A stretch of DNA of 64,000 nucleotides from a phage. The stretch lies in NCBI GenBank assembly GCA_011911785.1, contig GCA_011911785.1_4084.1; one strand, 5' to 3'. The position numbers and the translations under genes are program-made. Below the pieces are notes generated by a model. It saw nothing but the letters and a program-made list of their open reading frames with translations. It had not been told where the DNA came from and ran no database searches. How positions within the stretch are numbered: position 1 is the stretch's first letter; each line of letters begins with the position of its first letter. Shown here piece after piece: positions 1 to 64,000 of this stretch.

Positions 1-1
1 T

Positions 2-464
<463 letters not shown>

Positions 465-474
465 TTAAAAAAAG

Positions 475-1621
<1,147 letters not shown>

Positions 1622-1622
1622 A

Positions 1623-1680
<58 letters not shown>

Positions 1681-1685
1681 CAATC

Positions 1686-1841
<156 letters not shown>

Positions 1842-1870
1842 CAAAAACGAAATTACAATAGGAAATTAAA

Positions 1871-2056
1871 ATGCAACTTTTAATTCTTTCAATATTGTAT
1901 ATTATTATAATGGTTCCGATATCAATACGTTTAATTACAGTTGAACGATTTTTATCGAAACATGGAAATAGGTCTATGATCTTTGTACCAATCGGTCTGA
2001 TATTGTTTGGTATATTTGCATTTATAATGGGAATTAACGCTACATTCATTTCATAG
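1871..2056 (+). CDS. small hydrophobic membrane protein
   Basis: ATG with AGGAAA upstream; two hydrophobic segments. Confidence 0.5.
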   Translation: MQLLILSILYIIIMVPISIRLITVERFLSKHGNRSMIFVPIGLILFGIFAFIMGINATFIS

Positions 2057-2065
2057 GAAACAAAT

Positions 2066-2547
<482 letters not shown>

Positions 2548-2554
2548 AAGAACG

Positions 2555-2587
<33 letters not shown>

Positions 2588-2588
2588 C

Positions 2589-2644
<56 letters not shown>

Positions 2645-2645
2645 T

Positions 2646-2879
<234 letters not shown>

Positions 2880-2882
2880 TGT

Positions 2883-3227
<345 letters not shown>

Positions 3228-3228
3228 T

Positions 3229-3657
<429 letters not shown>

Positions 3658-3665
<8 letters not shown>

Positions 3666-4020
3666 TCTAATAGTACGTATAATGCAAGATGTTCGAAAGA
3701 ACCTTTATACAGGCAATTTTGACGATTCGAACATTAAACTATTATGTTATGATGGTTTTACCTTGGTACATCCATCTGAATCAAATAATATATACATATC
3801 ATATACTTCCAAAAATCAATTATATCAATTTGATATATATAGCACAATGGCTAAAATAACTTTGGACGTATCCAAGCAGCCTATTCTTATCGCTGTACCA
3901 GAATGCAATTACACTGAAGAATCACTGTTTCAGTACTCAATGATAAATGACATTGGCGACTTGACATTAGAAGAGATTAACGCTATACTAGATGTATCAC
4001 GTTTGATTAATGCCTACTAA
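3658..4020 (+). CDS. hypothetical protein, EE-YFQ-S module family (variant EESLFQYS)
   Basis: Overlaps upstream stop; conserved C-terminal module ...DLTLEEINAILDV. Confidence 0.6.
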
Positions 4021-4033
4021 TTTGGAGATTAAT

Positions 4034-4225
4034 ATGTTCTGGAATTTGTTATGTCTTTTTGGTCGTACCTTTGTTCTTGCAATTATTCATACACCAGGTA
4101 TTCGTAATTTTGTTTCTTATGAATTTAAGAAAAATTATCACAACAATACTGAAGTTCGTGCCACTAAAATGTGCAAAGACTTCAATGTAACAGTACCACC
4201 ATTTAAGAAGTACGAGGATGAATAA
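4034..4225 (+). CDS. small hydrophobic protein
   Basis: Internal ATG of track ORF with GGAG upstream. Confidence 0.4.
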   Translation: MFWNLLCLFGRTFVLAIIHTPGIRNFVSYEFKKNYHNNTEVRATKMCKDFNVTVPPFKKYEDE

Positions 4226-4503
4226 TGGAATTCATTGTAGCTCCTGAAGAACTCAAGACCTTTAAGTTCAAAGATAATTATACGTATTCAAATCATTCCT
4301 TGAATTCAATTCATGTAATTGCAATGGTTGCATCTGAATATAAAGATAACCCGTGTATTGATTTTAAAACCACTGATGGTGAATATACATGGGTGATCCC
4401 ACGAGATAAATATAGTTATCAAGGGGCAGTAGAAATTCGTGACTCGATTCTAAAACAAATCGAAGATGGACATACTCATCCTAAACTAAACATTCAGTAC
4501 TGA
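4225..4503 (+). CDS. hypothetical protein
   Basis: ATG with AGGATGA upstream, abuts previous stop. Confidence 0.55.
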   Translation: MEFIVAPEELKTFKFKDNYTYSNHSLNSIHVIAMVASEYKDNPCIDFKTTDGEYTWVIPRDKYSYQGAVEIRDSILKQIEDGHTHPKLNIQY

Positions 4504-4753
4504 AAATGTTATACCGATAGCTTCTGGAGCAGTACTGAATCCTCCTTTTTCTTTCAGAAGCTATCACATATTTTGTCGTAAAATGGTACTGTGAGTGGTT
4601 TGTCTTTCCATTCTCTCCAGGTCCAGTACCTATCATTGTAGTTCTGGAGAGATATAACATGTATAATGTTTTTTACCTCCTGTTTATCATTATATATGTC
4701 ACTAAACGAGTAATAACTACCCTCCCTCTAGGTTATTACTTTTGATTTTGGTA

Positions 4754-4782
4754 TTGACTTTCAATGCCGCAAATGTTATACT
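4754..4782 (+). promoter_or_regulatory. sigma70-type promoter (TTGACT-17-TATACT) followed by hairpin and T-run in the leader
   Basis: Hexamers read directly; GGCTGATTC...GAATCGGCC plus T-run lies between promoter and SD of 4833 gene. Confidence 0.5.
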
Positions 4783-4832
4783 TAAGGCTGATTCAAATTG
4801 AATCGGCCTTTTTTCTTTTTAAGGAGAACACC

Positions 4833-5228
4833 ATGAATTTGGTTGTAGAAGACGATATCTTTTCCGATGCTATTGAGTATATGTACAATCTTGTTAGACT
4901 TAATGAATTTGTACAACGTCATACATTGACACATAAGGATGGGATTATTACTGTTGGTGCATACATTAATGGATACTTAACCGAGTTTTACAATTGTGAT
5001 AACATTTTTATAACCATTGATAACATCACTACGACTAATGACATATCCATTGATTTATTCAAAGATCATATTGAAATTGATATAGACAAGATGATTGCCA
5101 TCGATATCGATCCTGTAATGTATGAGTTACAAGAAGAAATGTATGAGCAATTATGCTTTGTGTATGATTTGAGTAAAATTTCATTCTTTGACTTACGCAG
5201 AATCTGTTACGTAGTAGGTAAGTTATGA
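4833..5228 (+). CDS. hypothetical acidic protein
   Basis: ATG 7 nt after AAGGAG; track start 4764 lies inside the promoter. Confidence 0.55.
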   Translation: MNLVVEDDIFSDAIEYMYNLVRLNEFVQRHTLTHKDGIITVGAYINGYLTEFYNCDNIFITIDNITTTNDISIDLFKDHIEIDIDKMIAIDIDPVMYELQEEMYEQLCFVYDLSKISFFDLRRICYVVGKL

Positions 5229-5698
5229 CAAATATACGTGATGTATTAATGCAGTACGGTATCAGTGCTGAAATGCTTTCAGATGAAATTATTAAAAACT
5301 CTAAGATAGAATTTATGTTTAATAGACACCGTTATCCAGGTGTTTATATTAATCGATCCTGTTCATTAATTTACTTTGAATACATGGATGAATATGTTAT
5401 CATTGAAGAAATCAAACTCAATGGATGGCACTGTACAATTGAGTTAACGAAACCAAGAACCAAGAACAAAATAGTGATTAGTATTAATATCTATTACGAT
5501 ATTAGTACTGAAGATGGAGCCTCACACTTTGTTCGAGTTTTGTCATCTGATGATAATTTAAAGTTAGATTATAAATCAGAAGAAGAATACTTTCAGGAAA
5601 GTTTAATCAATGATTTAGTTTTTGATTATAACTTTTATAAAGAACTATCAAAAAACTTCGTTGAATGTATCAAACTATATGAGGAAGAGGACGAATGA
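5225..5698 (+). CDS. hypothetical protein, EE-YFQ-S module family
   Basis: ATGA overlap; C-terminal SEEEYFQESLINDL. Confidence 0.65.
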   Translation: MTNIRDVLMQYGISAEMLSDEIIKNSKIEFMFNRHRYPGVYINRSCSLIYFEYMDEYVIIEEIKLNGWHCTIELTKPRTKNKIVISINIYYDISTEDGASHFVRVLSSDDNLKLDYKSEEEYFQESLINDLVFDYNFYKELSKNFVECIKLYEEEDE

Positions 5699-6114
5699 AA
5701 AATTATAAGTTAAGTACAGAATACAATGAAATGATCATCAATGCACTTGATAATCATGGTGAGTTTCGTTATCCAGGTGAAGGATTGAACGTTTACTTCG
5801 GAGATGAAAACTGGTGCTATCTGAATAATGGTGTTCTGACTATCCATATTCAGGATATTAAAAGTGATGTATCATTTGGAATTCACCTAGTTCCCGGTAC
5901 ATTGGTTAATGACGCACGTATCAATGTTATTGTCAATGAGAACGAATTCTTTCATGATGATTTTGAAGATGTTAAAATGGCAGCTAGTAAGATGTATACT
6001 ACTGAAGAAGAGTACTTTCAGGATAGTACTGTGAAAGATATGCGAATCCCTTATGAGTTGATGGTTTCAGTACAGAAATTTATTGAGGATTTCAGATGCG
6101 ATTTGATCAAGTAG
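5695..6114 (+). CDS. hypothetical protein, EE-YFQ-S module family
   Basis: ATGA overlap; C-terminal TEEEYFQDS. Confidence 0.65.
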   Translation: MKNYKLSTEYNEMIINALDNHGEFRYPGEGLNVYFGDENWCYLNNGVLTIHIQDIKSDVSFGIHLVPGTLVNDARINVIVNENEFFHDDFEDVKMAASKMYTTEEEYFQDSTVKDMRIPYELMVSVQKFIEDFRCDLIK

Positions 6115-6563
6115 TTAATCGTGAGTACTTGGGTCGTATGGTGGGTGCTGCAATTGACATGATGGTAAAAAAGATGTGCCGTTATCATCCATCACAATGG
6201 AATGCTTCATATAGCATTGAGATATATGCATATAAACTTCATGGGGCTGCAACTTCATTTGAGAAAATTCACTCATTGAGGCTTCACATGTACAGGGGAA
6301 CCGAACGTACATACACTGTAATTGTGAATTCCGGTGGTGTTACATTACATTTAACACCATTTAATGCTGTTAATTTGGATTTAAGTTCAGTTATTGAGAG
6401 CACAGAAATCTGTCACATTGAAGTTGGTGCTAATTATCATCCATTAACCGAAGAACAGTACTTCCAGATTCAAACTCTACATGATATCCATGACTTGACA
6501 TATGAAGAAATTCGTGATTTAATAAGATTAAGTGCAATGATTCCAAATAAGGGTACAGTGTGA
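6096..6563 (+). CDS. hypothetical protein, EE-YFQ-S module family
   Basis: C-terminal TEEQYFQIQTLHDIHDLTYEEIRDLIRL. Confidence 0.65.
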   Translation: MRFDQVVNREYLGRMVGAAIDMMVKKMCRYHPSQWNASYSIEIYAYKLHGAATSFEKIHSLRLHMYRGTERTYTVIVNSGGVTLHLTPFNAVNLDLSSVIESTEICHIEVGANYHPLTEEQYFQIQTLHDIHDLTYEEIRDLIRLSAMIPNKGTV

Positions 6564-6666
6564 ACGACCACATAACTGTCTGATTTGAATGGGTTGACAT
6601 TTAACCAATGTAAAAGAATTGTTTCTATATGTAATCGAATTACATATGAGTACACGGAGATATAAA

Positions 6667-7113
6667 ATGGCATTTGGTAACATTGAAGAAGTACAACTAG
6701 TATTTGAAAACTGTGAAGTTCAAAACTTCAAGTTCACTGACATTCTGTACATGTATGTTGGTGATGAATCGCAACGTGCATATCGTTATGCTAATGGTTT
6801 GTCAATTGAATCAGTACTGAAGAAGTTTGCTATTGTCTTTAAGAAAGACACGGAGGCTGATTTTTACAACGGAACTTCATTGGTAGATCGCCTGTCAGAG
6901 CGTGATGTTACTCATGTTGTGTTCTTCGGTGCAAATGACAAAATGGCATCATATGTCATTGACTGGGGTGAATATGATTCATGTAATATGCAGTACTCAA
7001 TCAATCAGAGGTTGCAATTTACACCTGATGGACATATCATCTTCACAAGCAGTACAGAAGATATGATTAAGATTGATGCAGAAGAGATTGATTCTTTTGC
7101 GAGGTACATGTAA
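6667..7113 (+). CDS. hypothetical protein
   Basis: ATG after GGAGATATAAA. Confidence 0.55.
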   Translation: MAFGNIEEVQLVFENCEVQNFKFTDILYMYVGDESQRAYRYANGLSIESVLKKFAIVFKKDTEADFYNGTSLVDRLSERDVTHVVFFGANDKMASYVIDWGEYDSCNMQYSINQRLQFTPDGHIIFTSSTEDMIKIDAEEIDSFARYM

Positions 7114-7577
7114 TGCGTCCAGTACTGAAAGATATTAAATCCAGGAAATATTTTCCTGGGTTTATGGAGTACATCATTGGGTTAGCTGAATCCAAGACTG
7201 GAAATAAAATTGATATCCAACTAGGTAATGTACTTATTTGTGCAAGATCTTATCGTAATAATTTCATGGACATTTTTGAAAGATCCAATTCGATTCTTGC
7301 ATCTCTTGATTTAGAGGGCTATTTAAATGCTAAATTCGTATTGGATATATACAGTCATGGGTTTTCAATAAGACCTTATAATTCACATTACAATGATGAT
7401 CCCAAAAACTTCTTTGTGCATGTAGAAAATGTTGACCAATTCACTGACCTTAGTGATGAAAGTTACTTTCAGATGCAGGTGGCATATGACCTACAGGACT
7501 TGACACGTCAAGAAATCAATGCTATCCTCTATGTATGTTCTAAATTGAAAGAAAATGAGGTAAGCGGTCGTGTCTAA
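7113..7577 (+). CDS. hypothetical protein, EE-YFQ-S module family (variant SDESYFQMQ)
   Basis: TAATG overlap; conserved C-terminal module. Confidence 0.65.
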   Translation: MRPVLKDIKSRKYFPGFMEYIIGLAESKTGNKIDIQLGNVLICARSYRNNFMDIFERSNSILASLDLEGYLNAKFVLDIYSHGFSIRPYNSHYNDDPKNFFVHVENVDQFTDLSDESYFQMQVAYDLQDLTRQEINAILYVCSKLKENEVSGRV

Positions 7578-7998
7578 TACAGCAAAGATTAAAGTTCATT
7601 TTCGTGACACATGGAAAGACGTAGATACTGGTAACGTACTAAATGTAGAATACAGTACAGAAACAGTTCATGCCGATGATATGGGAACGGCTAAAGCTCA
7701 AGCACAGAAACTGAAAGAAACCGAAGGTGTTGCCATTTTTGAAGGGGTTGAGCATACTCGTGAATGTATCAATGTAGATGTGATTACTGAAAATGTCACA
7801 GTACTATCAAAGGAACAGATGTTTGATTTCATTTTAAATCACACTGTATCTATTACACCAGACAACACACTTTGGACCAAAACTGATGGCACAAAGGTAC
7901 GTAATAAGTACAAAGTTATAATTGATGGTATTAACTATCAGGGTTATGACCTGGTAGATGCAATAAATGAACATACTAGTAAGAGTAGAGGTTATTGA
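7570..7998 (+). CDS. hypothetical protein
   Basis: ORF with short overlap to neighbours. Confidence 0.55.
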   Translation: MSNTAKIKVHFRDTWKDVDTGNVLNVEYSTETVHADDMGTAKAQAQKLKETEGVAIFEGVEHTRECINVDVITENVTVLSKEQMFDFILNHTVSITPDNTLWTKTDGTKVRNKYKVIIDGINYQGYDLVDAINEHTSKSRGY

Positions 7999-8324
7999 AA
8001 ATGTATGCTATAATTATCACTGTAATATGTTGTGCTACTATAATCATCTGCCGTTGTATTGAAAAGAATGCACACATTCGTGGTATGGAAATTGAAAAAG
8101 AACTATATACTGAAAACATAGCAGAAAAGAAACCACAATCTCCATATAAACTTCAGAGAGATATGCATAATGAGTCAAAAACATGGGGTTATTGCATTAC
8201 TCAAAATGGCAGTCGTCTAACATCAAGTTCTGGACATTATCAAATCATCCATAACATTGATGAAGCAAAAGAACTTGTTTGGGAACTAGAGGATCTTGGT
8301 GGCTATGAAAGAACGAAATTTTGA
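7995..8324 (+). CDS. hypothetical protein with N-terminal transmembrane segment
   Basis: ATGA overlap; Cys-rich hydrophobic N-terminus. Confidence 0.5.
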   Translation: MKMYAIIITVICCATIIICRCIEKNAHIRGMEIEKELYTENIAEKKPQSPYKLQRDMHNESKTWGYCITQNGSRLTSSSGHYQIIHNIDEAKELVWELEDLGGYERTKF

Positions 8325-8508
8325 AATTTACAAAACAATTCAGGAATTAAACGTAAAGCATGATATAATGCTAGATGTAGACAATAAGATTGCTTACATG
8401 AAAAAAGAAACTGTTTCAATGCTTCAGAGATTTTCACAAAAAGCATTTTTAATGAAGTTCTGTGCAGATGAGCATCTCACGGGACGAAAACTCTATAACG
8501 AGGCATAA
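8296..8508 (+). CDS. hypothetical protein
   Basis: ORF in tight array. Confidence 0.45.
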   Translation: MVAMKERNFEIYKTIQELNVKHDIMLDVDNKIAYMKKETVSMLQRFSQKAFLMKFCADEHLTGRKLYNEA

Positions 8509-8509
8509 T

Positions 8510-8851
8510 ATGGATTTAAGCTCAACAATTAATTTTTTGAGTGATAATTACGAAAAGGTCATATCAAGGGGTGGTATTATTATCCACCCTGTAACAAATG
8601 AAATGTTCATGGTTCGCTTTGATGCAAATTCATATGACCAAGTACTTGTAATATCACAATTTATCGATTATAATGAAGTTGTTCAATTTTGCTGTACTGA
8701 ATTCGGAATCTATCTTAAAGATGCGGAAACTAATGAGATTGGTCATTACTTATATCAAACTCTGATGGTTACTCTAGATTTTGGACTTACTTTCGAAAAT
8801 CTGGTACAATGTCACTATATGTTTAAAAACTTTCCCGCGTCTGGGAATTAA
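8510..8851 (+). CDS. hypothetical protein (weak similarity to EE-YFQ-S C-terminal module: LTFENLVQ)
   Basis: Internal ATG with GAGG upstream. Confidence 0.5.
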   Translation: MDLSSTINFLSDNYEKVISRGGIIIHPVTNEMFMVRFDANSYDQVLVISQFIDYNEVVQFCCTEFGIYLKDAETNEIGHYLYQTLMVTLDFGLTFENLVQCHYMFKNFPASGN

Positions 8852-8861
8852 TGGAGTTCAA

Positions 8862-9704
8862 ATGTCAAACATTATCGTATTCAAAACTGTATCATTCAAT
8901 AAAGATCTTTATTCTCATTCTTATGTGTCTTCCAATAATCTCATCATTGAGTTGACAAATGGGGCAACGTTGGCGGTAGAATTCGATTCTAGTCTTGAAT
9001 CCAACGCTGCACTAAAAGAACTAGCAATGGTATTAAATGGTGAACCAGTAAACAAATCCAAACCAACTGATGGGTTGGATATGTTGGTCAATAAGATCCT
9101 AAATGGCAAATCTTCTGAAATTGTTGAACTTCTTAAAAATTGTACTGATAAAATCACTGAAACTGTTAGTACTGCAAAATCTAAGGCTGAAGATAAGCTT
9201 TATGAAGAAGCATTTAAAGTCGTTGGTGCAGCAGCAGAATCTAAGTTAAATGGTATGATTAATAATCTTGACCAAGTGCTGTCTCATATGTTCACAAAAG
9301 AATATGAAACTGAAGAACCTGAATCCCAAGAACAACCTTCCAAAAAAGAAGATGTAAAATCTAAAGTGAAATCCGCATTTACTGGTGCTAAAAAGAAATT
9401 TGGTCTATCTGAAGATATCTTTGGATATTCTGATACCACAGCACAAACCGACGATGATTCACAGTCAGATGATATTCTGATTGGTGATATGCTTGATCGT
9501 CAGTTGCGTGCTGAAATTTCAGCATTCGTTGACAGTGTTGTTAGTTCTGAACGTGCACAAGATATGTTCGAAAGTATCAGTAAGAATTTTGGTGAAGAAG
9601 AATCGAAAGCTGCTATTGATGGATTTAAAAATCTAATTTATTCCGTTGCAGTGCAGCACCAAGATAAAACATTAGAATATGTGATTCGCAATTACTTTAT
9701 GTAA
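8862..9704 (+). CDS. hypothetical acidic protein
   Basis: ATG with GGAG upstream; followed by terminator. Confidence 0.55.
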   Translation: MSNIIVFKTVSFNKDLYSHSYVSSNNLIIELTNGATLAVEFDSSLESNAALKELAMVLNGEPVNKSKPTDGLDMLVNKILNGKSSEIVELLKNCTDKITETVSTAKSKAEDKLYEEAFKVVGAAAESKLNGMINNLDQVLSHMFTKEYETEEPESQEQPSKKEDVKSKVKSAFTGAKKKFGLSEDIFGYSDTTAQTDDDSQSDDILIGDMLDRQLRAEISAFVDSVVSSERAQDMFESISKNFGEEESKAAIDGFKNLIYSVAVQHQDKTLEYVIRNYFM

Positions 9705-9712
9705 TGAGAACG

Positions 9713-9738
9713 AAAAAGCCTCCATATGGAGGCTTTTT
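9713..9738. terminator. bidirectional intrinsic terminator between convergent genes
   Basis: GCCTCCATATGGAGGC hairpin flanked by A-run and T-run. Confidence 0.7.
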
Positions 9739-10896
9739 TTATTGTTTGTCATAACCAATCACTACAATCTTAGCATCAAATGCTTCGGCAGAAGTAATTG
9801 TAACATTCTCATCATCATCAAGCTGAATTTCACATTGAACTGCATCATTGTTATTATCATATACTTGAACAAAAACAAATTCTTTTAAGTGTCCAGTACT
9901 GGATATATTAATTTCATACATTTCACCATTGCGTGTCCATTCAGAAGAAGAGACATTTTGTACATATGGAGATGTTTGTAATGTACTACCCAATATACTT
10001 AGTTTTATAGGTGTATTATCATATATTGTTACTGTAATATCACCAGTGGAGCTAACATTAATGCCAGCAGATACCAAATTATTATGATTATCATATACCT
10101 GAATAGCTAAGTTATTACCACGCCCATGTACATCACCAGGGATTCTTGCACTATACACATCACCAGGCCCAGTACTGAATGTAGTTACTGATACAGTAGT
10201 GGTAAAGCCGTCATCATCACCAACATCTAATATATTAAAATTAACGCTTTTTGTATTATAAAAATCAGACGTAAGAGTTATAGTTGCAGTTCCGGTTGAC
10301 ATAATTTCCGGTACTGTTATAATGAATTCATCATTGACTATTGTACTCGTTGAATACTCGGACCCATCTGAAAATTTTACAGTAATTGTCATTCCTGTTG
10401 TGTTGATGGTTTGTCCAGCATTGAACAGTTTACCCGATATTTCAGTATCCCCAACATGAACTGGATTAACTAAAATATTATCTATATCACGATCAATAAT
10501 TGAACAAGTTGGTGTGTACATATCAAAAGTAACATCGGAGTTTCCAAATATCGTTTTGTGTAATTGGAATTTAGTTACAAACCCTGTTGGATCTGTAGGT
10601 TTCAATTGATTAGTGTATCCACGAACAAAGAAAGTATTCTTTGCAATAACATCCAATAATTCATCATCGGATTTTTTATAGTTAAGTAAATTTCCTACCT
10701 TATCATAAGAAGTAATTTGTACGCGTCTATATATTTTGTTTGTTACAGGATCTATAATATCAAATAGTTTATAACTACGCTGTCTGTAAATTCTTATATT
10801 TTTTAATTTGGTTCCATCGATTAGTAAAGCACCATCCACGATATAACCACATTCACCGAACTTGTATTCTCCGGCATCAGCTATGGTTCTAGACAT
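9739..10896 (-). CDS. hypothetical protein with repeated beta-rich segments (possible structural/adhesin-like)
   Basis: 385-aa ORF, GAGGGG SD; only minus-strand gene in block A; recurring V(Y/I)DN motifs. Confidence 0.6.
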   Translation of the reverse strand: MSRTIADAGEYKFGECGYIVDGALLIDGTKLKNIRIYRQRSYKLFDIIDPVTNKIYRRVQITSYDKVGNLLNYKKSDDELLDVIAKNTFFVRGYTNQLKPTDPTGFVTKFQLHKTIFGNSDVTFDMYTPTCSIIDRDIDNILVNPVHVGDTEISGKLFNAGQTINTTGMTITVKFSDGSEYSTSTIVNDEFIITVPEIMSTGTATITLTSDFYNTKSVNFNILDVGDDDGFTTTVSVTTFSTGPGDVYSARIPGDVHGRGNNLAIQVYDNHNNLVSAGINVSSTGDITVTIYDNTPIKLSILGSTLQTSPYVQNVSSSEWTRNGEMYEINISSTGHLKEFVFVQVYDNNNDAVQCEIQLDDDENVTITSAEAFDAKIVVIGYDKQ

Positions 10897-10961
10897 AAAA
10901 CAAACCCCTCATTGTTGAAATGCTTATAAAATATTTATGATAAGGAGGGTGAAAATCGGCC

Positions 10962-10989
10962 TTGACAGACCTGTATTTTTGAGTATAAT
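10962..10989 (+). promoter_or_regulatory. sigma70-type promoter (TTGACA-16-TATAAT)
   Basis: Consensus hexamers. Confidence 0.6.
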
Positions 10990-11017
10990 GTACATTAATA
11001 GTGAAAAGGAGTATTTT

Positions 11018-11602
11018 ATGAATGTATTAGAAAATCGTTTAATTGTTAAAAATGGCAAGATGACTGTGAAACTATACTCTGATGAAGCAGATTCTTTCAT
11101 GGCGAAGGCAATCGAAAAGTCTGAGCGATATCAAGTTCTTGCACCTGAAAACAAATCACCTTATGGGTTTAATCACGCTCATAGTCATTTTGTTGGAATG
11201 GTTTGTGAACACGCATCGTTTGTATTGTTCTCTGAAATTGAAGCCAGTACTGGTATTAAGTTAAACATTGATCCAGCATTCCAATGTGATGGACGTGATG
11301 GTGAATGTGACATTAAAGTAAATGGATTGCGTATAGAAGTAAAAGGTATTAAGTATAAATCATGGAAAGACTTTGGTCCATGTGTCAGTACTCGACAATT
11401 GAAAAACATTCAGAAAAAAGCTGATGTTATTCTGTGGGTCTTGTATAATGAGAAAAAACAAGAATTTACGTTTGAGGGATTCAATTATGTAAAAGACATT
11501 AGTTCGATTCCAGTAGTATTAACAGGTGTACCAGGTCGTCCATTAATTGAGAATCACCCAGTTATTAGTATTCTTAAGCCACTACAGGAGCTACCACTAT
11601 GA
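11018..11602 (+). CDS. hypothetical protein
   Basis: ATG after AAAGGAG; track start 10937 precedes the promoter. Confidence 0.55.
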   Translation: MNVLENRLIVKNGKMTVKLYSDEADSFMAKAIEKSERYQVLAPENKSPYGFNHAHSHFVGMVCEHASFVLFSEIEASTGIKLNIDPAFQCDGRDGECDIKVNGLRIEVKGIKYKSWKDFGPCVSTRQLKNIQKKADVILWVLYNEKKQEFTFEGFNYVKDISSIPVVLTGVPGRPLIENHPVISILKPLQELPL

Positions 11603-11838
11603 TTAAATGTAATATTGAAGTAAATGAATACACTACTAATCAATATAACGGTGAGAAAGAGTTTTCATTTAGTACAGTACAACATGTATTGAATTTCCCA
11701 GTACTTCCATCTATTGGTTCAGTACTGACAATCACAAATACGTATGATACCCAGTACGAGATCCTTGATATTGAGTACAGAGCAAATCTTAGTTCCAGTG
11801 CAGATGTTGAAATCTATATCATCGTAGAAGAGGTATAA
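11599..11838 (+). CDS. hypothetical protein
   Basis: ATGA overlap. Confidence 0.5.
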   Translation: MIKCNIEVNEYTTNQYNGEKEFSFSTVQHVLNFPVLPSIGSVLTITNTYDTQYEILDIEYRANLSSSADVEIYIIVEEV

Positions 11839-12164
11839 TGATGTTCAAGAACTTCATTGCTATAGTAGCAGTACTATTCTTAACTACGTGCTTCATCAAT
11901 CCAGTTTATGCTGATAAAGTGCGATGGAAGGATGTTAAATCACCATCCTATTGTGCTGGTTATGCTAAGGTAAAGGATGAACAACACAATAAGCAGTACT
12001 ATAAGGATATGTTTTCATTTTACAATTCAATGATTTCAGAAACTGACTTGATGGCAAAGAGAGTTGATCGTGAAGATTTCCTTCAAGGCTATGACATGAA
12101 TGATGATGAAAAAACATTAGAATGCGTAGAAGTTTTTAATTACATACGAGGGTTTGATGAATGA
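11838..12164 (+). CDS. secreted small protein (signal peptide)
   Basis: Hydrophobic N-terminus ending VYA. Confidence 0.55.
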   Translation: MMFKNFIAIVAVLFLTTCFINPVYADKVRWKDVKSPSYCAGYAKVKDEQHNKQYYKDMFSFYNSMISETDLMAKRVDREDFLQGYDMNDDEKTLECVEVFNYIRGFDE

Positions 12165-12625
12165 CAGCACTGATATGTATTAGTCTATTTGTTATTGTAT
12201 ATCAATTGATTTTTTCTATCATTGATGATGTTGAACATATTGCATATAGTAAATCTATATCTAAGTTTGAGGGCAATCTTGCTTTTTTTAAATCATTATT
12301 TTGGACATATTTGTTACCCAAAGAATTTTTAGTTGTGTCTTCATATTATTCATCATATAATCTAAACTATAGTATTAGTGATTTAGCAAACATTGAACTG
12401 GTTTGTCGAAATGCTATTAACAATGTTAATGGATACAAAGTTGTGATGAAAAATCCAGGGGTGATCCATTTTATAGAACCAGGTAACAGCAGTTCTGAAC
12501 TAAAACTTAGTGATATGTATCTTTCATATAACTCAATGGAAAGATTCGTTTTACCACCGTACTATATTCGTTTGATCCTAAAAGCACTACAAAATAAAAC
12601 TACAGATGTTCTTGACAGGCTATAG
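12161..12625 (+). CDS. hypothetical protein with N-terminal TM segment
   Basis: ATGA overlap. Confidence 0.5.
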   Translation: MTALICISLFVIVYQLIFSIIDDVEHIAYSKSISKFEGNLAFFKSLFWTYLLPKEFLVVSSYYSSYNLNYSISDLANIELVCRNAINNVNGYKVVMKNPGVIHFIEPGNSSSELKLSDMYLSYNSMERFVLPPYYIRLILKALQNKTTDVLDRL

Positions 12626-12689
12626 GTGAAGTGATAAGATAGTACCAATGAAACACAACACTAATTTATAATCTAATGAGGAACCAATC

Positions 12690-13148
12690 ATGACAGTATT
12701 AGCTACCCAATTTAAACGAAATACAGAGCAACGTGAAGGTTACTTGAGTATCAGTGAAGTGGTTGAAGGAAACTTCAAACAATACATTTTCAATGCTTCT
12801 ATTAAATTAAAAGCGACAAAATCTGATAAAGATCGTGGCTTTACTAAGTGGGTGGCTTACTGGGAAGATTCACCTGTTGCAATTGAAATGACAGTAATGA
12901 CAACAGTACTGGAAACTGGATACATTAAAGCGACCATTGTAGATAAACAAGTACGAACCATTGATGAGATTGGTCCTTACCCAGCACGAAATTCTAAAGT
13001 ATTTGGTAACTTGATTGATGGTAAGTTTATGTTGGATAAAGATGCACAAGTTTATGTGATGGATAAGGTAGAAAAAGCGGCAGCTAAAAAAGAAGTTGTA
13101 AATCAAAGTCAAATTGACTTAATCAAACAAGCATGGGGTTTAAAATGA
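12690..13148 (+). CDS. hypothetical protein
   Basis: ATG after GAGGAA. Confidence 0.55.
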   Translation: MTVLATQFKRNTEQREGYLSISEVVEGNFKQYIFNASIKLKATKSDKDRGFTKWVAYWEDSPVAIEMTVMTTVLETGYIKATIVDKQVRTIDEIGPYPARNSKVFGNLIDGKFMLDKDAQVYVMDKVEKAAAKKEVVNQSQIDLIKQAWGLK

Positions 13149-13588
13149 TTTCTATCAAATCCGTAAAATACATTTATCTTCTTGGTATTTTGTCTTGGTT
13201 TGCATTACCAGTACTGGACTTCTTTCAAGTCACAGATGGTAACAAGTACCAAACAGTAGTTTCAGTGTTTTCACTTTTATTTTTTCTTGGTGTCTTTTTT
13301 TCTAGTGCTTTTATGATCTTTAGTGATGAAGACGATGCAAGACGTTTCTATGCAGTAGTTTTTGAATTTAAACACTATGGGTGGTATCTAACACTCCCGT
13401 TCATTCCATGTATCATTTATGCTTTCAACTATGAATACTATTCATATATGGGCATGGCAATGATTTTGTTTATTATCCTTGAACGTATGCGAACGGTTCA
13501 AAACAAGTTTGCACAGGAGTACGAAGACATGCAAACTGCGGAAGAGATACGTAGGAAGTCAATTCCAACAACAAAGGTAGATTTATAA
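13145..13588 (+). CDS. multi-pass membrane protein
   Basis: Several hydrophobic helices. Confidence 0.5.
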   Translation: MISIKSVKYIYLLGILSWFALPVLDFFQVTDGNKYQTVVSVFSLLFFLGVFFSSAFMIFSDEDDARRFYAVVFEFKHYGWYLTLPFIPCIIYAFNYEYYSYMGMAMILFIILERMRTVQNKFAQEYEDMQTAEEIRRKSIPTTKVDL

Positions 13589-14013
13589 TGAGAACATACT
13601 ATAAACTATTACTCGCTCCCTTTTCATTTGGTATTTTATGTCTAATCGACGTATTATGCACAAAGTATTCGATTAGTACAGTACTTAATCCAGCGTGGTT
13701 TACTATTGCTATTGTTGGATACTGTCTGTGTGCGGGTATGGCTGCTCTTATTACGTTACTAACAATTGCAATGGATAATGACGAGAAAGATAAAAACAGC
13801 TTTGCGAATGACTTTGGGTGGAAAACGATCAGTTCAGTAACTATTGTACCATTTGCATTACTGACAGTTTATTTCATTCAAATGGGTGAGATCATTCCTG
13901 GTGTTGCATCATCAATACTTTTGTTAATGACAATAGTTGTTCGTTCACGACAAAATTCAATAATCCAAGAGTTTCTTGAACGAGAGGCAAGGGAAGGAAC
14001 AAAAACATCTTGA
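13588..14013 (+). CDS. multi-pass membrane protein
   Basis: Hydrophobic helices; TAATG overlap. Confidence 0.55.
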   Translation: MRTYYKLLLAPFSFGILCLIDVLCTKYSISTVLNPAWFTIAIVGYCLCAGMAALITLLTIAMDNDEKDKNSFANDFGWKTISSVTIVPFALLTVYFIQMGEIIPGVASSILLLMTIVVRSRQNSIIQEFLEREAREGTKTS

Positions 14014-14038
14014 CATAAAATGTGTTAAGGGATATAAT
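14010..14038 (+). promoter_or_regulatory. sigma70-type promoter (TTGACA-17-TATAAT)
   Basis: Consensus hexamers. Confidence 0.55.
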
Positions 14039-14067
14039 TATTTTATCAAAACAAAGGAGGGACACAT

Positions 14068-14319
14068 ATGAATCTCGATGTGGTGAAATCATTAACTGAA
14101 GCTTTACAGAAAAATGAAGTCCAATGTCAAGAACTACGTGACACTATTAAGGTTGAATACGCTCGACTTCAAGGTATGTTACAAGAATCAGAATGGGTAG
14201 TTACTAAAAGCATCGAAGGTATCTACAAAGATATCGAATCAATGTTCAATAAGAAAAGTAAGATTGAATCAGATTCTTTTAATAAACGTAAAGAACTAAA
14301 TGCAGTTTTAGGTATCTAA
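14068..14319 (+). CDS. hypothetical protein
   Basis: ATG after AAGGAGGG. Confidence 0.5.
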   Translation: MNLDVVKSLTEALQKNEVQCQELRDTIKVEYARLQGMLQESEWVVTKSIEGIYKDIESMFNKKSKIESDSFNKRKELNAVLGI

Positions 14320-14323
14320 GTAC

Positions 14324-14353
14324 TTGACAGTACTGAAAATATAGGAGTACAAT
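14324..14353 (+). promoter_or_regulatory. sigma70-type promoter (TTGACA, TACAAT)
   Basis: Hexamers; -10 embedded in a short palindrome. Confidence 0.45.
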
Positions 14354-14393
14354 GTACTCCTACTTTAATTGAAAACCAAAAAGGAAAAACACA

Positions 14394-14669
14394 ATGAACT
14401 CTATTCTAGTAGCAGTAAACCTGGTTGCTTCTCCGTCTTTTGATTTTAAAAAAGTTATTTCTAATAATCTTAAAAACATTTGCCCTGATACTGAACTTAC
14501 TTTTTGTGTATTCGATTCTGAAAAAGTTACTAAAGTAGATCTTAATTATCTCATGAACGATGTTAAGAGTGTTCAAGGTAAAACTAATTTAGATGTAGTA
14601 CGTTCTGTTGCTGACGACTACGATGATGCTCTGATCATTTCTGAATCTTTTGAAGAGGGTGTACTGTGA
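14394..14669 (+). CDS. hypothetical protein
   Basis: ATG after AAAGGAAA. Confidence 0.5.
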   Translation: MNSILVAVNLVASPSFDFKKVISNNLKNICPDTELTFCVFDSEKVTKVDLNYLMNDVKSVQGKTNLDVVRSVADDYDDALIISESFEEGVL

Positions 14670-15133
14670 ATAAATTAGTTCAATGGGTAGAAAAAACTAA
14701 GGTCTATCCACCGTCTGAATTGTTTTTCCAAGCTGACTCTAAGCAAGCAAAGGCAGAAAAACGCGTTGTAGCCATTTGTGAAGACCTTTATAAACTTGAA
14801 GTACATACTCTTAGTGATATGCATACTGCGTTCACAGTGCTTGCAAACGCTGCTAAACGCGATATTCATAACATGAAGATGAAGTACATTGAAGAACTAT
14901 GCGGTGTGCTTGCATTCCATGTTGAATATTCGGTTAATGCATTAGATGCTATGCATAAGAAAGATCCCATCCTCCAAGCTTATTACAAAGGATGGTCAGT
15001 AAAAGCTAAAGAGCTAAAGGATGAAATCAAAGCATTACTTATTGAATCATTCCCTGATATTGATAAGGCAATGTTACTTTCGGAGATGCAGTACTATTAT
15101 GATTCTGAAAAAGATAAGGTACTTTCTAAGTAA
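14666..15133 (+). CDS. hypothetical protein
   Basis: GTGA overlap. Confidence 0.55.
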   Translation: MNKLVQWVEKTKVYPPSELFFQADSKQAKAEKRVVAICEDLYKLEVHTLSDMHTAFTVLANAAKRDIHNMKMKYIEELCGVLAFHVEYSVNALDAMHKKDPILQAYYKGWSVKAKELKDEIKALLIESFPDIDKAMLLSEMQYYYDSEKDKVLSK

Positions 15134-15530
15134 ACTAATTCTAAGTAAGCCCAAAGTACAAATACAAGCTCAAGAGGCTTTTGATATATACGAGGCATTG
15201 AATAATTGTAATTATGATTTACTCAATAAGCATTGTAGATCCAAAGTAGCTCTTGATTTGATTTGTGAACAAATGACAGTTAGTAACTTTTCAAAAAATT
15301 ACAACATTCACTATTTTGGATTTGATGGTTCACCTACAAAATTTGATTATAATTCTGCTTATGCAGAATTGGTTAATAGTAAGAAAAACATCAAAATAAC
15401 TGAATTCATTGCCTTGTATTTTTTCACAAAACTTGGTATAGTAACTGGATGTAAAGATCCCTTCCCATTTGATAAGGTATTGAAAGGAAGAGAACTTGAT
15501 ATATATTCCGCATTCTTAGATAAGGTGTAG
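15099..15530 (+). CDS. hypothetical protein (start uncertain)
   Basis: Frame overlaps end of previous gene; first ATG chosen. Confidence 0.35.
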   Translation: MILKKIRYFLSKLILSKPKVQIQAQEAFDIYEALNNCNYDLLNKHCRSKVALDLICEQMTVSNFSKNYNIHYFGFDGSPTKFDYNSAYAELVNSKKNIKITEFIALYFFTKLGIVTGCKDPFPFDKVLKGRELDIYSAFLDKV

Positions 15531-15531
15531 A

Positions 15532-16029
15532 ATGACTACAGTATATGTTGACAAGCGTGTTGGATTATTGCTCACTGATTCACGAGTAACAACCACTACT
15601 GAGAGGTACTTTCTCGGATTATTCCCGTTAAAACCAAAAAAACAATATGGTGTAGTTACTCAAAAATCATTATACATTCATGATCGTCTGTTTAGTGCCG
15701 CAGGTTCAGTGAATGAAATCAATAAAGTATTGATGTATCTGATATATGGTGATATAGTACTACCCAGTAGAAAAGAGAACTGCCATTGTGTCTTGTTGTC
15801 CAAAGATTATTGTATTCACTTAGGAACAAAGAACGGGAAGTTTTTTAAGTACCTTGAGTTCATGCATGAGGAATATGTGTTCTTCATGGGAAGTGGTGGA
15901 GAGTACATGGTTGATGCTGCTGTGCATGAGAACCAAGACACACTACTTCAAAAAATATTCAGTACTTTCAAAGAGGTAAAAAACCACGATGAATATACTG
16001 ACGACAATATTAATGTATACCAATTTTGA
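15532..16029 (+). CDS. hypothetical protein
   Basis: Starts 2 nt after previous stop. Confidence 0.55.
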   Translation: MTTVYVDKRVGLLLTDSRVTTTTERYFLGLFPLKPKKQYGVVTQKSLYIHDRLFSAAGSVNEINKVLMYLIYGDIVLPSRKENCHCVLLSKDYCIHLGTKNGKFFKYLEFMHEEYVFFMGSGGEYMVDAAVHENQDTLLQKIFSTFKEVKNHDEYTDDNINVYQF

Positions 16030-16050
16030 TTTTTTCATTAGGAGAAGTAA

Positions 16051-17013
16051 GTGAAGAAACTAGACTTAAACGCAATTTCCGAAGAAGTACTGGATGAATG
16101 TTTTGCGAATGAAGAAGTCAATCCATTGGAAGCAATTGAACCATCAGAAGTTATTGAAGATGATATTCCACATAAAGTTCGTAGTAAAAGTAACATTAGT
16201 CTCAAGCGTCCAGTAGGTGTGACTAATGAATCCATCATCGAAGAGATTCGTGCTGGAATTAATGTAAAAAAGAACACTGACCTATTACTTCGTTATAACT
16301 ATGGTATGATCGTTGATGTTGCTTCAAAGTGTACATGTTATATTCCGTTTGAAGATAAAATTGCATATGGTGTAGAAGGTTTTATGCGAGCACTTAAAAC
16401 CTTTGATCTTAGTAAGAATGTCAAATTCATTACATATGCAACAACGTCCGTTTATATGACTATGTATAATGAAAGTTCAGATGCAAATTACATGGTGTAC
16501 TTACCACGTTATATGAGCGTTCATAACATCCAAGTACGTCGATTTAATGAATCATATCAACGTGAACACGGTAAGCGACCTACACCAGAATTAATCTCTG
16601 AGAGTACTGGTATCGAGCTTCAGCACGTTAAGAACTGTTTGTTATACCAGAATGCATATACGACTCTTGATGCACAACTGGGTTCAGATTCAGACGGAAC
16701 CCTTGGGGATATTCTGAGTTCATCTGCTCGTGATTATAACCTTAATGTTGATAGCATTTGTAATCCATTACGTTATGCAATCACAGAAATCATTGACGAA
16801 TTGAGTACTAAAGAACGAGAAATTATCATGCGTGTTCATGGTCTGGGGGATTACAAAGCAGAAACCCTTCGTGAAATTTCTGATAATGGATATGTTGATG
16901 ATAAAGGAAACATTGTTAAGTCCCGTTCATCTGTGCACCGAAAATATAGTGAAGCTATTCAAAAGCTTAAAAAAATAGTACTTGAAAAAGGGTACGAATA
17001 CGAAGATTTCTAA
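16051..17013 (+). CDS. sigma-70 family RNA polymerase sigma factor-like protein (divergent)
   Basis: GTG start after GGAG; region-2-like ...KFITYATTSVYM... and region-4-like C-terminal segment. Confidence 0.6.
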   Translation: MKKLDLNAISEEVLDECFANEEVNPLEAIEPSEVIEDDIPHKVRSKSNISLKRPVGVTNESIIEEIRAGINVKKNTDLLLRYNYGMIVDVASKCTCYIPFEDKIAYGVEGFMRALKTFDLSKNVKFITYATTSVYMTMYNESSDANYMVYLPRYMSVHNIQVRRFNESYQREHGKRPTPELISESTGIELQHVKNCLLYQNAYTTLDAQLGSDSDGTLGDILSSSARDYNLNVDSICNPLRYAITEIIDELSTKEREIIMRVHGLGDYKAETLREISDNGYVDDKGNIVKSRSSVHRKYSEAIQKLKKIVLEKGYEYEDF

Positions 17014-17020
17014 AGAAAAA

Positions 17021-17048
17021 GGGTTGACTTAGGTCAGCCCTTTTTTTA
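17021..17048 (+). terminator. intrinsic terminator (GGGTTGAC-TTAG-GTCAGCCC plus T7)
   Basis: Hairpin plus T-run directly after sigma-like gene. Confidence 0.7.
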
Positions 17049-17560
17049 TGGGACAAAATGGATGTTCATGATACAATGATATTGTACAATTCTGTTGGCA
17101 TGGATGACATGAACCTGATCCACTCGAAAATGTAGAGGGCAGTTGAGCAGTCCAGCAGTGCGAAGTGCAGAAGAAACCCGTCAGATGTGGGCATATTATG
17201 AACCCCTCACGGCAATGCGGCACTATAAAGAACCACGTTAGGATGGCTGGTGGTTCCTCGATAGACATATAAGGATAACACCTTACGAATTATCTAAGGG
17301 AGAGTTATCAAATTTTGTACAGGAAAGTTGCGTCCAAAATTTGAGTACTCACATTAAGTATTTGATTGCATAGATACTTAATGAAGATACACTATGTTTA
17401 AAAGTGTAGACCGTCATATGAAACTGAAGTAGAGAGAAACAGGATGACCCGCTTTCGTACTCATTAAGAGTAATCTTCAATGCAATAGCTCTGATACCAT
17501 CAGCGTCAAATTCCCCTCCCAGCGGGGGGAAGAAAAATCCCTTCCTCAAATCCCGTCAAT
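17049..17560 (+). ncRNA. candidate structured non-coding region (function unknown)
   Basis: ~500 bp with no plausible ORF, locally higher GC, several G/C-rich inverted repeats. Confidence 0.2.
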
Positions 17561-17571
17561 ATTAAAAGTCC

Positions 17572-17600
17572 TTGACAGTTATTAATCATTCGCGTAGAAT
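17572..17600 (+). promoter_or_regulatory. sigma70-type promoter (TTGACA-17-TAGAAT)
   Basis: Hexamers read directly. Confidence 0.55.
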
Positions 17601-17664
17601 ACGTAGTATTAGAAGCGAACAGACATCTCGAAGAGATGGATGACTAACTATTAAGGAACATTCA

Positions 17665-17874
17665 ATGAATACTACAATCTTTTTAATTGTTGCTCTTTCA
17701 ATGCAATCCGGTGTACAAATTACCCCTATGAATTCATTAAACCAATGTTTTTCTGTACGTGATAGTACATACGAACAAGTAAACAAAAATTCTTGGATGA
17801 CAGTTAGTGAAGAACAAATGTGGTGTTACAAAAGTGATATTAAAGCGAAATTTATTGTAGGACAAACTCAATGA
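17665..17874 (+). CDS. small secreted protein
   Basis: Signal-peptide-like N-terminus. Confidence 0.5.
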   Translation: MNTTIFLIVALSMQSGVQITPMNSLNQCFSVRDSTYEQVNKNSWMTVSEEQMWCYKSDIKAKFIVGQTQ

Positions 17875-18065
17875 TTTATCGAGTGAGGTTTGAAGTTTGT
17901 AAAATTGTTTTCAATAGCAAAGGTGAAGCCTCACTCGATGAAACTCTGCACATATATAATCTCCAATTTAGGGCAAAAACAGAAGCTGATGCATTAGTAA
18001 ACATGTTTAATTTCAACCATAGGTGCGGGTATCATTTAGTAAGAGTTATAGAGGTTAAAAAGTAA
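17871..18065 (+). CDS. hypothetical protein
   Basis: ATGA overlap. Confidence 0.5.
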   Translation: MIYRVRFEVCKIVFNSKGEASLDETLHIYNLQFRAKTEADALVNMFNFNHRCGYHLVRVIEVKK

Positions 18066-18095
18066 TTACCGAATGCAGTGAAGAGGAAATCTAAA

Positions 18096-18890
18096 ATGAG
18101 TACTATCGATGAATTGATTCGACGGAATTCAAAATATTACCAACCATCAGAAATTGTGGATAATATTACTAAATCTGAGTTTGGACCTAATACTCGCAAA
18201 CTCATTCATGTAATGTCTCGTGACGGCTTTAAATGTGATTGTTGTGGTGAATCCAATGTAGTATTCACTTTACATAAGCACAGTACTAAAGAACGTTATA
18301 AATTCAGACCTTATGTACTTAAAGGGAAACGTCTTGTACGCATGACGTTAGACCATAATGTACTGGACTGTCTCCAGGGTGGTAATGATAAAGAAAACAT
18401 GACTGCACTGTGTGAGGATTGTAATGCCTTACGCCAGCATAAGTTCGCAGAGTACAGCGAGTTTAAGTACTGGTATCATAATGCAGACCGTTCAATTGAG
18501 CCTAATGTAAACTACTGCTTCATTGAGTACATCAAGAATGCAAAAGATACATACATTCTTAAATCCATGTCTCCGATTACAGTGTTTCCTGAGAATCTAT
18601 TCAGTACTATGGAGCGTGATTTTAAGCGTGGTATCATCAATGCATTCAAGCACTTAGACAAAGGTATCAAACACTTTGATGTTGAATGTTTAAATTCAGG
18701 TATGAATCGTTTAGTACAAATTTACATGAAATCGTTTATAGGTATTGACAGTGCACGACTACCAGTATATAATTACTTTATTGAAAGCGTAGAAGGTGAA
18801 TCACTTCGTGATTATGGTGAAAGATTTAATAAGAAAGTCTTCACTGCAATAGCAAATGAGATTCATTACTATAAACCATATGTAATTTAA
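18096..18890 (+). CDS. HNH-type endonuclease-like protein (possible homing endonuclease)
   Basis: CDCCG...TLDHN...GGNDKENMTALCEDCN motif arrangement typical of HNH nucleases. Confidence 0.55.
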   Translation: MSTIDELIRRNSKYYQPSEIVDNITKSEFGPNTRKLIHVMSRDGFKCDCCGESNVVFTLHKHSTKERYKFRPYVLKGKRLVRMTLDHNVLDCLQGGNDKENMTALCEDCNALRQHKFAEYSEFKYWYHNADRSIEPNVNYCFIEYIKNAKDTYILKSMSPITVFPENLFSTMERDFKRGIINAFKHLDKGIKHFDVECLNSGMNRLVQIYMKSFIGIDSARLPVYNYFIESVEGESLRDYGERFNKKVFTAIANEIHYYKPYVI

Positions 18891-18904
18891 TTAGAGGAAC
18901 TATC

Positions 18905-19072
18905 ATGCAAATCATTATCTTAATCGTTGGTATCGGTTTGGGCATCTATGGACATTCATGGGTAACTGAGAAGTTTCCTGACACCCGTCCAGATTACTGT
19001 ACAACTAAAACTGAAAGTACTGAAAGTATTGGAACTAAGATCGATAAAGTAATCGAGGTGATTAAACAATGA
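18905..19072 (+). CDS. small membrane peptide (55 aa)
   Basis: ATG after AGAGGAA; not in ORF track (<60 aa). Confidence 0.35.
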   Translation: MQIIILIVGIGLGIYGHSWVTEKFPDTRPDYCTTKTESTESIGTKIDKVIEVIKQ

Positions 19073-19160
19073 TGAAACTTAATATATTTCTGGTTGTATT
19101 CACTGTCGTTGTTATCGGTATTGGTGCACTGGCATATATCCAACCTTAAAGGAAAAATAA

Positions 19161-19361
19161 ATGTTTAAATCGAATACAAATGTTGGTAAGCAGGTTCAAT
19201 TACTTGAAGACGTATCCACTATGAGTGGAACCTTCACTAAAGGTCACATCATGACTATTATTGCCGAAACATCCCGTGGCTGGGACTTGGAAGATGCTGA
19301 TGGTAATCGCATCCTTGAGGCTGGCTTCTATGGTCATCGTGAATATAAAATCATTGATTAA
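19161..19361 (+). CDS. hypothetical protein
   Basis: ATG after AAGGAAAAA. Confidence 0.5.
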   Translation: MFKSNTNVGKQVQLLEDVSTMSGTFTKGHIMTIIAETSRGWDLEDADGNRILEAGFYGHREYKIID

Positions 19362-19459
19362 GGATGCAAACGTGACTTTAGAGATTATCGTTGGTATTGT
19401 TAGTTTTATTCATCTGTGTTGGTTGGTTTGGGTATATGATGATTTTTAGTGATTAACAC

Positions 19460-19487
19460 TTGACAGAAGATATCAGTACTGTATAAT
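19460..19487 (+). promoter_or_regulatory. sigma70-type promoter (TTGACA-16-TATAATgtttatatc)
   Basis: Consensus hexamers with cagtactgTATAAT context. Confidence 0.6.
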
Positions 19488-19532
19488 GTTTATATCAAAC
19501 GAAATCCACTTTAACAAATGATAGGAAATATT

Positions 19533-19811
19533 ATGTCTTTTACCAAAGAAGAACGTGACCTTATTAAAAAAGCAATCTGGTTTTATGCTAATGAAGGGGA
19601 GTGCGATGAAGAAAAAGCACGTGAACTGTGTAATATCCTTGAGCAGAAACAAGAACTGAAAGTGTATCGTATCCGTGTTTTGGATGATGGGGATCGTATT
19701 GTCCTAGCTGAAACAAAAGAAGAAGCAGAACAAATCTTCACTGATAAAAACGAAAATCCACATTGGATGGAAGAAGTCTGTGAAGTAAAAAAAGGTACTT
19801 ATATCGATTGA
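19533..19811 (+). CDS. hypothetical acidic protein
   Basis: Internal ATG with AGGAAA upstream. Confidence 0.5.
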   Translation: MSFTKEERDLIKKAIWFYANEGECDEEKARELCNILEQKQELKVYRIRVLDDGDRIVLAETKEEAEQIFTDKNENPHWMEEVCEVKKGTYID

Positions 19812-19836
19812 CTGTACTGAATAATAGCAGTATAAT
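19808..19836 (+). promoter_or_regulatory. sigma70-type promoter (TTGACT-17-TATAAT)
   Basis: Hexamers; followed by a long imperfect hairpin in the leader. Confidence 0.55.
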
Positions 19837-19929
19837 GTTTATATCAAAGGGAATGCAGTGAAAGGAAAGACAGCATAATCGTACTCGTCACTGCGTTCCC
19901 GCCCTTTTAAATTAAATGAGGAATTAACT

Positions 19930-20238
19930 ATGTTTCAAACTAACACTCAAGGTTTTGTAATCATCGATTTGAATCAAAACAGCGGTTATTGGATGAAACC
20001 TACTGACGCATGTATGCAGTTTGATTTTTTAGGTTACAGGATTAGTGTAAGTACTGGTGCTTCTGTACTGCGTGGTGGTTGTATCGTTGAACATCTGGTA
20101 ACTGATCCAGAAGGTCGTGAGTATGAAATCGCAGGTTCAGTACAAGATGCCATTATGTTTGTATGTCAGCGTGAAATGAATGGTTCGAATTCAAATGCAC
20201 TGACTCATGCTCTTTCTCAAGAAGTGGAGGTTCGTTAA
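19930..20238 (+). CDS. hypothetical protein
   Basis: ATG after GAGGAA. Confidence 0.55.
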   Translation: MFQTNTQGFVIIDLNQNSGYWMKPTDACMQFDFLGYRISVSTGASVLRGGCIVEHLVTDPEGREYEIAGSVQDAIMFVCQREMNGSNSNALTHALSQEVEVR

Positions 20239-20483
20239 TGAAATATATTGTAGCAGTACTCGTCGCATTTTTACTCACTGCATGTGATGCTTCAACCAAA
20301 GAACGAACTAGTGAGTTTGTTTTACCAACTGAACTCAAAGAAGCAGGGTGTAAGATTTATCGTATGCAACAAGACGGTGCTGGTGCATCTTTGTACACTG
20401 TGTACTGTCGTAATGCAAACACTACTACGTCTTATATGAGTGGTAAAGTTCGCGTGGATACATCTGTGGTTCATGGAGAATAA
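20238..20483 (+). CDS. small lipoprotein (lipobox LTAC)
   Basis: Signal peptide plus LTAC lipobox; TAATG overlap. Confidence 0.55.
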   Translation: MKYIVAVLVAFLLTACDASTKERTSEFVLPTELKEAGCKIYRMQQDGAGASLYTVYCRNANTTTSYMSGKVRVDTSVVHGE

Positions 20484-20485
20484 CA

Positions 20486-20854
20486 ATGAGTCTTGATACT
20501 ACTCGTTCGGCAAATATCTTAAAACGTTTGAATGACGAAGAATATCTAGCTAATACACGATATCAGCTTGAAAAACTCAGTCGAAATGTAAAATATATTG
20601 ATATCACTACACAGCTTCCACTGGATGAATATCACAAGTTAAACGAAGATATTGTATATCACCCAAATGAAATTTGGATTGAGTGGGAATCATGGACCCA
20701 CTCGGTTCTCCGTATCGAGGGCTATTGTGTGAAATATGAAAGTTCACTAGGTGATTTTACAAAAAAACTGTCGATATTGTGCACTGACACACATGAAATA
20801 GTTGAGGTGAATTTGAATCATATGAAGGGTTGCCGTTGGGGAGATCTTAAATGA
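20486..20854 (+). CDS. hypothetical protein
   Basis: ORF in tight array. Confidence 0.55.
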   Translation: MSLDTTRSANILKRLNDEEYLANTRYQLEKLSRNVKYIDITTQLPLDEYHKLNEDIVYHPNEIWIEWESWTHSVLRIEGYCVKYESSLGDFTKKLSILCTDTHEIVEVNLNHMKGCRWGDLK

Positions 20855-21126
20855 TTAAAAAACTATTGACTGTGTTTGTTGTATTCTGTACAATGTTTCT
20901 TACAGCATGTAATGATGACGGCAGGTTAAGTGCAAAAGACTTAGCTCGATATGATTGTACATTCACAGGTAAGTCTTTTATTAACGAGTATGAGGTATGC
21001 ACACAATCAGGTCGTATCTGTGGTGGTTGGGAGAAACGTCAGGAGCGATTGTATGTATATGAATGTCCTGGGCAACTCAACAAAGTAATAAGTACTCACA
21101 AACTTGTTTATGATAAGGTTGAATAA
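20851..21126 (+). CDS. small lipoprotein (lipobox LTAC)
   Basis: Signal peptide plus lipobox; ATGA overlap. Confidence 0.55.
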   Translation: MIKKLLTVFVVFCTMFLTACNDDGRLSAKDLARYDCTFTGKSFINEYEVCTQSGRICGGWEKRQERLYVYECPGQLNKVISTHKLVYDKVE

Positions 21127-21335
21127 TGACTACCAATGAAATGATGCAGGTTATCTGGAATAAAGGTTGTGATCTTAAAATCACTAGTACTGATGTTCGT
21201 GTATTCAAAACTGAATACATGGAATACTTGGACCTTGATACTTATAATAATATTGTATCAATTGAACACAAAGGTGCAGTACTGGAAACAATTGACGTTG
21301 TTCTCAAGAAAGCAACGGATTTATTGGGAGCATAA
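21126..21335 (+). CDS. hypothetical protein
   Basis: TAATG overlap. Confidence 0.5.
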   Translation: MTTNEMMQVIWNKGCDLKITSTDVRVFKTEYMEYLDLDTYNNIVSIEHKGAVLETIDVVLKKATDLLGA

Positions 21336-21336
21336 G

Positions 21337-21483
21337 GTGAACAATAAAGAATGGGAAGAGTACCGCAAGAAGTGCCGAGAGTTTGATAAAGAACTCACTG
21401 GTACTGTGAACGCAGTAATGTGGGTATCTGCAATAATTGCAGTACTGGGACTGTTTGCAGTTATCATTAATAAGTTTTTTTGA
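21337..21483 (+). CDS. small C-terminally membrane-anchored protein (GTG start)
   Basis: GTG with GGGAG upstream; track ORF 21169 overlaps previous gene. Confidence 0.35.
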   Translation: MNNKEWEEYRKKCREFDKELTGTVNAVMWVSAIIAVLGLFAVIINKFF

Positions 21484-21492
21484 GGAATACAC

Positions 21493-21693
21493 ATGTTTAC
21501 TTTATATCTAGCCGTAGTACTAACAAATGGTGAAATCACACGTACATTAGGTGACGGTGTATATAAAACACCTGAGCAGTGTTATTCTGCGACACACTGG
21601 CCTCGTGATGCTGGTGAAGAAACTCGTACCGAATACAAATGTATGAAGGTCAAAGGTGACTTTGTTAACCTTAAGGTCATTGAGGTGAAGTAG
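21493..21693 (+). CDS. hypothetical protein
   Basis: ATG after GAGGAA. Confidence 0.5.
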   Translation: MFTLYLAVVLTNGEITRTLGDGVYKTPEQCYSATHWPRDAGEETRTEYKCMKVKGDFVNLKVIEVK

Positions 21694-22199
21694 TGAATCT
21701 TAGTACTGATAAGTTTGTAAAGTTCATAGAGTTTATCAACTTCAATGAGAGCTACAATGGTACGTACAATACTATGAATATTGTATCTGATAAAGTATTT
21801 GATAGTACAATGTTCTATTTGTATGATACAAACGGTGATAAGCTGTGTGATGTTACATTCGGTATTGGTGATCTTTTTGAATCTGCGGTTTATCTATCTA
21901 AACCAACGGTGCGTGATACATATGAAATTCACTTTCATAATAGACCGAATCACAAAAACATTGTAGAATATGATATACCATCATCACACGAACTGTTCAT
22001 TGTAGATTACAGTACTGAAGAGGGTGTATTTCAAAGTTCATTGCTATACAACTTTGAACTACACGATCCTGATATTCCTAAAGTACTGGCAATTTCCAAT
22101 AAGGTATGTGAATTGCCATATAACATATACATGTCAGTTCCTGGTAAAAGAGTAGGTAATTTCTGTAAAGCCTTTGACATACAAGCGGATGATAAATGA
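21693..22199 (+). CDS. hypothetical protein (weak EE-YFQ-S-like motif STEEGVFQSS)
   Basis: Overlapping start; degenerate family motif. Confidence 0.55.
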   Translation: MNLSTDKFVKFIEFINFNESYNGTYNTMNIVSDKVFDSTMFYLYDTNGDKLCDVTFGIGDLFESAVYLSKPTVRDTYEIHFHNRPNHKNIVEYDIPSSHELFIVDYSTEEGVFQSSLLYNFELHDPDIPKVLAISNKVCELPYNIYMSVPGKRVGNFCKAFDIQADDK

Positions 22200-22420
22200 A
22201 CAGATACGTGATTGAATACGTGGGTATATCTGAATTTGATAACATTCGTGGCTATGAAAAGGTCATGAGTGAACGCACGATATATGTTAGGGGTCGCGAT
22301 GAAGCCCATGTTCTCTCTTTACTGTTAAATGACCTGACAAAGTTCAATACAACAAAGACACAACGTTATATTGAAACAATTAAATCTATTAAACTTTTAG
22401 ACGAGGATGATGAAGAATGA
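22196..22420 (+). CDS. hypothetical protein
   Basis: ATGA overlap. Confidence 0.5.
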   Translation: MNRYVIEYVGISEFDNIRGYEKVMSERTIYVRGRDEAHVLSLLLNDLTKFNTTKTQRYIETIKSIKLLDEDDEE

Positions 22421-22629
22421 ATTTATATCTAGTAGAAGGTACAGTGCAGGTTTTCCGTTTTGATGGTGATCGTGGTATGCGTTTCTCACATGTTGAAGAA
22501 TTTAAATTTGTCGTACATGCAGAAGGTGAGTACGAAGCAGAGATTAAAGTATCTGAATCCTTTGATAAGAAAGAAACAGTAGATGTACAGTATCAGCAAC
22601 TACAATTTAAAGTGTGGCCTACGCTTTAA
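22417..22629 (+). CDS. hypothetical protein
   Basis: ATGA overlap. Confidence 0.5.
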   Translation: MNLYLVEGTVQVFRFDGDRGMRFSHVEEFKFVVHAEGEYEAEIKVSESFDKKETVDVQYQQLQFKVWPTL

Positions 22630-22633
22630 AAAC

Positions 22634-22662
22634 TTGACACGCATGTAAAAAGCGAGTATTAT
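22634..22662 (+). promoter_or_regulatory. sigma70-type promoter (TTGACA-17-TATTAT)
   Basis: Hexamers read directly. Confidence 0.5.
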
Positions 22663-22693
22663 ATCTGTATTATGAATTAACTGAGGAATACGT

Positions 22694-23359
22694 ATGCTCG
22701 CCAATTTAAGTTACATTATTAGTGATGATATGGTACAAAGTCGTGGTATGTATCTTGAGAAAGTTCCATACGATAGCGATGGTATCAAAGGAACTTTATA
22801 CGAAAGTCGTTTTGACAGAAAGCATCCATTCTGGGAAAAGGCTAATCTAACGGAAGAAGATAGTAATCGTTTATTTTGTGCTGTGCAGACGCCTACACCT
22901 GGTATATTAGCGGGTTATGGTATAGATAAAGTCATTAACTTTATGACAGACTATGAAGTTATTAAAAGTCTGCAATATATTAATACGAACAATGGTGAGT
23001 TCTATAATTCTGATGATTTTCTTGCTATGTGTAGTGCTTCATATGAGAGTGAATTATTGCCAAGTGGTAGACCATTCCCATTGTCAACACATTGTAATTC
23101 CCCTTACGGTGTAGCTGACAACTTACAGCAGATCCTTAAGAAACATAAGAATGTTCTTACATCTGAAATGGAAGTTGTTATTGGATTTCATCCAGTGTAC
23201 AAGGAAGATCAACCTGAACATGGTGGGTGGCGTTGGCATAAGCACGGCACATACATTGGTACTCATAAGAAAAAGCATGAGTACTTGTATGATGAAGAAG
23301 GTATTGATGTTGTTTATTGTTACGAACTAATCCCAGTAAAGAAAAAGGAAACACTATAA
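22694..23359 (+). CDS. hypothetical protein
   Basis: ATG after GAGGAA. Confidence 0.55.
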   Translation: MLANLSYIISDDMVQSRGMYLEKVPYDSDGIKGTLYESRFDRKHPFWEKANLTEEDSNRLFCAVQTPTPGILAGYGIDKVINFMTDYEVIKSLQYINTNNGEFYNSDDFLAMCSASYESELLPSGRPFPLSTHCNSPYGVADNLQQILKKHKNVLTSEMEVVIGFHPVYKEDQPEHGGWRWHKHGTYIGTHKKKHEYLYDEEGIDVVYCYELIPVKKKETL

Positions 23360-23601
23360 TGTTAATTTTATACGTTGTACTGATTTTATTAGTTAACTTT
23401 TCTCCAACTATTTTAACTTTAGTATGGGGTAAATTTTATGATGCTGTAAAAGTATTTCTCTTGAATACTGCATGGGTATTGGTAAGTCTGACTCTTTATT
23501 GGTCTACTGATTGGATGATGATTGTGAGTCATATACTACTATATATTTCATTCCTAATGTTGTTCCAAGAAAAAGAAGTACTTGACAAACTTGAAGGTTA
23601 G
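23359..23601 (+). CDS. small membrane protein
   Basis: Internal ATG with AAGGAA upstream; hydrophobic. Confidence 0.45.
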   Translation: MLILYVVLILLVNFSPTILTLVWGKFYDAVKVFLLNTAWVLVSLTLYWSTDWMMIVSHILLYISFLMLFQEKEVLDKLEG

Positions 23602-23610
23602 ACCTATAAT
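23582..23610 (+). promoter_or_regulatory. sigma70-type promoter (TTGACA-17-TATAAT)
   Basis: Consensus hexamers. Confidence 0.55.
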
Positions 23611-23633
23611 ATCCTTCTACTAAGGGGGATATT

Positions 23634-23894
23634 ATGGCAGTAGGGTTTGGTTCACCAGATAACCACCAAGAAACGATACAAGCAACTATTGATAATGCTA
23701 TTGACTTTGCTCGCTCAAATCTGTATAGTGGTGAGTCTGAAGAGTACTGCATCGACTGTGACTGTGAGATACCAGAGAAGCGGAGGTTAGTACTGAAGGG
23801 TGTAAAACGATGTGTTCAGTGTCAATCAAAGGTTGACAAGGTATATCAAGAGCGTTATAATAGACGTGGAAGTAAAGACAGCCAACTCCGTTAA
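23634..23894 (+). CDS. C4 zinc-finger protein (TraR/DksA-like)
   Basis: CIDCDC...CVQC motif near C-terminus. Confidence 0.45.
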   Translation: MAVGFGSPDNHQETIQATIDNAIDFARSNLYSGESEEYCIDCDCEIPEKRRLVLKGVKRCVQCQSKVDKVYQERYNRRGSKDSQLR

Positions 23895-23914
23895 ATTAAT
23901 ATGAGGAACTACTA

Positions 23915-24247
23915 ATGTTATCATTTATTCTTTCTATCCCTTGTTTTGTTCTTCTTTTTGTATTACTTTTTGAAGCATTCCAGAAAGATGAAGAAGTTAA
24001 AAATGACCTACGTAAACTATTCAATCTGGATAGTCCAGTAGTTGGGATCTTTTATGTTTTAGTATGTGTGTATGCTGTTGTGTGGCTATTGGGCTTTTTA
24101 TTACCACTATCTACTGTACTTGCATGGATTTCCGTTGTTGAAAATTTAGTAGCTATTGTATGGTTTATTCAATGTTTGTTTAGTGGTTTGGTTTCTGATT
24201 GGATTTTCTTACTTAAAGTGAAGTTTAAATCAAAATCTGATAAGTAA
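23915..24247 (+). CDS. multi-pass membrane protein
   Basis: Hydrophobic helices; followed by hairpin plus T-run. Confidence 0.5.
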   Translation: MLSFILSIPCFVLLFVLLFEAFQKDEEVKNDLRKLFNLDSPVVGIFYVLVCVYAVVWLLGFLLPLSTVLAWISVVENLVAIVWFIQCLFSGLVSDWIFLLKVKFKSKSDK

Positions 24248-24338
24248 TAACCAAGTACTCATATAAAATACAGAATAGTATTAAATACTTGTGTACTAGT
24301 TAAGTACGCAAGTATTTTTTTATTATTTTGAGGTTAAT

Positions 24339-24704
24339 ATGGGAAAGCTTACAATTATAATAGCCATGATAATGGCACTTAATGTTATGCCAGTTGAAGC
24401 TAACGAGGACGTTGCGTGGTTCGATTGCATAGGAAATGATGGACAGTGGCATACGTTTTCCAGTGATCCATATAATGGTACTGATATACTAATAGATGGT
24501 GAAAATTATCGTTTTGTTAGTGAAAGTAAAATTGGCAACAAAAAGGTATCGACATTTAGAACTGATTCTGGTATAATTGCTAATGTCATACTGATAGTTG
24601 ATCCTGAAAATAATACAGGGGATATATATGTAGTGGTTTACCGTGATCATTCCAATAAAAGAAGTCTGGATCTTGATAAACTTCATTTACATTGTCAAAT
24701 ATAA
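24339..24704 (+). CDS. secreted small protein; paralog of 25090..25443
   Basis: Signal peptide; shared D-I-x-I-D-G-x-Y segment. Confidence 0.5.
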   Translation: MGKLTIIIAMIMALNVMPVEANEDVAWFDCIGNDGQWHTFSSDPYNGTDILIDGENYRFVSESKIGNKKVSTFRTDSGIIANVILIVDPENNTGDIYVVVYRDHSNKRSLDLDKLHLHCQI

Positions 24705-24718
24705 TTTAAGGTAAATCT

Positions 24719-25093
24719 ATGTTCAATAGTATCATTGGGTTCTCATTAGTACTTCCACAAATCATTTTTGGTATTTGTTTTGTAACTTTTATGATGGGGT
24801 CAATCTATGGTATATGGTATTACATTTTAAAACAATCAGATGGAATCATTTTAAAAATAACAATGCATTTTGATGTGGATTCACCAGCATGGAATTCATC
24901 TATTATTACCAATACATTGTATTTTATGATGATCATTTTGGAACAATTGGGATTTGTATCTAATAGTAATGTTTCTATGACCGCAGGTATGGCAAGTATT
25001 TGTTGTTTGTGGTATATTGTTTATAAGATTGATGTGTTGTATAATATGTATCGTGAAATGGTATTGAACAGAGATATGCAGAGGAAAAAATGA
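24719..25093 (+). CDS. multi-pass membrane protein
   Basis: Hydrophobic helices. Confidence 0.5.
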   Translation: MFNSIIGFSLVLPQIIFGICFVTFMMGSIYGIWYYILKQSDGIILKITMHFDVDSPAWNSSIITNTLYFMMIILEQLGFVSNSNVSMTAGMASICCLWYIVYKIDVLYNMYREMVLNRDMQRKK

Positions 25094-25443
25094 TGAAAGT
25101 TATATTATTTTTTATGTGTATTATTATGTGTGGTGTCTCTTATGCTGCACCCTTAGCCGGATTGCTTTGTAAAGAGAATTCTGAACAACACATATTCCAA
25201 GGGGATTCAGATGACCTTGATATCATTTACATCGATGGTACTGAATATACATACGTTAAAGACCATACTGTTGGTGATATCAGTTTCACTGAATATGCAA
25301 AAACAGGTGACACTGATTATAGAGCCTACCTTCAAGTGAATATGATAGAGGGTGAAGACGGAACACAAGAAGTCAAACTCGTACTTAAACGTATTGGAGA
25401 TAAGGAGGCTGATTTTGGAGGTGAGTGTACATATGATGATTGA
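25090..25443 (+). CDS. secreted small protein; paralog of 24339..24704
   Basis: Signal peptide; ATGA overlap. Confidence 0.5.
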   Translation: MMKVILFFMCIIMCGVSYAAPLAGLLCKENSEQHIFQGDSDDLDIIYIDGTEYTYVKDHTVGDISFTEYAKTGDTDYRAYLQVNMIEGEDGTQEVKLVLKRIGDKEADFGGECTYDD

Positions 25444-25450
25444 TTAAAAA

Positions 25451-25483
25451 AGGTTGACTAACGTCAGCCTTTTTTGTTATACT
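25451..25483 (+). terminator. terminator hairpin fused to extended -10 promoter (TGtTATACT)
   Basis: AGGTTGACTAACGTCAGCCT hairpin, T-run, then -10. Confidence 0.6.
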
Positions 25484-25513
25484 TATTCCATATTAATTGA
25501 ATAGGTGCACATC

Positions 25514-25954
25514 ATGATTGTATATCGTTTTGAACTGAAATTCAGCTATATTGAACCAAATCTGGAACCAGCCAAAACGGTAGGTCCATTCGCACGATAT
25601 TCATCACGATACAGTACTGCCAATGGTTTCGACCGTCTGCGTATGACCACACCTACACAATTTCAACCAGAACCCACCGACGATGGAATTTATTCTATAA
25701 AGCGTGGCTGGGCATTTGGATGCCAAAGTTTAAACGACCTGTTCAGATTCTTTACAATGGACTTAGGTAAACTTCATCGTTCAGGATTTTCTGTTTTTGT
25801 GTATGAAGTTCCTGATAACCATGTAGACATTGGACATAACCAAGTGCAGTACTATTGTGGTAGTGCAAAACTACTTCGTATTATGTCAGTAAAGGAAGCT
25901 AAAGAAGAATTTCGTGCCACAAGATTTAATAAGGAAGAGATGGTATATGGATAA
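25514..25954 (+). CDS. hypothetical protein
   Basis: First ATG after composite promoter. Confidence 0.55.
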   Translation: MIVYRFELKFSYIEPNLEPAKTVGPFARYSSRYSTANGFDRLRMTTPTQFQPEPTDDGIYSIKRGWAFGCQSLNDLFRFFTMDLGKLHRSGFSVFVYEVPDNHVDIGHNQVQYYCGSAKLLRIMSVKEAKEEFRATRFNKEEMVYG

Positions 25955-26303
25955 AACATCAACACGATTTGCAAAGTTCTTGAGTTATGAGATACCACAA
26001 GATCCGTATTTCGACCAACGTGACGATGAAGATTACATAAAGTTAACTCGTGAACTACGAAACAAGTTCCAACAGATTTTAAGTTCATACACTAATACAC
26101 ATCCACATTTAAAGTACTTCATTAAGGCAGATATAGATTCAGATGATTCTGAACTATCATTCCTTGAATACACAGTGGAGTGTGTTGGGTATGTACCCGA
26201 TAATAGTGTAATTAATCACAACAAAATAAAGTTCGACTTGTACGCTATTTGTGTTATAATGAATATAATTGCACAAATGAACAACTATTCAATAGGGGAT
26301 TAA
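25947..26303 (+). CDS. hypothetical protein
   Basis: Internal ATG with GGAAGAG upstream. Confidence 0.5.
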   Translation: MDKTSTRFAKFLSYEIPQDPYFDQRDDEDYIKLTRELRNKFQQILSSYTNTHPHLKYFIKADIDSDDSELSFLEYTVECVGYVPDNSVINHNKIKFDLYAICVIMNIIAQMNNYSIGD

Positions 26304-26567
26304 ATGAAACTGAAATTGAACTATCATGGTTTTCGTCTGCGTGATGATGTGGAGTTCCTTCGTCGCACACCAGGTGCTGAGATGTTTTTAACTGAAATGG
26401 GTGTCCCATTTAAAGTCGAGCACATTGGTGACAATGACTGCCTGGTATATGATAATCAACCGGATATCAACGTTCCGTGGTATTCTGAACATATGTACAT
26501 TGATATGGCGGCTCGCTACAACTGTACGTTCGAAATTACATCTAAAGGTATTGCTATTCAATTCTAA
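26304..26567 (+). CDS. hypothetical protein
   Basis: Abuts previous stop. Confidence 0.5.
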   Translation: MKLKLNYHGFRLRDDVEFLRRTPGAEMFLTEMGVPFKVEHIGDNDCLVYDNQPDINVPWYSEHMYIDMAARYNCTFEITSKGIAIQF

Positions 26568-26588
26568 TAGTCTGATGGACACGAGTAA

Positions 26589-26813
26589 ATGAAATACATG
26601 CTGGTGGCATTAATGTTTGTGAGCACGATAGTACAAGCCAGAATCAAGTACTTTGTGAAGTGTACAAACGTTAGCGGTGGCTACACAGAGACATATCAGG
26701 GTAAGTCGGTTAAGATGGCAATACACAATGATAGAGGAACAGTGATTTTCCTTGTGAATGATATAATCATTTTGTACAAACCAGATGTACCATGTGAAGT
26801 AAAAAGATATTAA
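26589..26813 (+). CDS. secreted small protein
   Basis: Signal peptide. Confidence 0.5.
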   Translation: MKYMLVALMFVSTIVQARIKYFVKCTNVSGGYTETYQGKSVKMAIHNDRGTVIFLVNDIIILYKPDVPCEVKRY

Positions 26814-26819
26814 ACTACG

Positions 26820-26850
26820 GGGTTGGCATAAGTCAGCCCTTTTGTATAAT
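26820..26850 (+). terminator. terminator hairpin fused to -10 (TGTATAAT)
   Basis: GGGTTGGC-ATAA-GTCAGCCC hairpin with wobble pairs, T-run, TATAAT. Confidence 0.55.
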
Positions 26851-26858
26851 GGTGACTT

Positions 26859-27437
26859 ATGAACCGTAAAGGTAAGTTTAAAGTATCAAAGAAGAATAAA
26901 AGTGGAAGGTTCAATGATATATGCTTAGGTTTTATCAAAGCACACAATAAACTTTCTGCCCTGAGTAGAAAGATAGTATCTAACAAGATTGATATTAGAT
27001 ATATAAGTACTAACAATAGTACAGGGAAAGATGCACATCCAACTGAAAATATTATTTCAGTATCCTTCGTATACGATGGTCTGGACATTACGATAGATGA
27101 TTACAGACGATACGGTACTGGGTTTATACGTATCTATTGCAGAGATGCATCTGATAAGCCGGAACGTATTCGTATTATCGGTACATTGAGTGCTGGTATA
27201 TTTGAGTGGGAGATTGTTCAACTTAAAACTATCGATGAGTACACCACAAGTTCTAATATTATTGAGTTGAATTGTAATGTGAAAGACCTCCCAAACTTGA
27301 GCGAAGAAGAATATTTTCAAGAAAGCTTGCTAACGCCAAATTTGGATGATATAATTAAACAATATAAGACAATGGTGTACTTCTTCAAATGTATCAAACC
27401 TAAGACTTGTTTGATGAATATTGTCCGTGATCTATAA
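26859..27437 (+). CDS. hypothetical protein, EE-YFQ-S module family (SEEEYFQES)
   Basis: ATG 8 nt after the -10 (possible leaderless start); conserved C-terminal module. Confidence 0.5.
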   Translation: MNRKGKFKVSKKNKSGRFNDICLGFIKAHNKLSALSRKIVSNKIDIRYISTNNSTGKDAHPTENIISVSFVYDGLDITIDDYRRYGTGFIRIYCRDASDKPERIRIIGTLSAGIFEWEIVQLKTIDEYTTSSNIIELNCNVKDLPNLSEEEYFQESLLTPNLDDIIKQYKTMVYFFKCIKPKTCLMNIVRDL

Positions 27438-27448
27438 CAGGAAAAACT

Positions 27449-27880
27449 ATGTGGGTTAACGTTAATAGTACTGAACTTAATGAAATTGATATCTTTGCAT
27501 TTGTTAATCTGGAAACTGATACCTTTGTTCGTGGACGTTTGTTCATGAGTTCTGCCTGTGTTCGCAGTATTGCAGTTATGGATGAACTCGGTCAGGTAAT
27601 TGAGTGCCTACCATTACCTGCATGGGCATATAGCAGTACTGAAGAAGATGTAATGCATAAGATCTTTGAAGGGATCAATAAGCTACCAGGTGCAGATGTG
27701 AAGAATAAGATATTCAACATTGAGAATAAGAACTACAGTGCAGATGTACTGCGTCCTTTAGTTGATTCAGTACTGCAAGCTGCATTAGCTAAACCTAAGT
27801 GCATTATTTTAAAGTACATTCCAGAACTTTCCCTAACTAAAGAGGATATGAAAGGATTTATATTCTCATCGGAGTTGTGA
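27449..27880 (+). CDS. hypothetical protein
   Basis: ATG after GGAAAAAC. Confidence 0.55.
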   Translation: MWVNVNSTELNEIDIFAFVNLETDTFVRGRLFMSSACVRSIAVMDELGQVIECLPLPAWAYSSTEEDVMHKIFEGINKLPGADVKNKIFNIENKNYSADVLRPLVDSVLQAALAKPKCIILKYIPELSLTKEDMKGFIFSSEL

Positions 27881-28104
27881 TGAAAAGGTATAAAATTGAA
27901 TACCTACTTAAAGTAAGAGAGAAAAGTATTAGTAGTGAGAAATACACCAGTGAGATATTCGTCAGAGATGAGTATTACATTGGTGAAAATGAAGTTGAAG
28001 TACTGTTACAATGCATAGAAAATGAATTTCGAGATATGACACGTTATATGTCATTTGAGATATCGTGTGCAAAAGTTACATTCTTGAACAATACTTCATA
28101 TTAA
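27877..28104 (+). CDS. hypothetical protein
   Basis: GTGA overlap. Confidence 0.5.
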   Translation: MMKRYKIEYLLKVREKSISSEKYTSEIFVRDEYYIGENEVEVLLQCIENEFRDMTRYMSFEISCAKVTFLNNTSY

Positions 28105-28108
28105 AAAA

Positions 28109-28133
28109 GGGTTGACTTTTGTTGACCCTTTTT
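28109..28133 (+). terminator. intrinsic terminator (GGGTTGAC-TTTT-GTTGACCC plus T-run)
   Basis: Hairpin with wobble pairs plus T5. Confidence 0.6.
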
Positions 28134-28175
28134 GCTATTCTATAAATATGACATAGAGGTAACATTTAATAATCT

Positions 28176-29726
28176 ATGGAGAAAAAAATGCCAGATAATT
28201 TTAAATCAAAAAGTGGGGCAACACTTTCTGGACATTCGGAGAAATGGGCTGAAAAAAATCGTCGCCAATCAAGTCATGACGCAGGTCAAGGTTCCCGTGG
28301 CTCTCGCAACCAAGGAACGGGAGAAGCGGGGAAAGCAAACACAGTTGCATCACAGGGTCTTGATACTTCAAACATGTCCCAGCATGAAAAATTGAAGTAC
28401 TTCAATAGTCTTGGTCTTTTAAATCCGCAGCAGAAGCAACAACTTGCTGCTCTGGATAAAGCACAAGAACAACCTAAAGCAGCACCTGAAGCACCTGCAC
28501 AGCCTAAAGCGGCTAATCCGGTAAAAGAACTAAGTGATAAACTTGGGAAGATCTTTGCTAACAAACCACAACTAATTCAAGGTATCGTAAAAGCACTTCA
28601 AGCGGTTCCTAAAGAACAACTCAAGGATAAAGCACAAGCTGTTCTTGATAGTATGAAAGGGAATACCAGTACTGAACCAACTGAAGTATTCAGTACTATC
28701 ATGCGTGCACTTGAAGGTAAGCCACAGGCTGATGATGATATTGAGTTTGATGAACCTGCACAAGAAGTAGCAAATCTTGACTCAATCGTTTCTACATTTG
28801 GAAAAATTGGTGCAGAAGATAAGACTAATGCACAACAAGTTAAGAATGTACAAGCTAAGTTACAAAATCGTCTTGAAGGTAAAGATGAAAAGATTAAACT
28901 TGCAGCAGATGCGTTGAAGAAAGCATTAGAATCATATAAACCTGGTGAGAAATCTCGCTTCATTACTGCAATGAATGCAGTATTCGGTGCAATGAAGAAG
29001 TATGAAGCTGAACACGGTGAGAAAGTAACTCCTGATGGATATCTCCTTCGCAAAGATGAAGAAGGTGCTGTTGACCAGAAGAACGCTGAACCAGACTATA
29101 GTGATTTACCGGATACAGTTGATATGGATGGATACATTCATCGTCCTGATATGCAAGAATTTGGTTCAGACAAAGAAGGTTTTGAACATGCTATGGCTGT
29201 GTACAAAGCATTAGTCGATAATCCACAATATGCAAATAGTTTTGTAGATGAGTTTGATAGTGCATGGAACAACTACCAAGACAAAGGATATGATTTCCCA
29301 GCAGAAGCAGCATTCTTTGAACTAGGTAAACTTCTTGCTAAAAATGGTATTAATGTTGGTTCTAATGGTGAAGCAAACACTTCGGAAATGGACGCTGAAT
29401 TGGCTAAAGATCGTAAAATGACTGATAAGTCAATTCATGAACTACAAAAGCTAATGATGTGGATTGCTGAAATTGGCAAGAAAGCTGGTGCAGATCCTAA
29501 GAGCATTAACAGCAATATTAGTTGGATTAAACATAAGGTTGATAACAATGCCCGTAAATTACAAAAGGCATGGACCGACCTAGTGAATGGTGCAGACGAT
29601 GTTGATATCGATTCACCAGAAGCATACGAGTACGCATTGAACACACTTGATAACTCTTTCCAGGATTACGAAAATGGTAACGTAACTGATTGGGAAAAGG
29701 ATATCATGCATAAGTACGGTAAATGA
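28176..29726 (+). CDS. hypothetical 516-aa charged, Ala/Lys/Glu-rich protein
   Basis: ATG after GGAGAAAAAA; bracketed by terminators; likely helical from composition. Confidence 0.65.
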   Translation: MEKKMPDNFKSKSGATLSGHSEKWAEKNRRQSSHDAGQGSRGSRNQGTGEAGKANTVASQGLDTSNMSQHEKLKYFNSLGLLNPQQKQQLAALDKAQEQPKAAPEAPAQPKAANPVKELSDKLGKIFANKPQLIQGIVKALQAVPKEQLKDKAQAVLDSMKGNTSTEPTEVFSTIMRALEGKPQADDDIEFDEPAQEVANLDSIVSTFGKIGAEDKTNAQQVKNVQAKLQNRLEGKDEKIKLAADALKKALESYKPGEKSRFITAMNAVFGAMKKYEAEHGEKVTPDGYLLRKDEEGAVDQKNAEPDYSDLPDTVDMDGYIHRPDMQEFGSDKEGFEHAMAVYKALVDNPQYANSFVDEFDSAWNNYQDKGYDFPAEAAFFELGKLLAKNGINVGSNGEANTSEMDAELAKDRKMTDKSIHELQKLMMWIAEIGKKAGADPKSINSNISWIKHKVDNNARKLQKAWTDLVNGADDVDIDSPEAYEYALNTLDNSFQDYENGNVTDWEKDIMHKYGK

Positions 29727-29735
29727 TAAAAAAAG

Positions 29736-29768
29736 AGGTTGACTTCGGTCAGCCTTTTTTGCTATAAT
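29736..29768 (+). terminator. terminator hairpin (UUCG loop) fused to extended -10 promoter (TGcTATAAT)
   Basis: AGGTTGACTTCGGTCAGCCT, T6, TGCTATAAT. Confidence 0.7.
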
Positions 29769-29795
29769 ACTCACATAACCTAAAGGAGAAACTCT

Positions 29796-30071
29796 ATGAA
29801 CACCTACGAACGTTTAGTTGGCTCAATGCGTTATGAAGAAATTTTAAGTGATATTGAAGAACTGAAAGACTCTAAAAGTTACATCCACTTAGATGAACTT
29901 ATCGTGAAGTATGGGGAGGTTGGTGCAAAAGAATTAATTTGCTTTATGGTTCATGTTCGAAATTTAAATTACTTTGATCTTTCATCGAAGAACGGTGAAC
30001 CGAATCTTTATTATCTATATTATTTGAAACATAAAGATGCATGTAATAAATTATTCTTAGAACTTTTATAA
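29796..30071 (+). CDS. hypothetical protein
   Basis: ATG after AAAGGAGAA. Confidence 0.55.
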   Translation: MNTYERLVGSMRYEEILSDIEELKDSKSYIHLDELIVKYGEVGAKELICFMVHVRNLNYFDLSSKNGEPNLYYLYYLKHKDACNKLFLELL

Positions 30072-30084
30072 CTGGAGATATCTA

Positions 30085-30345
30085 ATGCAAAACCCTGAAT
30101 TGAAAATGTTTACACAAATCCGTCTTGCTCGTGTTGAACATGACACTAACTATGTACTGAACGATGGTCCTCCACAACGCGTTGAAGTTGGTTATATTGA
30201 CGTTGATAATTCACAATCTCTTCTGATTACCATTGGATCTAACTCTTACAGTGTTGCTACACTGGAGAGTGTATTGTCCCTGGCACAATCCGCAAGGATT
30301 GCCCGTAACGCTCTTATGAACTGTGATGAACCTGATAATGAATGA
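30085..30345 (+). CDS. hypothetical protein
   Basis: ATG after GGAGATATCTA. Confidence 0.55.
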   Translation: MQNPELKMFTQIRLARVEHDTNYVLNDGPPQRVEVGYIDVDNSQSLLITIGSNSYSVATLESVLSLAQSARIARNALMNCDEPDNE

Positions 30346-30676
30346 TTATATGTATGAATTAAACCTGGTATCGTTTATCGTATCAGGACTAGGATGGATG
30401 TACTATATGCTTGGGTATATTTTATTATTCTTCCGATACAATACATTCTACAAACGCTATTGGGATGATGCACCAATTCACTTCTTCGCATTTGTATTCT
30501 TAACTATGGCAGTGGGTGAAGTACTGCTAACTGGTATCCAAAGTACTGGTGGAATGATGTGCACACTAACAACATTCTTTGTTGTTTTTGGGACTGTAGT
30601 TTGGTTTTTCGCGTGGGGACTCTTCTCTTTGATTATGAAACTTGAGAAACTCCGAGACAAATTACCAGAGCGTTGA
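30323..30676 (+). CDS. multi-pass membrane protein (start uncertain)
   Basis: Hydrophobic; overlaps end of previous gene. Confidence 0.45.
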   Translation: MMNLIMNDYMYELNLVSFIVSGLGWMYYMLGYILLFFRYNTFYKRYWDDAPIHFFAFVFLTMAVGEVLLTGIQSTGGMMCTLTTFFVVFGTVVWFFAWGLFSLIMKLEKLRDKLPER

Positions 30677-30686
30677 TGAAAAGTAT

Positions 30687-30714
30687 TTGACAAACTCAAC
30701 TAGTACTGTATAAT
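30687..30714 (+). promoter_or_regulatory. sigma70-type promoter (TTGACA-16-TATAAT) with leader hairpin
   Basis: Hexamers; GGGATGA/TCATCCC hairpin at 30725-30743 before SD. Confidence 0.6.
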
Positions 30715-30761
30715 GTTTATCAAGGGGATGAACTTCTCATCCCTTCAATCGAGGAACTACC

Positions 30762-31316
30762 ATGATTACTTTTAAGAAAACTGCCAACCACATCCATGAA
30801 ATCTACATTAACGGTCACAAAGCTGGCCTTCTTCGTTTACTCGCCCATCATCCTGATGCTACCGTATCTGATAATGAACCTAAAGATTGGCGTGTCTTTT
30901 TCTTTGGGAAGTACAGTGATTTTCAAGTATCAAACCTGAAGAACATTCGTTCAGTGTGTACGTTAACTGAAATTAAAGAAAAATTAGCAGAAGCATTGAA
31001 AACTAATCTAGATGGAGTTCTTCCACCTGATAACTTTGTAGAGAAAGGTTATGCCTTAGCTCATTTCAAAGATGGAACTATTCAATCTATCTATACTGCA
31101 TATGAATATCAATGGACTGAGTACTTCACTTATGGCTCCCGTGATACTTTGATGGCTTCACGTAGTAAATTGGAAGAAGTATTAACTATTATAAATGAAC
31201 GTGAACGTCATTTATATGATAAACCTGAAATGTGGAGTTCAACTTACATTGACCGTATTGACTATGTTATGATGACTCCAATCTTTGACACTGCTTACTA
31301 TGATTCTATGAAATAA
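30762..31316 (+). CDS. hypothetical protein
   Basis: ATG after GAGGAACTACC. Confidence 0.6.
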   Translation: MITFKKTANHIHEIYINGHKAGLLRLLAHHPDATVSDNEPKDWRVFFFGKYSDFQVSNLKNIRSVCTLTEIKEKLAEALKTNLDGVLPPDNFVEKGYALAHFKDGTIQSIYTAYEYQWTEYFTYGSRDTLMASRSKLEEVLTIINERERHLYDKPEMWSSTYIDRIDYVMMTPIFDTAYYDSMK

Positions 31317-31327
31317 GGATAACTTAT

Positions 31328-31504
31328 ATGAAACTACGTACTCGCAATCGTTTGATGGATGAACTGTACCACGAACGCTATACATTGAATGAAGTAAAGC
31401 GTCAGTTAATGCATACCTATCAGTTACCAGCCCGTGCAGCGAAACAACGTGCTAACGAATTGCTGAAAGAAGCAATCGAGTACTGGGAATCTGATTCGTA
31501 CTAA
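31328..31504 (+). CDS. small basic protein (58 aa)
   Basis: ATG after AAGGATAA; below ORF-track size cutoff. Confidence 0.4.
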   Translation: MKLRTRNRLMDELYHERYTLNEVKRQLMHTYQLPARAAKQRANELLKEAIEYWESDSY

Positions 31505-31543
31505 TATTACGTGATATGTCACGTTAATTAAGTGAGGCGATAA

Positions 31544-31795
31544 ATGAAAATTTTATTAGTTCTAATACTACTAATTGTTTTACCATTTACTTTAGTATCC
31601 CCTGAACTTGCATGGAATGTGTTTGTGTACTTAGTATGTACTATTGTAGTAAATGGTATCTTGTTCTTAGTTCTATTCATAAATGGAATAGGACACGGTG
31701 GAGGATGGACCAGTACTGCTGATATTGTACATAAAACCACTATGTCTTTATTTGTAGTGTGGAATTTATTCTGGACTTGGTTTGTGTTCTTCTAA
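31544..31795 (+). CDS. small multi-pass membrane protein
   Basis: ATG after GAGGCGATAA; hydrophobic. Confidence 0.5.
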   Translation: MKILLVLILLIVLPFTLVSPELAWNVFVYLVCTIVVNGILFLVLFINGIGHGGGWTSTADIVHKTTMSLFVVWNLFWTWFVFF

Positions 31796-31803
31796 TTAAA
31801 AAT

Positions 31804-32175
31804 ATGAATATAGATTTGAAAGGTGCAACCAGAACTGTTATCCTTATTGGGGATTATGCTATCAAGATTCCAACCTTCAAAAGCTGGAAGTTATTCCTAA
31901 CTGGAATGATAGCTAACCTCAATGAACGCTCATGGATGCAGTACTCCAAGCGTAGTGACAGTGGGATATGTCCTACTCTGTGGTCATCGCGAACTGGCTT
32001 AATAACAGTACAGAAACGTTGTAAGCCAGTACAACATAGGGGTTTGTTTTGGGTGGAGTTGAGTGCATTAGCATTGAATTCAGAGTTGAGTACTGACTTC
32101 TTCTATTCAGATGCGAAGCCAGAAAACTTTGGATATTTGAATGGTAAGTTAGTTAAGCTTGATTATGGAGATTAA
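31804..32175 (+). CDS. small protein with kinase-like motifs (DAKPEN, DYGD)
   Basis: Motifs resemble kinase catalytic loop and DFG; only ~124 aa, assignment tentative. Confidence 0.4.
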   Translation: MNIDLKGATRTVILIGDYAIKIPTFKSWKLFLTGMIANLNERSWMQYSKRSDSGICPTLWSSRTGLITVQKRCKPVQHRGLFWVELSALALNSELSTDFFYSDAKPENFGYLNGKLVKLDYGD

Positions 32176-32202
32176 TATGTACGCATTGTATAATAAAGAA
32201 AA

Positions 32203-32235
32203 GGGTTGACTTCAGTCAGCCCTTTTTGCTATAAT
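32203..32235 (+). terminator. terminator hairpin fused to extended -10 promoter (TGcTATAAT)
   Basis: GGGTTGACTTCAGTCAGCCC, T5, TGCTATAAT. Confidence 0.7.
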
Positions 32236-32263
32236 TATTTCATCGAAACGAGAGGATGAATAC

Positions 32264-32701
32264 ATGACACGCATTAACTTAGTACACGTTAAAGAACTTG
32301 CTGACCAACATCTGATGGCTGAATATCGTGAACTTCCACGTGTGTTTGGTGCTGTACAAAAACATGTTCAAGCACGTAAGCGTGTACGTGATTTCAAAAT
32401 TAACAGTACTTATCTGTTAGGTTCAGGTCATGTAACATTCTTCTACGACAAGTTACTGTACTTACAGAAGCGTCATATTGATATTGTTAACGAATGTTTG
32501 CGTCGTGGTATGAAGATTCAAAACACTGAAGTAAACGACATTAGCGGCTTCCCTGCTGAGTTTTGTAATGACTACGTACCATCGGAGTCCGAGATTAAAA
32601 CATCACGCGAGCGTTTGATTGAGAAGCTTCAGATGAAGCCTAAGTGGTATAAGTTTACTGATGTTGAGCTACCTGTATATTATGTTGATATGATACAATG
32701 A
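32264..32701 (+). CDS. denV: endonuclease V (pyrimidine dimer DNA glycosylase/AP lyase), T4 DenV-like
   Basis: [35 protein letters not shown]...[10 protein letters not shown] matches T4 endonuclease V as recalled from memory along most of its length. Confidence 0.9.
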
Positions 32702-32925
32702 ATGATGAAGAATTCAAAAAATATGCGATTGAGAAGCTTGATTCATACAAGCCACGCGAAACGTATAAATTTAATCCTGATAAAACAAAAGCATCTATAA
32801 GATGGTTGATTAATTCACCCAAATATACATTTGATGAAAAATATTCATGGATAGTGCAATGTAGTGATTATGAGGATTTGGTATATAATATTAAACTGTG
32901 TTGGTATGAATACAACAATAAATGA
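32698..32925 (+). CDS. hypothetical protein
   Basis: ATGA overlap with denV. Confidence 0.5.
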
Positions 32926-32931
32926 TATAAG

Positions 32932-32964
32932 GGGTTGACTTCGGTCAGCCCTTTTTGCTATAAT
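32932..32964 (+). terminator. terminator hairpin (UUCG loop) fused to extended -10 promoter
   Basis: GGGTTGACTTCGGTCAGCCC, T5, TGCTATAAT. Confidence 0.7.
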
Positions 32965-32990
32965 CATTTCATCAACTCAAGAGGTAACAC

Positions 32991-33227
32991 ATGAAACTAT
33001 CTTTTATACGTTTAGCAGAATTCTTCGGTACTGATGTAATTACTCTACAACAAATCGCAGATAATACATCATTAACTACGCAAGAAGTACTTGACTTAGA
33101 TGTAATTAAGAGCGATAATACTTCCATTGATTTCAAAGAAGGTCTTGTCGAAAAAGATAAGATTCAAGCTAAGATTCATGGTGCTGGGCGGGTTCAGTAC
33201 TGGAAAGGAGTTTTAAGTAATGTTTGA
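32991..33227 (+). CDS. hypothetical protein
   Basis: ATG after AGAGGTAACAC. Confidence 0.5.
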   Translation: MKLSFIRLAEFFGTDVITLQQIADNTSLTTQEVLDLDVIKSDNTSIDFKEGLVEKDKIQAKIHGAGRVQYWKGVLSNV

Positions 33228-34347
33228 ACAGTACTATTTTAATGAAGATGGTGAAAAAGTTTATTTTTATGAAGAGCATGGAATGCTTTTTGAGTGGATG
33301 AAAGCCGAAGATATAAATTTTGTAAAAAAATCCAACATTGCTCAAGATCCTATTAGTATTATGGGTGAAATAAATGATCCAAGAGTTCTTGGATTCTATA
33401 TCAATAGATCACAAGATTATATATCTAAATCAAAAACCAAACTTGTAGTGAATAACGATGGTATGTTAGTTATTGGAGCCACCTGCACGAATTTTATTAG
33501 GCAGGGATTTAATGGGAAGATTTTTTACAATATTATTAATATTCCATATTACAGCCTTAATCATATTAGTGTCATCAACAAAAAATATGGTTATGATAAA
33601 TTTACTTATAGTGGAATAACTTCGTTTAACTCTACACTTCCTAGTAGAACTAAAATTGAAGTAGTATGTAATGATTGTGGTGATATAAAAAAACCCACAA
33701 TTACTGACTTAGCTACTGGTAAAATTGGTTGTCAAGAATGCACGAAACAAACTTTAGGTGAATTTATAAAAAAATCACATCTTATACACGGAAATAAGTA
33801 TGATTATTCTTTATATGACTACATTAACAACCAAGTAACCTCTATTATAATATGCAAAGAACATGGTGAATTTCAACAAACACCAAATTCACATCTGTCT
33901 GGTTCTGGTTGTCCCACGTGTGCAGTAAAAGGATTTAAAACTTCCAAGCCTGGAAGATTTTATATTCACAATGATTATGCAAAAAAATCGGATAAAGCTG
34001 GTATTACAAACAAAACTATTAAAGCAAGATTAAGTCCACAAAACTTATCTTATAAAAAAATATATAAAGTAGATAATTTTTGGAGTAATGAAATTTCCAT
34101 TTTATTTCATAAGAATGTGGGTGGGAAACTTGCTAGAGAATTGGAAATAATAATACATACAATTGCGTTATGTGGTAAACTATATAATAAAGGTTATTAT
34201 GAAAAGGGAGATGGTTGCACAGAAACATTCAATAATATCCATCGTCCTAAAGTTAATGAAGCCATTAAAAAATTCTTAGCTGAACATGAAGGAGAATACA
34301 TCATTGAACGTGATATCAATGGTATTTTTGGTGAAGTGATTGTATAA
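33220..34347 (+). CDS. hypothetical protein with Cys/His zinc-ribbon-like motifs (possible nuclease)
   Basis: CNDC, CQEC, CKEHG, HLSGSGCPTC motifs; function not established. Confidence 0.5.
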   Translation: MFEQYYFNEDGEKVYFYEEHGMLFEWMKAEDINFVKKSNIAQDPISIMGEINDPRVLGFYINRSQDYISKSKTKLVVNNDGMLVIGATCTNFIRQGFNGKIFYNIINIPYYSLNHISVINKKYGYDKFTYSGITSFNSTLPSRTKIEVVCNDCGDIKKPTITDLATGKIGCQECTKQTLGEFIKKSHLIHGNKYDYSLYDYINNQVTSIIICKEHGEFQQTPNSHLSGSGCPTCAVKGFKTSKPGRFYIHNDYAKKSDKAGITNKTIKARLSPQNLSYKKIYKVDNFWSNEISILFHKNVGGKLARELEIIIHTIALCGKLYNKGYYEKGDGCTETFNNIHRPKVNEAIKKFLAEHEGEYIIERDINGIFGEVIV

Positions 34348-34355
34348 AACAAAAA

Positions 34356-34387
34356 GGTTGACTTCGGTCAGCCCTTTTTGCTATAAT
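34356..34387 (+). terminator. terminator hairpin (UUCG loop) fused to extended -10 promoter
   Basis: GGTTGACTTCGGTCAGCC, T5, TGCTATAAT. Confidence 0.7.
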
Positions 34388-34415
34388 CATATCATCAACT
34401 ACAGAGGGTAACGAA

Positions 34416-35189
34416 ATGAACCGTACAGAGAAAGCAATCCAAATCGAAAAGAACTTCAACTCCATGATGGCAGCACTGGAATGTCTTCTTGATACACAAA
34501 CTAACTCTATCAACTCTCTGATCGTTTCTGGCAAGGGTGGTGTTGGTAAAACTTTCAACGTTGACCAACGGTTGCAGAAAGCTGATGACAACTTTGAAAT
34601 CGACTACAAGAAAATCAGTGGCAAAGTAACTACTGTTGGTCTGTACGAAGCACTGTATCGTTCACGTCACGCTGCTTCAGTACTGTTACTTGATGATGTT
34701 GATATCTTCTCTGATGAGACGAATATTGATTTGCTTAAAGCTGTATTGGATACTTCTGAGAAGCGTGTAGTATCTTACGCTACTTCTGCTAAGTACCTGG
34801 AACAGCAGGGTATCCCTAAGCAGTTTGAATTCCGTGGTAAAGTAATCTTCCTGACTAACAAAAACCTGTCACAGATTGCTAAAGGTAAAAGCAGTTTAGC
34901 ACCACACATTGATGCACTGATCACTCGTAGTATCTTTGTTGACCTGCAACTGTTCACCAACGAAGAAGTGATGATTCACATTGAGAACATCATGAACAAA
35001 ACTAACATCCTTGAAAACAATGGTGTTAACAAAAATGGTTGTAAAGCAATCCTGAACTGGATGCTGAGCAATGAAGACCGTCTGCGTAGTCCTTCACTGC
35101 GTATGCCAGTACTGATCGCTGGTCTTTACAATAAATTCCCATACGACTGGGAATCAATGGCTGAAAATATGTTCCTGGAGAAAAATTAA
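34416..35189 (+). CDS. P-loop NTPase (Walker A GKGGVGKT, Walker B LLLDDVD)
   Basis: Walker A/B motifs read directly. Confidence 0.6.
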   Translation: MNRTEKAIQIEKNFNSMMAALECLLDTQTNSINSLIVSGKGGVGKTFNVDQRLQKADDNFEIDYKKISGKVTTVGLYEALYRSRHAASVLLLDDVDIFSDETNIDLLKAVLDTSEKRVVSYATSAKYLEQQGIPKQFEFRGKVIFLTNKNLSQIAKGKSSLAPHIDALITRSIFVDLQLFTNEEVMIHIENIMNKTNILENNGVNKNGCKAILNWMLSNEDRLRSPSLRMPVLIAGLYNKFPYDWESMAENMFLEKN

Positions 35190-35408
35190 TTGATAACATA
35201 TAACATCGATAAGGTCATGTTATTATATGCATGTATTAACATGATTGTCGTTTTAGTTAAAGTTTATAGATGGTTTCATACACTTGATATTGATACTGAA
35301 AAGGAGTATAATCCTCAAGAAGCATCTCTTGGATTAAAAATTATTGTTTTAATTAGCGTAGTATCCGTATACATGGTATTACTATCAACTATGATTAAGT
35401 TCACTTAA
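35190..35408 (+). CDS. small membrane protein
   Basis: Hydrophobic; first of eight consecutive small membrane-protein genes. Confidence 0.45.
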   Translation: MITYNIDKVMLLYACINMIVVLVKVYRWFHTLDIDTEKEYNPQEASLGLKIIVLISVVSVYMVLLSTMIKFT

Positions 35409-35418
35409 CGAGGAACAT

Positions 35419-35751
35419 ATGATTAATTTATTTTCAACTGAGGTTATGATTAAAATTACATTAGTATACATGTGTCTATTCGTATACTACCACGCTCTCA
35501 TCGGAATCTTGTGGTTCTTTAAGAAAGGTCGTCTTCTTGAGAAATTGTACCCAGACTATATGATATTGTATACAATCGTCCAGGGTGTAGGAATAGTACT
35601 GGGAATTCTAGTGCACTTGATATATTTGTTTGAACCACACCTTCCGTGTATTACACAATACATTGTATTCGGAACTACTATTATGTGGCTTGTAATGATG
35701 GGTGTGTATGGTCTGTATTTGTACAGGAAACGTATAGTGGGAGATTTCTAA
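35419..35751 (+). CDS. small multi-pass membrane protein (WFFKKGR motif)
   Basis: Hydrophobic helices; paralog motif. Confidence 0.5.
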   Translation: MINLFSTEVMIKITLVYMCLFVYYHALIGILWFFKKGRLLEKLYPDYMILYTIVQGVGIVLGILVHLIYLFEPHLPCITQYIVFGTTIMWLVMMGVYGLYLYRKRIVGDF

Positions 35752-36104
35752 TGCAAGAGGTTATTAAATGGTTGACAACCAGTGATATTGCTAGTACACT
35801 GAACTATGTACTCATTATCTTATATCCGTTTTTGATGGTTCTAAACTTCATTGGATGGTATTTCAAACGTCCAATTTACTACAAGATTAATAATTCAGAG
35901 TACTATGAAAGTGTTGTAATTGCAACCTCAATCACGTATACTATGGGTGCAGTTCTTACAGTCATAGGATTAGGTCAAGGTGATAATCTTAACTTTATGC
36001 TATGTACCTTTGTTATGATATGTATTCCAACACTAATTGTAATTCTATCGAATATTGTGTGGAAAAAAATGTTATTTGCACGCAACAAAATACCGGAGGC
36101 ATAA
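35751..36104 (+). CDS. small multi-pass membrane protein (WYFKRPIYY motif)
   Basis: Internal ATG after GGGAG; TAATG overlap. Confidence 0.5.
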   Translation: MQEVIKWLTTSDIASTLNYVLIILYPFLMVLNFIGWYFKRPIYYKINNSEYYESVVIATSITYTMGAVLTVIGLGQGDNLNFMLCTFVMICIPTLIVILSNIVWKKMLFARNKIPEA

Positions 36105-36439
36105 TGGAGTACTTTATCAGTTTACTACCGTGGTACTTGAAAGTAAGTACAATTTACTACATCATTTCCGCTGGGTTTTATTTCTTGATGTGGTTCTTTA
36201 AACGTCCAATCAGTGAATTCATCGATAATCATCTGATGAGTTTTAAACTTCACTGCTGGTTTTGGTCATCGTCAGTGATGCCATTCATCCATTACGGAAT
36301 TATCAGTACTGGTAAACGTTCTAATGGTGAAATAATTTCCTTGGGTTTTTACTGGATATCGACTATTGTTTACATTGGTGTGCTTTTGTATCCATTTGTA
36401 GTTAAACTACGAAACTCTATCCCAGATCACAGGAAATAA
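36104..36439 (+). CDS. small multi-pass membrane protein (WFFKRPISE motif)
   Basis: Internal ATG after GGAGGC. Confidence 0.5.
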   Translation: MEYFISLLPWYLKVSTIYYIISAGFYFLMWFFKRPISEFIDNHLMSFKLHCWFWSSSVMPFIHYGIISTGKRSNGEIISLGFYWISTIVYIGVLLYPFVVKLRNSIPDHRK

Positions 36440-36440
36440 T

Positions 36441-36761
36441 ATGAAGATTGAATTGATTCTTTTCACAGTAAGTGCATTCTACTTTTGGGTTTGCTGGATT
36501 GGTTTTCTCTTTGCACTAAAACCATTTGACTTCTATGCAAAGCAGTGTAAAAATGCTGCTGTTGGTAATGTAGCTTTTACATTGCTTAGTACATTATGGG
36601 TAATACTGCTTATATTCAATCCACCTGATAATGATTTGGAAATGTCATTGTGTACATTATTTGCAGTCCTGTGTGTATTCGCAGCATTCTGTAGTTATAT
36701 TGGAAAGTTATGTTCTTTGGTATCAAATTTCCATCGTAAACAAAAAGATAAGAGGGTATAA
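36441..36761 (+). CDS. small multi-pass membrane protein
   Basis: Hydrophobic; tight array. Confidence 0.5.
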   Translation: MKIELILFTVSAFYFWVCWIGFLFALKPFDFYAKQCKNAAVGNVAFTLLSTLWVILLIFNPPDNDLEMSLCTLFAVLCVFAAFCSYIGKLCSLVSNFHRKQKDKRV

Positions 36762-37144
36762 TGTACACAACAATATATGTTATTCTTAATATCCTAAGTG
36801 CATGTCTAACAATAGGTGCATTAATATACATTGGAAAGTTCTTTTGTGTAAAGTTCGTCGAAGATGTGTATGAGGATATTGAATACGACTACGAATCTAA
36901 GTGCTTCTTCCATGTTGGATATATCATTTGCTTAGTAACTACTATCTTCACATGGATTGTATACGTATTCGGGATTGGAATCACTTCAATTGGTGAACCA
37001 GTACTGTGCATTATTGGATTAGTGTTTTCTTCAATATTCGGGTTATTGTTCATGATTATTCTTATGTATAATTTAATCTGTACTGCTATTGTTCCTTTCT
37101 TTTATGAAATTCACAATAACATTAAACGTAAGAAACGAGGTTAA
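36761..37144 (+). CDS. small multi-pass membrane protein
   Basis: TAATG overlap. Confidence 0.5.
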   Translation: MYTTIYVILNILSACLTIGALIYIGKFFCVKFVEDVYEDIEYDYESKCFFHVGYIICLVTTIFTWIVYVFGIGITSIGEPVLCIIGLVFSSIFGLLFMIILMYNLICTAIVPFFYEIHNNIKRKKRG

Positions 37145-37146
37145 TT

Positions 37147-37500
37147 ATGTTTTCTCCTGCTGGTCAAGTTATATTCATGTTATGTACACTGGTATTCTTT
37201 ATGTTATCTGTACTACTTGTGATGAAATTCTTTCACATGAAACCATTCAGTACTTGGTATGATAATATTGTGTACTATATTGGTAATGCTATAACACTCT
37301 TTTCAGTTGCATACTATTTCGGTTATTTTGCAATGCTATTTGGGTTATTACTTGAAGCTCGTGCATTGCTTGTAGCTGGTATGGTGGCAGATTTAATGTG
37401 TCTAACACTAGCCTGTATTGGATTTACTGTATGTATGTCGTTAACCATTTTTGACAAATTATGTAAACTACACAAACGTTTAGGTGAGAGGATGAAATAA
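37147..37500 (+). CDS. small multi-pass membrane protein
   Basis: Hydrophobic. Confidence 0.5.
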   Translation: MFSPAGQVIFMLCTLVFFMLSVLLVMKFFHMKPFSTWYDNIVYYIGNAITLFSVAYYFGYFAMLFGLLLEARALLVAGMVADLMCLTLACIGFTVCMSLTIFDKLCKLHKRLGERMK

Positions 37501-37883
37501 TGACTTACCGTGATTACTTTTGTATTTTTGAAATTGCAGTATTCGCTTTAGGTTCAGTCTGGTTACTTCTATACTACTTCTGTATTAATCCAGTATTCAA
37601 TTGGGTTCGTCGTGCTGAACAAAGTAGTGCTGGACAAATAGCAGTTGTTATGGGTATGACATATTATATGTTCGCCGTAGCTTCTGTTGTTATTGAAGTA
37701 ATATTTGGTGGCATGAATGGTGATGATGGGGCAACGTTCTATGGATTCGTAACATTCTTTAGTGTGCTGATTCCGTGTGGTGCTCTTATTATTACTGCGT
37801 TCTATTGGCTATATCGTGGTGTTAAGAAGCTGGAATCAATTCACGTAGATATGCGTTCAAAACGAATGGGGATTGACAAATAA
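37500..37883 (+). CDS. small multi-pass membrane protein
   Basis: TAATG overlap. Confidence 0.5.
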   Translation: MTYRDYFCIFEIAVFALGSVWLLLYYFCINPVFNWVRRAEQSSAGQIAVVMGMTYYMFAVASVVIEVIFGGMNGDDGATFYGFVTFFSVLIPCGALIITAFYWLYRGVKKLESIHVDMRSKRMGIDK

Positions 37884-38434
37884 TGAAACGAAGTTCTAAT
37901 GTCATTCGTGAACGATTTCGTAAAGTAAAAACTATTAAGTACGGGACTATTGCTCTTGTACTTAGTAGTACTTTTATTATGACAGGATGTGAACGCTCTG
38001 AAGATATTTCTGTATATCAGAATGTGGACCAATGTAAAAGAAGTGGTAGCAATCCGGTACAATGTGAAGATGATTATAAAAAAGCCCTAACTGAATCGGA
38101 AAAGGTAGCACCAAAATATAGTTCACAGAGTGATTGCTCAAGCGATTTTGGTAATCAATGTCAACAACATAGTTCGGGATTCTTTTGGATTCCAATCATG
38201 AGCGGGTTCCATAGTAGTGGTAATGGGTTTGCTAGTCAACCACTATACAACTCTAAAGGGAACTACTATGATGCTGGTGGTAACTCCTACGGTAGCAGTA
38301 CTGCAAAAGGTACAACACGTACTGTATCAAGTTCCGCATTAGCTCCAAAACCTCCTACAACGACCACAATCACCCGCAATGGGTTTGGGTCTTCAATAGC
38401 CAGAAGTGCCGCTCACACGAGTTCTGGTGGATAA
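37883..38434 (+). CDS. lipoprotein (lipobox IMTGC), Gly/Ser-rich C-terminal region
   Basis: Signal anchor plus lipobox; convergent with the first beta-propeller gene. Confidence 0.55.
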   Translation: MKRSSNVIRERFRKVKTIKYGTIALVLSSTFIMTGCERSEDISVYQNVDQCKRSGSNPVQCEDDYKKALTESEKVAPKYSSQSDCSSDFGNQCQQHSSGFFWIPIMSGFHSSGNGFASQPLYNSKGNYYDAGGNSYGSSTAKGTTRTVSSSALAPKPPTTTTITRNGFGSSIARSAAHTSSGG

Positions 38435-38435
38435 T

Positions 38436-38464
38436 AAAAAAGCCCACTTAATGTGGGCTTTTTG
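38436..38464. terminator. bidirectional intrinsic terminator (AGCCCAC...GTGGGCT)
   Basis: Hairpin with A-run upstream and T-run downstream. Confidence 0.7.
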
Positions 38465-41398
38465 TTATTTGTGTTTTATGTGTAAAGTATCTAATATTGT
38501 ATTGAACAATGATTTAGCAGAAATCATGATTACTTGATCAAAATCTTTAGTATAAGAAATATTAGCAGTACTGGAAGAATCTTTCACCTCATCCGGTAAT
38601 GCATCAAACTCTTCTTTTTCCATAATCTTTTCAAGTTCTTCACGAGAAATGGCTTTTACGTTTTCAATAGTCCTTAGTTGTATATTATAATCTTTATAAT
38701 ACGAAACTAAGTTCGTTGCGTATGAACCATCTTTAGATGCTGTTCCAGTAAAATCATAACATCCTGTATCAGTACTAACCCAATCGATTTTCCCTGAGCT
38801 ACCACTATATACACCTTTGTTAAATTTAATATTAACAACATCGCCAATAGTTTTCAATATACCACCTTTACATTCATTAAATGCGTTTAATTGATAACTT
38901 GTAGTCATATAGAATTTCGGTTCTAATGTAACAGTATCACCTACAGTTGCTTTCATGTCAGAAACACTTAAGAACAATTCATTAAATCCTTTTGAATAAG
39001 TCTTGGTAATTGTTGTTCCATCCCTGTTAGTTACTGTGTATTCTAAGTCCAATTCACAAATACTATTCAATGATAAGTAAGGGATATCAAATTTATCAGT
39101 ACTAGCATCATAAGGACATCTTGATGATGGTAGTATACCAGTAGGGTTTGGTACGTATTGAACTTTTGTTAACTCATACCCGCTTGCATTCGCTGGTGTA
39201 ACTGTAATAGACGGTGTAGATATTCCTTTCATTCCACAGAAGTATATGTTATCTGGAAAATCATTTATTACGAAGTCAGTGACAGGAATATCATAAGTAT
39301 CTTTATCAGTCCAATTGAGAACAACATTAGAACTGGTTGGATCAACAATATGTTCACTAGAACCACAGAAATATACTGATTTGGTATTAGTAATCATTAG
39401 TAATGTTTTGGATGATGAGTTCAATTCAAGAACATCTTTCACTTCAAGACCAGATGGTAATGTCAATGGTAACTTCGTGAATGATGTTAAATCTTGTTCA
39501 TCTTTAACACCACTAGTCCCCGCCGGAAACTTACCTGAACCATAGAAAACACCTTTATTCGTCATGAAATACATGAACGGGGTTGATGTTCCTTTGTCAA
39601 ATAGTTTAATGTCATCACATGTTAAACCATCAGGTAAACTTACTTTAGATGGAGTTCTATAAACACCAGGCTTAATACCACCTTCACCATTACTTACATC
39701 ACCTAGTACATATAAATCTTTACCTAGTTTCAAGAACATTGATTTATTTTTAGCACACAAGAATGTATCATATGATTTATCATCAATTGGTAGCTTGGTA
39801 TATTCGGTGTATGTAGGTATTGAATCATCAATCCACGAACTATCACCACTAATGTAAATGTGATTGTTTCTGTCAATATAATATGAATACACATCAGTAC
39901 TGTTCATATATAAAGCATTTAGTGCATTTGTTTTCACTAAGTGATTGAACTTAAGAACTTGTTTTCCATCGTACTTATGGGAGTTGACACCAATATCACC
40001 ATTCAGGCTACTACCAAATGAATATATGTGACCACGTGGTAATAGAACTTGAACACCACTTTTGGTTAAATTATATTTGGAGTGCAAGAGATCGTTATAT
40101 ACAACTCTAACTTTCTTAAAGATATCAGTACATTCAATCCACGATTTAGATGGTGTACCATCCATTCCTATTATTGCTGGATCACCATAATAATAAGCTT
40201 TATTTTCATATGATATTTTAAAAGATGATTTACCATCTTTTGTATTAGCACTGAAATACACATCTTTACTATCTTTAATTGGATAAGTACTATTCTCTAC
40301 AAAAGTATTATATGAGATATCGTTGTTAGAACTATTAAGAACAAAAGAAGTAGATGTACTATTGGACTTATAGACTGCTACGGAAGATGTATCACTGAAA
40401 TCAATTTTAGTGAACGTATCTTTGTATGTTTCGTTTAATAATCCTACATAAAAAACATCAGTGCCATCAGTAACGAATATAGCATTTCTATTATTACATA
40501 AAGAAGTAATATTTTTTACTACTTTATTTGAATTATAGTTCGGTAACTTCTTTAATCCACGAACAAAATTATCACAAATAATACCAGTACCATAGAAGTT
40601 ATAATCTTTATCACAGTATATAAATGCTGTATCATATGGTGAAGTACTTAAATTCTTATAGAATGGGAATGGAGTGAATGTGAATTGTAGAACATTACGC
40701 AATTCCCCTACTGTCTCTGTTGGGAATTGTCTGTTTTTATTATTTCCAAGAAAAACAACTCTATCTGTTAGGTATGTGTACATAATTCCATATGGTTTTA
40801 CGTACAAGTCATTATATCCTAATGATAATTTAGTTGGTGATGTTAGTGGACCGGAATTTATTTTATTTTGGTTAAAAGAAAATTCATTTGAATTATAACC
40901 AGCCCCATATGTATTACCATCAGTACTTAAATAATATACAGTAGCTTCCCCTGCTCCAAGAAAAGTCTTTACATCAGTTGCTAACGTTTTTTTGAAAGTT
41001 GGATAAAATTTATTATATGTTCCCGTTCCCATCATCAGTTCACCATTGCGGTTATGACCACGAGCATATAGAATACCTTTGTCTGTATCTAAGAAGAACA
41101 TACCATTATATGTTTTGTAAATCTTACCTTTTGTAATATCGAAATTGGAAAAATCATCACTAATATCAATGAATATCGTCTCAAGGTTATTTTCAAGGGA
41201 GTTTAGAGATTTACCACAATACCATACTGAGTTATCTTTTTTAACAGCAACACAACCACACGGACTGGCATCAAAATATGTTACATCGGAAAGAACCAGA
41301 GATAAGTTCTTTGTACTGCAATAATTATCCATTGCATATAAATCGGAATCTTTAAGTATATATACGGAATTCCCTACCGCTTTAATCGAATTTATCAT
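38465..41398 (-). CDS. large beta-propeller-like protein with RCC1-like repeats (~977 aa); possible adhesin/fibre
   Basis: Start at ATG 41398 (GAGGA SD) preferred over 41488; recurring YxxGxNxxGxLG-type repeats; lacks the MLPFVR N-terminus. Confidence 0.55.
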   Translation of the reverse strand: MINSIKAVGNSVYILKDSDLYAMDNYCSTKNLSLVLSDVTYFDASPCGCVAVKKDNSVWYCGKSLNSLENNLETIFIDISDDFSNFDITKGKIYKTYNGMFFLDTDKGILYARGHNRNGELMMGTGTYNKFYPTFKKTLATDVKTFLGAGEATVYYLSTDGNTYGAGYNSNEFSFNQNKINSGPLTSPTKLSLGYNDLYVKPYGIMYTYLTDRVVFLGNNKNRQFPTETVGELRNVLQFTFTPFPFYKNLSTSPYDTAFIYCDKDYNFYGTGIICDNFVRGLKKLPNYNSNKVVKNITSLCNNRNAIFVTDGTDVFYVGLLNETYKDTFTKIDFSDTSSVAVYKSNSTSTSFVLNSSNNDISYNTFVENSTYPIKDSKDVYFSANTKDGKSSFKISYENKAYYYGDPAIIGMDGTPSKSWIECTDIFKKVRVVYNDLLHSKYNLTKSGVQVLLPRGHIYSFGSSLNGDIGVNSHKYDGKQVLKFNHLVKTNALNALYMNSTDVYSYYIDRNNHIYISGDSSWIDDSIPTYTEYTKLPIDDKSYDTFLCAKNKSMFLKLGKDLYVLGDVSNGEGGIKPGVYRTPSKVSLPDGLTCDDIKLFDKGTSTPFMYFMTNKGVFYGSGKFPAGTSGVKDEQDLTSFTKLPLTLPSGLEVKDVLELNSSSKTLLMITNTKSVYFCGSSEHIVDPTSSNVVLNWTDKDTYDIPVTDFVINDFPDNIYFCGMKGISTPSITVTPANASGYELTKVQYVPNPTGILPSSRCPYDASTDKFDIPYLSLNSICELDLEYTVTNRDGTTITKTYSKGFNELFLSVSDMKATVGDTVTLEPKFYMTTSYQLNAFNECKGGILKTIGDVVNIKFNKGVYSGSSGKIDWVSTDTGCYDFTGTASKDGSYATNLVSYYKDYNIQLRTIENVKAISREELEKIMEKEEFDALPDEVKDSSSTANISYTKDFDQVIMISAKSLFNTILDTLHIKHK

Positions 41399-41618
41399 GT
41401 TTATATCCTCATAAATTGATACCAATTCTAATGTATTTACCCACTTAAAGTACAAAAAATGATCAATTAAATGGGGAATCTTTAACAAATGAATTCATGA
41501 TGTACTTGATGAATTGCCCATACCAACGGATTCCCCAGTCCCAGCATACCACATGGTATTATCGAACTTTTTTATCATTGTAGTATCATAACCACACCAA
41601 ACATCATCAACATTAGTA

Positions 41619-42971
41619 TTACAACAATTGTATTTCTGTGAGTGTTTGATATGTTGTACCGTTGTACACACCTCTCCAATATACCCTACCTTCAGTACTA
41701 ACCACTAATAGTCCATATGTTGTAAACCCAAGAGTACCACCAACATACATAGCATCTTTAATTCGAATACCAATGTCTTCATATGTAAATGAAGCGACTG
41801 CTCCCGCTTGCCACGAAGGACTAGCGTAGTAATCACTATAAACACCATGTGCTTTATATATTGATGTTGTTCCTGGTTCAAAAATTACAGTTCCACAGTA
41901 GTTCATTCGTATTTTAGTACTGGATGAAGTCGGTACATTTATACCTATGCCATCTTTTATCCCTGTAGTTAGGACGTTAAAACCACCCGCCACACGGTTG
42001 ACGTCATTCTCACCGATTAAAAACATACCAACGTTGTAGCCCATATAATATACACTGCTACTGCCATTCCAGAAAGAAAAACCACCACCATTACCACAGC
42101 GATATAGTTGTGAATTTGAGCAGTACATCATACCTTCGTTTGTCGCATCAAATTCATCTGCTGTTCCTATTGTAGCTACAGTAGTCCACGTTTTAATCAC
42201 TTGGTTTGTACTAGCTGGTGTTTGTATACCATATCGTATATTATATCCCTTACCAACGATTGTACCATCTTCTAATTTAGCATAAAGTACAGGTCTATTA
42301 CCAACAAAATACATATTATTGTGTGACATGTCTATTGTGCATCTTAATGAAACTACTTTTTGTGTCAATTGATTATCTTTAGTAAAAGAAGTAAAGTAGT
42401 AATCCGATGTTGAGTTGTTTATTAAACCTTGTATTGACAATCCCATATACCAGATTTCACCATTGCTGTTTAATGCTGCCAAAATACAACTATATTTTGA
42501 AGTGTATGCTGGTGATGTTGTTGAAGTTGCTGGTCCTTTATCATATCCACCACAGAATACCATCTCCACAACTTCACCTACGTTCGCAAAATAAGAAGAT
42601 ACATTGATAAAACCATTTGTTATAAAAGGTGCTGTATTCATACTTGAATGTGTGAATATCCCATTTGCATATACACCACAAAAATGATATGAACCATCAT
42701 TATCTTGGACTATTATTCCATTTGATAGTAACCAAAAATTGTTTACATTTTTTCTTACTAATTCAACTCCTGCACCATTGGTTGGTGTTATACCAAAAGA
42801 AACATATTTTGTTTGACCAATACCATATAAATTTCCATTAGTTGCTAGTATTGCACCAAACCAGTTCCCACCACCATTCCTATCATGACCCATACCAATG
42901 GAGTCGAATTTCTTTACAGTAGGAACTTCAACTTTATTCCCATACTCTAGCATTCTAACAAAAGGTAACAT
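41619..42971 (-). CDS. beta-propeller family protein, MLPFVRMLEYGN N-terminal module
   Basis: Start at internal ATG behind AAGGAGGA; shared N-terminus; RCC1-like repeats. Confidence 0.65.
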   Translation of the reverse strand: MLPFVRMLEYGNKVEVPTVKKFDSIGMGHDRNGGGNWFGAILATNGNLYGIGQTKYVSFGITPTNGAGVELVRKNVNNFWLLSNGIIVQDNDGSYHFCGVYANGIFTHSSMNTAPFITNGFINVSSYFANVGEVVEMVFCGGYDKGPATSTTSPAYTSKYSCILAALNSNGEIWYMGLSIQGLINNSTSDYYFTSFTKDNQLTQKVVSLRCTIDMSHNNMYFVGNRPVLYAKLEDGTIVGKGYNIRYGIQTPASTNQVIKTWTTVATIGTADEFDATNEGMMYCSNSQLYRCGNGGGFSFWNGSSSVYYMGYNVGMFLIGENDVNRVAGGFNVLTTGIKDGIGINVPTSSSTKIRMNYCGTVIFEPGTTSIYKAHGVYSDYYASPSWQAGAVASFTYEDIGIRIKDAMYVGGTLGFTTYGLLVVSTEGRVYWRGVYNGTTYQTLTEIQLL

Positions 42972-43016
42972 ATATCCTCCTTTATTCATTATATTATATT
43001 TAATCAAAAAAGAAAA

Positions 43017-43035
43017 GCCAGTACAGAGTACTGGC
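43017..43035 (-). terminator. intrinsic terminator (GCCAGTAC-NNN-GTACTGGC), array cassette
   Basis: Perfect 8-bp stem followed on the minus strand by a T-rich run. Confidence 0.6.
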
Positions 43036-43046
43036 ATTTAAAATAA

Positions 43047-44222
43047 TCAAAATGTAGGAAGTTTGAATTCTCTCATAACAGATGAACTGCTTGCAGATAC
43101 ATTATCTGGTGATTTCCCTGCGTAGTATAATTTATTATCAATGAACATATACAATGTTGCATCATTTCCTGCTACAAGCGATTCACTTTTCTTAAATTTA
43201 ACACCACTAGGTAAAATTGCTTCAACAAATGAACCTGATTCTCGTGTAGTATTATTTGCCAATTGACCATTGTTATTATAACCAGTACTATAAATTTTAC
43301 CTGAACTATAATATACGAGTCCACGAGTACTAGTGTTTTCTATTCGAATGAATTCACTATCATCTGGAACTGTCGTTGATAGTACTGGGTTTAACTTATA
43401 AGCAGATGATACATTATTATTACCCAATTGACCATAACCTTGAAAGCCTAGTGTATACATAGGACATGATTCTGGTGTACCTTTTGTTATAATACCAATA
43501 TAATTCGTACTACAAAAAATGTCTATTACTTCTGTAATAGGTGTACCCTTATATTGAACCCAAGGGAATACATACGATTGTTGCTTACCATTTCCCAAAG
43601 TACCGGAAGTTGTTGTCCCAGTACGCCACATTGTATCATCAAGTTTAATAATCCAGTTAGCTGTCGTTATCGATGAACAGAATTTTTTAACATTATCCAC
43701 TAAAAATGTAAATTGATTATAATATGATGCAGTGTTTATACCAAACTTAGCACCAGTATTATCACCTAACAAATATAAACTATTATCTGTACCTAAAATC
43801 AAAGCATAATCATAACCCACGTATATATCTTTAATTCTTGAAATTCCAAATTGTGTAAAATAGCTTGTACATTCTGTGAATGTTGTTATATTATTGGTTG
43901 TATTATTACCCAGCCATTTATCTAAACCACTATAAAAGAATCTATCATCATTTGTGCGTATTAGACAAAAAGCGTTCATTGTACTGCACCAAAAATCTTT
44001 AACATTGCTATATATTTTTGTCCATTCAGTTAGTGGATTAGTATGACCTAAACCAAAAATTCCACCATTCTGAAGACCAATAGCCCATATTGAACCATTT
44101 TTATCAAGCATCATTGTACATGTATGTGAATAACCACCCGATGGTGTAACTAATTTAACAAAATTGGGAATATATGGTAAAACTTTATTTCCATAATCCA
44201 ACATTCTAACAAAAGGTAACAT
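43047..44222 (-). CDS. beta-propeller family protein, MLPFVRMLDYGN N-terminal module
   Basis: Conserved start context and N-terminus. Confidence 0.65.
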   Translation of the reverse strand: MLPFVRMLDYGNKVLPYIPNFVKLVTPSGGYSHTCTMMLDKNGSIWAIGLQNGGIFGLGHTNPLTEWTKIYSNVKDFWCSTMNAFCLIRTNDDRFFYSGLDKWLGNNTTNNITTFTECTSYFTQFGISRIKDIYVGYDYALILGTDNSLYLLGDNTGAKFGINTASYYNQFTFLVDNVKKFCSSITTANWIIKLDDTMWRTGTTTSGTLGNGKQQSYVFPWVQYKGTPITEVIDIFCSTNYIGIITKGTPESCPMYTLGFQGYGQLGNNNVSSAYKLNPVLSTTVPDDSEFIRIENTSTRGLVYYSSGKIYSTGYNNNGQLANNTTRESGSFVEAILPSGVKFKKSESLVAGNDATLYMFIDNKLYYAGKSPDNVSASSSSVMREFKLPTF

Positions 44223-44266
44223 ATTCCCTCCTTTATTCATTATACTATATTTAATCAAAAAGAAAT

Positions 44267-44285
44267 GCCAGCATCAAGTACTGGC
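44267..44285 (-). terminator. intrinsic terminator, array cassette (imperfect)
   Basis: GCCAGCATCAAGTACTGGC hairpin. Confidence 0.45.
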
Positions 44286-44292
44286 GAAATTA

Positions 44293-45483
44293 TTACAATT
44301 GTCTAGGTGTATCCAGAACATATCTATTTGTACTAGGACCACCATCATCATACGTTCCGGTTGAATATATATTTTTCATATCAGCAGTTAAAAATGTACG
44401 ATACGAACCTCTATATATTTTTATTTTATCATACATAGAATATGTTATTTGTGCTGGCAGTGGACATGCAGTAAATCTACCAATAGTAACATTAGAACCA
44501 ACACCCAATGTACCAGCATAACTACTCTCATTTAAACCAGTTGCATATACACCAGTACTCGTAACTAGTATACTAGATTGTGTTGGATATCCAGTATGGA
44601 TTGAATACAACGTGCCAGTTGGTAGAGTAGTACTATTATTTCCTAATACTGCTAGTGCTGTACTAGTCGTAGTGTTATTACCCCATGCACCATTCCTAGC
44701 TAAACCACCCACAAGGAACTGGCGTGCTCCTGTACTTGGATTTTCAACTAAAGCACTGACCGCACCACTTGAACAACCAGTGTATTGTAACGTTTTTGTA
44801 TATGTTGTACTTGGCTGATATAAAGTATATTCATTATAGGGAGTCCATGTGGTACTGGTACTTATACCTGACGTACCACCACCAATATATAAATTATTTT
44901 GTGTATCAAAAAACATTACACAGTTATTTGTTGACTGTATTTGTGCAATATCAACATTAGGCGTGACAGCTTTTACAAATGATCCATCTGTTATTTGTTG
45001 AGTACTACCAGTACCATCAGCGAATTGTCTAGCCCCACTCCAACCAGTACTCCATATTGTATTATTATCCATTAATACCGTAAACCACGTAGTACCTCCA
45101 TACATCTGTTTAATTGAAGTACTTGAACTTTGCGTGTACAAATTTTCAATATATTGGTTATAACTTAAAAACGTAGTAGTACTAGTTGGTAAACCAATAT
45201 GATCACCATATCCACAATAAAAATAATTTGAGTCATTATCTTTTACTAATAAAGTTCCTTGTGTAACCCAGCAATCATTAACGTTTTCTCTAATTAATGT
45301 CCATGATTTTAATGCAGTGTTGTTTCCCCTCCCAAATTTCCCAAAACTATTATCCCCACGTGCATATAGTTGACCATCCGTATACAGAACAACAACATCT
45401 AAATCAGTTGGGATTATTTTCTTAATTTGAAGTGGTACTGGGGTAATATTCCCATAATCAAATAATCTAACAAAAGGTAACAT
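44293..45483 (-). CDS. beta-propeller family protein, MLPFVRLFDYGN N-terminal module
   Basis: Conserved start context and N-terminus. Confidence 0.65.
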   Translation of the reverse strand: MLPFVRLFDYGNITPVPLQIKKIIPTDLDVVVLYTDGQLYARGDNSFGKFGRGNNTALKSWTLIRENVNDCWVTQGTLLVKDNDSNYFYCGYGDHIGLPTSTTTFLSYNQYIENLYTQSSSTSIKQMYGGTTWFTVLMDNNTIWSTGWSGARQFADGTGSTQQITDGSFVKAVTPNVDIAQIQSTNNCVMFFDTQNNLYIGGGTSGISTSTTWTPYNEYTLYQPSTTYTKTLQYTGCSSGAVSALVENPSTGARQFLVGGLARNGAWGNNTTTSTALAVLGNNSTTLPTGTLYSIHTGYPTQSSILVTSTGVYATGLNESSYAGTLGVGSNVTIGRFTACPLPAQITYSMYDKIKIYRGSYRTFLTADMKNIYSTGTYDDGGPSTNRYVLDTPRQL

Positions 45484-45529
45484 ATATTCCTCCTTTATTC
45501 ATTATACTATATTTACCCCAAAAAGAAAT

Positions 45530-45548
45530 GCCAGTATCAAGTACTGGC
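45530..45548 (-). terminator. intrinsic terminator, array cassette
   Basis: GCCAGTATCAAGTACTGGC hairpin. Confidence 0.5.
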
Positions 45549-45554
45549 CTATAT

Positions 45555-46724
45555 TTAAACTGGTGAATCTAATACAAATTCTAAACTACTAATGCCACCA
45601 TATGTGACATTTGTCCCTGTGCTATATACAAAATTACCATCAGTTATATAAGTTCGGTTATACCCACCTGCCATCTGCGACTTACTATAATCAAACCCAT
45701 CAGGAACGATTGCTTTGGTATATACTAATGCATTATTAGATGTACCAATACCTAACATACCAGCTTCTGAAGATTTATTGTAGCCGCAACAATATATACC
45801 ATCTGTTGTAGCAATAACTTGGTTATAATATGAAGTAATGTTAGCAATGCTTACTACATCACCGGGTGGCATTAGTGAAGCAGTTTGAACCTCAAATGCT
45901 CTATAATCACTGAGAGAACCATTTATCCCATCTGCTTGTGCACCAAATATTCTCGAACCGCCATTTGCGATGATGGTTTTACCAGTGGGATCAGTACCAA
46001 TTGCCATTGCCATTGAAGTACTATTCTCCATATAGTACTTGATATTAATTGTATTTCTTAAGCTGGTAGGAGCACCATAATATATAGTATATAACTTACC
46101 TCCTGAACTTGTAACTGCATTTACTCTTCCTGTATAAAATAGCCATCCTTGGTTTGTAACATAACCGTGCATTAAATTACTTGCAAACAATTTAACAGGT
46201 AATTGATCTGCTGCGGTCGGAACAGTACTTTTGACGAATTTTCTAGCAACATTGTTAGTTGTTGTCCCATCACCCAACTGACCATCACCCCCTGCTCCAG
46301 TACTCCATATTGTTTGGTCTGTTAGTAATACACTTGTAGTCTGATAACTAACTGCTATATCTAATATTGGTAATGTTAACGTATCGAATGTTGGCATAGC
46401 AGAAGTCCATATTGATACTGCTGCCCCTGGCATACCAACAGTTGTTGAACTTCCACTGTACCATATTTCATCATTGCTTTTCTTAATAACTATCGACGTG
46501 GCTCCCATCCAAAAATCTTGAACATCAGAAGTGCTAAAAGTCCATGTAGTAACAATATTTTTGTGACCTAAACCCAAAAGACCATTTGCATTCTCACCAC
46601 GCACATATAAATCACCACTGTTTGTTAAAACAGCAACATTATAGTTGTTAGCTAGTATTTTTTTAATATTTGGTTTAGCAGGTGCAATATTCCCATACTC
46701 TAACATTCTTACAAAAGGTAACAT
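45555..46724 (-). CDS. beta-propeller family protein, MLPFVRMLEYGN N-terminal module
   Basis: Conserved start context and N-terminus; GxGGDGQLGDG-like repeats. Confidence 0.65.
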   Translation of the reverse strand: MLPFVRMLEYGNIAPAKPNIKKILANNYNVAVLTNSGDLYVRGENANGLLGLGHKNIVTTWTFSTSDVQDFWMGATSIVIKKSNDEIWYSGSSTTVGMPGAAVSIWTSAMPTFDTLTLPILDIAVSYQTTSVLLTDQTIWSTGAGGDGQLGDGTTTNNVARKFVKSTVPTAADQLPVKLFASNLMHGYVTNQGWLFYTGRVNAVTSSGGKLYTIYYGAPTSLRNTINIKYYMENSTSMAMAIGTDPTGKTIIANGGSRIFGAQADGINGSLSDYRAFEVQTASLMPPGDVVSIANITSYYNQVIATTDGIYCCGYNKSSEAGMLGIGTSNNALVYTKAIVPDGFDYSKSQMAGGYNRTYITDGNFVYSTGTNVTYGGISSLEFVLDSPV

Positions 46725-46769
46725 AATTCCTCCTTTATTCATTATATTATATTTAATCCAAATAAGAAA

Positions 46770-46788
46770 GCCAGTATCAAGTACTGGC
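46770..46788 (-). terminator. intrinsic terminator, array cassette
   Basis: GCCAGTATCAAGTACTGGC hairpin. Confidence 0.5.
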
Positions 46789-46794
46789 TTTAAT

Positions 46795-47943
46795 TCATTG
46801 TATAAATGACATATCAACTTCGGTATATCTTGTAGTGTACTGCCCAGAACTTCCACCCATTACTAGATTGGAAAAACCAGTATAAAATAACTTACCTTCA
46901 TCTGTGAGAATCAAACTACCGATGTTATTCAGTACTAAACTGTAAGAACTATTAAAATTAGCATAGGACTGGGTATAATAGAACTGATTTGTAAGATTAC
47001 CAACACCCAATTGTCCACCAGTGTTAACCCCAGTTGCAAATATCGTAGTACCAAATCTGCGAATATGCGAGGCCATATTGCCGACGCAACAATGTACATT
47101 CTGAACATCCGAATTCAATAAAGTTGGTGTTGTGTATTGCTTAAGTGTTGTGCCTGTACCGAATTCATTACCATATGATACCCCATACTGTGTACCACAA
47201 GCGTACAATTTATTATCATCTTTAATAAAAAATGTACTCTGATAACTTACATCGACATCTATAACATTAGTCTGTATTCTAACAACTCCAGTACTAGCAG
47301 TTTGATTGCCTGTCCCTAACTGATAGTAAGTGTTAATACCACAACCCCATAATGTATTATCTTCTTTTAGGTATATGTTACCAACAGCTTTTTTTACCGA
47401 TGATATGGCTTCAATCTTAACAAAGGCGTTAAATGAATTTGTATTTGTGCCATTACCAAAAGATGATCTGGTTGATGTGCTGTTTGTTCCGCAGCAATAT
47501 AAAGTACCATCAGTTGTTATCAAATTCACTTTAAGATCACTGTAACTACTCATGTATTTTATATCAGAAACATTAATACCACTGGATGTTATCCATGAAG
47601 TACAATCTGTCCACGTGTTATAATATGCACCTGAACCAGAAAACGCACTCGGACTTCCTGTTATAAACACTTTTCCAGTACCGTCTTCTTCATATAATTG
47701 ACAACCACTACTGTTATTTTCCAAAAGAACTCTTTTAACATTAGTTGCACTAAGAATAAATTTACTTGACGATACACCAGTCCCCGTACCCTGACTGACT
47801 GCTGCTGAAGCATACAAATTTTTAGTGTATGTATCATGAAAATACATAGCACTACCACCGGAATATATTTTAAAACGTGTACTAGGATCTGGTGGAATTG
47901 GTGCAATATTCCCATAATCTAACATTCTTACAAAAGGTAACAT
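46795..47943 (-). CDS. beta-propeller family protein, MLPFVRMLDYGN N-terminal module
   Basis: Conserved start context; YYQLGTGN, GGQLGVGN repeats. Confidence 0.65.
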   Translation of the reverse strand: MLPFVRMLDYGNIAPIPPDPSTRFKIYSGGSAMYFHDTYTKNLYASAAVSQGTGTGVSSSKFILSATNVKRVLLENNSSGCQLYEEDGTGKVFITGSPSAFSGSGAYYNTWTDCTSWITSSGINVSDIKYMSSYSDLKVNLITTDGTLYCCGTNSTSTRSSFGNGTNTNSFNAFVKIEAISSVKKAVGNIYLKEDNTLWGCGINTYYQLGTGNQTASTGVVRIQTNVIDVDVSYQSTFFIKDDNKLYACGTQYGVSYGNEFGTGTTLKQYTTPTLLNSDVQNVHCCVGNMASHIRRFGTTIFATGVNTGGQLGVGNLTNQFYYTQSYANFNSSYSLVLNNIGSLILTDEGKLFYTGFSNLVMGGSSGQYTTRYTEVDMSFIQ

Positions 47944-47988
47944 AATTCCTCCTTTATTCATTATATTATATTTAATCCAAATAAGAAA

Positions 47989-48007
47989 GCCAGTATCAAG
48001 TACTGGC
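47989..48007 (-). terminator. intrinsic terminator, array cassette
   Basis: GCCAGTATCAAGTACTGGC hairpin. Confidence 0.5.
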
Positions 48008-48013
48008 ATTATG

Positions 48014-49123
48014 TTATTTTGGTAAATCAATTTTAGTAAAGACTGCAACATCCTCGCTTGCACCGGGAATGGCGTAATACGTTCCAGTACTATATACATC
48101 TCCATTTTTGGTTAATATTGAAGTCAAACCATCACTAAAAAGAACATCCCTAATCTCACTAACTTCAACGGGTAATTGTAAATTTGTAGCACTATATATA
48201 GCACCAGTTTGAGAATTGTTTAATCCCAAACCACGGTTCGCCCCAACACCCTTCTGATATGTACTGGTAATTACCATTTGTGTAGCAGTATTTAATGCAG
48301 GTGAATTCGTCATAAACAACGGAGAACTATTAGGAAAAGTACTTGCAGGAACTGCACGGAATGTAGTCGTGCCTGAACTAAGAAAGTTTGGAGTTTGACC
48401 ACATACGAAATATGATGTACCATTATAGTAATTAAATGCATTACCACCAATGGCTGCATCGATTACACCAGAACTACGTAATCCCCAAGTGTTAATTTGT
48501 GTTTGGTCCCCTGTACCATGCTGCCCACTGCTATTCCATCCAGAACTATATAGCTTATTATCTAATGTAATATACATACTATCATTTGCATTAGTCATTA
48601 CTTTACGCACGTTAGTAGCACATTGAGTTAATGTGTAAATCGATGATGAGCCAATACCTAAAGAACCACGATATCCATTATCTCCTGCACCATAGAGTAC
48701 TGAACTAGTGCTAAGTACAAATATTAAACCATTTGTACATACAATATTAGCAATTTCACTCACTGGTATAGCATTGGTAAACCAATTAGTCCTTTCAACT
48801 AATATAGTACTGTAAGAAGTAGTTGTAGAAGATGAGAACCAGTACGTTTCACCCGATGTCCATATCGTATTATCATTTTTAATAATAACAAGTGTACGAC
48901 CACCCACGAAAAAATTAGAAACATCTGAACTTACTAATATCCATGAAGATACCGTGTTGTTATTACCATTTCCAGATTCACCACCTTGATTTCTACCTAT
49001 GTAATATAAATCATGTGAATCAGTCAATAAGAATTGACCTTGTGTAGAAGCACCAACTTTAATTATATTTTTAGGACCAGGTACAATATTCCCATACTCT
49101 AACATTCTAACAAAAGGTAACAT
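48014..49123 (-). CDS. beta-propeller family protein, MLPFVRMLEYGN N-terminal module
   Basis: Conserved start context and N-terminus. Confidence 0.65.
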   Translation of the reverse strand: MLPFVRMLEYGNIVPGPKNIIKVGASTQGQFLLTDSHDLYYIGRNQGGESGNGNNNTVSSWILVSSDVSNFFVGGRTLVIIKNDNTIWTSGETYWFSSSTTTSYSTILVERTNWFTNAIPVSEIANIVCTNGLIFVLSTSSVLYGAGDNGYRGSLGIGSSSIYTLTQCATNVRKVMTNANDSMYITLDNKLYSSGWNSSGQHGTGDQTQINTWGLRSSGVIDAAIGGNAFNYYNGTSYFVCGQTPNFLSSGTTTFRAVPASTFPNSSPLFMTNSPALNTATQMVITSTYQKGVGANRGLGLNNSQTGAIYSATNLQLPVEVSEIRDVLFSDGLTSILTKNGDVYSTGTYYAIPGASEDVAVFTKIDLPK

Positions 49124-49169
49124 AATTCCTCCTTTATTCATTATACTATATTTAATACAAATAAGAAAA

Positions 49170-49188
49170 GCCAGTACAGAGTACTGGC
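49170..49188 (-). terminator. intrinsic terminator, array cassette
   Basis: GCCAGTACAGAGTACTGGC hairpin. Confidence 0.6.
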
Positions 49189-49195
49189 TATTATA

Positions 49196-50338
49196 TTATT
49201 TCCACGGTAGAAGTGAATCAGGAACTCTGGTTGGTACTCTAACGGCTGGAACATTTCCAAGTTCAGGTAAACCACTCATATACAAATTGTTATTTTCATC
49301 AATTATCATTGAATAGAAATTATCAATTACGAAGCCTGAAATTCGTCTTCCTTCTAATGCATCAAGAACCATTTCGGTGAAAGTTAGTATATTTTCGGAT
49401 GTTTGATTAACACCACATGCACCATAGGTATTTCGACCACAAGTATATAACTTATTATTATTTTTAACAACACATCCATTCCCTTCGTTGTTGGATAAAC
49501 CACCCACCAACTCTATTTCACCTTGGAATGATAAATTGGGAATTAATGTACTCATTGGTACTGCTGATACTCTACCTACACCAGCTTGACCATATGCATT
49601 TGGTGAAGCAACCTTCACTGAACCATCATTAAGAAATATATATGAAGTACGGTATGTATTTACAGCTTGTATAGCATTGGTGATCGTATTGTCTTTTGTA
49701 AAACTTAATATATTTGATGTTGTTGTACTACCAGGAGCAACAGTATTTCCTGCATACCAATAGGAGCCATCATCAAGTACTAACCCAGTACTGAGCAAAG
49801 AACAGCCATAACTTTTAACATTTTCTATAGTGCTGTATCTGAACGATGTGACATTAGCTGTTGACGCGTTACCAAATACACCACCTTCGCCAGCACCACA
49901 GTAGAACCATTTTCCATTTTTTAAAAATACACGCAAATTCTGCCCAACAGCAATACCATCAATATCATCAGCACTGACACCAAAATCAGTGAAGTACTGG
50001 GTTACATCAATCCAAACCCCATTTGTATTTGTTCCGATTTGTGGCATTACTATACTAGCACCTGTGAACCAAATAGTTCCATCATTCTTAATGGCAATGG
50101 AACCAAGAACACCACCCCAGTAACGTTCAATATTATTATTCACACGGGTCCATACGGTGGATGATTGTAATGAACCATTACCACCTTGTCCAAATGAAGA
50201 TGAACCATACCAGTACAAGTCACCATTAACATGCAAATAAAAACGAGTATTATAATTTGCTTGTAATCTATTTTTAAATAGAGGTTTTGGTTCTGGTGCT
50301 TCATTTCCATACTCTAACATTCTAGCAAAAGGTAACAT
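49196..50338 (-). CDS. beta-propeller family protein, MLPFARMLEYGN; near-duplicate of 50412..51554
   Basis: Same length (380 aa) and long identical stretches with neighbour. Confidence 0.7.
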   Translation of the reverse strand: MLPFARMLEYGNEAPEPKPLFKNRLQANYNTRFYLHVNGDLYWYGSSSFGQGGNGSLQSSTVWTRVNNNIERYWGGVLGSIAIKNDGTIWFTGASIVMPQIGTNTNGVWIDVTQYFTDFGVSADDIDGIAVGQNLRVFLKNGKWFYCGAGEGGVFGNASTANVTSFRYSTIENVKSYGCSLLSTGLVLDDGSYWYAGNTVAPGSTTTSNILSFTKDNTITNAIQAVNTYRTSYIFLNDGSVKVASPNAYGQAGVGRVSAVPMSTLIPNLSFQGEIELVGGLSNNEGNGCVVKNNNKLYTCGRNTYGACGVNQTSENILTFTEMVLDALEGRRISGFVIDNFYSMIIDENNNLYMSGLPELGNVPAVRVPTRVPDSLLPWK

Positions 50339-50385
50339 AATTTCCTCCTTTATTCATTATACTATATTTAATACAAATAAGAAAA

Positions 50386-50404
50386 GCCAGTACAGAGTAC
50401 TGGC
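50386..50404 (-). terminator. intrinsic terminator, array cassette
   Basis: GCCAGTACAGAGTACTGGC hairpin. Confidence 0.6.
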
Positions 50405-50411
50405 TATTATA

Positions 50412-51554
50412 TTATTTCCACGGTAGAAGTGAATCAGGAACCCTTGTCGGTACATTTGTAGTAGACACCCCATCAAGATTTGGTACACCGCATGTATATA
50501 AATTATCAGCATCGTCAACTAACATCGTATAGTTATATCCCCTACAAAAACTACTAACATTACGACCTTCTAATGCAGTAAGAATCATTTCAGTGAATGT
50601 TGTTATATTTGTCGAGGTTGAACCAACACCACATTGTCCATTTGAATTAAGACCACATAAAAATAACTTATTATCATTTTTAATTATACAGGATGGTCCA
50701 GTAAGGTTTGTACCAAGCTCACCCACTAACTCTATTTCACCTTGGAATGCTAAATTTGGAATTAATGTACTCATAGGGGCTGGTGTTGTATTCCCAGTAC
50801 CTGCTTGACCACGTTCGTTGGAAGATGCAACTTTAACTGTTCCATCACTAAGAAATATATAGGAAGTTTCAATTGTATTGACTGCTTTAATTGCAGTGCT
50901 GATAGAAGTTTCTTGTGTAAATCTTAGCACGTTTTGTGCTGACGTTCCCGATATAAACGTATTACCTGCATACCAATATGTACCATCATTGAGTACTAAT
51001 GCAGTACTTCGAATTGCACAACCAGCACTTCGAACATTTTCTATAGTACTGTACGTGAATTGTGAAACGCTTGCCGATGAACCATTTCCGAATACACCAC
51101 CACTCCCAGCACCACAGAAGAACCACTTTCCATTTTTCAAAAATACACGCATACACGCAGATATAACAATACTATCAATATCATCAGCACTGACACCGAA
51201 ATCAGCAAAGTGCGATGTCACATCAACCCAAACACCGTTAGTGTTTGATGCAATTACTGGAATAACAGAACTTGTACCAGTGTACCAAATAGTACCATCT
51301 TTCTTTATCGCTATTGTTCCTTGAACACCACCCCAATATCGTACAACATTTGTATTGACGAGAGTCCATGCGGTTGAAGAGTTCAATGAACCATTACCAC
51401 CTTGACCATATGATGAAGAACCAAACCAATATAGATTACCATTGGTGTGTAAATAAAATTTGGCATCTGCCGAGCATTGTAACCTATTTTTTAATCGTGG
51501 TGCGGGTTCCGGTGCAATATTCCCGTACTCTAACATTCTTGCAAAAGGTAACAT
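50412..51554 (-). CDS. beta-propeller family protein, MLPFARMLEYGN
   Basis: Starts 12 nt after upstream gene stop (co-transcribed). Confidence 0.7.
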   Translation of the reverse strand: MLPFARMLEYGNIAPEPAPRLKNRLQCSADAKFYLHTNGNLYWFGSSSYGQGGNGSLNSSTAWTLVNTNVVRYWGGVQGTIAIKKDGTIWYTGTSSVIPVIASNTNGVWVDVTSHFADFGVSADDIDSIVISACMRVFLKNGKWFFCGAGSGGVFGNGSSASVSQFTYSTIENVRSAGCAIRSTALVLNDGTYWYAGNTFISGTSAQNVLRFTQETSISTAIKAVNTIETSYIFLSDGTVKVASSNERGQAGTGNTTPAPMSTLIPNLAFQGEIELVGELGTNLTGPSCIIKNDNKLFLCGLNSNGQCGVGSTSTNITTFTEMILTALEGRNVSSFCRGYNYTMLVDDADNLYTCGVPNLDGVSTTNVPTRVPDSLLPWK

Positions 51555-51566
51555 AATTCCTCCATA

Positions 51567-52463
51567 TTATTTAAAAACATACTGCGTATTAACACGAGTG
51601 CCATTGTCAAAACCAAGTACATAAAATATCTCAGCACTATTCTTAGAACCAAATAACGCACCAGTACTACTACTCAAAGTAGTATTAACCGCTAAGGGAA
51701 TCCATATGTCTTCTTCTGCATCGTATCTCAATAAATTTAATGCACCATACGACACTGCATATATATTTTTATCATATGTACTGTAACATATTTTACTAGG
51801 GTTATTACCACCAACTGGTGCTATGTTAGACCACACCGCACTTTGTATATGATATTTTTGTGCAGTACTAGTACCTTGACCAGTAATATATATGTAAGTA
51901 CCATCCGTACACATATCACCACCTCCATTGTTATTTGTTCCATCACTTGTACCTAATGATGACCATGTATTAGTACTTGGAGTATAACTGTATAACGAAT
52001 TATTAGTAGGCGAACCCCACAAATATATCTTATCCCCAGCAGTAATCATCTTACTATACGCCAGTTGACTAGGCTTCCCAATACTGTTAGTGTTCAGAAT
52101 CCATGTATTTGTACTTATATTATATACATAAAAATTATTACTACTATTACCTGAACCACCAAACAAATATATTTTTCCCTGATAAGCACATAACGCACTA
52201 CCAAATGTAGATACAGGTGCATTGGCTAATTGTGACCACGTTCTTGTAGTTAAATTAAAACTCCATAACTGATTATCCGTCTGCACCGCATTCTGTATAC
52301 CACCAAATATATAAGCAATATTACTTTCCGCATCATACGTATAACCAAAGTTATTTCGTGCTGAAGGTACTGGTGTTGTAGTAAATTGTGTTCGTACTCC
52401 ACCATTTGGGCCAGGTAATGGACCTACATTCCCGAACTCAAACATTCTAACAAAAGGTAACAT
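51567..52463 (-). CDS. beta-propeller family protein, MLPFVRMFEFGN; Kelch-like repeats
   Basis: Conserved cassette start; IYLFGG/IYIFGG-type motifs. Confidence 0.65.
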   Translation of the reverse strand: MLPFVRMFEFGNVGPLPGPNGGVRTQFTTTPVPSARNNFGYTYDAESNIAYIFGGIQNAVQTDNQLWSFNLTTRTWSQLANAPVSTFGSALCAYQGKIYLFGGSGNSSNNFYVYNISTNTWILNTNSIGKPSQLAYSKMITAGDKIYLWGSPTNNSLYSYTPSTNTWSSLGTSDGTNNNGGGDMCTDGTYIYITGQGTSTAQKYHIQSAVWSNIAPVGGNNPSKICYSTYDKNIYAVSYGALNLLRYDAEEDIWIPLAVNTTLSSSTGALFGSKNSAEIFYVLGFDNGTRVNTQYVFK

Positions 52464-52511
52464 AATTCCTCCTTTATTCATTATACTATATTTAATCAAA
52501 AAAGAAAACCC

Positions 52512-52540
52512 TTGACACCCTTTCAGTACTGATGTACTAT
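52512..52540 (+). promoter_or_regulatory. sigma70-type promoter (TTGACA-17-TACTAT) for the small-gene array, divergent from beta-propeller array
   Basis: Hexamers in the 100-bp divergent intergenic region. Confidence 0.5.
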
Positions 52541-52565
52541 ATGAGAAATCTAAGGAGAATCGTAC

Positions 52566-52793
52566 ATGCCATATGCTCTAAAGTACTACATCAATGAACT
52601 AAATGAACTAGAGTACGCAAAGGTTCTCTCTGACCAATCGTGGCTAATTGAACTAAAAAATCATAAGAGCACAGGGTGTAACCTTATGCTTGGTAGTGCA
52701 CTGAATACCCTTACTGTGAGCATTGTACACAATACACTATTAGGGGATACCCGTAAACAATTTTTAAACATCTTAGTACTAGTGGCTATATGA
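52566..52793 (+). CDS. small protein, first gene of tandem small-paralog array
   Basis: ATG after AAGGAGAA. Confidence 0.55.
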   Translation: MPYALKYYINELNELEYAKVLSDQSWLIELKNHKSTGCNLMLGSALNTLTVSIVHNTLLGDTRKQFLNILVLVAI

Positions 52794-52990
52794 ACATTAA
52801 CCCGTACTACATCAATGCATTGCACCCTGGGCTACAAGATGCAATGAAGAACCAAAAAACAGTACTGAAAAATGCTAAACGCATACCAGGACTCCTGAAC
52901 TCAAACAGGAATAACCTCATATGGAATGCAATAGAAGGTAACGAAAGTATGCAGTACTATTTCATCTTAACACTACTATTGGAGTACTAA
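52790..52990 (+). CDS. small paralog-array protein
   Basis: ATGA overlap. Confidence 0.5.
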   Translation: MNINPYYINALHPGLQDAMKNQKTVLKNAKRIPGLLNSNRNNLIWNAIEGNESMQYYFILTLLLEY

Positions 52991-52991
52991 T

Positions 52992-53201
52992 ATGAATACT
53001 GAACATAAAGAATTCTACACCAAATACCTCAGCAACGAAGAACAAATGTTTCTAAGGAGTGTACCACCTGTAAGTATAGACACACCCAACACAAGGAATT
53101 GCTTTAATAATTGTATACGTAGTACTCTAGAAGCTATTGAATGCAATAACAAAAATATGCAGTACTCAAGTTTAATCGGACTAATATACTTCTATGAATA
53201 A
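52992..53201 (+). CDS. small paralog-array protein (HKEFYTKYL N-terminal motif)
   Basis: Starts 2 nt after stop; family motifs. Confidence 0.55.
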   Translation: MNTEHKEFYTKYLSNEEQMFLRSVPPVSIDTPNTRNCFNNCIRSTLEAIECNNKNMQYSSLIGLIYFYE

Positions 53202-53385
53202 TCATAAAGATTTCTACTGTAGTAAACTACACGAACAATACAGGGACTCATTCCCTCAAGAACCTATGAGAAAGAATAGTCCCTTTTATAATTACGATTT
53301 CAGGTTGGAGACACGTTATGCAATAGAACAACCATTTACTTCAACTAAGTACCGCTCTATCCTGAACCTCATCTTTAAGTTCTAA
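53194..53385 (+). CDS. small paralog-array protein (HKDFYCSKL)
   Basis: Family motifs. Confidence 0.5.
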   Translation: MNNHKDFYCSKLHEQYRDSFPQEPMRKNSPFYNYDFRLETRYAIEQPFTSTKYRSILNLIFKF

Positions 53386-53605
53386 AAAGGTACTATATGA
53401 AAACTACAAACATTCATCAGTACTACATAGATATTCTCCCTAAAGATATACAGTTCATACTTAAACAAGAATTCAGTACTTTTTAAAAACTTAAAAGAAC
53501 CGCACCGAATGTACTCATCCAGCACCAAAAAAATGTCGTGCGTAATATTCTACAAGGTGCAACAGGGACCGAGTACTTTAATATAGTAAGGCTAATTACA
53601 TTACA

Positions 53606-53791
53606 ATGAATCATATAAGCTACTATTACCAAAAACTATCCGACAGAGACAAGTACAGCCACAACTCCCATGTGTGGTACTACAAACGCGGCAGTATAAG
53701 AGACAAACAACATTACTTCTGTACTGCTATAAAAGAAACACTAACAACTAAGTACACGTACAGAGCAGTACTTAAACTTATTGAAATGTAG
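53606..53791 (+). CDS. small paralog-array protein
   Basis: Family-like termini. Confidence 0.5.
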   Translation: MNHISYYYQKLSDRDKYSHNSHVWYYKRGSIRDKQHYFCTAIKETLTTKYTYRAVLKLIEM

Positions 53792-53799
53792 AGAATACA

Positions 53800-53979
53800 A
53801 TGCTAGAATACTACCTAAGCGTAATTTACCCAGAAGATAGATACGGCTTCAATTACTTCTCAATGAGCTATCATTGTAGTTCGCAAAGAAAACAAAGAAA
53901 ATTACTCCTGAATTGTACTAAATTGGCACAGGACGAAATGTTCACATATAATGAAGTACTGAAACTAATCTCTATATAA
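53800..53979 (+). CDS. small paralog-array protein (MLEYY...), 59 aa
   Basis: Below ORF-track cutoff; ATG 9 nt after previous stop. Confidence 0.4.
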   Translation: MLEYYLSVIYPEDRYGFNYFSMSYHCSSQRKQRKLLLNCTKLAQDEMFTYNEVLKLISI

Positions 53980-53989
53980 GGAATAAACT

Positions 53990-54169
53990 ATGCTAGAGTA
54001 CTACACCGATAATCTCAGTACTAAGGATCGTTTCATGTACGACACCTTCGTGAAGTACTACAACATAGGAACAAAAAGTACTAAAACTATTAATCTCAAT
54101 AGCTGCATTCATCACGTCCTGACAAAAAATAACCCATACAGAGAAATAATCTCGCTTGTAACAGTATAA
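53990..54169 (+). CDS. small paralog-array protein (MLEYY...), 59 aa
   Basis: Below ORF-track cutoff; paralog of previous. Confidence 0.4.
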   Translation: MLEYYTDNLSTKDRFMYDTFVKYYNIGTKSTKTINLNSCIHHVLTKNNPYREIISLVTV

Positions 54170-54197
54170 GCAGTATAAGCAATTTAAGGAGACTAAA

Positions 54198-54869
54198 ATG
54201 AAACTCAATCCACAAAGCAAACGATACCTACAGCACTTTAAGTACCTACAATCAATCCAGGCTGAATCTACCACTAATGCATATACTTATCATCCTAATG
54301 TACTAAAGAACCTAAAGAAAAGTAAAAAAACCAGTACAAATGGAGTTAACGTATCAAAGAACCTTGAATTGTACATGAAGAAAAATAATATAGCTGTTCA
54401 TTATATGAATATCTATAATACTGATTTAAAAGTATTGAGTACTAATACGAGCATGAAGGTACTAAAGAACGCATCCTTCATCATCCATATGCAGTTGGAT
54501 AATACCCCGTGCACTTTAATGCTATACTTCGGGAATACATACTTCTTCGGGAATTGTAACACCTCCCACGATGTCAATACAGCACAATTCCAAATGGGTG
54601 GCATATACAGTATGGGTTCAGAAGAAATACACGATAACATGCATTTCTTCCAACAGCAACGTACAGAAGAAACTAAATCAATTGTAGAATTCCTCAAAGA
54701 ACTACAAGGCAAAGAATTATCAGAAGAAGAACTATTCATGTACAGTACTGTAATCGATAATCCTGTACTGTACAAAAACGCGTACAATCTTACAAAACAT
54801 GTACAGGAACTTATCAGTACTAATAAGAAAATTCATCACCTCATTACATATATTACAAACTATGCATAA
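54198..54869 (+). CDS. hypothetical 223-aa protein embedded in the small-gene array
   Basis: ATG after AAGGAGACTAAA. Confidence 0.55.
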   Translation: MKLNPQSKRYLQHFKYLQSIQAESTTNAYTYHPNVLKNLKKSKKTSTNGVNVSKNLELYMKKNNIAVHYMNIYNTDLKVLSTNTSMKVLKNASFIIHMQLDNTPCTLMLYFGNTYFFGNCNTSHDVNTAQFQMGGIYSMGSEEIHDNMHFFQQQRTEETKSIVEFLKELQGKELSEEELFMYSTVIDNPVLYKNAYNLTKHVQELISTNKKIHHLITYITNYA

Positions 54870-55044
54870 AGAATACTACGTAAGTAAACTTACAATAGAT
54901 CTCCAAAAACTTATTCCCCAAAAACCTGTAGATTTCAAAGATAAAAGCCAAACTATATTCTACCGATATCAAACAGAATCTGCAATAAATGAAGATGATA
55001 TCTATAACCTGTACAATGTACTAACACTTATATACAGGTACTAA
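54862..55044 (+). CDS. small paralog-array protein (MHKEYY...LIYRY)
   Basis: Internal ATG; conserved N- and C-terminal motifs. Confidence 0.6.
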   Translation: MHKEYYVSKLTIDLQKLIPQKPVDFKDKSQTIFYRYQTESAINEDDIYNLYNVLTLIYRY

Positions 55045-55045
55045 T

Positions 55046-55234
55046 ATGCACAAAGAATACTACACAAAATATTTCCCAATGTACCTCAGAACTAATCTAT
55101 TAGATAAACCTCGCGGTATCAATGCACAAAACGATAAAAAGTACTTTACTATGTGCACTAAAGCATGTATACAAGATTATGATAGCTATCATCGAGTACT
55201 GTACCACACCCTGTACCTCGCATTCGTGTACTAA
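55046..55234 (+). CDS. small paralog-array protein (MHKEYY...LAFVY)
   Basis: Starts 2 nt after stop. Confidence 0.6.
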   Translation: MHKEYYTKYFPMYLRTNLLDKPRGINAQNDKKYFTMCTKACIQDYDSYHRVLYHTLYLAFVY

Positions 55235-55243
55235 GGAAATCAT

Positions 55244-55444
55244 ATGCATAAAGAACACTACATAAAAGAACTACCAAAGTTTCTACAAGGCAATCTATTA
55301 GATGATGAACCTCGCGACATTAACTGTATATACGAAGCTGATTACTTCCGTACATGTACTGAACAAGTACTTAATGAAGAAGTTAATGAAAACAATTCTC
55401 AAGTGCAACTGTACCACACTCTGTATCTCGCGTTCCAGTACTAA
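55244..55444 (+). CDS. small paralog-array protein (MHKEHY...LAFQY)
   Basis: Conserved termini. Confidence 0.6.
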   Translation: MHKEHYIKELPKFLQGNLLDDEPRDINCIYEADYFRTCTEQVLNEEVNENNSQVQLYHTLYLAFQY

Positions 55445-55452
55445 GGACTAAT

Positions 55453-55635
55453 ATGTATAAAGAATTTTATAAAGATCATCTCCCAATGCATCTCCAACAC
55501 CATGTGCCAACAAAACCATTGGGCATAAAAGATCATGCAAAAATAATGTTCCAACAATGTACTAAGTACACCCTAATATACGATGACAATCCATATATGC
55601 TGTACTACATAACAATGCTAATATTCAGGTACTAA
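55453..55635 (+). CDS. small paralog-array protein (MYKEFY...LIFRY)
   Basis: Conserved termini. Confidence 0.6.
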   Translation: MYKEFYKDHLPMHLQHHVPTKPLGIKDHAKIMFQQCTKYTLIYDDNPYMLYYITMLIFRY

Positions 55636-55637
55636 TC

Positions 55638-55838
55638 ATGTATAAAGAATACTATATGAGTAAACTATCAAGCACCGAAAGAATCTGGTGCGGAGCCGCC
55701 GCCCCCGTTAATCCAAAAAGTGCATACGCAAAAATGTGCTTTAGGAAAGCTACAACGAACTCAATTGAAGCTCTAGAACAAGATGACACTAAAGCACTAT
55801 ACTCTAACCTAATGTTGCTAGTATATATCTATGGATAA
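55638..55838 (+). CDS. small paralog-array protein (MYKEYY...)
   Basis: Conserved termini. Confidence 0.6.
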   Translation: MYKEYYMSKLSSTERIWCGAAAPVNPKSAYAKMCFRKATTNSIEALEQDDTKALYSNLMLLVYIYG

Positions 55839-56022
55839 TTATAAAGAATACTATAAACAATTTGTTAAAGAGAACTACAAAGATGCCGTCCCCGTAATCC
55901 CTTTAAATTCCCATGACCCAAGTTCTATATTCTTGTTTAAGGACGCAATACGTACAGTACTCAATACTAAAGATGAACAGGTGCAGTACGTATTCTTACT
56001 ATTACTTATATACAGACACTAA
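55831..56022 (+). CDS. small paralog-array protein (YKEYY...LIYRH)
   Basis: Conserved termini. Confidence 0.6.
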   Translation: MDNYKEYYKQFVKENYKDAVPVIPLNSHDPSSIFLFKDAIRTVLNTKDEQVQYVFLLLLIYRH

Positions 56023-56023
56023 T

Positions 56024-56221
56024 ATGAATGACCATAAAGAATTCTATATAAGTAAACTCAAAGAGAATGAACAAGTATGGATTAACGCTCTAATCCCTCT
56101 ACCAATGACTCGATATGAATTTAATAAATGTACTAATATAGCAATAGACCCTTCTCCTGTTCTAGAGAATGTACAGTACAATCAGTACTACTATATCTTA
56201 ATGCTTATATATAGGAAGTAA
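56024..56221 (+). CDS. small paralog-array protein (HKEFY...LIYRK)
   Basis: Internal ATG 2 nt after previous stop. Confidence 0.6.
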   Translation: MNDHKEFYISKLKENEQVWINALIPLPMTRYEFNKCTNIAIDPSPVLENVQYNQYYYILMLIYRK

Positions 56222-56851
56222 TTAAACACATATAGCTAGGGGAAGCTCCGTAGTGCAAGCATTATACAGGCTTTAACATATGTTGCATATGTTAAAATTC
56301 AGCCTGGACAAATGCGATCACTAGGATTCTCCCCAGGCTAAACCCCGTAATCATAGGTAGTCATAAGTAATCATATATAAACATTTAAGTAATCATTTAT
56401 AATCATTGCAGTGAAGAGTATTGAGTACTGTTTCCCCTATATGATTCAGTACTGATATCCCACTAAGTAGGCAAATGAAGTCGCCCAAAATTTACATAAT
56501 TTTACAGTACTGAACAATTGCAAAACAAATCATTTCCAATCAAAAGTAATCACGGAATGACCAGTACTGAAAACTCCCAATCACCTATTCAAAAAAGTTC
56601 AATTTACCCTTTGTCAAAAATCCCGAATACCCATTGGGGAAAATTCCGAATACCCCTTGAGGCTCCAGCAAAAAGTTGGTTAGTACTCCATTGTAAATCT
56701 GGATCGTAAAAATTTTGGAGTACCTATGAAATAAAAGTTGGATCTTCGAAAGTTGAAATTTACATTGGGACATATAGGATTAGTGGGATATAATGAGTTT
56801 TGAAGAGATACAGAAGATATGTTTTCAGTACTGAATAATGAAAGAAATCTA

Positions 56852-56879
56852 TTGACATTATGATTCAGTACTGTATAAT
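56852..56879 (+). promoter_or_regulatory. orphan sigma70-type promoter (TTGACA-16-TATAAT) in non-coding hub
   Basis: Consensus hexamers with no ORF downstream. Confidence 0.45.
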
Positions 56880-57280
56880 GTTCTACATAGAGTGATGGAT
56901 TGCCGCAAACAATTCAGAGCCTTAACCCTCCTGTCGTGAGACAGTACAGAAGAGATTGAATCCTCCTATGCAGTGGTTCATCTTTGACAACCTCTTTTTT
57001 CGTAATATAAACAGTACTGTTATTAACAGAATGGTAGCAGTACTGATATTAATCTAATATAATGTTACCATGCAATGTGGTGAATTTCCCTTAACAGTAT
57101 TCAGTACTACATGATAGTCTTCATCCTCCTAGGGTAACATAGTGAGGGCTATTGTGGCAGTACTGAATACTCCTTTCACAAGATAGATCTATGGTATAGT
57201 ACTGACGGATTTTGGGCGTAGTAACCCTGGGTGGATTTTGGACGTAGAGATGCCTAGCCCTCCAGAAGTCTGGAAGTAAA

Positions 57281-57408
57281 GATGGCTATCCCTCTAGACG
57301 GCTGGATGGCTAGATTTCTAGATGGCTGTACTGCTAGACGTTTGGACGGCTAAACGGCTAAACGGCTAAACGGCTAGATGGTTAAACGTCTGGATGTATA
57401 GACGGCTA
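57281..57408. repeat. tandem array of ~16 copies of an 8-bp unit (consensus GAYGGCTA)
   Basis: Direct reading: gatggcta, gacggctg, gatggcta, gacggcta, aacggcta x3, gatggtta, gacggcta etc. in strict 8-bp register. Confidence 0.85.
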
Positions 57409-57573
57409 AATCAAAATTTTTATTTTGTTTTTTCCAATAGTTCCCCTACCGCGTGGGGATGGTTTCCCCGCAGTATCTGGAGTTAGATTTTTCTGAATCT
57501 GGAATCATTATCTAATAAACTGGGGGCAATGTCAACCGCCTGGATGAATATTTTTAAAAATAATCTAGTACTG

Positions 57574-57650
57574 AATTTTGGGCGTAACTATGCACCCGGT
57601 GGGCTAGAGTCTTTCTCGACTTGATGAAATAATTATAGCAGTACTGAATG
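57574..57650 (+). repeat. repeat element B copy (ttttgggcgta...gcacccggtgggctagag...taattata)
   Basis: Shares ~50-bp core with copies at 57786, 59660, 61176. Confidence 0.5.
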
Positions 57651-57785
57651 ATAAAAGCAATAGCCTAAGTGTAAAAAGTTTTAATTAATTTGCTTGCCAT
57701 CCTGGGGCGTACTATGGTACTATGATTCAGTACTGAGAAAGTGCTTTTACCTGCTAGGGTGCGGGAGTGTATCCTTTTTAAATTT

Positions 57786-57860
57786 ACTGAATTTTGGGCG
57801 TAGTTCCGCACCCCCTGGGGTATCCGCTTTCTCGCGTCTATGTAGTAATTATACGCTTTT
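57786..57860 (+). repeat. repeat element B copy
   Basis: ttttgggcgtagttccgcaccccctggggtatccgctttctcgcgtctatgtagtaattatac. Confidence 0.5.
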
Positions 57861-58078
57861 TTAGTACTGAGTCAATAGCTAAAAACAAAATAATTGAAAA
57901 TAATTTAACGCGTTTAAATGGCCCGTAAAGCCCTGGATTGTTGGGAGTGGTGCAAATGTATAGCTTAGGTGTATTAATGCGTTAGAATGCGTATGAGGCC
58001 GTTTTAAGGGTATAGTACTGAATAATAGTACTCCTATATAGAAAGAAAACTATTTTAAAAAGTATTTGTAGAAAGTAC

Positions 58079-58106
58079 TTGCAAAGTATTGGGAAAGGTG
58101 TAGAAT
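58079..58106 (+). promoter_or_regulatory. early-type promoter (aaaagtacTTGCAA-16-TAGAAT-gttttacatc)
   Basis: First of >=12 near-identical promoter units in block C. Confidence 0.6.
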
Positions 58107-58120
58107 GTTTTACATCGAGA

Positions 58121-58137
58121 GCGGGAACACTTCCCGC
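58121..58137 (+). promoter_or_regulatory. 5' leader hairpin (GCGGGAA-CAC-TTCCCGC)
   Basis: Inverted repeat between -10 and SD. Confidence 0.55.
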
Positions 58138-58161
58138 TACACTTTAAGAGAGATTAAAACG

Positions 58162-58524
58162 ATGGCTACTCAAATCAATAAAATTATTGCTAACCTGGTT
58201 AACTTCCGCGAAGAGATGAAAGGTCTTCCGGCTGAAACTGTAAAGATTCACATTTCAGCTTATCGGGAATTGATTGCGATGTTACCGCTTAAGCGTGAAC
58301 AATACGCCGCTACCGTGATGCTTGATGCGATGATCCACAAGATGATTGCCAGTGATTTAACGATGGCTTATCAGTACATGGGCGAAATGTTTGCGGTGTA
58401 TAGTAAACCAGTACCAGGGATGGAAAGTACCGAAGTATTGCACGGTTTAAACTTAAAACAAGATGCATGGGATAATATGCCTCGTTTCCTGGTATGGGCT
58501 GACAGTGGCAAGATTTACGAATAA
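58162..58524 (+). CDS. hypothetical protein
   Basis: ATG downstream of leader hairpin; track start 58105 lies in the -10. Confidence 0.6.
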   Translation: MATQINKIIANLVNFREEMKGLPAETVKIHISAYRELIAMLPLKREQYAATVMLDAMIHKMIASDLTMAYQYMGEMFAVYSKPVPGMESTEVLHGLNLKQDAWDNMPRFLVWADSGKIYE

Positions 58525-58538
58525 GTTTTAAAAAGTAC

Positions 58539-58566
58539 TTGCAAACTAAGTTTAAAAGCGTATAAT
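58539..58566 (+). promoter_or_regulatory. early-type promoter (TTGCAA-16-TATAAT)
   Basis: Repeated promoter unit. Confidence 0.6.
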
Positions 58567-58578
58567 ACTTTCTATCAG

Positions 58579-58597
58579 GTGGGGAATAGTTCCCCAC
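58579..58597 (+). promoter_or_regulatory. 5' leader hairpin (GTGGGGAA-TAG-TTCCCCAC)
   Basis: Perfect 8-bp inverted repeat. Confidence 0.6.
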
Positions 58598-58618
58598 TAC
58601 AAATAAGAGAATTTAAAA

Positions 58619-58858
58619 ATGGCTACTACTAAAACTTTCAACGGTCACAAAAACAAAACTCAATGGAATGTAAGCCTTTGGATTAATAACGATGAGTCAT
58701 TGTATCGTCTGGCGAAAGAATTTATCGACGCTAATACTAATCGTAATGATGCGGCCCGTCATATGATGCTATTTTTAGAACAAATTGGACAAGATAAAAC
58801 ACCGGACGGATTCAAGTATAGCACTACTGCGATCCGTGCTGCAATGGTTGGCATGTAA
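58619..58858 (+). CDS. hypothetical protein
   Basis: ATG after AAGAGAATTTAAAA. Confidence 0.6.
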   Translation: MATTKTFNGHKNKTQWNVSLWINNDESLYRLAKEFIDANTNRNDAARHMMLFLEQIGQDKTPDGFKYSTTAIRAAMVGM

Positions 58859-58939
58859 GAGAATAGATTAAAAGTACTATTGCACGGTGATAGTACTTTA
58901 TAATAGATTTCTTTTATACATCAACGATGGGGTAACAGC

Positions 58940-59206
58940 ATGAATATTATATACTTTGCAACGCGTGAACTAGCTCGGATTGCAGCACGCCAGGACGGGG
59001 CGACGTTTAAAGATATGGGTGTACAATCGGAACGTGGTAAACGTTGGGCCGTAGTAAAGCAAAGTACAGCCCGATCAATTCAGTACTGGTTAGCGGCGTT
59101 AAAAAGTCCTGATAGTGTATCGCGTCGAGTAGTAGAAATAAAGCACGACCGCAAGGGCAACCGTGTTACTGTGTACAGTACTAAAAAGATTGCAGTACTT
59201 GAATAA
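58940..59206 (+). CDS. hypothetical basic protein
   Basis: ATG after GGGGTAACAGC. Confidence 0.55.
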   Translation: MNIIYFATRELARIAARQDGATFKDMGVQSERGKRWAVVKQSTARSIQYWLAALKSPDSVSRRVVEIKHDRKGNRVTVYSTKKIAVLE

Positions 59207-59212
59207 AAGTAC

Positions 59213-59240
59213 TTGCATACTAAGTTTAAAAGCGTATAAT
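59213..59240 (+). promoter_or_regulatory. early-type promoter (TTGCAT-16-TATAAT)
   Basis: Repeated promoter unit. Confidence 0.6.
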
Positions 59241-59252
59241 ACTTTATATCAG

Positions 59253-59271
59253 GTGGGGAATACTTCCCCAC
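59253..59271 (+). promoter_or_regulatory. 5' leader hairpin (GTGGGGAA-TAC-TTCCCCAC)
   Basis: Inverted repeat; loop differs from the 58579 copy. Confidence 0.6.
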
Positions 59272-59292
59272 TACAATGAAGAGGATTTTAAA

Positions 59293-59523
59293 ATGGCTAT
59301 CATGTATATGACCGAAGTTAAAACCGTAAAAGATACTACCACTAATAAAACTACTTACTTACAGCGGGTATGCGGTGTATGGCAACGTATTAGTAAAGCA
59401 AAGTACTTTAAATTAACATCATATGCTAATCGTTCGGATTCATTCAGTACTGAAATAAAAGGTAATAAATTACACCAATACGGCACTTATTATTATTATA
59501 GCCTGGACGCGATTGCAGTCTAA
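59293..59523 (+). CDS. hypothetical protein
   Basis: ATG after AAGAGGATTTTAAA. Confidence 0.6.
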   Translation: MAIMYMTEVKTVKDTTTNKTTYLQRVCGVWQRISKAKYFKLTSYANRSDSFSTEIKGNKLHQYGTYYYYSLDAIAV

Positions 59524-59659
59524 GCAGTTTACAAATCTTTACAATTGCCGGTATTGACTTATTTTGTCAGTACTGGCATAATGTATCTATTGAAACGAAC
59601 AATTTGGCCCACGGGGTGCGGGAGTGTATCTATAGAAAAAGTAGTTTAGTACAGTTACA

Positions 59660-59710
59660 ATTGTGCACCCGGTGGGTTAGCTGTTGTCATGGGGTATATT
59701 ATACCAGTAC
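59660..59710 (+). repeat. repeat element B copy (partial)
   Basis: gtgcacccggtgggttagctgttgtcatggggtatattatac. Confidence 0.4.
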
Positions 59711-59772
59711 TTGATAATGCTGTCAATACTTTTTTTTACTATTCAGTACTGAAAACTATTTTTAAAAAGTAC

Positions 59773-59800
59773 TTGCAAACTATGTTTAAAGGCGTATAAT
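59773..59800 (+). promoter_or_regulatory. early-type promoter with leader hairpin but no ORF (degenerate duplicate of the next unit)
   Basis: TTGCAA-16-TATAAT, hairpin 59814-59841, then ccaggagtaaggcatacg where the next unit has ccaggagtaagcatcATG. Confidence 0.5.
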
Positions 59801-59890
59801 GTTTTACATCAGGACGGGGAACGAAATAAGTAACTCCCCGTTAAGTAGCCCAGGAGTAAGGCATACGAAAAACTCCCCTGATAAAATAGT

Positions 59891-59918
59891 TTGACAATTG
59901 TTTTTAAAAGCGTATAAT
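59891..59918 (+). promoter_or_regulatory. early-type promoter (TTGACA-16-TATAAT)
   Basis: Repeated unit; leader hairpin 59931-59953. Confidence 0.6.
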
Positions 59919-59973
59919 ACTTTACATCGAGGCGGGGGAATGATTCTCCCGCCTATAACCAGGAGTAAGCATC

Positions 59974-60207
59974 ATGATCGAACAAATCAAAACTACTACA
60001 AGCCGGACTGGAACGAAAGTACATTGCATCGCTGATAACGAAAAAGGCGTACCCTATTGTGCTGTACACGTAAACACAGATGGCGACTATTGGTTAACTG
60101 TATATGGGAGTTATTCGTTTGCTCGACCTGCTCATAGTAAGATCCTGGACGTAGTGAAGCCTACCGGAAAGGATATCACGGTAGAAAAATATTTTACTAA
60201 GCACTAA
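59974..60207 (+). CDS. hypothetical protein
   Basis: ATG after CCAGGAGTAAGCATC. Confidence 0.6.
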   Translation: MIEQIKTTTSRTGTKVHCIADNEKGVPYCAVHVNTDGDYWLTVYGSYSFARPAHSKILDVVKPTGKDITVEKYFTKH

Positions 60208-60214
60208 AAAGTAC

Positions 60215-60242
60215 TTGCATACTAAGTTTAAACGAGTATAAT
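60215..60242 (+). promoter_or_regulatory. early-type promoter (TTGCAT-16-TATAAT)
   Basis: Repeated unit; leader hairpin ~60256-60276. Confidence 0.6.
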
Positions 60243-60295
60243 ACTTTATATCGAGGCGGGGGAATGGTTCCCCTGCATTTACAGAGGATTATCTA

Positions 60296-60583
60296 ATGAG
60301 CAAAGTAATTGACTATAAAGTGTTAACCAAATCATTTTCTATCAGCCAGTGCACCGATGGTTATTGGCTTTATGATGAAACACGCGGCATGAATTTAGCT
60401 ATGCGGGAGAAAACTGCTGAGGCGGCGTATGTGCAAGCCCTGGAATACTACCAGAAACGTTTAAAGGAAGTAGAAGAGGATTATAAAAGCCTCAAAGAGA
60501 AAGTAGATAATTTCGTCGGTCAATTCGTTGACGATGACGAGGAAGACGGGTACTACTGCAACCGCTGCGGATCTTACAATTAA
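60296..60583 (+). CDS. hypothetical protein with C-terminal CNRCG motif
   Basis: ATG after AGAGGATTATCTA. Confidence 0.6.
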   Translation: MSKVIDYKVLTKSFSISQCTDGYWLYDETRGMNLAMREKTAEAAYVQALEYYQKRLKEVEEDYKSLKEKVDNFVGQFVDDDEEDGYYCNRCGSYN

Positions 60584-60600
60584 GTACTGAGGATTATCTA

Positions 60601-60804
60601 ATGAGTGATTTAATCGACCGTATCAAAGAGCTTGAAGAAAAAGAATTGCAGTTAATCGGCTTACAAAATAAAATCTTTCATGATTTGGGGAGTTTTATCA
60701 ATGCCTGGGATAGTGGCGATCCTGCTGCGTTACCTGCTAACCGCGAGGCGATGATCAATGATGTGCGTGGTGTCTTTGAGTATGTTTTAAAGCAATTAAA
60801 TTAA
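60601..60804 (+). CDS. hypothetical protein
   Basis: ATG after GAGGATTATCTA (duplicate of upstream RBS); co-transcribed. Confidence 0.6.
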   Translation: MSDLIDRIKELEEKELQLIGLQNKIFHDLGSFINAWDSGDPAALPANREAMINDVRGVFEYVLKQLN

Positions 60805-60812
60805 AAAAGTAC

Positions 60813-60840
60813 TTGCAATTAGTTTTCAGTACTGTATAAT
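60813..60840 (+). promoter_or_regulatory. early-type promoter (TTGCAA-16-TATAAT)
   Basis: Repeated unit; leader hairpin 60853-60871 (GGGGAGA/TCTCCC). Confidence 0.6.
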
Positions 60841-60890
60841 AGTTTACATCAAGGGGAGAAATGGTTCTCCCTGGTAATGAGGAAAATAAA

Positions 60891-61112
60891 ATGGCTAATA
60901 TCACTACTCTTTCCCAACTTGAAGCACTGGTTAAATCTATGCGGGAACATGCCGACAATATCGGCGTAAAAGATCCAGCCGTTTGCTTCTGCGACGAATT
61001 GAATGATGATACATTGGTAATAGCAGAAGTCCAGGACGTTTCTAACTATTCATCGCGTTACACTGGCGGCGTAGCAAATAAAGGTGACTTCTGTTTATAC
61101 CTTACAAAATAA
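60891..61112 (+). CDS. hypothetical protein
   Basis: Internal ATG after GAGGAAAATAAA; track start is inside the leader hairpin. Confidence 0.6.
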   Translation: MANITTLSQLEALVKSMREHADNIGVKDPAVCFCDELNDDTLVIAEVQDVSNYSSRYTGGVANKGDFCLYLTK

Positions 61113-61117
61113 CAACG

Positions 61118-61147
61118 AGGGGATCAATTGATCCCCTTTCTTTTTTC
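61118..61147 (+). terminator. intrinsic terminator (GGGGATCAATTGATCCCC plus T-run)
   Basis: Perfect palindromic stem followed by T-run. Confidence 0.75.
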
Positions 61148-61175
61148 AGTACTGAATCATTTAATAGACGGATCT

Positions 61176-61235
61176 ATGCACCCGGTGGGTTAGAGACTGT
61201 TTCGTCTTTATGTAGTAATTATACAGTACTGGATG
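61176..61235 (+). repeat. repeat element B copy
   Basis: tatgcacccggtgggttagagactgtttcgtctttatgtagtaattatac. Confidence 0.5.
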
Positions 61236-61357
61236 CAGTTGTCAAGAACTATTTTTCAAATACTTTTATATTAATGTACTATACAATAGTTTTTAAACGC
61301 GTATAATGTTTTACATCTAGTCGGGAATACTCCCTAGTACTAACAAAGGATATACAA

Positions 61358-61657
61358 ATGAAAACTGCAATCATCGCCCTGGCTTTATCTGTTTCCTCTT
61401 TCGCTGTTAATGCGTCGTTAGATGTACCTGGTGATAAATTCATTCAGTGCACCGTAGCAATGACCGATGAAAGTACTGGCGAGATTGTTTTAAAGGATCT
61501 GGAATTACAGCCAGAAGCATTTAAAAACGGGCCGTTCCATGAAGAAGACGAAAACGGTAGCACAACAATTTATTATGATGCAAAGAAAAAACGCGGTTCG
61601 GTCACTGTTATGGATACTGAGAAAGTAACGCATACAGGCGTTATTAACTGCCTATAA
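61358..61657 (+). CDS. secreted small protein (signal peptide)
   Basis: MKTAIIALALSVSSFAVNA signal peptide; ATG after AAAGGATATACAA. Confidence 0.6.
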   Translation: MKTAIIALALSVSSFAVNASLDVPGDKFIQCTVAMTDESTGEIVLKDLELQPEAFKNGPFHEEDENGSTTIYYDAKKKRGSVTVMDTEKVTHTGVINCL

Positions 61658-61677
61658 TACATCAGTACTGAATCACT

Positions 61678-61705
61678 AGCCCACTATAAGCAGTGGGCTT
61701 TTTTG
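61678..61705 (+). terminator. intrinsic terminator (AGCCCACT...AGTGGGCT plus T-run)
   Basis: Hairpin plus T6; near-duplicate of terminator at 62408. Confidence 0.7.
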
Positions 61706-61752
61706 TAGTATCGTAGTACTGGAATACTTTGAAAATAGTTTTAAAAAAGTAG

Positions 61753-61780
61753 TTGACATTACCGCAAAAAGGCGTAGAAT
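61753..61780 (+). promoter_or_regulatory. early-type promoter (TTGACA-16-TAGAAT) with ~120-nt leader
   Basis: Hexamers; leader shares motifs with the orphan unit at 59773. Confidence 0.55.
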
Positions 61781-61903
61781 GTATTACATCAAGACGGGGA
61801 ACACTAAGTAGACCGCCAGTAAGTCGAACGAAAAACTGGACACGTCGAGAAAACTTTGATACACTAACTAACGTAAACTAAACTTTAATTGAGGAATTAC
61901 ATA

Positions 61904-62386
61904 ATGGCTAACGTAAAATCATTCATCAAAGCACTGGTAGCAAATGAAACTAACGTAGCGGCAGAGATCCTGGCCGAACTGGATAGCGATACCATGAAAG
62001 CAGTACGCAACAATTTTAACATTGCGTACAGCGAAGCGAAAGAACTGCAAGCTAATAAAGCGGCAGCACTTGAAGCTGAGAAGGCAGCACGCGAAGCTGA
62101 ATTGCAGAAAACGATTGAAGATATTAACGCCGCCGTCGCTGGGCTTGATCTGGAAGTAGTTACCGAAATGGCACGTAAAGCCCTGGCAGCGAAATACGGG
62201 GAAGACAAGCCAGAAGTAAAAGCTAAAAAATGGATTCAGGAACGCGTGACGGTAGTACTGGATAACGGCGAGGAATACACTGTACCAGTACGCGGTAACT
62301 GCATTGCGGTAGTACTGGATGCTATCAAAGAAAGCGGATTGACTCGCGAGGAATGGATCGAAGCTCATCGCAAAGTTGAAGCATAA
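61904..62386 (+). CDS. hypothetical Ala/Glu/Lys-rich protein
   Basis: ATG after GAGGAATTACATA; antisense track ORFs are low-complexity artefacts. Confidence 0.65.
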   Translation: MANVKSFIKALVANETNVAAEILAELDSDTMKAVRNNFNIAYSEAKELQANKAAALEAEKAAREAELQKTIEDINAAVAGLDLEVVTEMARKALAAKYGEDKPEVKAKKWIQERVTVVLDNGEEYTVPVRGNCIAVVLDAIKESGLTREEWIEAHRKVEA

Positions 62387-62407
62387 CAATTAAAGTACTG
62401 AATCACT

Positions 62408-62435
62408 AGCCCACCTTAAACAGTGGGCTTTTTTG
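62408..62435 (+). terminator. intrinsic terminator (AGCCCACC...CAGTGGGCT plus T-run)
   Basis: Hairpin plus T6. Confidence 0.7.
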
Positions 62436-62588
62436 TGTCTATCGTTTACCAGGCCAGCAGCACCGCCTAGAATCGATTCTAACGCATTAAACTGATTATC
62501 TGATGCATCGCCCTAGCTGGTGGCGTTAAGGTCGTTAGAATGCGATTGAGGACGTTTAAAGTATTTTGCAAAAAGTAATAAAAAGTAC

Positions 62589-62616
62589 TTGCACGATTAA
62601 GAGATTAGCGTATAAT
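62589..62616 (+). promoter_or_regulatory. early-type promoter (TTGCAC-16-TATAAT)
   Basis: Repeated unit. Confidence 0.55.
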
Positions 62617-62661
62617 TAATTTCATCAAGGCGAGACACCTTAACTAACTGAGGATATAAAG

Positions 62662-62814
62662 ATGAATACTTATGAACTGGATTGTTTCACTTTACAAGTA
62701 ATGTCAGTATGCAGCAAGAAAGATTGGTCATCAAAGGAATTTAAAGCAGTTATCGCGTGTGCAAAACACGGCAAGACTATCAATGAAACGGCATCAATCA
62801 TTGATAAACTTTAA
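62662..62814 (+). CDS. small protein (50 aa)
   Basis: ATG after GAGGATATAAAG; below ORF-track cutoff. Confidence 0.4.
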   Translation: MNTYELDCFTLQVMSVCSKKDWSSKEFKAVIACAKHGKTINETASIIDKL

Positions 62815-62822
62815 AAAATAGT

Positions 62823-62851
62823 TTGACAATAGTTTTAAGTACTGACATAAT
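62823..62851 (+). promoter_or_regulatory. early-type promoter (TTGACA-17-CATAAT)
   Basis: Repeated unit. Confidence 0.55.
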
Positions 62852-62885
62852 ACATACATCAACTACTGAATAGGAATTAAAAAAA

Positions 62886-63113
62886 ATGGCTATCGTAATC
62901 ACTCGCGTAACTGGTACTACTGGCAATTCTTCTACTGTTGCTGTAATTACTAACAAGAAAGGTGCGGAACTACATTTTGCAATGTATAACTGGTCAGTTG
63001 ATGAGTTTGGTCAGTACGCTAGTGTAGAATACATTGAAACCTATCAAGTGCCGTCGATTAGTTTAACTGATTTGGGCGTTGAGCGTATCCTTTGCCTGGA
63101 TGAATTAAATTAA
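62886..63113 (+). CDS. hypothetical protein
   Basis: ATG after AGGAATTAAAAAAA. Confidence 0.6.
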   Translation: MAIVITRVTGTTGNSSTVAVITNKKGAELHFAMYNWSVDEFGQYASVEYIETYQVPSISLTDLGVERILCLDELN

Positions 63114-63121
63114 AAAAGTAC

Positions 63122-63149
63122 TTGCAAAGTAAAACGAATAAAGTATAAT
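63122..63149 (+). promoter_or_regulatory. early-type promoter (TTGCAA-16-TATAAT) with leader hairpin 63162-63181
   Basis: Repeated unit; GGGGAGAAATGGTTCTCCCC hairpin. Confidence 0.6.
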
Positions 63150-63198
63150 ACATTACATCAAGGGGAGAAATGGTTCTCCCCACTAAGAGGAAACGAAA

Positions 63199-63342
63199 AT
63201 GAAAACTTGTCAATGTGGTAAAAAATCTATTACTGGTTTAAAGCGGGGCGTTGCTCTTTGTCAGTATCACTATAATGCTCAAGTATGGGGTAAAGAGTGG
63301 GCCGACCAGGTTGAAGCAGTAAAGAAAGCAAAAAGTAAGTAA
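63199..63342 (+). CDS. small Cys-containing protein (47 aa, CQCG...CQYH)
   Basis: ATG after AGAGGAAACGAAA; below ORF-track cutoff. Confidence 0.4.
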   Translation: MKTCQCGKKSITGLKRGVALCQYHYNAQVWGKEWADQVEAVKKAKSK

Positions 63343-63361
63343 AATTATTATCACAGTACTA

Positions 63362-63390
63362 TTGACATAGATTGATAGTACTGGCATAAT
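63362..63390 (+). promoter_or_regulatory. early-type promoter (TTGACA-17-CATAAT), copy 1 of duplicated promoter-leader
   Basis: Unit at ~63343-63433 repeated almost exactly at ~63647-63737. Confidence 0.6.
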
Positions 63391-63433
63391 AGATTTTATC
63401 AAGACAACACATATTAATTTAAGGAATACTAAA

Positions 63434-63646
63434 ATGGCTATCATTATTAAAAACAAAGTTAACAAGACTATCGTTAAACTGGCAGAAGTGAAAGAAGGTT
63501 ATAAAGTATCTTGGGAGGGTTTTTATAGGATGTTCACAGATATAGACGATGCAATCAAGTACTACACTGATACGGTTGCTGACTTTGTTCGTTCTGATGT
63601 AGTAATGGCAGTTGCACAACATAAAGCATCGAAAGAAAGTAAGTAA
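63434..63646 (+). CDS. hypothetical protein
   Basis: ATG after AAGGAATACTAAA. Confidence 0.6.
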   Translation: MAIIIKNKVNKTIVKLAEVKEGYKVSWEGFYRMFTDIDDAIKYYTDTVADFVRSDVVMAVAQHKASKESK

Positions 63647-63665
63647 AAATATTATCACAGTACTA

Positions 63666-63694
63666 TTGACATAGTTTGATAGTACTGGCATAAT
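63666..63694 (+). promoter_or_regulatory. early-type promoter, copy 2 of duplicated promoter-leader
   Basis: Near-identical to 63362..63390 unit. Confidence 0.6.
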
Positions 63695-63737
63695 AGATTT
63701 TATCAAGACAACACATATTAATTTAAGGAATACTAAA

Positions 63738-64000
63738 ATGGCTAAAACTATCATTAACACCGTATCCCTGGCTGCAATCCGTGCAATCAATGTTGACGGT
63801 AAACGTTGGACTGATTCATATGGCAATACTTATCATTCTTGTCATGTAAGCGTTGAACTGGATAACGGTGTGAATGATCTGGCGGTTGAATCATTTACTT
63901 ATGGCTATGAAGATGCATATCAACAAACGGCGTTATCTCTCTTAAAGGAATCAGTAGATGGGCTTGATACTGTTGAAACCTCCCTTAATCGTTTGTGCAA
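63738..64000 (+). CDS. hypothetical protein (3' end outside window)
   Basis: ATG after AAGGAATACTAAA; open to window end. Confidence 0.55.
   Translation, partial: MAKTIINTVSLAAIRAINVDGKRWTDSYGNTYHSCHVSVELDNGVNDLAVESFTYGYEDAYQQTALSLLKESVDGLDTVETSLNRLC

What the first reader, a model, noticed from the sequence alone, without database searches (positions are those of the whole stretch)
4504..4832. 330-bp non-coding stretch with nested inverted repeats and an attenuator-like hairpin between promoter and gene
The region holds long inverted repeats (gatagcttctg...cagaagctatc; tctctccag...ctggagaga), then a consensus promoter followed by a hairpin and T-run before the SD of the 4833 gene. A terminator-like structure inside a leader suggests transcription attenuation or a small RNA.
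Basis: seen in the sequence. Interest (0 to 1): 0.4.

Follow-up and report, generated by a model that had tools for sequence, protein, structure and literature searches.

The report
Promoter-terminator junction between two phage operons
This 330-bp gap in a jumbo E. coli phage is a hairpin-rich junction where one early operon stops and the next starts, an arrangement already described in T4-like phages, so it is tidy but ordinary.

Summary
Window 4504-4832 has no conserved ORF. Its + strand folds into six hairpins (-90.8 kcal/mol, z = -5.1). Near the 3' end lies a sigma70-type promoter, TTGACT-17-(TG)TATACT. One base after the -10 comes a 12-bp hairpin with a U-tract, then AAGGAG and the ATG at 4833.

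The window is an Asteriusvirus jumbo coliphage, 99.6% identical to phage A4. In nine sequence variants the -10 + hairpin + U-tract block is about 90% conserved, while its neighbours are 34-56% identical. Upstream genes are 74-97% identical to phage 121Q at the protein level; downstream genes are 25-44%.

A start site 7-8 nt after the -10 falls inside the hairpin's 5' arm. That leaves a -4.7 kcal/mol stem separated from the U-tract, against -13 to -16 kcal/mol for the full stem. My best reading is a composite promoter/terminator cassette like the PeSLs of T4-type phages. It would stop read-through from upstream while its own transcripts escape, and it is preceded by decayed cassette remnants and extra hairpins.

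Classical attenuation or an sRNA is not supported: no antiterminator, no Rfam match, no separate promoter. The start site has not been mapped.

The more surprising thing I noticed is a roughly 10-fold excess of the palindrome AGTACT across the window, which samples of related genera share.

The parts
4492..4504 (.). Palindrome ATTCAGTACTGAA overlapping the stop codon (TGA 4501-4503) of gene 4225-4503; one copy of the genome-wide CAGTACTG motif
   Evidence: It is conserved in all nine variants. It is complementary over 11 nt to 4530-4540.
4489..4554 (+). Decayed direct copy of the promoter/hairpin E block (4756-4818), including a dead -10, TATACC, at 4510-4515
   Evidence: Local alignment score 41 against 16.4 +/- 3.1; 0 of 2966 genomic segments reach it. 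It is seen only in the A4-type sequence and is marginal in JNE01.
4516..4565 (+). Hairpin A: 11-14 bp stem with a 22-28 nt loop carrying GCAGTACTGAAT and CCTCC
   Evidence: -18.5 kcal/mol, z -4.4. Stem and loop sequence are conserved in 8 of 9 variants, with two one-sided changes to G.U on the + strand. It is absent in ph0011, and present in JNE01 beside a different left-hand gene. The U-tail is not conserved.
4612..4652 (+). Hairpin B, inside a roughly 90-bp stretch (about 4567-4655) found only in the A4 lineage
   Evidence: -16 kcal/mol, z -2.9. No counterpart in the other variants. No match in E. coli genomes.
4657..4699 (+). Hairpin C: inverted repeat of a TATAATG box (-10-like TATAAT at 4662-4667, no -35), loop with ACCTCC
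   Evidence: -10.2 kcal/mol, z -4.1. A homologous hairpin exists in 121Q-type sequences. TGTATAATGTTT equals the -10 context of this phage's early promoters.
4709..4750 (+). Hairpin D (4709-4740, A/U-rich stem, loop CCCTCCCTC) plus TTTTGATTTT: a weak terminator-like element and the A/T-rich tract upstream of the -35
   Evidence: -9.3 kcal/mol, z -2.9. Relatives carry a different hairpin in the same position, followed by ATTTTAG, with G.U and compensatory changes.
4750..4768 (+). Hairpin overlapping the -35 box (GGTATTGA CTT TCAATGCC)
   Evidence: -9.1 kcal/mol, z -4.2. It occupies the same alignment columns as AGAAGTT..AACTTCT in relatives, with 4 pairs changed on both sides, all in the A4-type sequence. 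The design matches the fused terminator-promoter modules elsewhere in the window.
4754..4782 (+). Sigma70-type promoter TTGACT-17-TATACT with TG extension (4774-4775)
   Evidence: TGTTATACT is invariant in nine variants, and TTGAC is kept in seven.
4784..4820 (+). Hairpin E (4784-4810) plus U-tract (4809-4820): an intrinsic terminator. The predicted start of the promoter's own transcript (4789-4791) lies in its 5' arm
   Evidence: -16.2 kcal/mol, z -6.1. 99% of cells are paired, with one compensatory pair, one U.G to U-A change and variable loops. Annotated as a terminator in G17 and UE-S1. 90% identical to 121Q.
4821..4835 (+). Shine-Dalgarno AAGGAG (4821-4826) and start codon ATG (4833-4835) of the first gene of the downstream operon
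   Evidence: A4 annotates the CDS at this position.

Best explanation
The stretch is the junction between two early, host-RNA-polymerase-transcribed operons, inside an array of fast-evolving paralogous ORFans of a jumbo coliphage (Asteriusvirus). Its last roughly 90 bp (4745-4832) form one intact composite cassette. In order, the cassette holds an A/T-rich tract, a sigma70 promoter whose -35 sits in a small hairpin, a strong intrinsic terminator (hairpin E plus U-tract) that starts 1 nt after the -10, and the ribosome-binding site and ATG of gene 4833. RNA polymerase arriving from upstream (probably from the 12/12 promoter match at 2824) transcribes both arms of hairpin E and terminates. Polymerase starting at the cassette's own promoter begins inside the 5' arm. 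Its RNA keeps only a short 5'-terminal stem that no longer touches the U-tract, so it reads on into the 4833-9700 operon. That residual stem may also protect the mRNA's 5' end. The upstream 240 bp (hairpins A-D, dead -10 boxes, a decayed copy of the cassette, a lineage-specific 90-bp insert) are remnants of recombination at such cassettes. They may also act as auxiliary terminators or 3'-end structures for the upstream mRNA. Shown here: the structures, their conservation and covariation, and the break in conservation. Inferred: promoter activity, the start site, termination, and the role in recombination.
For: Identity and setting. The window is 99.6% identical to Escherichia phage A4, and other Asteriusviruses align only as far as window 4589. 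The flanking genes are ORFans of one paralogous family, with no Pfam match and PHROGs of unknown function.

Structure. The + strand folds with z -5.1 and each hairpin is individually significant. Hairpin E is -16.2 kcal/mol with TTTTTTCTTTTT. ARNold-based annotation in G17 and the UE-S1 annotation both call it a terminator.

Conservation. The -10 + E + U-tract block is 90% identical to 121Q. The middle is 34%, the -35 region 52%, the SD 54% and the downstream gene 56%. TGTTATACTTA.GGCTGA.TC is invariant in nine variants, while the loop and the downstream leader vary. Hairpin E has one compensatory pair and one U.G to U-A change. The -35 hairpin is kept with 4 pairs changed on both sides. One-sided changes in helices A and D' are G.U on the + strand.

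Geometry. A start 7-8 nt after the -10 leaves -4.7 kcal/mol, and 3-4 unpaired nt before the U-tract, against -13.4 kcal/mol from the first base after the -10 and -15.7 to -16.2 for the whole hairpin. This holds in all variants.

Same design elsewhere in the window. Seven to eight fused terminator-promoter modules read GGGTTGACTTCGGTCAGCCC-T5GC-TATAAT. Five early promoters have transcripts that begin with a hairpin.

Boundary behaviour. Protein identity to 121Q drops from 74-97% to 25-44% across the junction. Hairpin A is missing in ph0011. In JNE01 hairpin A follows the homologue of gene 143 directly, so gene 144 is absent. The A4 lineage carries a 90-bp insert. There is a decayed duplicate of the cassette.

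Literature. PeSLs are defined by the same parts, include a subclass with the stem-loop downstream of the -10, terminate upstream transcription, and sit at indels in hyperplastic regions (PMC2839356 and PMC4122927). Relatives of this phage are reported to use RpoD-like early promoters in regions of short hypothetical genes (PMC5259590).
Against: No transcription start or 3' end has been mapped for any Asteriusvirus that I could find. If the start lay 1-4 nt after the -10, the full terminator would sit in the leader. The cassette sequence is single-copy per genome, whereas classical PeSLs are repeated sequence families of about 100 bp that fill the whole intergenic gap. Here the gap is 329 bp. 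Hairpin A is conserved in loop sequence as well as stem and lacks a conserved U-tail, which 'remnant or auxiliary terminator' does not explain. The covariation rests on only nine variants and very few independent events. The four double changes in the -35 hairpin all come from one sequence. The high conservation of the block could also reflect a bound factor, not merely promoter plus terminator.
Confidence: 0.6

Rival explanations
1. Promoter-proximal attenuator. The promoter's own transcript contains a working terminator, so most polymerases stop after about 25-35 nt. Expression of the 4833 operon is then either set low constitutively or released later by a phage antitermination factor, as lambda Q acts at PR'/tR'.
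For: A strong terminator lies between the promoter and the ribosome-binding site. The strict conservation of the -10-to-hairpin spacing would also suit a factor-loading site. A start at position 5-6 after the -10 would leave a stem of -10.7 or -6.9 kcal/mol.
Against: A modal start (7-8 nt after the -10, pyrimidine-purine rule: T4789/G4790) removes the G/C-rich base of the stem and separates what is left from the U-tract. There is no alternative antiterminator pairing, leader peptide or Rfam family. Complementarity between loop A and the 5' arm of E is 10/12 in A4 but decays in relatives (read off the sequences). Other early promoters here carry 5' hairpins without U-tracts.
Confidence: 0.15
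2. The spacer encodes a functional structured RNA. This could be part of the upstream mRNA's 3' UTR or a processed fragment. Its hairpin loops display CCUCC/ACCCUC, which resembles the 16S rRNA 3' end, and CAGUACUG. Such loops could pair with Shine-Dalgarno sequences in cis or in trans, or bind a phage or host protein.
For: There are five + strand CCTCC/CCCTC in 330 nt, the joint highest density in the window, and all lie in predicted loops. Loop A is conserved in sequence, and the UUACCCUC motifs recur in relatives. The 10-mer GAATCCTCCT recurs in an ORF-free, promoter-driven stretch at 56.9 kb. G.U changes point to + strand RNA.
Against: There is no independent promoter: the TATAAT at 4662 lacks a -35 (read off). 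There is no Rfam match. The loops do not covary with the downstream ribosome-binding site, which is AAGGAG in A4 and AGGTGA in 121Q. UE-S1 has lost two of the motifs and ph0011 has lost hairpin A. The motifs may simply be the complement of relic gene starts, since GAGGGTAA-N8-ATG is kept on the minus strand in relatives.
Confidence: 0.1
3. The conserved upstream part works at the DNA level. The two CAGTACTG palindromes (4494-4503 and 4529-4540, 36 bp apart) would be binding sites for whatever factor recognises the genome-wide AGTACT motif, for example a regulator that silences early promoters. The hairpins would then be incidental.
For: CAGTACTG is the commonest 8-mer in the window (57 found, 0.67 expected). 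It fills the spacer of many early promoters just before the -10. Both copies here are kept in all variants that retain hairpin A. All four AGTACT sites in a 1.7-kb alignment are conserved in 121Q.
Against: Neither copy overlaps the promoter at 4754. In the WPEC3 group the second copy is TCGGTACTGA, which is no longer a palindrome but can still pair with the first copy through G.U in RNA. The stem of hairpin A changes through G.U pairs, which indicates RNA. No binding protein is known.
Confidence: 0.1
4. The gap hides small genes: a 28-aa hydrophobic peptide (4659-4745, +, GGAGAG 7 nt upstream of its ATG) or a 59-aa minus-strand ORF (4660-4481).
For: Both ORFs exist. The 28-aa ORF has a plausible ribosome-binding site.
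Against: Neither has any homologue outside A4 in 50,697 phage records. The region is not alignable in other Asteriusviruses. The minus-strand ORF's AGGAGG lies 15 nt from its ATG. The A4 annotators called neither ORF.
Confidence: 0.03

Closest known systems
PeSLs (promoter-early stem-loops), the composite promoter/terminator cassettes of T4-type phages (Arbiol et al. 2010, PMC2839356; Comeau et al. 2014, PMC4122927)
   Same: Both have an A/T-rich tract, a near-consensus sigma70 early promoter, a stem-loop next to or overlapping the promoter that terminates transcription from upstream, and then the SD and ATG of the next gene. One described subclass places the stem-loop downstream of the -10, and another overlaps the -35. 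Both types lie between small ORFans in hyperplastic regions, at points where close relatives differ by insertions, deletions and replacements. Degraded 'half' copies lie nearby.
   Different: The host phage is an Asteriusvirus jumbo phage, not a member of the T4-like groups in which PeSLs were described. The cassette is single-copy in sequence, not a member of a repeated family. The intergenic gap is 329 bp, with four extra hairpins, as against about 100 bp. The stem-loop is a full terminator with a U-tract that extends past the predicted start site. Promoter activity, terminator activity and mini-circle formation are untested here.
Fused terminator-promoter modules of this same genome (GGGTTGACTTCGGTCAGCCC-TTTTTGC-TATAAT, for example window 29736, 32203, 32932, 34356)
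   Same: They couple an intrinsic terminator and a sigma70 promoter within about 50 bp. The -35 box lies inside a hairpin, as with the 4750-4768 hairpin here.
   Different: In those modules the terminator precedes the -10, so the new transcript never contains it. In the finding the main terminator follows the -10 and overlaps the predicted start.
Promoter-proximal termination relieved by an antiterminator (lambda PR'-qut-tR' with Q) and leader attenuators in general
   Same: A terminator lies between a constitutive-looking promoter and the first gene.
   Different: The distance is far shorter here: 1 nt after the -10, against about 190 nt in lambda (from my own knowledge). There is no antiterminator structure, no leader peptide and no known antiterminator gene, and the start site probably lies within the stem.
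5'-terminal stem-loops that stabilise E. coli mRNAs, such as the ompA leader (Emory, Bouvet and Belasco 1992, from my own knowledge)
   Same: The predicted transcript would begin directly with a 6-bp hairpin (GAUUCA/UGAAUC). Five other early promoters in the window are followed by hairpins that start 8-12 nt after the -10.
   Different: The residual stem is weak (-4.7 kcal/mol), and no stability data exist.

Membership tests
PeSL composite promoter/terminator cassette | Sigma70-type early promoter close to consensus with a spacer of about 17 nt | tested here: met
   TTGACT-17-TATACT, 10/12, with TG extension. The -10 is invariant and the -35 is kept in 7 of 9 variants. Promoter activity itself was not tested.
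PeSL composite promoter/terminator cassette | A/T-rich tract upstream of the -35 | tested here: met
   4733-4752 is 80% A+T (read off), against 65% for the window. This is only weakly informative in an A/T-rich genome.
PeSL composite promoter/terminator cassette | Stable stem-loop next to or overlapping the promoter that can terminate upstream transcription | tested here: met
   Hairpin E is -16.2 kcal/mol (z -6.1) with a U-tract, and the -35 hairpin is -9.1 kcal/mol. There is covariation. It is annotated as a terminator in G17 and UE-S1. Termination was not measured.
PeSL composite promoter/terminator cassette | Ends with the Shine-Dalgarno sequence and start codon of the downstream gene | tested here: met
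   AAGGAG at 4821-4826 and ATG at 4833.
PeSL composite promoter/terminator cassette | Spans the whole gap from the upstream stop codon, about 100 bp in all | tested here: not met
   The gap is 329 bp. The intact cassette fills only 4745-4832, and the rest is extra hairpins and remnants.
PeSL composite promoter/terminator cassette | Member of a repeated, sequence-conserved family scattered through hyperplastic regions of the same genome | tested here: inconclusive
   The architecture recurs, but this sequence occurs once per genome, apart from a decayed copy at 4489-4554. Only 64 kb of the roughly 350-kb genome was examined.
PeSL composite promoter/terminator cassette | Sits at insertions, deletions or replacements between closely related phages, among ORFans | tested here: met
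   Megablast homology ends at 4589. Protein identity falls from 74-97% to 25-44% across the junction. There are indels in ph0011, JNE01 and A4. The flanking genes have no known function.
PeSL composite promoter/terminator cassette | Recombination between cassettes, giving excised mini-circles | not testable with these tools
   This needs inverse PCR on infected cells or phage DNA.
Intrinsic (Rho-independent) terminator | G/C-containing stem, short loop, U-tract directly after the stem | tested here: met
   Met for hairpin E: 12 pairs, 5 of them G-C, loop 3, TTTTTTCTTTTT. Hairpin D is borderline: an A/U-rich stem at -9.3 kcal/mol followed by UUUUGAUUUU. Hairpin A fails, with a 22-28 nt loop and no conserved U-tail.
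Transcription attenuator or riboswitch leader | Terminator lies within the transcribed leader of the regulated gene | tested here: inconclusive
   This depends on the start site. The predicted start (4789-4791) lies inside the 5' arm. No experimental start site is available.
Transcription attenuator or riboswitch leader | Mutually exclusive antiterminator structure, leader peptide or ligand-binding aptamer | tested here: not met
   There is no leader upstream of the hairpin. No Rfam family has an E-value below 0.6. No leader ORF exists. Pairing between loop A and the 5' arm of E is not conserved.
Small RNA gene | Own promoter and terminator bounding a conserved non-coding transcript | tested here: not met
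   The promoter-4754-to-E distance gives only about 25-30 nt. The TATAAT at 4662 has no -35. The middle of the spacer is 34% identical to 121Q.

The most novel reading that the evidence does not exclude
The spacer would be a functional RNA, not merely punctuation. It would be a chain of + strand hairpins whose loops display sequences like the 3' end of 16S rRNA (CCUCC, CCUCCUUA, ACCCUC) together with the clade-wide CAGUACUG palindrome. Such an RNA could act on Shine-Dalgarno sequences, for example to shut off early translation, or could bind the unknown factor behind the 10-fold AGTACT excess. A similar motif set occurs in an ORF-free, promoter-driven stretch at 56.9-57.0 kb.
Probability: 0.08. 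Interest if true: 0.65.

Novelty: new member of a known kind. Interest (0 to 1): 0.3.

Why it matters
It extends the composite promoter/terminator cassette, so far described in T4-type phages, to the Rak2/121Q-like jumbo phages. It also offers a clean test case of a promoter whose start site sits inside a terminator stem, so that one hairpin would insulate the upstream operon without blocking the downstream one. That bears on how these poorly annotated 350-kb genomes are split into transcription units. It also bears on how blocks of ORFans are swapped, because the cassette is a 90%-identical island between 34-56%-identical flanks. A 2026 preprint reports that promoters and terminators are widely coupled in bacteria (listed; the text could not be opened). 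On its own the finding is a routine regulatory junction.

Tried and rejected
- **Rfam.** At permissive thresholds on 4300-5000 there were only noise hits, E >= 0.6. At gathering thresholds the whole window gave only five tRNAs.
- **More sequence variants.** An IMG/VR scan for TTATACTTAAGGCTGA gave 11 loci, of which only 121Q itself was a relative. A metagenome scan for TATACTTANGGCTGANTC gave 110 loci, of which one was a true relative, identical to the G17 type. Covariation therefore rests on nine variants from GenBank phages.
- **Repeated-element idea.** AAGGCTGATTCA is no more frequent than chance (6 found, 5.2 expected). A self-BLAST of the spacer finds only short motif matches. A pattern search for hairpin-A-like loops found no second copy.
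- **Coding hypotheses.** The 28-aa and 59-aa ORFs have no homologues. The 121Q-annotated 35-aa CDS 145 is not conserved in WPEC3 or UE-S1 (read off). On the minus strand GGAGG is not followed by a conserved start or ORF. The GAGGGTAA-N8-ATG in relatives opens only 2-17 codons.
- **Antiterminator idea.** Loop A pairs with the 5' arm of E at 10/12 positions in A4, but this drops in 121Q and WPEC3.
- **Cis masking of the downstream ribosome-binding site by CCUCC loops.** There is no covariation with the SD.
- **Host or mobile-element origin of the A4-specific middle.** No match in 5,426 E. coli genomes.
- **Literature.** I found no transcript mapping for Asteriusvirus.

Full report
**Where the window comes from.** Window 3500-6500 is 99.6% identical to Escherichia phage A4 (ON286972), an Asteriusvirus jumbo myovirus of about 355 kb. 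Thirty-three further Asteriusvirus records (121Q, PBECO4, G17, Sharanji and others) match at 84-87%, but only up to window 4589, which lies inside the finding. The region lies in a run of short + strand genes downstream of a tRNA cluster. The genes on both sides (3234, 3658, 4833, 5225, 5695, 6096, 7113) are paralogous ORFans that share a C-terminal (T/S)EExYFQ...D..LTxEEI motif. They have no Pfam match, and their PHROGs have no known function. Related jumbo phages are reported to use RpoD-like early promoters in such regions of short hypothetical genes (PMC5259590).

**Checking the observation.**
- The two perfect inverted repeats are at 4516-4526/4555-4565 and 4612-4620/4644-4652.
- The promoter is TTGACT-17-TATACT (4754-4782), 10 of 12 with a TG extension.
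- A 12-bp hairpin (4784-4810) is followed by TTTTTTCTTTTT, then AAGGAG (4821-4826) and the ATG at 4833.

Three more hairpins were missed: 4657-4699, 4709-4740 followed by TTTTGATTTT, and 4750-4768 overlapping the -35. As RNA the + strand folds to -90.8 kcal/mol against -62.6 +/- 5.5 for shuffles (z -5.1). The minus strand gives z -3.3. Each hairpin alone has z between -2.9 and -6.1. The hairpins lie mostly in series, not nested. Promoter-like matches in general are no more common than in shuffled sequence, so the case for this promoter rests on conservation. The stretch is non-coding. The only ORFs (28 aa on +, 59 aa on -) have no homologue outside A4 among 50,697 phage records.

**Comparison with relatives.** I collected nine sequence variants of the spacer: A4/window, 121Q, G17, UE-S1, WPEC3, CMSTMSU, EC.P1, JNE01 and ph0011. 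Against 121Q the identity profile is uneven.

| Segment | Identity to 121Q |
|---|---|
| Upstream gene (4225-4503) | 88% |
| Stop codon to hairpin A (4504-4566) | 73% |
| Middle (4567-4745) | 34% |
| -35 region (4746-4772) | 52% |
| -10 + hairpin E + U-tract (4773-4820) | 90% |
| SD region (4821-4832) | 54% |
| Downstream gene (4833-5228) | 56% |

At the protein level, identity to 121Q falls from 74-97% upstream to 25-44% downstream. TGTTATACTTA.GGCTGA.TC and the 3' arm plus U-tract are essentially invariant. The loop of hairpin E, the promoter spacer and the leader after the U-tract all vary.

Hairpin E is paired in 99% of cells. It shows one compensatory U-A to A-U change (JNE01) and one U.G to U-A change (ph0011). 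The hairpin over the -35 is kept in the same columns although four pairs differ on both sides in the A4-type sequence. In helices A and D' the one-sided changes are G.U on the + strand, which would be A.C on the minus strand. Hairpin E itself contains a U.G pair in eight of nine variants. The structures are therefore selected, and selected on the + strand, most simply as RNA. The sample is small and the independent events are few. Scans of IMG/VR and of metagenomes added no new variants.

**How the promoter and the terminator relate.** The hairpin begins one base after the -10 in every variant. With a start site 7-8 nt after the -10, the transcript would lack the G/C-rich base of the stem. That start (T4789/G4790) is the usual distance and fits the pyrimidine-purine rule, which I cite from my own knowledge. 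What remains is GAUUCA/UGAAUC at -4.7 kcal/mol, ending 3-4 nt before the U-tract. From the first base after the -10 the value is -13.4 kcal/mol, and for the whole hairpin it is -15.7 to -16.2. The same holds for all nine variants. Transcripts from upstream should therefore terminate at E, while transcripts from the cassette's own promoter should not. The likely upstream source is the 12/12 promoter match at 2824, and there is no other strong + strand terminator before E. The next strong + strand terminator is at 9712.

A leader that begins inside the hairpin has no room for an antiterminator. The only upstream complement to the 5' arm of E, the loop of hairpin A at 10/12 in A4, decays in relatives. 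Rfam gives nothing. This is why I rate the attenuator and sRNA readings as only partly supported. They cannot be excluded without a mapped start site.

**The same design elsewhere in the genome.**
- The window holds seven or eight fused modules, GGGTTGACTTCGGTCAGCCC-TTTTTGC-TATAAT. In these the -35 is the 5' arm of a terminator stem, the U-tract is the spacer, and an extended -10 follows.
- Five early promoters are followed 8-12 nt after the -10 by a G/C-rich hairpin without a U-tract, so their transcripts start with a stem-loop.
- Among all promoter-like sites, the one in the finding has by far the most structured surroundings (-36 kcal/mol against about -15 to -25).

**Closest known kind.** PeSLs (promoter-early stem-loops) of T4-type phages are composite cassettes made of an A/T-rich tract, a sigma70 early promoter, a stem-loop that terminates upstream transcription, and the SD and ATG of the next gene. 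[quoted passage not shown] They cluster in hyperplastic regions among ORFans, sit at indels between close relatives, and are accompanied by degraded half-copies (PMC2839356 and PMC4122927).

The last roughly 90 bp of the finding meet these criteria. So does the context:
- a sharp conservation break;
- loss of hairpin A in ph0011;
- hairpin A in JNE01 following the homologue of gene 143 directly, with gene 144 absent;
- a roughly 90-bp insert (hairpin B) specific to the A4 lineage, with no match in E. coli genomes;
- a decayed direct copy of the promoter/hairpin block at 4489-4554 (score 41 against 16.4 +/- 3.1; 0 of 2966 genomic segments), seen only in the A4-type sequence.

There are three differences. 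The cassette is single-copy in sequence. The gap is 329 bp, not about 100 bp. The phage lies outside the groups in which PeSLs were described. I therefore file it as a new member of a known kind, with function inferred and not shown.

**What stays unexplained.**
- Hairpin A is conserved in loop sequence (CAGUACUGA(A)U(U)CCUCCUU) as well as in stem, yet it has no conserved U-tail.
- The + strand carries five CCTCC/CCCTC in 330 nt, the joint densest spot in the window, and all are in predicted loops.
- The 121Q loop reads CCUCCUUA, the same as the 3' end of 16S rRNA (from my own knowledge).
- These motifs may be complements of relic gene starts. Relatives keep GAGGGTAA-N8-ATG on the minus strand, followed by only 2-17 codons. 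They might instead have a function of their own. They do not covary with the downstream ribosome-binding site.

**Verdict.** The element is an ordinary but neat inter-operon junction of the PeSL type. Interest is 0.3. The genome-wide AGTACT excess, noticed in passing, is the more surprising lead.

Noticed in passing
whole window; also L002 (121Q), L021 (RaK2 100-115 kb), L022 (GAP32 100-115 kb): The palindrome AGTACT occurs 229 times against 22 expected (10.5-fold; the next palindromic hexamer is 2.7-fold). CAGTACTG is the commonest 8-mer (57 found, 0.67 expected) and TCAGTACTGA occurs 14 times against 0.09 expected. Inside ORFs there are 162 sites against 24 +/- 4 after codon shuffling, in all three frames for the + strand genes (41/36/38); minus-strand genes are skewed to one frame (33/3/11). 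Selection therefore appears to act on the nucleic acid. The excess is 8-12-fold in other Asteriusviruses, 7.1-fold in a Klebsiella phage RaK2 sample and 6.4-fold in a Cronobacter phage GAP32 sample. I found no report of it.
   Followed up: partly
window 476, 885, 1409, 19460, 56852, 60813 (promoter spacers); 58530, 59210, 60210, 60806, 63115 (-35 flank); 43.0-50.4 kb (minus-strand terminators): AGTACT is built into regulatory elements. It appears in TTGACw-N7-TCAGTACTG-TATAAT promoters, in AAAAGTACTTGCAA-N16-TATAAT promoters, and in terminator stems GCCAGTACT..GTACTGGC. There is a threefold excess in the 15 nt after stop codons. A position inside a promoter spacer would suit an operator for a dimeric regulator.
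   Followed up: partly
whole window: Several six-base palindromes are completely absent although about 6.3 copies of each are expected: CGATCG, CCATGG, CAGCTG, AGGCCT, AGCGCT and ACCGGT. CCGCGG and CCCGGG are also absent, with 1.9 expected. This is consistent with avoidance of restriction sites.
   Followed up: no
window 25449, 26820, 28109, 29736, 32203, 32932, 34356 (and 17019): A family of fused terminator-promoter modules reads GGGTTGACTTCGGTCAGCCC-TTTTTGC-TATAAT. The -35 box is the 5' arm of the terminator stem, the U-tract is the promoter spacer, and an extended -10 follows.
   Followed up: partly
window 30687, 58539, 59891, 60813, 63122: These early promoters are followed 8-12 nt after the -10 by a G/C-rich hairpin (for example GGGGAGAA..TTCTCCCC) without a U-tract, and then by the SD. 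Their mRNAs would begin with a stem-loop.
   Followed up: no
window 56200-58100: This is a stretch of about 1.9 kb without credible ORFs and with the highest AGTACT density. It holds tandem ACGGCTAA / CTAGACGG arrays at 57294-57408, a 32-nt repeat at 57239-57306, and three copies of ACTGAATTTTGGGCGTAG... It could be an origin or a terminus. The promoter at 56852 is followed by about 115 nt without an ORF that contain CCCUCC and GAAUCCUCCU and end in CCUCUUUUUUCG, which makes an sRNA candidate.
   Followed up: partly
window 3234-7577: An array of at least seven paralogous ORFans (120-157 aa) shares only a C-terminal (T/S)EExYFQ....D...LTxEEI..I motif. They have no Pfam match, and their PHROGs have no known function. 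They diverge strongly between A4 and 121Q downstream of the junction.
   Followed up: partly
L002 5075-5140 and the equivalent positions in L003, L004, L005, L007 (minus strand): In the non-A4 relatives the minus strand of the spacer keeps a canonical gene start, GAGGGTAA-N7-8-ATGAA, that opens only 2-17 codons (MN*, MNK*, MNHEGDIIIL*, MNLRVISLYVKSDSFYT*). It looks like the relic of an inverted gene start, or like a mini-ORF (read off).
   Followed up: no
window 43000-50450, minus strand: A series of minus-strand genes ends in near-identical terminators (AAGCCAGTACTTGATACTGGCTT / AATAGCCAGTACTCTGTACTGGCTTTT). Each is followed by the same TAAATATAGTATAATGAATAAAGGAGG leader, which suggests a tandemly duplicated gene cassette.
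   Followed up: no

What the first reader, a model, noticed from the sequence alone, without database searches (positions are those of the whole stretch)
16051..17560. Sigma-70-family factor gene followed by a ~500-bp structured non-coding region
The 320-aa protein has region-2-like and region-4-like segments, so the phage may redirect host RNA polymerase with its own sigma. Downstream, after a terminator, is ~500 bp without a credible ORF, with higher GC than its surroundings and several G/C-rich inverted repeats (e.g. ccctcccagcgggggg). This could be a stable RNA, a regulatory leader or a degenerate intron-like element.
Basis: partly seen in the sequence, partly recalled or inferred. Interest (0 to 1): 0.55.

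Follow-up and report, generated by a model that had tools for sequence, protein, structure and literature searches.

The report
New large structured phage RNA gene
Next to an ordinary phage sigma-factor gene lies an unannotated gene for a roughly 480-base, intricately folded RNA that matches no catalogued RNA family, is kept in 4-5 copies in every giant phage of this group, and also occurs in mobile islands of enterobacterial chromosomes.

Summary
Both observations are real, but they are two separate things. ORF 16051-17013 is a standard phage sigma-70-family factor. It is already annotated as such in relatives, because the window is an Escherichia phage A4-like Asteriusvirus jumbo phage. After its intrinsic terminator (17014-17047), the "500-bp non-coding region" is an independent gene for a structured RNA of about 480 nt (about 17084-17562, + strand). 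It has its own promoter at 17049-17077.

In 43 distinct copies, 72 proposed base pairs are 94.5% paired, against 34-40% in slid controls, and 55 pairs show compensatory changes. Two pseudoknots are included; one 7-bp pseudoknot covaries at all 7 positions in 99 copies. No Rfam 15 family matches, and ARAGORN finds no tRNA or tmRNA there.

The RNA is more conserved than the flanking genes (92.6% against about 80%). It occurs 4-5 times per genome, co-oriented and evenly spaced, in all 62 RaK2-like phage records searched. It occurs once in enterobacterial genomic islands between an integrase and a CI-like repressor. A second subfamily with a different 5' half occurs in other large phages. Its flanking genes differ between sites and are sometimes convergent, so it is neither a leader nor an intron.

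Its function is unknown. The best reading is a trans-acting folded RNA of a new class.

The parts
16051..17013 (+). Sigma-70-family RNA polymerase sigma factor gene (320 aa, GTG start, AGGAG ribosome-binding site at 16040-16044). It has regions 2-4, no region 1.1, and an insertion of about 8 aa in region 4.2.
17014..17047 (+). Intrinsic terminator of the sigma gene: GC stem GGGUUGAC/GUCAGCCC, loop UUAG, U7 tail. It belongs to a terminator repeat family in this window.
   Evidence: -21 kcal/mol, z = -5.6; annotated in G17 and UE-S1
17049..17077 (+). Promoter of the RNA gene: TGGGACA, 16 nt, extended -10 TGaTACAAT. This TGRRAC class differs from the 29 canonical TTGAC-N17-TATAAT promoters in the window. 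The predicted transcription start is about 17084.
   Evidence: the same class is described for CBB and GAP32 in PMC5259590
17084..17562 (+). Gene for the ~480-nt structured RNA. Both ends are inferred. The profile-HMM match covers 17109-17573.
17084..17111 (+). 5' leader with the conserved motif ACAAUUCUGUUGG. Other copies carry a variable hairpin here.
17115..17142 (+). P1 hairpin (CUG-CC-CUC / GAG-GG-CAG) with the conserved loop GAAAAUGUA.
17164..17224 (+). P4-P5 arm. P4 is 17164-68/17220-24 and P5 is 17178-81/17209-12. It includes the near-invariant internal loop AGAAGAAAC / CAAUGCG and the apical loop GCAUAUUAUGAAC.
   Evidence: possible tertiary pairing 17215-17 with 17266-68
17230..17256 (+). 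P6 hairpin. All 7 pairs show compensatory changes.
17257..17303 (+). Conserved junction CUCGAUAGACAUA, P7 hairpin (17270-73/17282-85), and the near-invariant UAAGGGAG.
17309..17343 (+). P8 hairpin module (9-bp stem; loop equivalent to the consensus UGUACAAUAUAGAUCCGUCC). In some paralogs the same module sits at the P13 position instead, and in island copies it sits at both positions.
17352..17383 (+). P9 hairpin. Its loop bases 17365-17371 form pseudoknot PK2 with 17480-17486.
   Evidence: 7 of 7 pairs covary
17388..17408 (+). P10 hairpin.
17409..17486 (+). 3' core: the invariant GACCGU, pseudoknot PK1 (17413-17/17444-48), three-way junction P11 (17425-29/17475-79), P12 (17432-36/17452-56) with loop AAACAGGAUGACCCG, P13 (17458-62/17468-72), and the 3' strand of PK2. 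This is the most widely conserved part and is shared with subfamily B.
17493..17531 (+). Many paralogs carry a terminator-like hairpin plus U-run between P14 and P15; this copy does not.
17546..17562 (+). Conserved 3' tail UCAAAUCCCGUCAAUAU. It repeats the 3' strand of P14 (CGUCAA) and changes together with it in subfamily B (ACGAAG). An invariant UCA could pair with UGA at 17144-46 (P2), which cannot be tested.
17572..17600 (+). Near-consensus sigma-70 promoter (TTGACA-17-TAGAAT) for the downstream small ORFs (17665-17874, 17871-18065) and the HNH endonuclease gene (18078-18890). It is not part of the RNA.

Best explanation
There are two adjacent but separate genes.

(1) ORF 16051-17013 encodes a phage sigma-70-family factor. 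It presumably replaces host sigma on the E. coli core RNA polymerase to read phage-specific promoters. It ends at a strong intrinsic terminator.

(2) Region 17049-17562 is a self-contained gene for a compactly folded RNA of about 480 nt. It is one of 4 paralogous copies in this phage, and other genera carry 5. It is transcribed rightward from its own extended -10 promoter of the TGRRAC class, starting at about 17084. It folds into about 15 helices with at least two pseudoknots and several invariant loops and junctions.

I propose that it acts in trans as a free-standing folded RNA particle. It would work by binding a macromolecule, by assembling with itself or with proteins, or by catalysis. 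It does not appear to regulate its neighbours in cis. It would be made in quantity (multiple gene copies, strong promoters) during infection, and from single copies in islands resident in the host chromosome.

Shown here: conservation above that of the flanking genes, the helices and pseudoknots (by covariation), the strand (by G-U pairs), the conserved promoter motif, multi-copy occurrence, independence from neighbouring genes, and no match to any known family.

Inferred, not shown: that it is transcribed and stable, its exact ends, that it acts in trans, and everything about its target.
For: Identity of the phage:
- The window is 99.6% identical to Escherichia phage A4, an Asteriusvirus.

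Conservation:
- The region is 92.6% identical to 121Q-type phages, where the flanks are about 80% identical.
- It is about 70% identical over about 440 nt to genera as distant as Mimasvirus, Eneladusvirus and Xanthomonas phages.

Structure:
- RNAalifold predicts 64 pairs, 36 of them with compensatory changes.
- The curated structure has 72 pairs including 2 pseudoknots. On 43 distinct copies 94.5% of cells are paired, against 34-40% when the 3' partners are slid.
- 55 of the 72 pairs show changes on both sides, covering 603 compensatory cells against 48-92 in the slid controls. The covariation score is 0.526 against 0.06-0.09, and 0 of 500 shuffles reach the observed value.
- In 99 copies, all 7 pairs of PK2 covary.
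- Invariant G-U pairs are compatible only with the + strand.
- A hairpin module is found at alternative positions in different paralogs.

Not protein-coding:
- The longest stop-free stretch has a median of 76 aa, in differing frames and strands.

Not a known RNA:
- No Rfam 15 hit in the window at the gathering threshold, or at E <= 10 on the region itself.
- No hit overlapping the RNA in 12 diverse phage copies at E <= 1; the only two matches (Arrc14, Trp_leader) lie outside it on the opposite strand. No hit at it in the bacterial loci either.
- ARAGORN finds only five tRNA genes, all at 922-3217.

Promoter:
- All 97 copies have a TAYAMT box upstream, and 79 also have a TGRRAC-like -35.

Copy number:
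- All 62 matching RaK2-like phage records hold 4-5 places, 264 in all.

Independence from neighbours:
- The flanking genes differ between sites.
- One syntenic site lies between minus-strand endonuclease VII and baseplate-hub genes.
- In the islands, the CI-like repressor gene converges on the RNA gene.

Sigma factor:
-.
Against: - No transcript data were available for any member. RNA-seq exists only for PA5oct, whose lncRNAs are not homologous.
- The single-sequence folding energy is not exceptional (z = -1.78).
- This copy has no obvious terminator of its own. P15 is not followed by a U-run, so read-through into the downstream genes cannot be excluded here.
- Terminator-like hairpins inside the element (before P15) and right after the promoter in some paralogs are unexplained by a simple stable-RNA model.
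- Even spacing and co-orientation of the copies (p about 0.005) hint at a function tied to the chromosome rather than a purely diffusible RNA.
- No partner protein or target has been identified.
Confidence: 0.68

Rival explanations
1. Replication-origin or primer RNA. Each copy would mark one of several replication origins. A transcript from a middle-type promoter would fold, as ColE1 RNA II does, and then form an R-loop or be processed into a primer, as at T4 oriF and oriG. The islands would carry a copy in order to be replicated by an infecting phage.
For: - There are five co-oriented copies spaced 52-85 kb apart around genomes of about 355 kb. The chance of such even spacing is about 0.005.
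- The promoter class TGAAACG/TGRRAC plus TATAAT is the one that CBB and GAP32 use mostly for DNA-synthesis genes (PMC5259590).
- A G-rich run is conserved near the 3' end.
- The size is similar to that of RNA II (my own knowledge).
Against: - The region is richer in GC than the genome, and no AT-rich unwinding element or iterons were seen.
- An elaborate tertiary fold with two pseudoknots and a relocated hairpin module is more than a primer is known to need.
- In about half of the copies a terminator-like hairpin precedes the G-run.
- In the islands the RNA lies between int and cI, not next to replication genes.
- The spacing is one inherited arrangement, not independent observations.
Confidence: 0.12
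2. A cis-acting leader: a very large attenuator, riboswitch, or put-like processive antiterminator that controls read-through into the genes downstream of each copy.
For: - Most copies are co-oriented with downstream genes.
- This copy lacks its own terminator.
- Terminator-like hairpins sit inside the element in many paralogs.
- The 3' tail repeats the 3' strand of P14 and changes together with it in subfamily B. This suggests two mutually exclusive pairings.
Against: - A separate near-consensus promoter lies between the RNA and the next ORF here (17572-17600).
- The downstream genes are unrelated between sites.
- In two conserved contexts the downstream genes are convergent: endonuclease VII and baseplate hub in 21-25 loci, and the island CI repressor in 11 loci.
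- At 480 nt it is far larger than any known leader of this kind (my own knowledge).
Confidence: 0.1
3. No RNA function. The region would be a repeated DNA element (a recombination or packaging signal, or a promoter/terminator cassette), a decayed gene, or a decayed intron.
For: - UE-S1 annotators marked part of it only as 'repeat_region'.
- Several annotators called small hypothetical ORFs inside it.
- The window does contain repeated terminator/promoter cassettes.
Against: - Compensatory double substitutions maintain Watson-Crick and G-U pairing on one strand only, including long-range pseudoknots. DNA signals and decaying genes do not produce this.
- The called ORFs differ in frame and strand between phages, and there is no conserved reading frame.
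- No gene is interrupted.
- Rfam's intron models give no hit.
Confidence: 0.04

Closest known systems
ROOL, GOLLD and OLE: large 'ornate' bacterial and phage non-coding RNAs (Rfam; cryo-EM structures in PMC12286853)
   Same: - Several hundred nucleotides long.
- Dense conserved secondary and tertiary structure with pseudoknots.
- Free-standing genes with no obligatory neighbouring protein gene.
- Association with phages and prophages (ROOL and GOLLD).
- Function unknown.
   Different: - No sequence or structure similarity: no Rfam hit at E <= 10.
- Found in Enterobacteriaceae phages and islands rather than in Bacillota or rumen and lake metagenomes.
- 4-5 evenly spaced copies per genome.
- Not next to tRNA genes.
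- Oligomerisation is untested.
PA5oct ncRNA001-004 ('putative lncRNA', RNA-seq-defined; PMC7318152)
   Same: - Hundreds of nucleotides long (ncRNA002 is 451 nt).
- ORF-free.
- ncRNA001 and ncRNA002 are highly transcribed in a jumbo phage that the authors describe as related to the RaK2, 121Q and GAP32 group.
- Function unknown.
   Different: ncRNA002 was fetched (L016) and gives no profile-HMM match, and none of the invariant motifs are present. It is therefore analogous at most. The other three PA5oct ncRNAs were not tested.
ColE1 RNA II and T4 oriF/oriG origin transcripts (my own knowledge)
   Same: - A promoter-driven, non-coding transcript of about 0.5 kb.
- In RNA II the fold matters for function.
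- T4 has several origins that use middle promoters.
- Here the promoter class is the one linked to DNA-synthesis genes, and there are several evenly spaced copies.
   Different: - No evidence of R-loop formation or origin activity.
- The tertiary structure is much more elaborate.
- It is also present between int and cI in islands.
Sigma-70 family, group 1/2-like phage sigma factors (phrog_351; CBB_513, 121Q gp167)
   Same: - Regions 2, 3 and 4 are present.
- The best matches are SigA, RpoD and RpoS.
- Relatives carry the same annotation.
   Different: - Short: no region 1.1 or non-conserved region.
- An insertion of about 8 residues in region 4.2 relative to a related metagenomic phage sigma.
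- Scores are far below the equivalog cut-offs, so it is not RpoD or RpoS itself.

Membership tests
Sigma-70 family (protein 16051-17013) | Region 2 (core binding, -10 recognition) | tested here: met
   Pfam Sigma70_r2 scores E 5e-5 and 23.4 bits, just under the gathering score of 24. The region aligns to region 2 of solved SigA and RpoD structures within a hit of E 3e-18.
Sigma-70 family (protein 16051-17013) | Region 3 | tested here: met
   Pfam Sigma70_r3 scores 2.9e-11 and 43.7 bits against a cut-off of 25.3.
Sigma-70 family (protein 16051-17013) | Region 4 (helix-turn-helix for -35 recognition) | tested here: inconclusive
   Pfam Sigma70_r4 gives only E 0.0023, covering residues 248-278. 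Alignments to RpoS and Thermus SigA extend to residues 301-310. Region 4.2 carries an insertion.
Sigma-70 family (protein 16051-17013) | Binds core RNA polymerase and directs promoter-specific initiation | not testable with these tools
   This needs biochemistry.
Any Rfam 15 family (RNase P, tmRNA, 6S, SRP, group I/II introns, riboswitches, ROOL, GOLLD, OLE, HEARO and others) | Covariance-model match at or near the gathering score | tested here: not met
   Only tRNAs match in the window. On 16900-17750 at E <= 10, the only matches near the terminator score far below the gathering threshold. In 12 diverse copies at E <= 1 and in 9 bacterial loci, no match falls on the RNA. ARAGORN finds no tmRNA.
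Group I or group II intron (including degenerate forms) | Inserted in a host gene whose exons join into one ORF or RNA | tested here: not met
   The upstream gene ends with its own stop codon and terminator. The downstream gene has its own promoter and start codon. The same holds at the other loci.
Cis-regulatory leader or riboswitch | Lies in the 5' UTR of, and is co-oriented with, a consistent class of regulated genes | tested here: not met
   The downstream genes are unrelated between sites, and they are convergent in two conserved contexts.
Large ornate ncRNAs (ROOL/GOLLD/OLE type): resemblance of kind, not homology | More than 400 nt, many conserved helices and pseudoknots supported by covariation, free-standing gene | tested here: met
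Large ornate ncRNAs (ROOL/GOLLD/OLE type): resemblance of kind, not homology | Homo-oligomeric RNA-only assembly | not testable with these tools
   This needs cryo-EM or native gels.
PA5oct lncRNA ncRNA002 | Sequence homology | tested here: not met
   nhmmer gives no hit on L016.
Origin or primer RNA (ColE1 RNA II / T4 ori type) | R-loop formation and initiation of DNA synthesis at the locus | not testable with these tools
   The evidence is only circumstantial: even spacing and promoter class.

The most novel reading that the evidence does not exclude
The RNA is a previously unrecognised class of large functional RNA with a chromosome-linked or catalytic role. One possibility is a structured origin or primer RNA that defines the 4-5 evenly spaced replication start sites of RaK2-like jumbo phages, with copies captured by host genomic islands that exploit or sense those phages. 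Another is a new large ribozyme or RNA-only assembly used for host take-over or against defence systems.
Probability: 0.25. Interest if true: 0.9.

Novelty: new variant of a known kind. Interest (0 to 1): 0.78.

Why it matters
Large, intricately folded non-coding RNAs are rare. The few known classes (RNase P, group I and II introns, tmRNA, OLE, ROOL, GOLLD) have each revealed new biochemistry.

This family has several useful properties:
- It is about 480 nt long, and at least 72 of its base pairs, including two pseudoknots, are supported by covariation.
- It is more conserved than the neighbouring genes.
- It is retained at syntenic sites in every RaK2-like jumbo phage record searched.
- It is shared with enterobacterial islands and with another lineage of large phages.
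- It is unannotated in GenBank, and RefSeq's PGAP annotation leaves the E. coli locus blank.
- It occurs in culturable E. coli, Salmonella, Klebsiella, Erwinia and Serratia phages that are being developed for therapy and biocontrol. Its function can therefore be tested directly by RNA-seq, deletion or cryo-EM.

It also shows that gaps of about 600-800 bp, repeatedly filled with spurious 'hypothetical protein' calls in these genomes, are RNA genes. The sigma gene itself adds nothing new.

Tried and rejected
- **Paralogs inside the window.** BLAST of the region against the window found only the shared terminator hairpin. A motif search found no second copy. The other copies lie outside this 64-kb window.
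- **Known RNA families.** Rfam was searched at the gathering threshold and at permissive E-values, on the window, on 12 phage copies and on 9 bacterial loci. ARAGORN was also run. Nothing was found at the RNA locus.
- **Resemblances noted by eye.** I considered RNase P CR-I/CR-V (GAAACCCG, ACAG..ACCCGCUU) and the TPP thi-box (ACCUGAUC). I rejected both. The candidate P4-like strands are not complementary, their real partners are fixed by covariation (P12, PK1), and the covariance models do not match.
- **PA5oct ncRNA002.** It is the same size as this RNA, but it is not homologous.
- **A conserved downstream protein partner.** The 270-aa HNH endonuclease here is unrelated to the ~265-aa protein downstream of the orthologous copy in CBB. 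No protein cluster accompanies the RNA in all contexts.
- **A -10-like box just before the conserved core.** I first read TGTACAAT (17083-17091) as the promoter. I replaced it with the conserved upstream TGRRAC-N16-18-TGnTAYAAT promoter once all copies were aligned. Island copies do carry a second TATAAT-like box about 8 nt before the core, so the true start site remains open.
- **Pairing of the 5' leader with the 3' tail.** The covariation scan gave no support. P2 (UGA/UCA) is invariant, so it cannot be tested.
- **Other candidate helices.** RNAalifold's GGA/UCC pairing across P8 and two short helices from my own covariation scan (17116-19/17413-16 and 17282-84/17434-36) conflict with better-supported helices, so I dropped them.
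- **Literature.** Searches for a prior description in RaK2-like phages and among new large RNAs found none. The bulk catalogue of about 10,000 viral candidate structured RNAs (PMC10690425) could not be checked entry by entry.
- **Structure prediction of the sigma protein.** I did not run it, because the sequence matches to solved sigma structures were already decisive.
Full report
**Origin of the window.** Region 15500-18500 is 99.6% identical to Escherichia phage A4 (ON286972) and about 80% identical to 121Q, PBECO4 and G17. All are Asteriusvirus, the RaK2-like group of jumbo phages with genomes of about 350 kb. The match to the A4 record stops at about 18115. The HNH-endonuclease gene that follows is therefore placed differently in that record.

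**The sigma gene.**
- ORF 16051-17013 (320 aa) matches Pfam Sigma70_r3 above the cut-off. It matches r2 just below the cut-off, and r4 only weakly.
- It matches solved SigA, RpoD and RpoS structures at E down to 3e-18 across regions 2 to 4.1, and up to residue 310 for RpoS.
- It matches NCBIfam RpoD_Cterm at 2e-26, far below the equivalog cut-offs, and phrog_351 'RNA polymerase sigma factor' at 2e-50.
- Relatives annotate it the same way. A 2026 review states that jumbo phages without their own RNA polymerase commonly encode sigma homologues (PMC13282480).
- This half of the finding is correct and ordinary.

**The boundary between the two genes.** The gene is followed by a strong intrinsic terminator at 17014-17047 (-21 kcal/mol, z = -5.6, then U7). 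Variants of this hairpin recur in the window.

**The non-coding region is real.**
- From 17049 to 17571 there is no ORF longer than 79 aa.
- GC content is 0.42 against 0.35 for the window, the 98.5th percentile.
- A near-consensus promoter, TTGACA-17-TAGAAT, at 17572-17600 then serves the next ORFs.
- Folding energy of the single sequence is not remarkable (z = -1.78). I therefore turned to comparison with related sequences.

**Conservation.**
- The 652 nt between the sigma gene and the next ORF are 92.6% identical between A4-type and 121Q-type phages, although the flanking genes are only about 80% identical.
- A core of about 440-460 nt is still about 70% identical in Serratia phage BF, Erwinia pEa_SNUABM phages, Pectobacterium CBB, Cronobacter GAP32, Yersinia fHe-Yen9-03/04, Xanthomonas XbC2 and XaC1, Salmonella 7t3 and Klebsiella Kae01. 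It is recognisable at both ends in RaK2.
- In all of these phages it lies in an unannotated or dubiously annotated gap of 600-800 bp. The neighbouring genes differ between phages.

**Structure.**
- The alignments show blocks of invariant sequence separated by stems with obvious compensatory changes.
- RNAalifold predicts 64 pairs, 36 of them with double-sided changes.
- I curated 15 helices, including two pseudoknots, and counted them on 43 distinct copies:

| Measure | Curated structure | 3' partners slid by 1-3 columns |
|---|---|---|
| Cells paired | 94.5% | 34-40% |
| Compensatory cells | 603 | 48-92 |
| Covariation score | 0.526 | 0.06-0.09 |

- 55 of the 72 pairs show compensatory changes, and 0 of 500 shuffles reach the observed values.
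- Pseudoknot PK2 (17365-71 with 17480-86) takes at least seven entirely different sequences while staying complementary. In 99 copies all 7 of its pairs covary.
- Invariant or frequent G-U pairs fit only the + strand.
- A hairpin module with the loop UGUACAAUAUAGAUCCGUCC occupies the P8 position in most copies. It occupies the P13 position in others, and both positions in the island copies. Structural modules of large folded RNAs commonly relocate in this way.
- There is no conserved reading frame.

**No known family matches.** Rfam 15 gives nothing at the RNA locus: on the window, on the region at E <= 10, on 12 diverse copies at E <= 1, or on the bacterial loci. ARAGORN finds only the five tRNA genes at 922-3217. 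RefSeq leaves the E. coli locus blank. UE-S1 marks part of the region as 'repeat_region'. Literature searches found no description.

**Distribution.**
- Pattern scans followed by profile-HMM confirmation recovered more than 97 distinct full-length copies.
- All 62 matching RaK2-like records in the phage collection hold 4-5 copies, 264 places in total. A4 itself has 4, and only one of them lies in this window.
- Within a genome, all copies point the same way and are evenly spaced. In GAP32 they lie at 35, 99, 178, 262 and 341 kb. CBB, Serratia BF and Yen9-04 have near-identical layouts. Such spacing would arise by chance with probability of about 0.005, although this is one inherited arrangement.
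- Several sites are syntenic across genera. One lies before a Dam methylase cluster. Another lies between endonuclease VII and the baseplate hub.
- Single copies also occur in chromosomes of Serratia, Silvania, Enterobacter and Buttiauxella, and in 2 of 5426 E. coli genomes. They lie inside integrated islands in the order integrase (serine or tyrosine type), then the RNA, then a convergent CI-like S24 repressor, then a Ner-like gene.
- A second subfamily is found in other large lytic phages from metagenomes. It keeps the 3' half (UAAGGGAG through P15) but has a different 5' half. One of these copies again lies directly after a sigma gene.

**Transcription signals.**
- Every copy has an extended -10 promoter (TGnTAYAAT) 31-127 nt upstream of the profile-HMM match (median 61 nt). 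It usually has a -35-like TGRRAC (TGGGACA here at 17049; TGAAACG in other genera and in the islands).
- This class is distinct from the 29 canonical TTGAC-N17-TATAAT early promoters in the window.
- It matches the 'divergent RpoD-like' promoter that Buttimer et al. found in CBB and GAP32, mainly upstream of DNA-synthesis genes (PMC5259590).
- A conserved leader motif (ACAAYUCUGWUUGA) follows the promoter.
- Many paralogs carry terminator-like hairpins just after the promoter or between P14 and P15. The window copy carries neither.
- The 3' tail repeats the 3' strand of P14 and changes together with it in subfamily B. This hints at alternative pairings.

**Interpretation.**
- The data establish an independent, strand-specific, structurally constrained RNA gene of a family that is not in Rfam.
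- A leader or intron reading fails for four reasons. The element follows a terminator. It has its own promoter. A separate promoter lies between it and the next ORF. Elsewhere it faces convergent genes.
- I judge a trans-acting folded RNA most likely (0.68), of the same kind as ROOL, GOLLD and OLE (PMC12286853).
- The even spacing, the co-orientation and the DNA-synthesis-type promoter keep an origin or primer-RNA role alive (0.12).
- A cis-acting attenuator or antiterminator gets 0.10, and a non-RNA explanation 0.04.
- No transcript data exist for any member, so expression, ends and function remain inferred.

Noticed in passing
window 18078-18890 (and the break at about 18115): There is a 270-aa HNH endonuclease gene (phrog_35175, E 1e-148). 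The 99.6% match to the phage A4 record stops at about 18115, so this homing-type gene is placed differently in the deposited A4 genome. It is unrelated to the protein downstream of the orthologous RNA copy in CBB.
   Followed up: partly
window 25446-25483, 29730-29768, 32199-32235, 32929-32964, 34351-34387 (also 26820 and 28104): Terminator/promoter fusion cassettes are repeated here. The terminator stem AAAGGGTTGAC..GTCAGCCCTTTTT supplies the TTGAC -35 of a following GCTATAAT -10. The sigma-gene terminator (17014-17047) is a variant whose -10 has decayed to TATGGG.
   Followed up: partly
window 58058-63167: There are eleven copies of a cassette of about 67 nt (AAAAAGTACTTGCAAAC..GCGTATAAT..ACATCAGGNGGGG). 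These are canonical early promoters, several of them followed by a short G/C hairpin (GGTGGGGAATAGTTCCCCAC), spaced 0.1-0.8 kb apart ahead of very small ORFs. This looks like a dense early-gene array.
   Followed up: no
window 56222-58104 (promoter-like site at 56766-56794; repeats at 57569, 57785, 61155): This is a 1.9-kb stretch without ORFs of 80 aa or more. It contains the only other TGGGACA-N-TATAAT promoter of the RNA-gene class in the window. It also has three copies of a 69-nt repeat with a GCACCCGGTGGGC hairpin. It may hold further non-coding RNAs. Rfam gave nothing at the gathering threshold.
   Followed up: no
window 54861-56074: Six diverged copies of a 46-70-nt unit (TATGCATAAAGAATACTAC...) are spaced about 185-390 nt apart. 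They are probably a tandem family of small paralogous genes or their starts.
   Followed up: no
window 922-3217: There is a cluster of five tRNA genes (Gly-TCC, Ser-GCT, Met-CAT, Asn-GTT, Thr-TGT), as is usual for RaK2-like phages.
   Followed up: yes
L168 224-943 and 1000-1533 (metagenome contig OERT01001273.1): In an unrelated large-phage contig that carries the divergent subfamily-B RNA, the gene immediately upstream is again a sigma-70-family factor (23% identity to the window protein, E 1e-12). In CBB the sigma gene (CBB_513) is about ten genes upstream of the orthologous RNA copy. A loose sigma-RNA neighbourhood may be ancient.
   Followed up: partly
L170 (E. coli LR-29-1, NZ_AP027515.1 3479142-3479515); L058, L060, L063, L097, L165: Bacterial islands carry a single copy of the RNA between an integrase (serine or tyrosine type) and a convergent CI-like repressor with a Ner-like gene. 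In E. coli the island sits next to ffs and the 1.4-kb gap is unannotated. In L058 the island is adjacent to corC and the sRNA STnc450.
   Followed up: partly
L004-L049, about 30-120 nt downstream of many RNA copies: A further conserved non-coding element lies downstream of many copies. It has the form GAATTGAGTT..ACGAAGTGA..CGAAAATTCTTGAC-hairpin-GGCAAAT. Part of it may be a promoter with a hairpin in the spacer. The window copy lacks it: the canonical promoter at 17572-17600 lies 10 nt after the tail of the RNA.
   Followed up: no
window 16880-16960 (protein residues about 278-300): Region 4.2 of the sigma factor carries an insertion of about 8 residues (NGYVDDKG) before the recognition helix, relative to the related metagenomic phage sigma. 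This may relate to the unusual TGRRAC -35 element of one promoter class.
   Followed up: no

Follow-up and report, generated by a model that had tools for sequence, protein, structure and literature searches.

Probable PeSL-type terminator-promoter cassettes in the early region of a 121Q/RaK2-type jumbo phage

The DNA analysed here (the window; 64,000 nucleotides of the phage contig GCA_011911785.1_4084.1) shares 97% identity with Escherichia phage A4 (Asteriusvirus), and its source is a 121Q/RaK2-type E. coli jumbo phage. Between 17.0 and 34.4 kb it carries small hypothetical genes together with genes for a sigma-70-family factor and a denV-like enzyme (early, host-takeover region). Eight copies of an intergenic repeat, all on the + strand, lie among these small genes and are numbered here as modules 1 to 8:

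16051–17013, + strand: gene of the phage sigma-70-family factor; its stop codon lies 8 nt before the hairpin at 17021
17011–17047, + strand: module 1, putative terminator only; A-run, hairpin 17021–17040, loop TTAG, T7; −21 kcal/mol
25441–25483, + strand: module 2; hairpin 25451–25470, loop TAAC, T6
26810–26850, + strand: module 3; hairpin 26820–26839, loop ATAA
28099–28148, + strand: module 4, candidate late-promoter variant; hairpin 28109–28128, loop TTTT, T5
28176–29726, + strand: virion structural gene downstream of module 4, in line with the annotation of its orthologue (structural protein)
29726–29768, + strand: module 5, canonical; hairpin 29736–29755, loop TTCG, T6
32193–32235, + strand: module 6, canonical; hairpin 32203–32222, loop TTCA; predicted promoter 32206–32235
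32922–32964, + strand: module 7, canonical, exact match to the consensus; hairpin 32932–32951, loop TTCG; predicted promoter 32935–32964
34345–34387, + strand: module 8, canonical; hairpin 34355–34374, loop TTCG; predicted promoter 34358–34387

Each module consists of an A-run, the inverted repeat GGGTTGAC-NNNN-GTCAGCCC and a run of four to seven T, and exactly eight copies are present in 64 kb, where none is expected. GGGTTGACTTCGGTCAGCCC is matched with two or fewer mismatches at five sites (0 expected, 100 shuffles), and the sites 25451, 26820 and 28109 are clear variants of it. When a profile built from the eight copies was run over the 64 kb, it returned the same eight and their palindromic reverse-strand images only, and no module was found outside 17.0–34.4 kb. 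The original prediction had named these eight sites and all of them are present, although its position 34356 is better given as 34355. Other details of this prediction had to be revised. A TTCG loop, thought to be general, is found in three of the eight window copies and is the consensus only in relatives (e.g., seven of eight copies in 121Q). The element, put at ~35 bp, measures about 43 nt from the A-run to the −10 hexamer, and TGCTATAAT, described for five sites, is exact at four only (29736, 32203, 32932, 34355), with TGTTATACT at 25451 and TGCTATTCT at 28109. Among the curated Rfam families, the gathering score was reached in the window by five tRNAs only and by none of the modules; sub-threshold hits at 17000–17081 reflect a resemblance to the terminator ends of sRNAs.

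At the 5′ edge of the modules, a long + strand ORF ends with its stop codon after or within the A-run, and the stem starts 5–10 nt past this codon (28 nt at 32203). On the other side an ATG preceded by a GAGG-type Shine–Dalgarno motif follows 40–48 nt 3′ of the stem, except at 17021, where no gene follows, and at 26820, where the ATG comes after 20 nt. Module 5, for instance, sits between the structural gene that ends there and the gene 29796–30071 that starts behind it. The denV-like endonuclease V gene (32264–32701) lies downstream of module 6, and denV is also preceded by a module at the RaK2 and CBB loci.

On the + strand, the RNA hairpins of the modules have predicted stabilities of −14.4 to −21 kcal/mol (z-scores −3.7 to −6.9), and the stem is followed by a U-tract. 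On the antisense strand they are weaker in all eight cases (−4.7 to −14.4 kcal/mol), because a U·G wobble at stem position 4 becomes a C·A mismatch there. A GC-rich stem of 8 bp, a short loop and a sense-strand U-tract at the end of a gene are the features of intrinsic terminators, and in phage G17 the same elements carry ARNold-based “terminator” annotations. The sequence data support a predicted role of the modules as intrinsic terminators. Across the family the U-tract is short, with T4–T5 before a G in most copies, and may therefore terminate only part of the transcripts, like an attenuator.

In seven of the eight copies the 5′ arm contains TTGAC (TTGGCA at 26820), located 16–18 bp upstream of a −10-like hexamer. 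The combination of TTGACT, an 18-bp spacer and TGnTATAAT scores 11/12 at four sites, weaker variants are present at three more, and at 17021 no −10 follows the hairpin. For module 5 this signal covers 29739–29768 (TTGACT, 18 bp, TGcTATAAT) with a predicted transcription start near 29775; for module 6 the predicted start is the A at 32242 (ATCGAAAC). Module 2 combines TTGACT (25454–25459) and an 18-bp spacer with TGt and TATACT (25478–25483), and its ATG lies about 44 nt past the stem. In module 3, TTGGCA (TTGACA in A4) is separated by 16 bp from a TATAAT (26845–26850) that has no TGn, and the ATG at 26859 is only about 8 nt past this −10, which makes it doubtful that the promoter serves this gene, unless its transcript is leaderless. 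Module 4 has GTTGACCC as its 3′ arm (two wobble pairs) and a weak −10 (TGcTATTCT, 28136–28141), followed at 28141–28148 by the T4-late-like motif TATAAATA, which occurs in the 64 kb at this single place, whereas 12 ± 3 occurrences are expected. The same element is annotated as −35/−10 signals in Yersinia phage fHe-Yen9-03, and in 19 copies a conserved ATCGAAA begins exactly 6 nt past the −10, which suggests an A at +1. Taken together, these sequence features support a sigma-70-type promoter in most modules; 17021 would be a terminator only and the promoter at 26820 is doubtful. Against this reading stands the commonest spacer, which at 18 bp and GC-rich is suboptimal for sigma-70.

Whether the host sigma-70 or the phage sigma-70-family factor (16051–17013) reads this promoter half affects its class, since in the latter case it would be a middle rather than an early signal. 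In A4, the annotation at the start of the region includes a sigma-70-family protein of 320 aa and a second fragment of 92 aa, and two promoter flavours coexist in the block, a plain one with perfect TTGACA-17-TATAAT and one with the hairpin, TTGACT-18-TGnTATAAT. However, the hexamers are close to the host consensus and come with an extended −10, phages from different families (Certrevirus CR3, Aeromonas phage 65, Brochothrix A9) carry near-identical modules, and the non-host promoter class proposed for CBB and GAP32 is a different motif (TGAAACG plus TATA; PMC5259590). We therefore consider recognition by the phage factor quite unlikely. The gene of this factor lies immediately upstream of the modules, and this location counts against a firm holoenzyme assignment.

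A census of relatives and other phages yielded 114 unique copies. A −10 hexamer is present at 17/18 bp in 106 of them (93%), and 89 of these 106 have the TG, but the covariance model used included the −10 region and is thus biased toward such copies. In a set of 52 copies picked by the hairpin 18-mer alone, which is unbiased as to the −10, the hexamer was found at 17/18 bp in 47 (90%) and the TG in 41 (79%), compared with backgrounds of 7.6% and 0.76%. These frequencies are hard to reconcile with the modules being plain intrinsic terminators in which AT-rich intergenic DNA and the T-run produce −10/−35-like hexamers incidentally. Such a reading describes 17021 exactly, it agrees with the ARNold-based annotation, which called the elements terminators only, and it gains from seven copies of the same hairpin and T-run in 596 Gb of bacterial genomes, each continuing into T6–7, where inspection by eye revealed no TGnTATAAT. 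On the other hand, a terminator alone does not require TTGAC to stay frozen. We found it in 112 of the 114 copies, while its pairing partners drift (29 wobble-compatible variants, two non-pairs), and this invariance supports the earlier suggestion that the TTGAC of the 5′ arm doubles as a −35 element. The start-site motif at exactly 6 nt past the −10 and a Shine–Dalgarno motif with ATG at fixed distance also speak against plain terminators, and we regard this explanation as very unlikely.

Conversely, the modules might be promoters only, with the inverted repeat acting as DNA (a cruciform, or an operator modulating access to the −35) or stabilizing read-through RNA. The location of the −35 inside the repeat, the palindrome, which has the typical shape of an operator, and the short T-runs are compatible with this. 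The stem, however, is conserved as RNA. All eight pairs are kept in 109 of the 114 copies, with compensatory changes at position 1 (G-C 88, A-T 16, T-A 3) and position 3, and the U·G wobble at position 4 (99/114) pairs, like the other wobbles, in the sense RNA only; the C·A mismatches on the other strand disfavour both a cruciform and a symmetric protein site. Moreover, the loops mostly belong to the stable UNCG/GNRA tetraloop classes, terminators classically have this placement past a stop codon and ahead of a U-tract, and 17021 exists without any promoter. Promoters alone are thus a highly improbable explanation. The frozen TTGAC, the wobble-only drift of its partners and the −10 enrichment indicate that the sense-RNA hairpin and the sigma-70 promoter both appear to be under selection. 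Hairpins and −10 statistics accordingly favour the proposed dual function, in which one element would end the upstream transcript and start the next, with the exception of 17021 (terminator only) and the doubtful site 26820.

Comparison with relatives suggests a further property of the modules. Where the window carries the single module 2, a pair of modules encloses two small ORFs in A4, and a gene replacement seen against A4, 121Q and slurp01 is bounded on its right by module 8. In WPEC5 a module-led endonuclease/DUF4379 cassette is inserted between two modules, and 121Q contains a half-module (L004:17132). For all five orthologous pairs between the window and 121Q, the module (71–97%) and the downstream gene (67–97%) are kept, while the upstream 300 nt are unrelated, and among five genomes a given downstream gene has two or three alternative upstream neighbours. 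Homology breaks were observed at 6 of 7 module junctions but at 10 of the 32 remaining gene junctions (Fisher p = 0.013), a modest statistic from four comparison genomes that are not independent, since three of them are close to one another. The sequence comparisons support cassette indels and gene replacements that are bounded by modules, with the modules as homology breakpoints. They also support the expectation that modules allow recombination. A modular organisation was also proposed, and it stands in so far as modules appear to delimit transcription units; these units hold 1 to about 22 genes, which is not one module per gene. There is little probability that the repeats are primarily sites for a dedicated recombinase or nuclease and only secondarily resemble regulatory signals: their location at cassette boundaries and the WPEC5 cassette are suggestive, and a targeted recombinase was left as a possibility by the PeSL authors (PMC2839356), but no conserved recombinase was seen beside the modules, RNA pairing, −35, spacing, TG and −10 are fully explained by transcription signals, and about 45–55 nt of near identity would probably suffice for general phage recombination.

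Considering these data, we conclude that the modules, which lie in the early region of this 121Q/RaK2-type jumbo myophage, are probably composite PeSL-type cassettes (PeSL: “promoter-early stem-loop”). The unit of about 43 nt would be read in two ways, as RNA and as duplex DNA. In the RNA, GGGUUGAC-loop-GUCAGCCC and the U-tract would form an intrinsic terminator for polymerase arriving from upstream, which would end the upstream transcript and may cap its 3′ end. In the DNA, the same bases would constitute a host sigma-70 promoter, in which the upstream A-run may serve as UP-like element, TTGAC(T) of the 5′ arm as −35, and loop, 3′ arm and T-run as spacer of 17–18 bp; the end of the T-run would provide the TG of the extended −10, to which TATAAT is joined. 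Transcription would restart about 7 nt past the −10 and produce a leader of 20–25 nt with a Shine–Dalgarno motif. The scaffold seems to accept other promoter halves, as suggested by 28109, where the hairpin is combined with the T4-late-like motif before the virion gene, and by the bare terminator at 17021. Since 45–55 nt are repeated nearly identically, the unit may also be a homology patch at which cassettes made of a promoter half, one or more genes and the next terminator half would be inserted, deleted and exchanged between related phages.

The idea of a composite promoter-terminator is not new but matches the PeSL concept of 2010 and 2014, which was developed for the T4-like phages RB49/phi1, PST/T4 and nt-1/KVP40 (Arbiol et al., 2010, PMC2839356; Comeau et al., 2014, PMC4122927). 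In reporter assays the RB49/phi1 PeSLs behaved both as terminators and as strong promoters (PMC2839356), with stem-loops that either overlap the −35 or are placed between −35 and −10 (PMC2839356, PMC4122927). As judged from the hexamers and their spacer, stability and position of the stem-loop, the layout of the edges, the plastic region and the association with indels, the modules have the properties of PeSLs. Both are repeated intergenic units (about 50–100 nt) in which the upstream stop codon within A/T-rich sequence is followed by a sigma-70 −35/−10 pair, a stable stem-loop overlapping or inside the promoter, a Shine–Dalgarno motif and an ATG. Like PeSLs, the modules cluster among small ORFans in plastic early regions and are tied to insertions, deletions and replacements that distinguish close relatives, and each of the two kinds has degraded “half” counterparts. 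In nt-1 there are variants with another promoter class (PmSL), which parallel the combination of 28109 with its late-like motif. In contrast, PeSLs were described in Straboviridae and our modules are from a RaK2/121Q-type jumbo phage. PeSLs comprise five subclasses and have a G(n)-loop-C(n) stem, whereas the modules have a fixed stem-loop position (−35 in the 5′ arm, U-tract running into TGn and −10) and a specific stem sequence, GGGTTGAC/GTCAGCCC, usually with a C(UUCG)G loop. They also number only about 8–9 copies per early region. For RB49/phi1, experiments demonstrated promoter and terminator activity as well as the formation of mini-circles, whereas promoter and terminator activity is predicted for the modules.

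With bacterial intrinsic terminators the modules share the GC-rich 8-bp stem, the tetraloop, the downstream U-tract and the position just past a stop codon, and their A-run resembles that of bidirectional terminators. They differ in that the 5′ arm is frozen as −35, the extended −10 cuts the U-tract to T4–5, C·A mismatches destabilize the antisense hairpin, and the seven bacterial copies, inspected by eye, have no promoter half. Sigma-70 early promoters with an extended −10 (TGn) and UP-like A-tracts were predicted for CBB and PA5oct (PMC5259590, PMC7318152), and they are similar to the modules in TTGAC, a spacer of 17–18 bp, TGnTATAAT, an A-rich upstream stretch and a location among short early ORFs near a phage sigma-factor gene; in the parts of these reports compared here, promoters and terminators are listed separately and not as one overlapping element. 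Finally, lambdoid morons are also autonomous transcription cassettes between neighbouring genes, but their regulatory sequences do not recur as conserved repeats, and no role in the insertion is ascribed to them (PMC2839356), whereas in our phage the junction is formed by the repeat itself.

Eight copies of a compact unit of about 43 nt, in which a hairpin is followed by a T-run and in most cases by promoter elements, are located on the + strand of the window at 17021, 25451, 26820, 28109, 29736, 32203, 32932 and 34355. Five of them match GGGTTGACTTCGGTCAGCCC with at most two mismatches, a level reached in none of 100 shuffles, and the other three are evident variants of the same element, so that the eight sites of the original prediction are real. 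When a profile made from the eight copies was run over the 64 kb, it recovered just these eight, and all other matches were opposite-strand palindromic images. The stop codon of a long ORF lies 5-10 nt before the stem (28 nt at 32203), and six copies have an ATG 40-48 nt past the stem. The loop had been predicted as TTCG. Only three of the eight window copies carry this sequence, but TTCG is nonetheless the family consensus.

Each element, as sense RNA, forms a stem of 8 bp with a GC clamp and a tetraloop, and pairing between the A-run and the U-run often lengthens the stem. The folding energies range from -14.4 to -21 kcal/mol (z-scores -3.7 to -6.9). The antisense fold is weaker in every copy (-4.7 to -14.4 kcal/mol) because the U.G wobble at stem position 4 turns into a C.A mismatch. 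A covariance model, applied to phage loci that total 483 kb and include both relatives and unrelated phages, yielded 114 unique copies, and 109 of them keep all eight pairs. Stem pairs outside the -35 show true compensatory changes, with position 1 being G-C in 88 copies, A-T in 16 and T-A in 3. Within the -35, the T, T and G of the 5' arm are invariant and their partners switch only between pairable bases (G/A opposite U, C/U opposite G); here, 29 wobble-compatible partner variants compare with 2 non-pairs. At the level of sequence comparison, this pairing pattern shows selection for a predicted sense-RNA hairpin. A cruciform or a symmetric protein site (operator) was rejected, since the wobble pairs make the structure strand-specific. 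The annotators of phage G17 independently labelled these elements as ARNold terminators. Rfam searches of the whole window at the gathering threshold returned tRNAs only and no match for the modules, and the E-value mode gave merely sub-threshold look-alikes of sRNA terminators around 17000-17700.

The promoter half of the modules is arranged as follows:

29739-29768, + strand, predicted TTGACT-18-TGnTATAAT promoter
32206-32235, + strand, predicted TTGACT-18-TGnTATAAT promoter
32935-32964, + strand, predicted TTGACT-18-TGnTATAAT promoter
34358-34387, + strand, predicted TTGACT-18-TGnTATAAT promoter
Site 25451, + strand, -10 variant TGtTATACT
Site 26820, + strand, promoter variant with TTGGCA, a 16-bp spacer and TATAAT
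Site 28109, + strand, -10 variant TGcTATTCT
Site 17021, + strand, without any promoter element

At four sites, TTGACT in the 5' arm is thus followed after 18 bp by TATAAT with a preceding TGn; exact TGCTATAAT had been claimed at five sites and was found at four. Among the 114 family copies, TTGAC is present in 112 and a -10 (at least 4/6 matches, A2 and T6 required) in 106, with a spacer of 17 or 18 bp in 103 of those 106 and TG in 89, but this census is biased because the search model contained the -10. An unbiased set was provided by 52 unique IMG/VR contexts of the bare hairpin 18-mer. Here, a -10 at 17/18 bp was found in 47 and TG in 41, against window backgrounds of 7.6% and 0.76%, respectively. 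These backgrounds, together with the shuffles, led us to reject a chance origin of the repeats. In the Yersinia phage fHe-Yen9-03 the element is annotated as promoter signals, and the -35 feature was placed on the TTGAC of the hairpin. Taken together, the presence of TTGAC, the excess of -10 and TG in the unbiased set and this annotation lend good support to the original suggestion that TTGAC doubles as a putative -35. In 19 family copies from 13 sources (the window, A4, CR3, the phage contig L009, the comparison loci L013, L021 and L036, and others) the sequence ATCGAAA(C) begins exactly 6 nt past the -10 and therefore places a conserved A at the expected +1. These copies originate from RaK2-like phages, Certrevirus CR3 and several uncultivated phage contigs, and the conservation of ATCGAAA(C) seems to go beyond the need of a promoter alone. 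From its position we infer that the upstream A-run is an UP-like element, and the termination efficiency, promoter strength, timing class and holoenzyme of the modules should likewise be read as predicted properties.

Between 28 and 36 kb the window is 97% identical to Escherichia phage A4 and, in patches, 84-94% identical to 121Q, PBECO4-like slurp01, phAPEC6, CMSTMSU and others. These relatives are Asteriusvirus members (RaK2/121Q group), jumbo myophages that infect E. coli. In the A4 counterpart of window 16-37 kb, nearly all genes are small, hypothetical and on the + strand, and the A4 annotation names two exceptions:

16051-17013, + strand, sigma-70-family factor gene
32264-32701, + strand, denV-type endonuclease V

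The units delimited by modules contain 1 to about 22 genes, and most genes next to modules are ORFans. In the CBB paper (PMC5259590), the counterpart of this region in that related phage, a short-ORF block round the sigma-factor gene that is rich in RpoD-like promoters, is proposed as early region. In the window, the same block holds five perfect (12/12) sigma-70 promoters that are free of hairpins:

18745-18773, hairpin-free sigma-70 promoter
19460-19487, hairpin-free sigma-70 promoter
23582-23610, hairpin-free sigma-70 promoter
23833-23861, hairpin-free sigma-70 promoter
30687-30714, hairpin-free sigma-70 promoter

A block of 92-93% identity that the window shares with 121Q, slurp01 and WPEC5 has its left edge at the 30687 promoter, and plain promoters may therefore also be exchange points. 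Other parts of the window are free of modules. Five clustered tRNA genes at 922-3217 (Gly-TCC, Ser-GCT, Met-CAT, Asn-GTT, Thr-TGT) have no associated module. The GC skew reverses at about 38000-56000, on the minus strand, where RCC1-like paralogues in a long tandem array (by homology to A4 and 121Q; annotated 'putative DNA condensation protein') contain zero module copies.

Three modules depart from the common plan. Module 17021 is a bare terminator after the sigma-factor gene, and a promoter role of module 26820 is doubtful because transcription would begin at about the ATG. Module 28109 is followed by a different signal:

28141-28148, TATAAATA, the T4 late-promoter consensus

The window has a single TATAAATA, when 12 +/- 3 would be expected, and the motif therefore appears to be strongly avoided save before the single virion structural gene within the early block. 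For CBB and GAP32 a similar ATAAATA motif is proposed as late signal in passages of the CBB paper (PMC5259590). The downstream gene (28176-29726) is annotated as virion structural protein in 121Q and WPEC5 and is bracketed by the hairpins 28109 and 29736; judging from this arrangement, it looks like a late gene insulated within the early block. Module 28109 parallels the PmSL variants of phage nt-1 (PMC4122927).

Two further elements accompany modules. After the sigma-factor gene and module 17021, about 520 nt (17050-17570) are ORF-free and of higher G+C, with a conservation of 99.7% in A4 and 82.5% in slurp01. This stretch is flanked by a weak promoter-like site (17050-17077) and by TTGACA-17-TAGAAT (17572-17600), and it ends in a CCCCTCCCAGCGGGGGG hairpin near 17514-17531. 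It has no Rfam match and a fold z-score of merely -1.9, and it may be a non-coding RNA. Beyond the window's region, some modules carry a conserved ACTAACCCATAGGGTGCA motif, which is absent from the window, instead of Shine-Dalgarno and ATG:

121Q (L018), 1954, 5648 and 8946, ACTAACCCATAGGGTGCA-type modules
357-kb IMG/VR contig (L025), with the ACTAACCCATAGGGTGCA motif
108-kb contig (L009), with the ACTAACCCATAGGGTGCA motif
fHe-Yen9-03 (L002), 52 and 2421, ACTAACCCATAGGGTGCA-type modules

The motif starts about 15-30 nt past the -10, and downstream of it come AGTACT boxes and another promoter-like site (AAAAGTACTTGCA...TATAAT). tRNA and Rfam searches of these modules, which have no downstream ORF, gave zero matches; the element could be a small RNA or a regulated leader.

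Comparison with relatives bears on the proposal that modules recombine with each other. A4, which is 96-99% identical to the window, differs by one cassette indel between module copies: its modules at 9096 and 9453 flank two small ORFs, and the window counterpart is the single module 25451. Relative to A4, a gene is also replaced at window 33222-34347, and the right edge of this replacement is module 34355, whose upstream gene in the window is shared with WPEC5 and not with the closest relative A4. Homology blocks to 121Q, slurp01 and WPEC5 begin or end at modules 25451, 28109, 29736, 32203, 32932 and 34355. Breaks were found at 6/7 module junctions vs 10/32 of the remaining gene junctions (p = 0.013 in a one-sided Fisher test; the genomes compared are non-independent). 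In all five orthologous pairs of the window and 121Q the module and its downstream gene are conserved, and the upstream 300 nt show 55-59% identity, the level of unrelated sequences. Across five genomes, a given module with its downstream gene is preceded by any of two or three different genes. The indel, the junction breaks and the upstream swaps argue for recombination between modules, as originally predicted. In 121Q, the 3' arm has been lost from one module, which leaves a half-module (L004:17132). In WPEC5 an extra module-led cassette ('endonuclease' and a DUF4379 protein; L049 18135-19600) lies between denV and the next module, possibly a mobile nuclease gene that brings its own module along. 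One indel has no bounding modules: a 520-bp segment (18115-18636) within the ORF 18078-18890 (270 aa) is missing in A4 (ORF of 87 aa) and present in slurp01.

The module recurs, often base for base, in RaK2-like phages (Klebsiella RaK2 and K64-1, Yersinia fHe-Yen9-03/04, Serratia BF, Salmonella Munch and 7t3, Pectobacterium CBB, Erwinia and Cronobacter phages), and 35 Escherichia-phage records match it. It is also present in the unrelated Certrevirus CR3 and its relatives, T4-like Aeromonas phage 65, Brochothrix phage A9 (Herelleviridae, Gram-positive host) and KVP40-like Vibrio phages, there with TATAAATA. A bacterial origin or host mimicry was rejected, since the 23-mer of hairpin and T-run is almost absent from bacterial genomes (just seven occurrences in 596 Gb); no TGnTATAAT-type promoter half was seen after these seven copies. 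The cassette possibly spread horizontally as a mobile regulatory unit or arose by repeated convergence, the latter being conceivable because hardly any position escapes the combined demands of the -35, the C(UUCG)G tetraloop, the GC clamp and the U-tract/TG overlap. A bolder reading, to which we give little credence, takes GGGTTGAC-UUCG-GTCAGCCC-T(n)-TGnTATAAT as a minimal 'stop-and-restart' cassette that is near-universal among large virulent phages. Single-molecule work on other templates has described that RNA polymerase can be retained and slide after intrinsic termination (PMC6978380, PMC10372574). The overlap might exploit this behavior because RNA release falls inside the spacer of the next promoter. 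We speculate that the same polymerase would be handed to the downstream promoter and re-initiate directly; if so, the transcript would be reset without loss of polymerase flux.

The modules offer a ready map of early transcription units in 121Q/RaK2-type jumbo phages, whose genes mostly lack known function, and they mark one putatively insulated late gene within the early block. They also pinpoint probable joints of accessory-gene cassette exchange, which would extend the mechanism of promoter-early stem-loops (PeSLs) past T4-like phages. With its 5' arm frozen and its 3' arm wobbling, the hairpin is a clean natural case of RNA structure and DNA promoter constraints on one sequence. If its activities are confirmed, the stop/start unit of ~43 nt could serve as insulator part for engineering.

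In the literature searched, which did not include the GAP32 paper, we found no description of the composite element for the RaK2/121Q group. The portions of the RaK2, CBB, PA5oct, UE-S1 and fEgEco12 papers covered list promoters and terminators separately or leave them undiscussed, and the one paper retrieved with the sequence string as text query was unrelated. In T4-like phages, PeSLs combine a sigma-70 promoter with a stem-loop terminator (Arbiol et al., 2010, PMC2839356; Comeau et al., 2014, PMC4122927). They have an AT-rich 5' edge with an upstream stop codon and Shine-Dalgarno plus ATG at the 3' edge, fall into five subclasses by position (including stem-loops over the -35 or between -35 and -10), are enriched in hyperplastic regions and have been implicated in cassette shuffling and mini-circle formation; in reporter assays both termination and promotion were seen (PMC2839356, PMC4122927). 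The window modules, known here from their sequence, share every sequence-level defining feature of PeSLs, and the 121Q half-module resembles the degraded PeSLs of Comeau et al. (PMC4122927). Unlike the five subclasses, they keep a rigid layout, with the 5' arm invariably containing the -35 and the U-tract fused to TGn and -10. On these features we assign the modules to the already known PeSL kind, within which they would represent a notably rigid sub-architecture.
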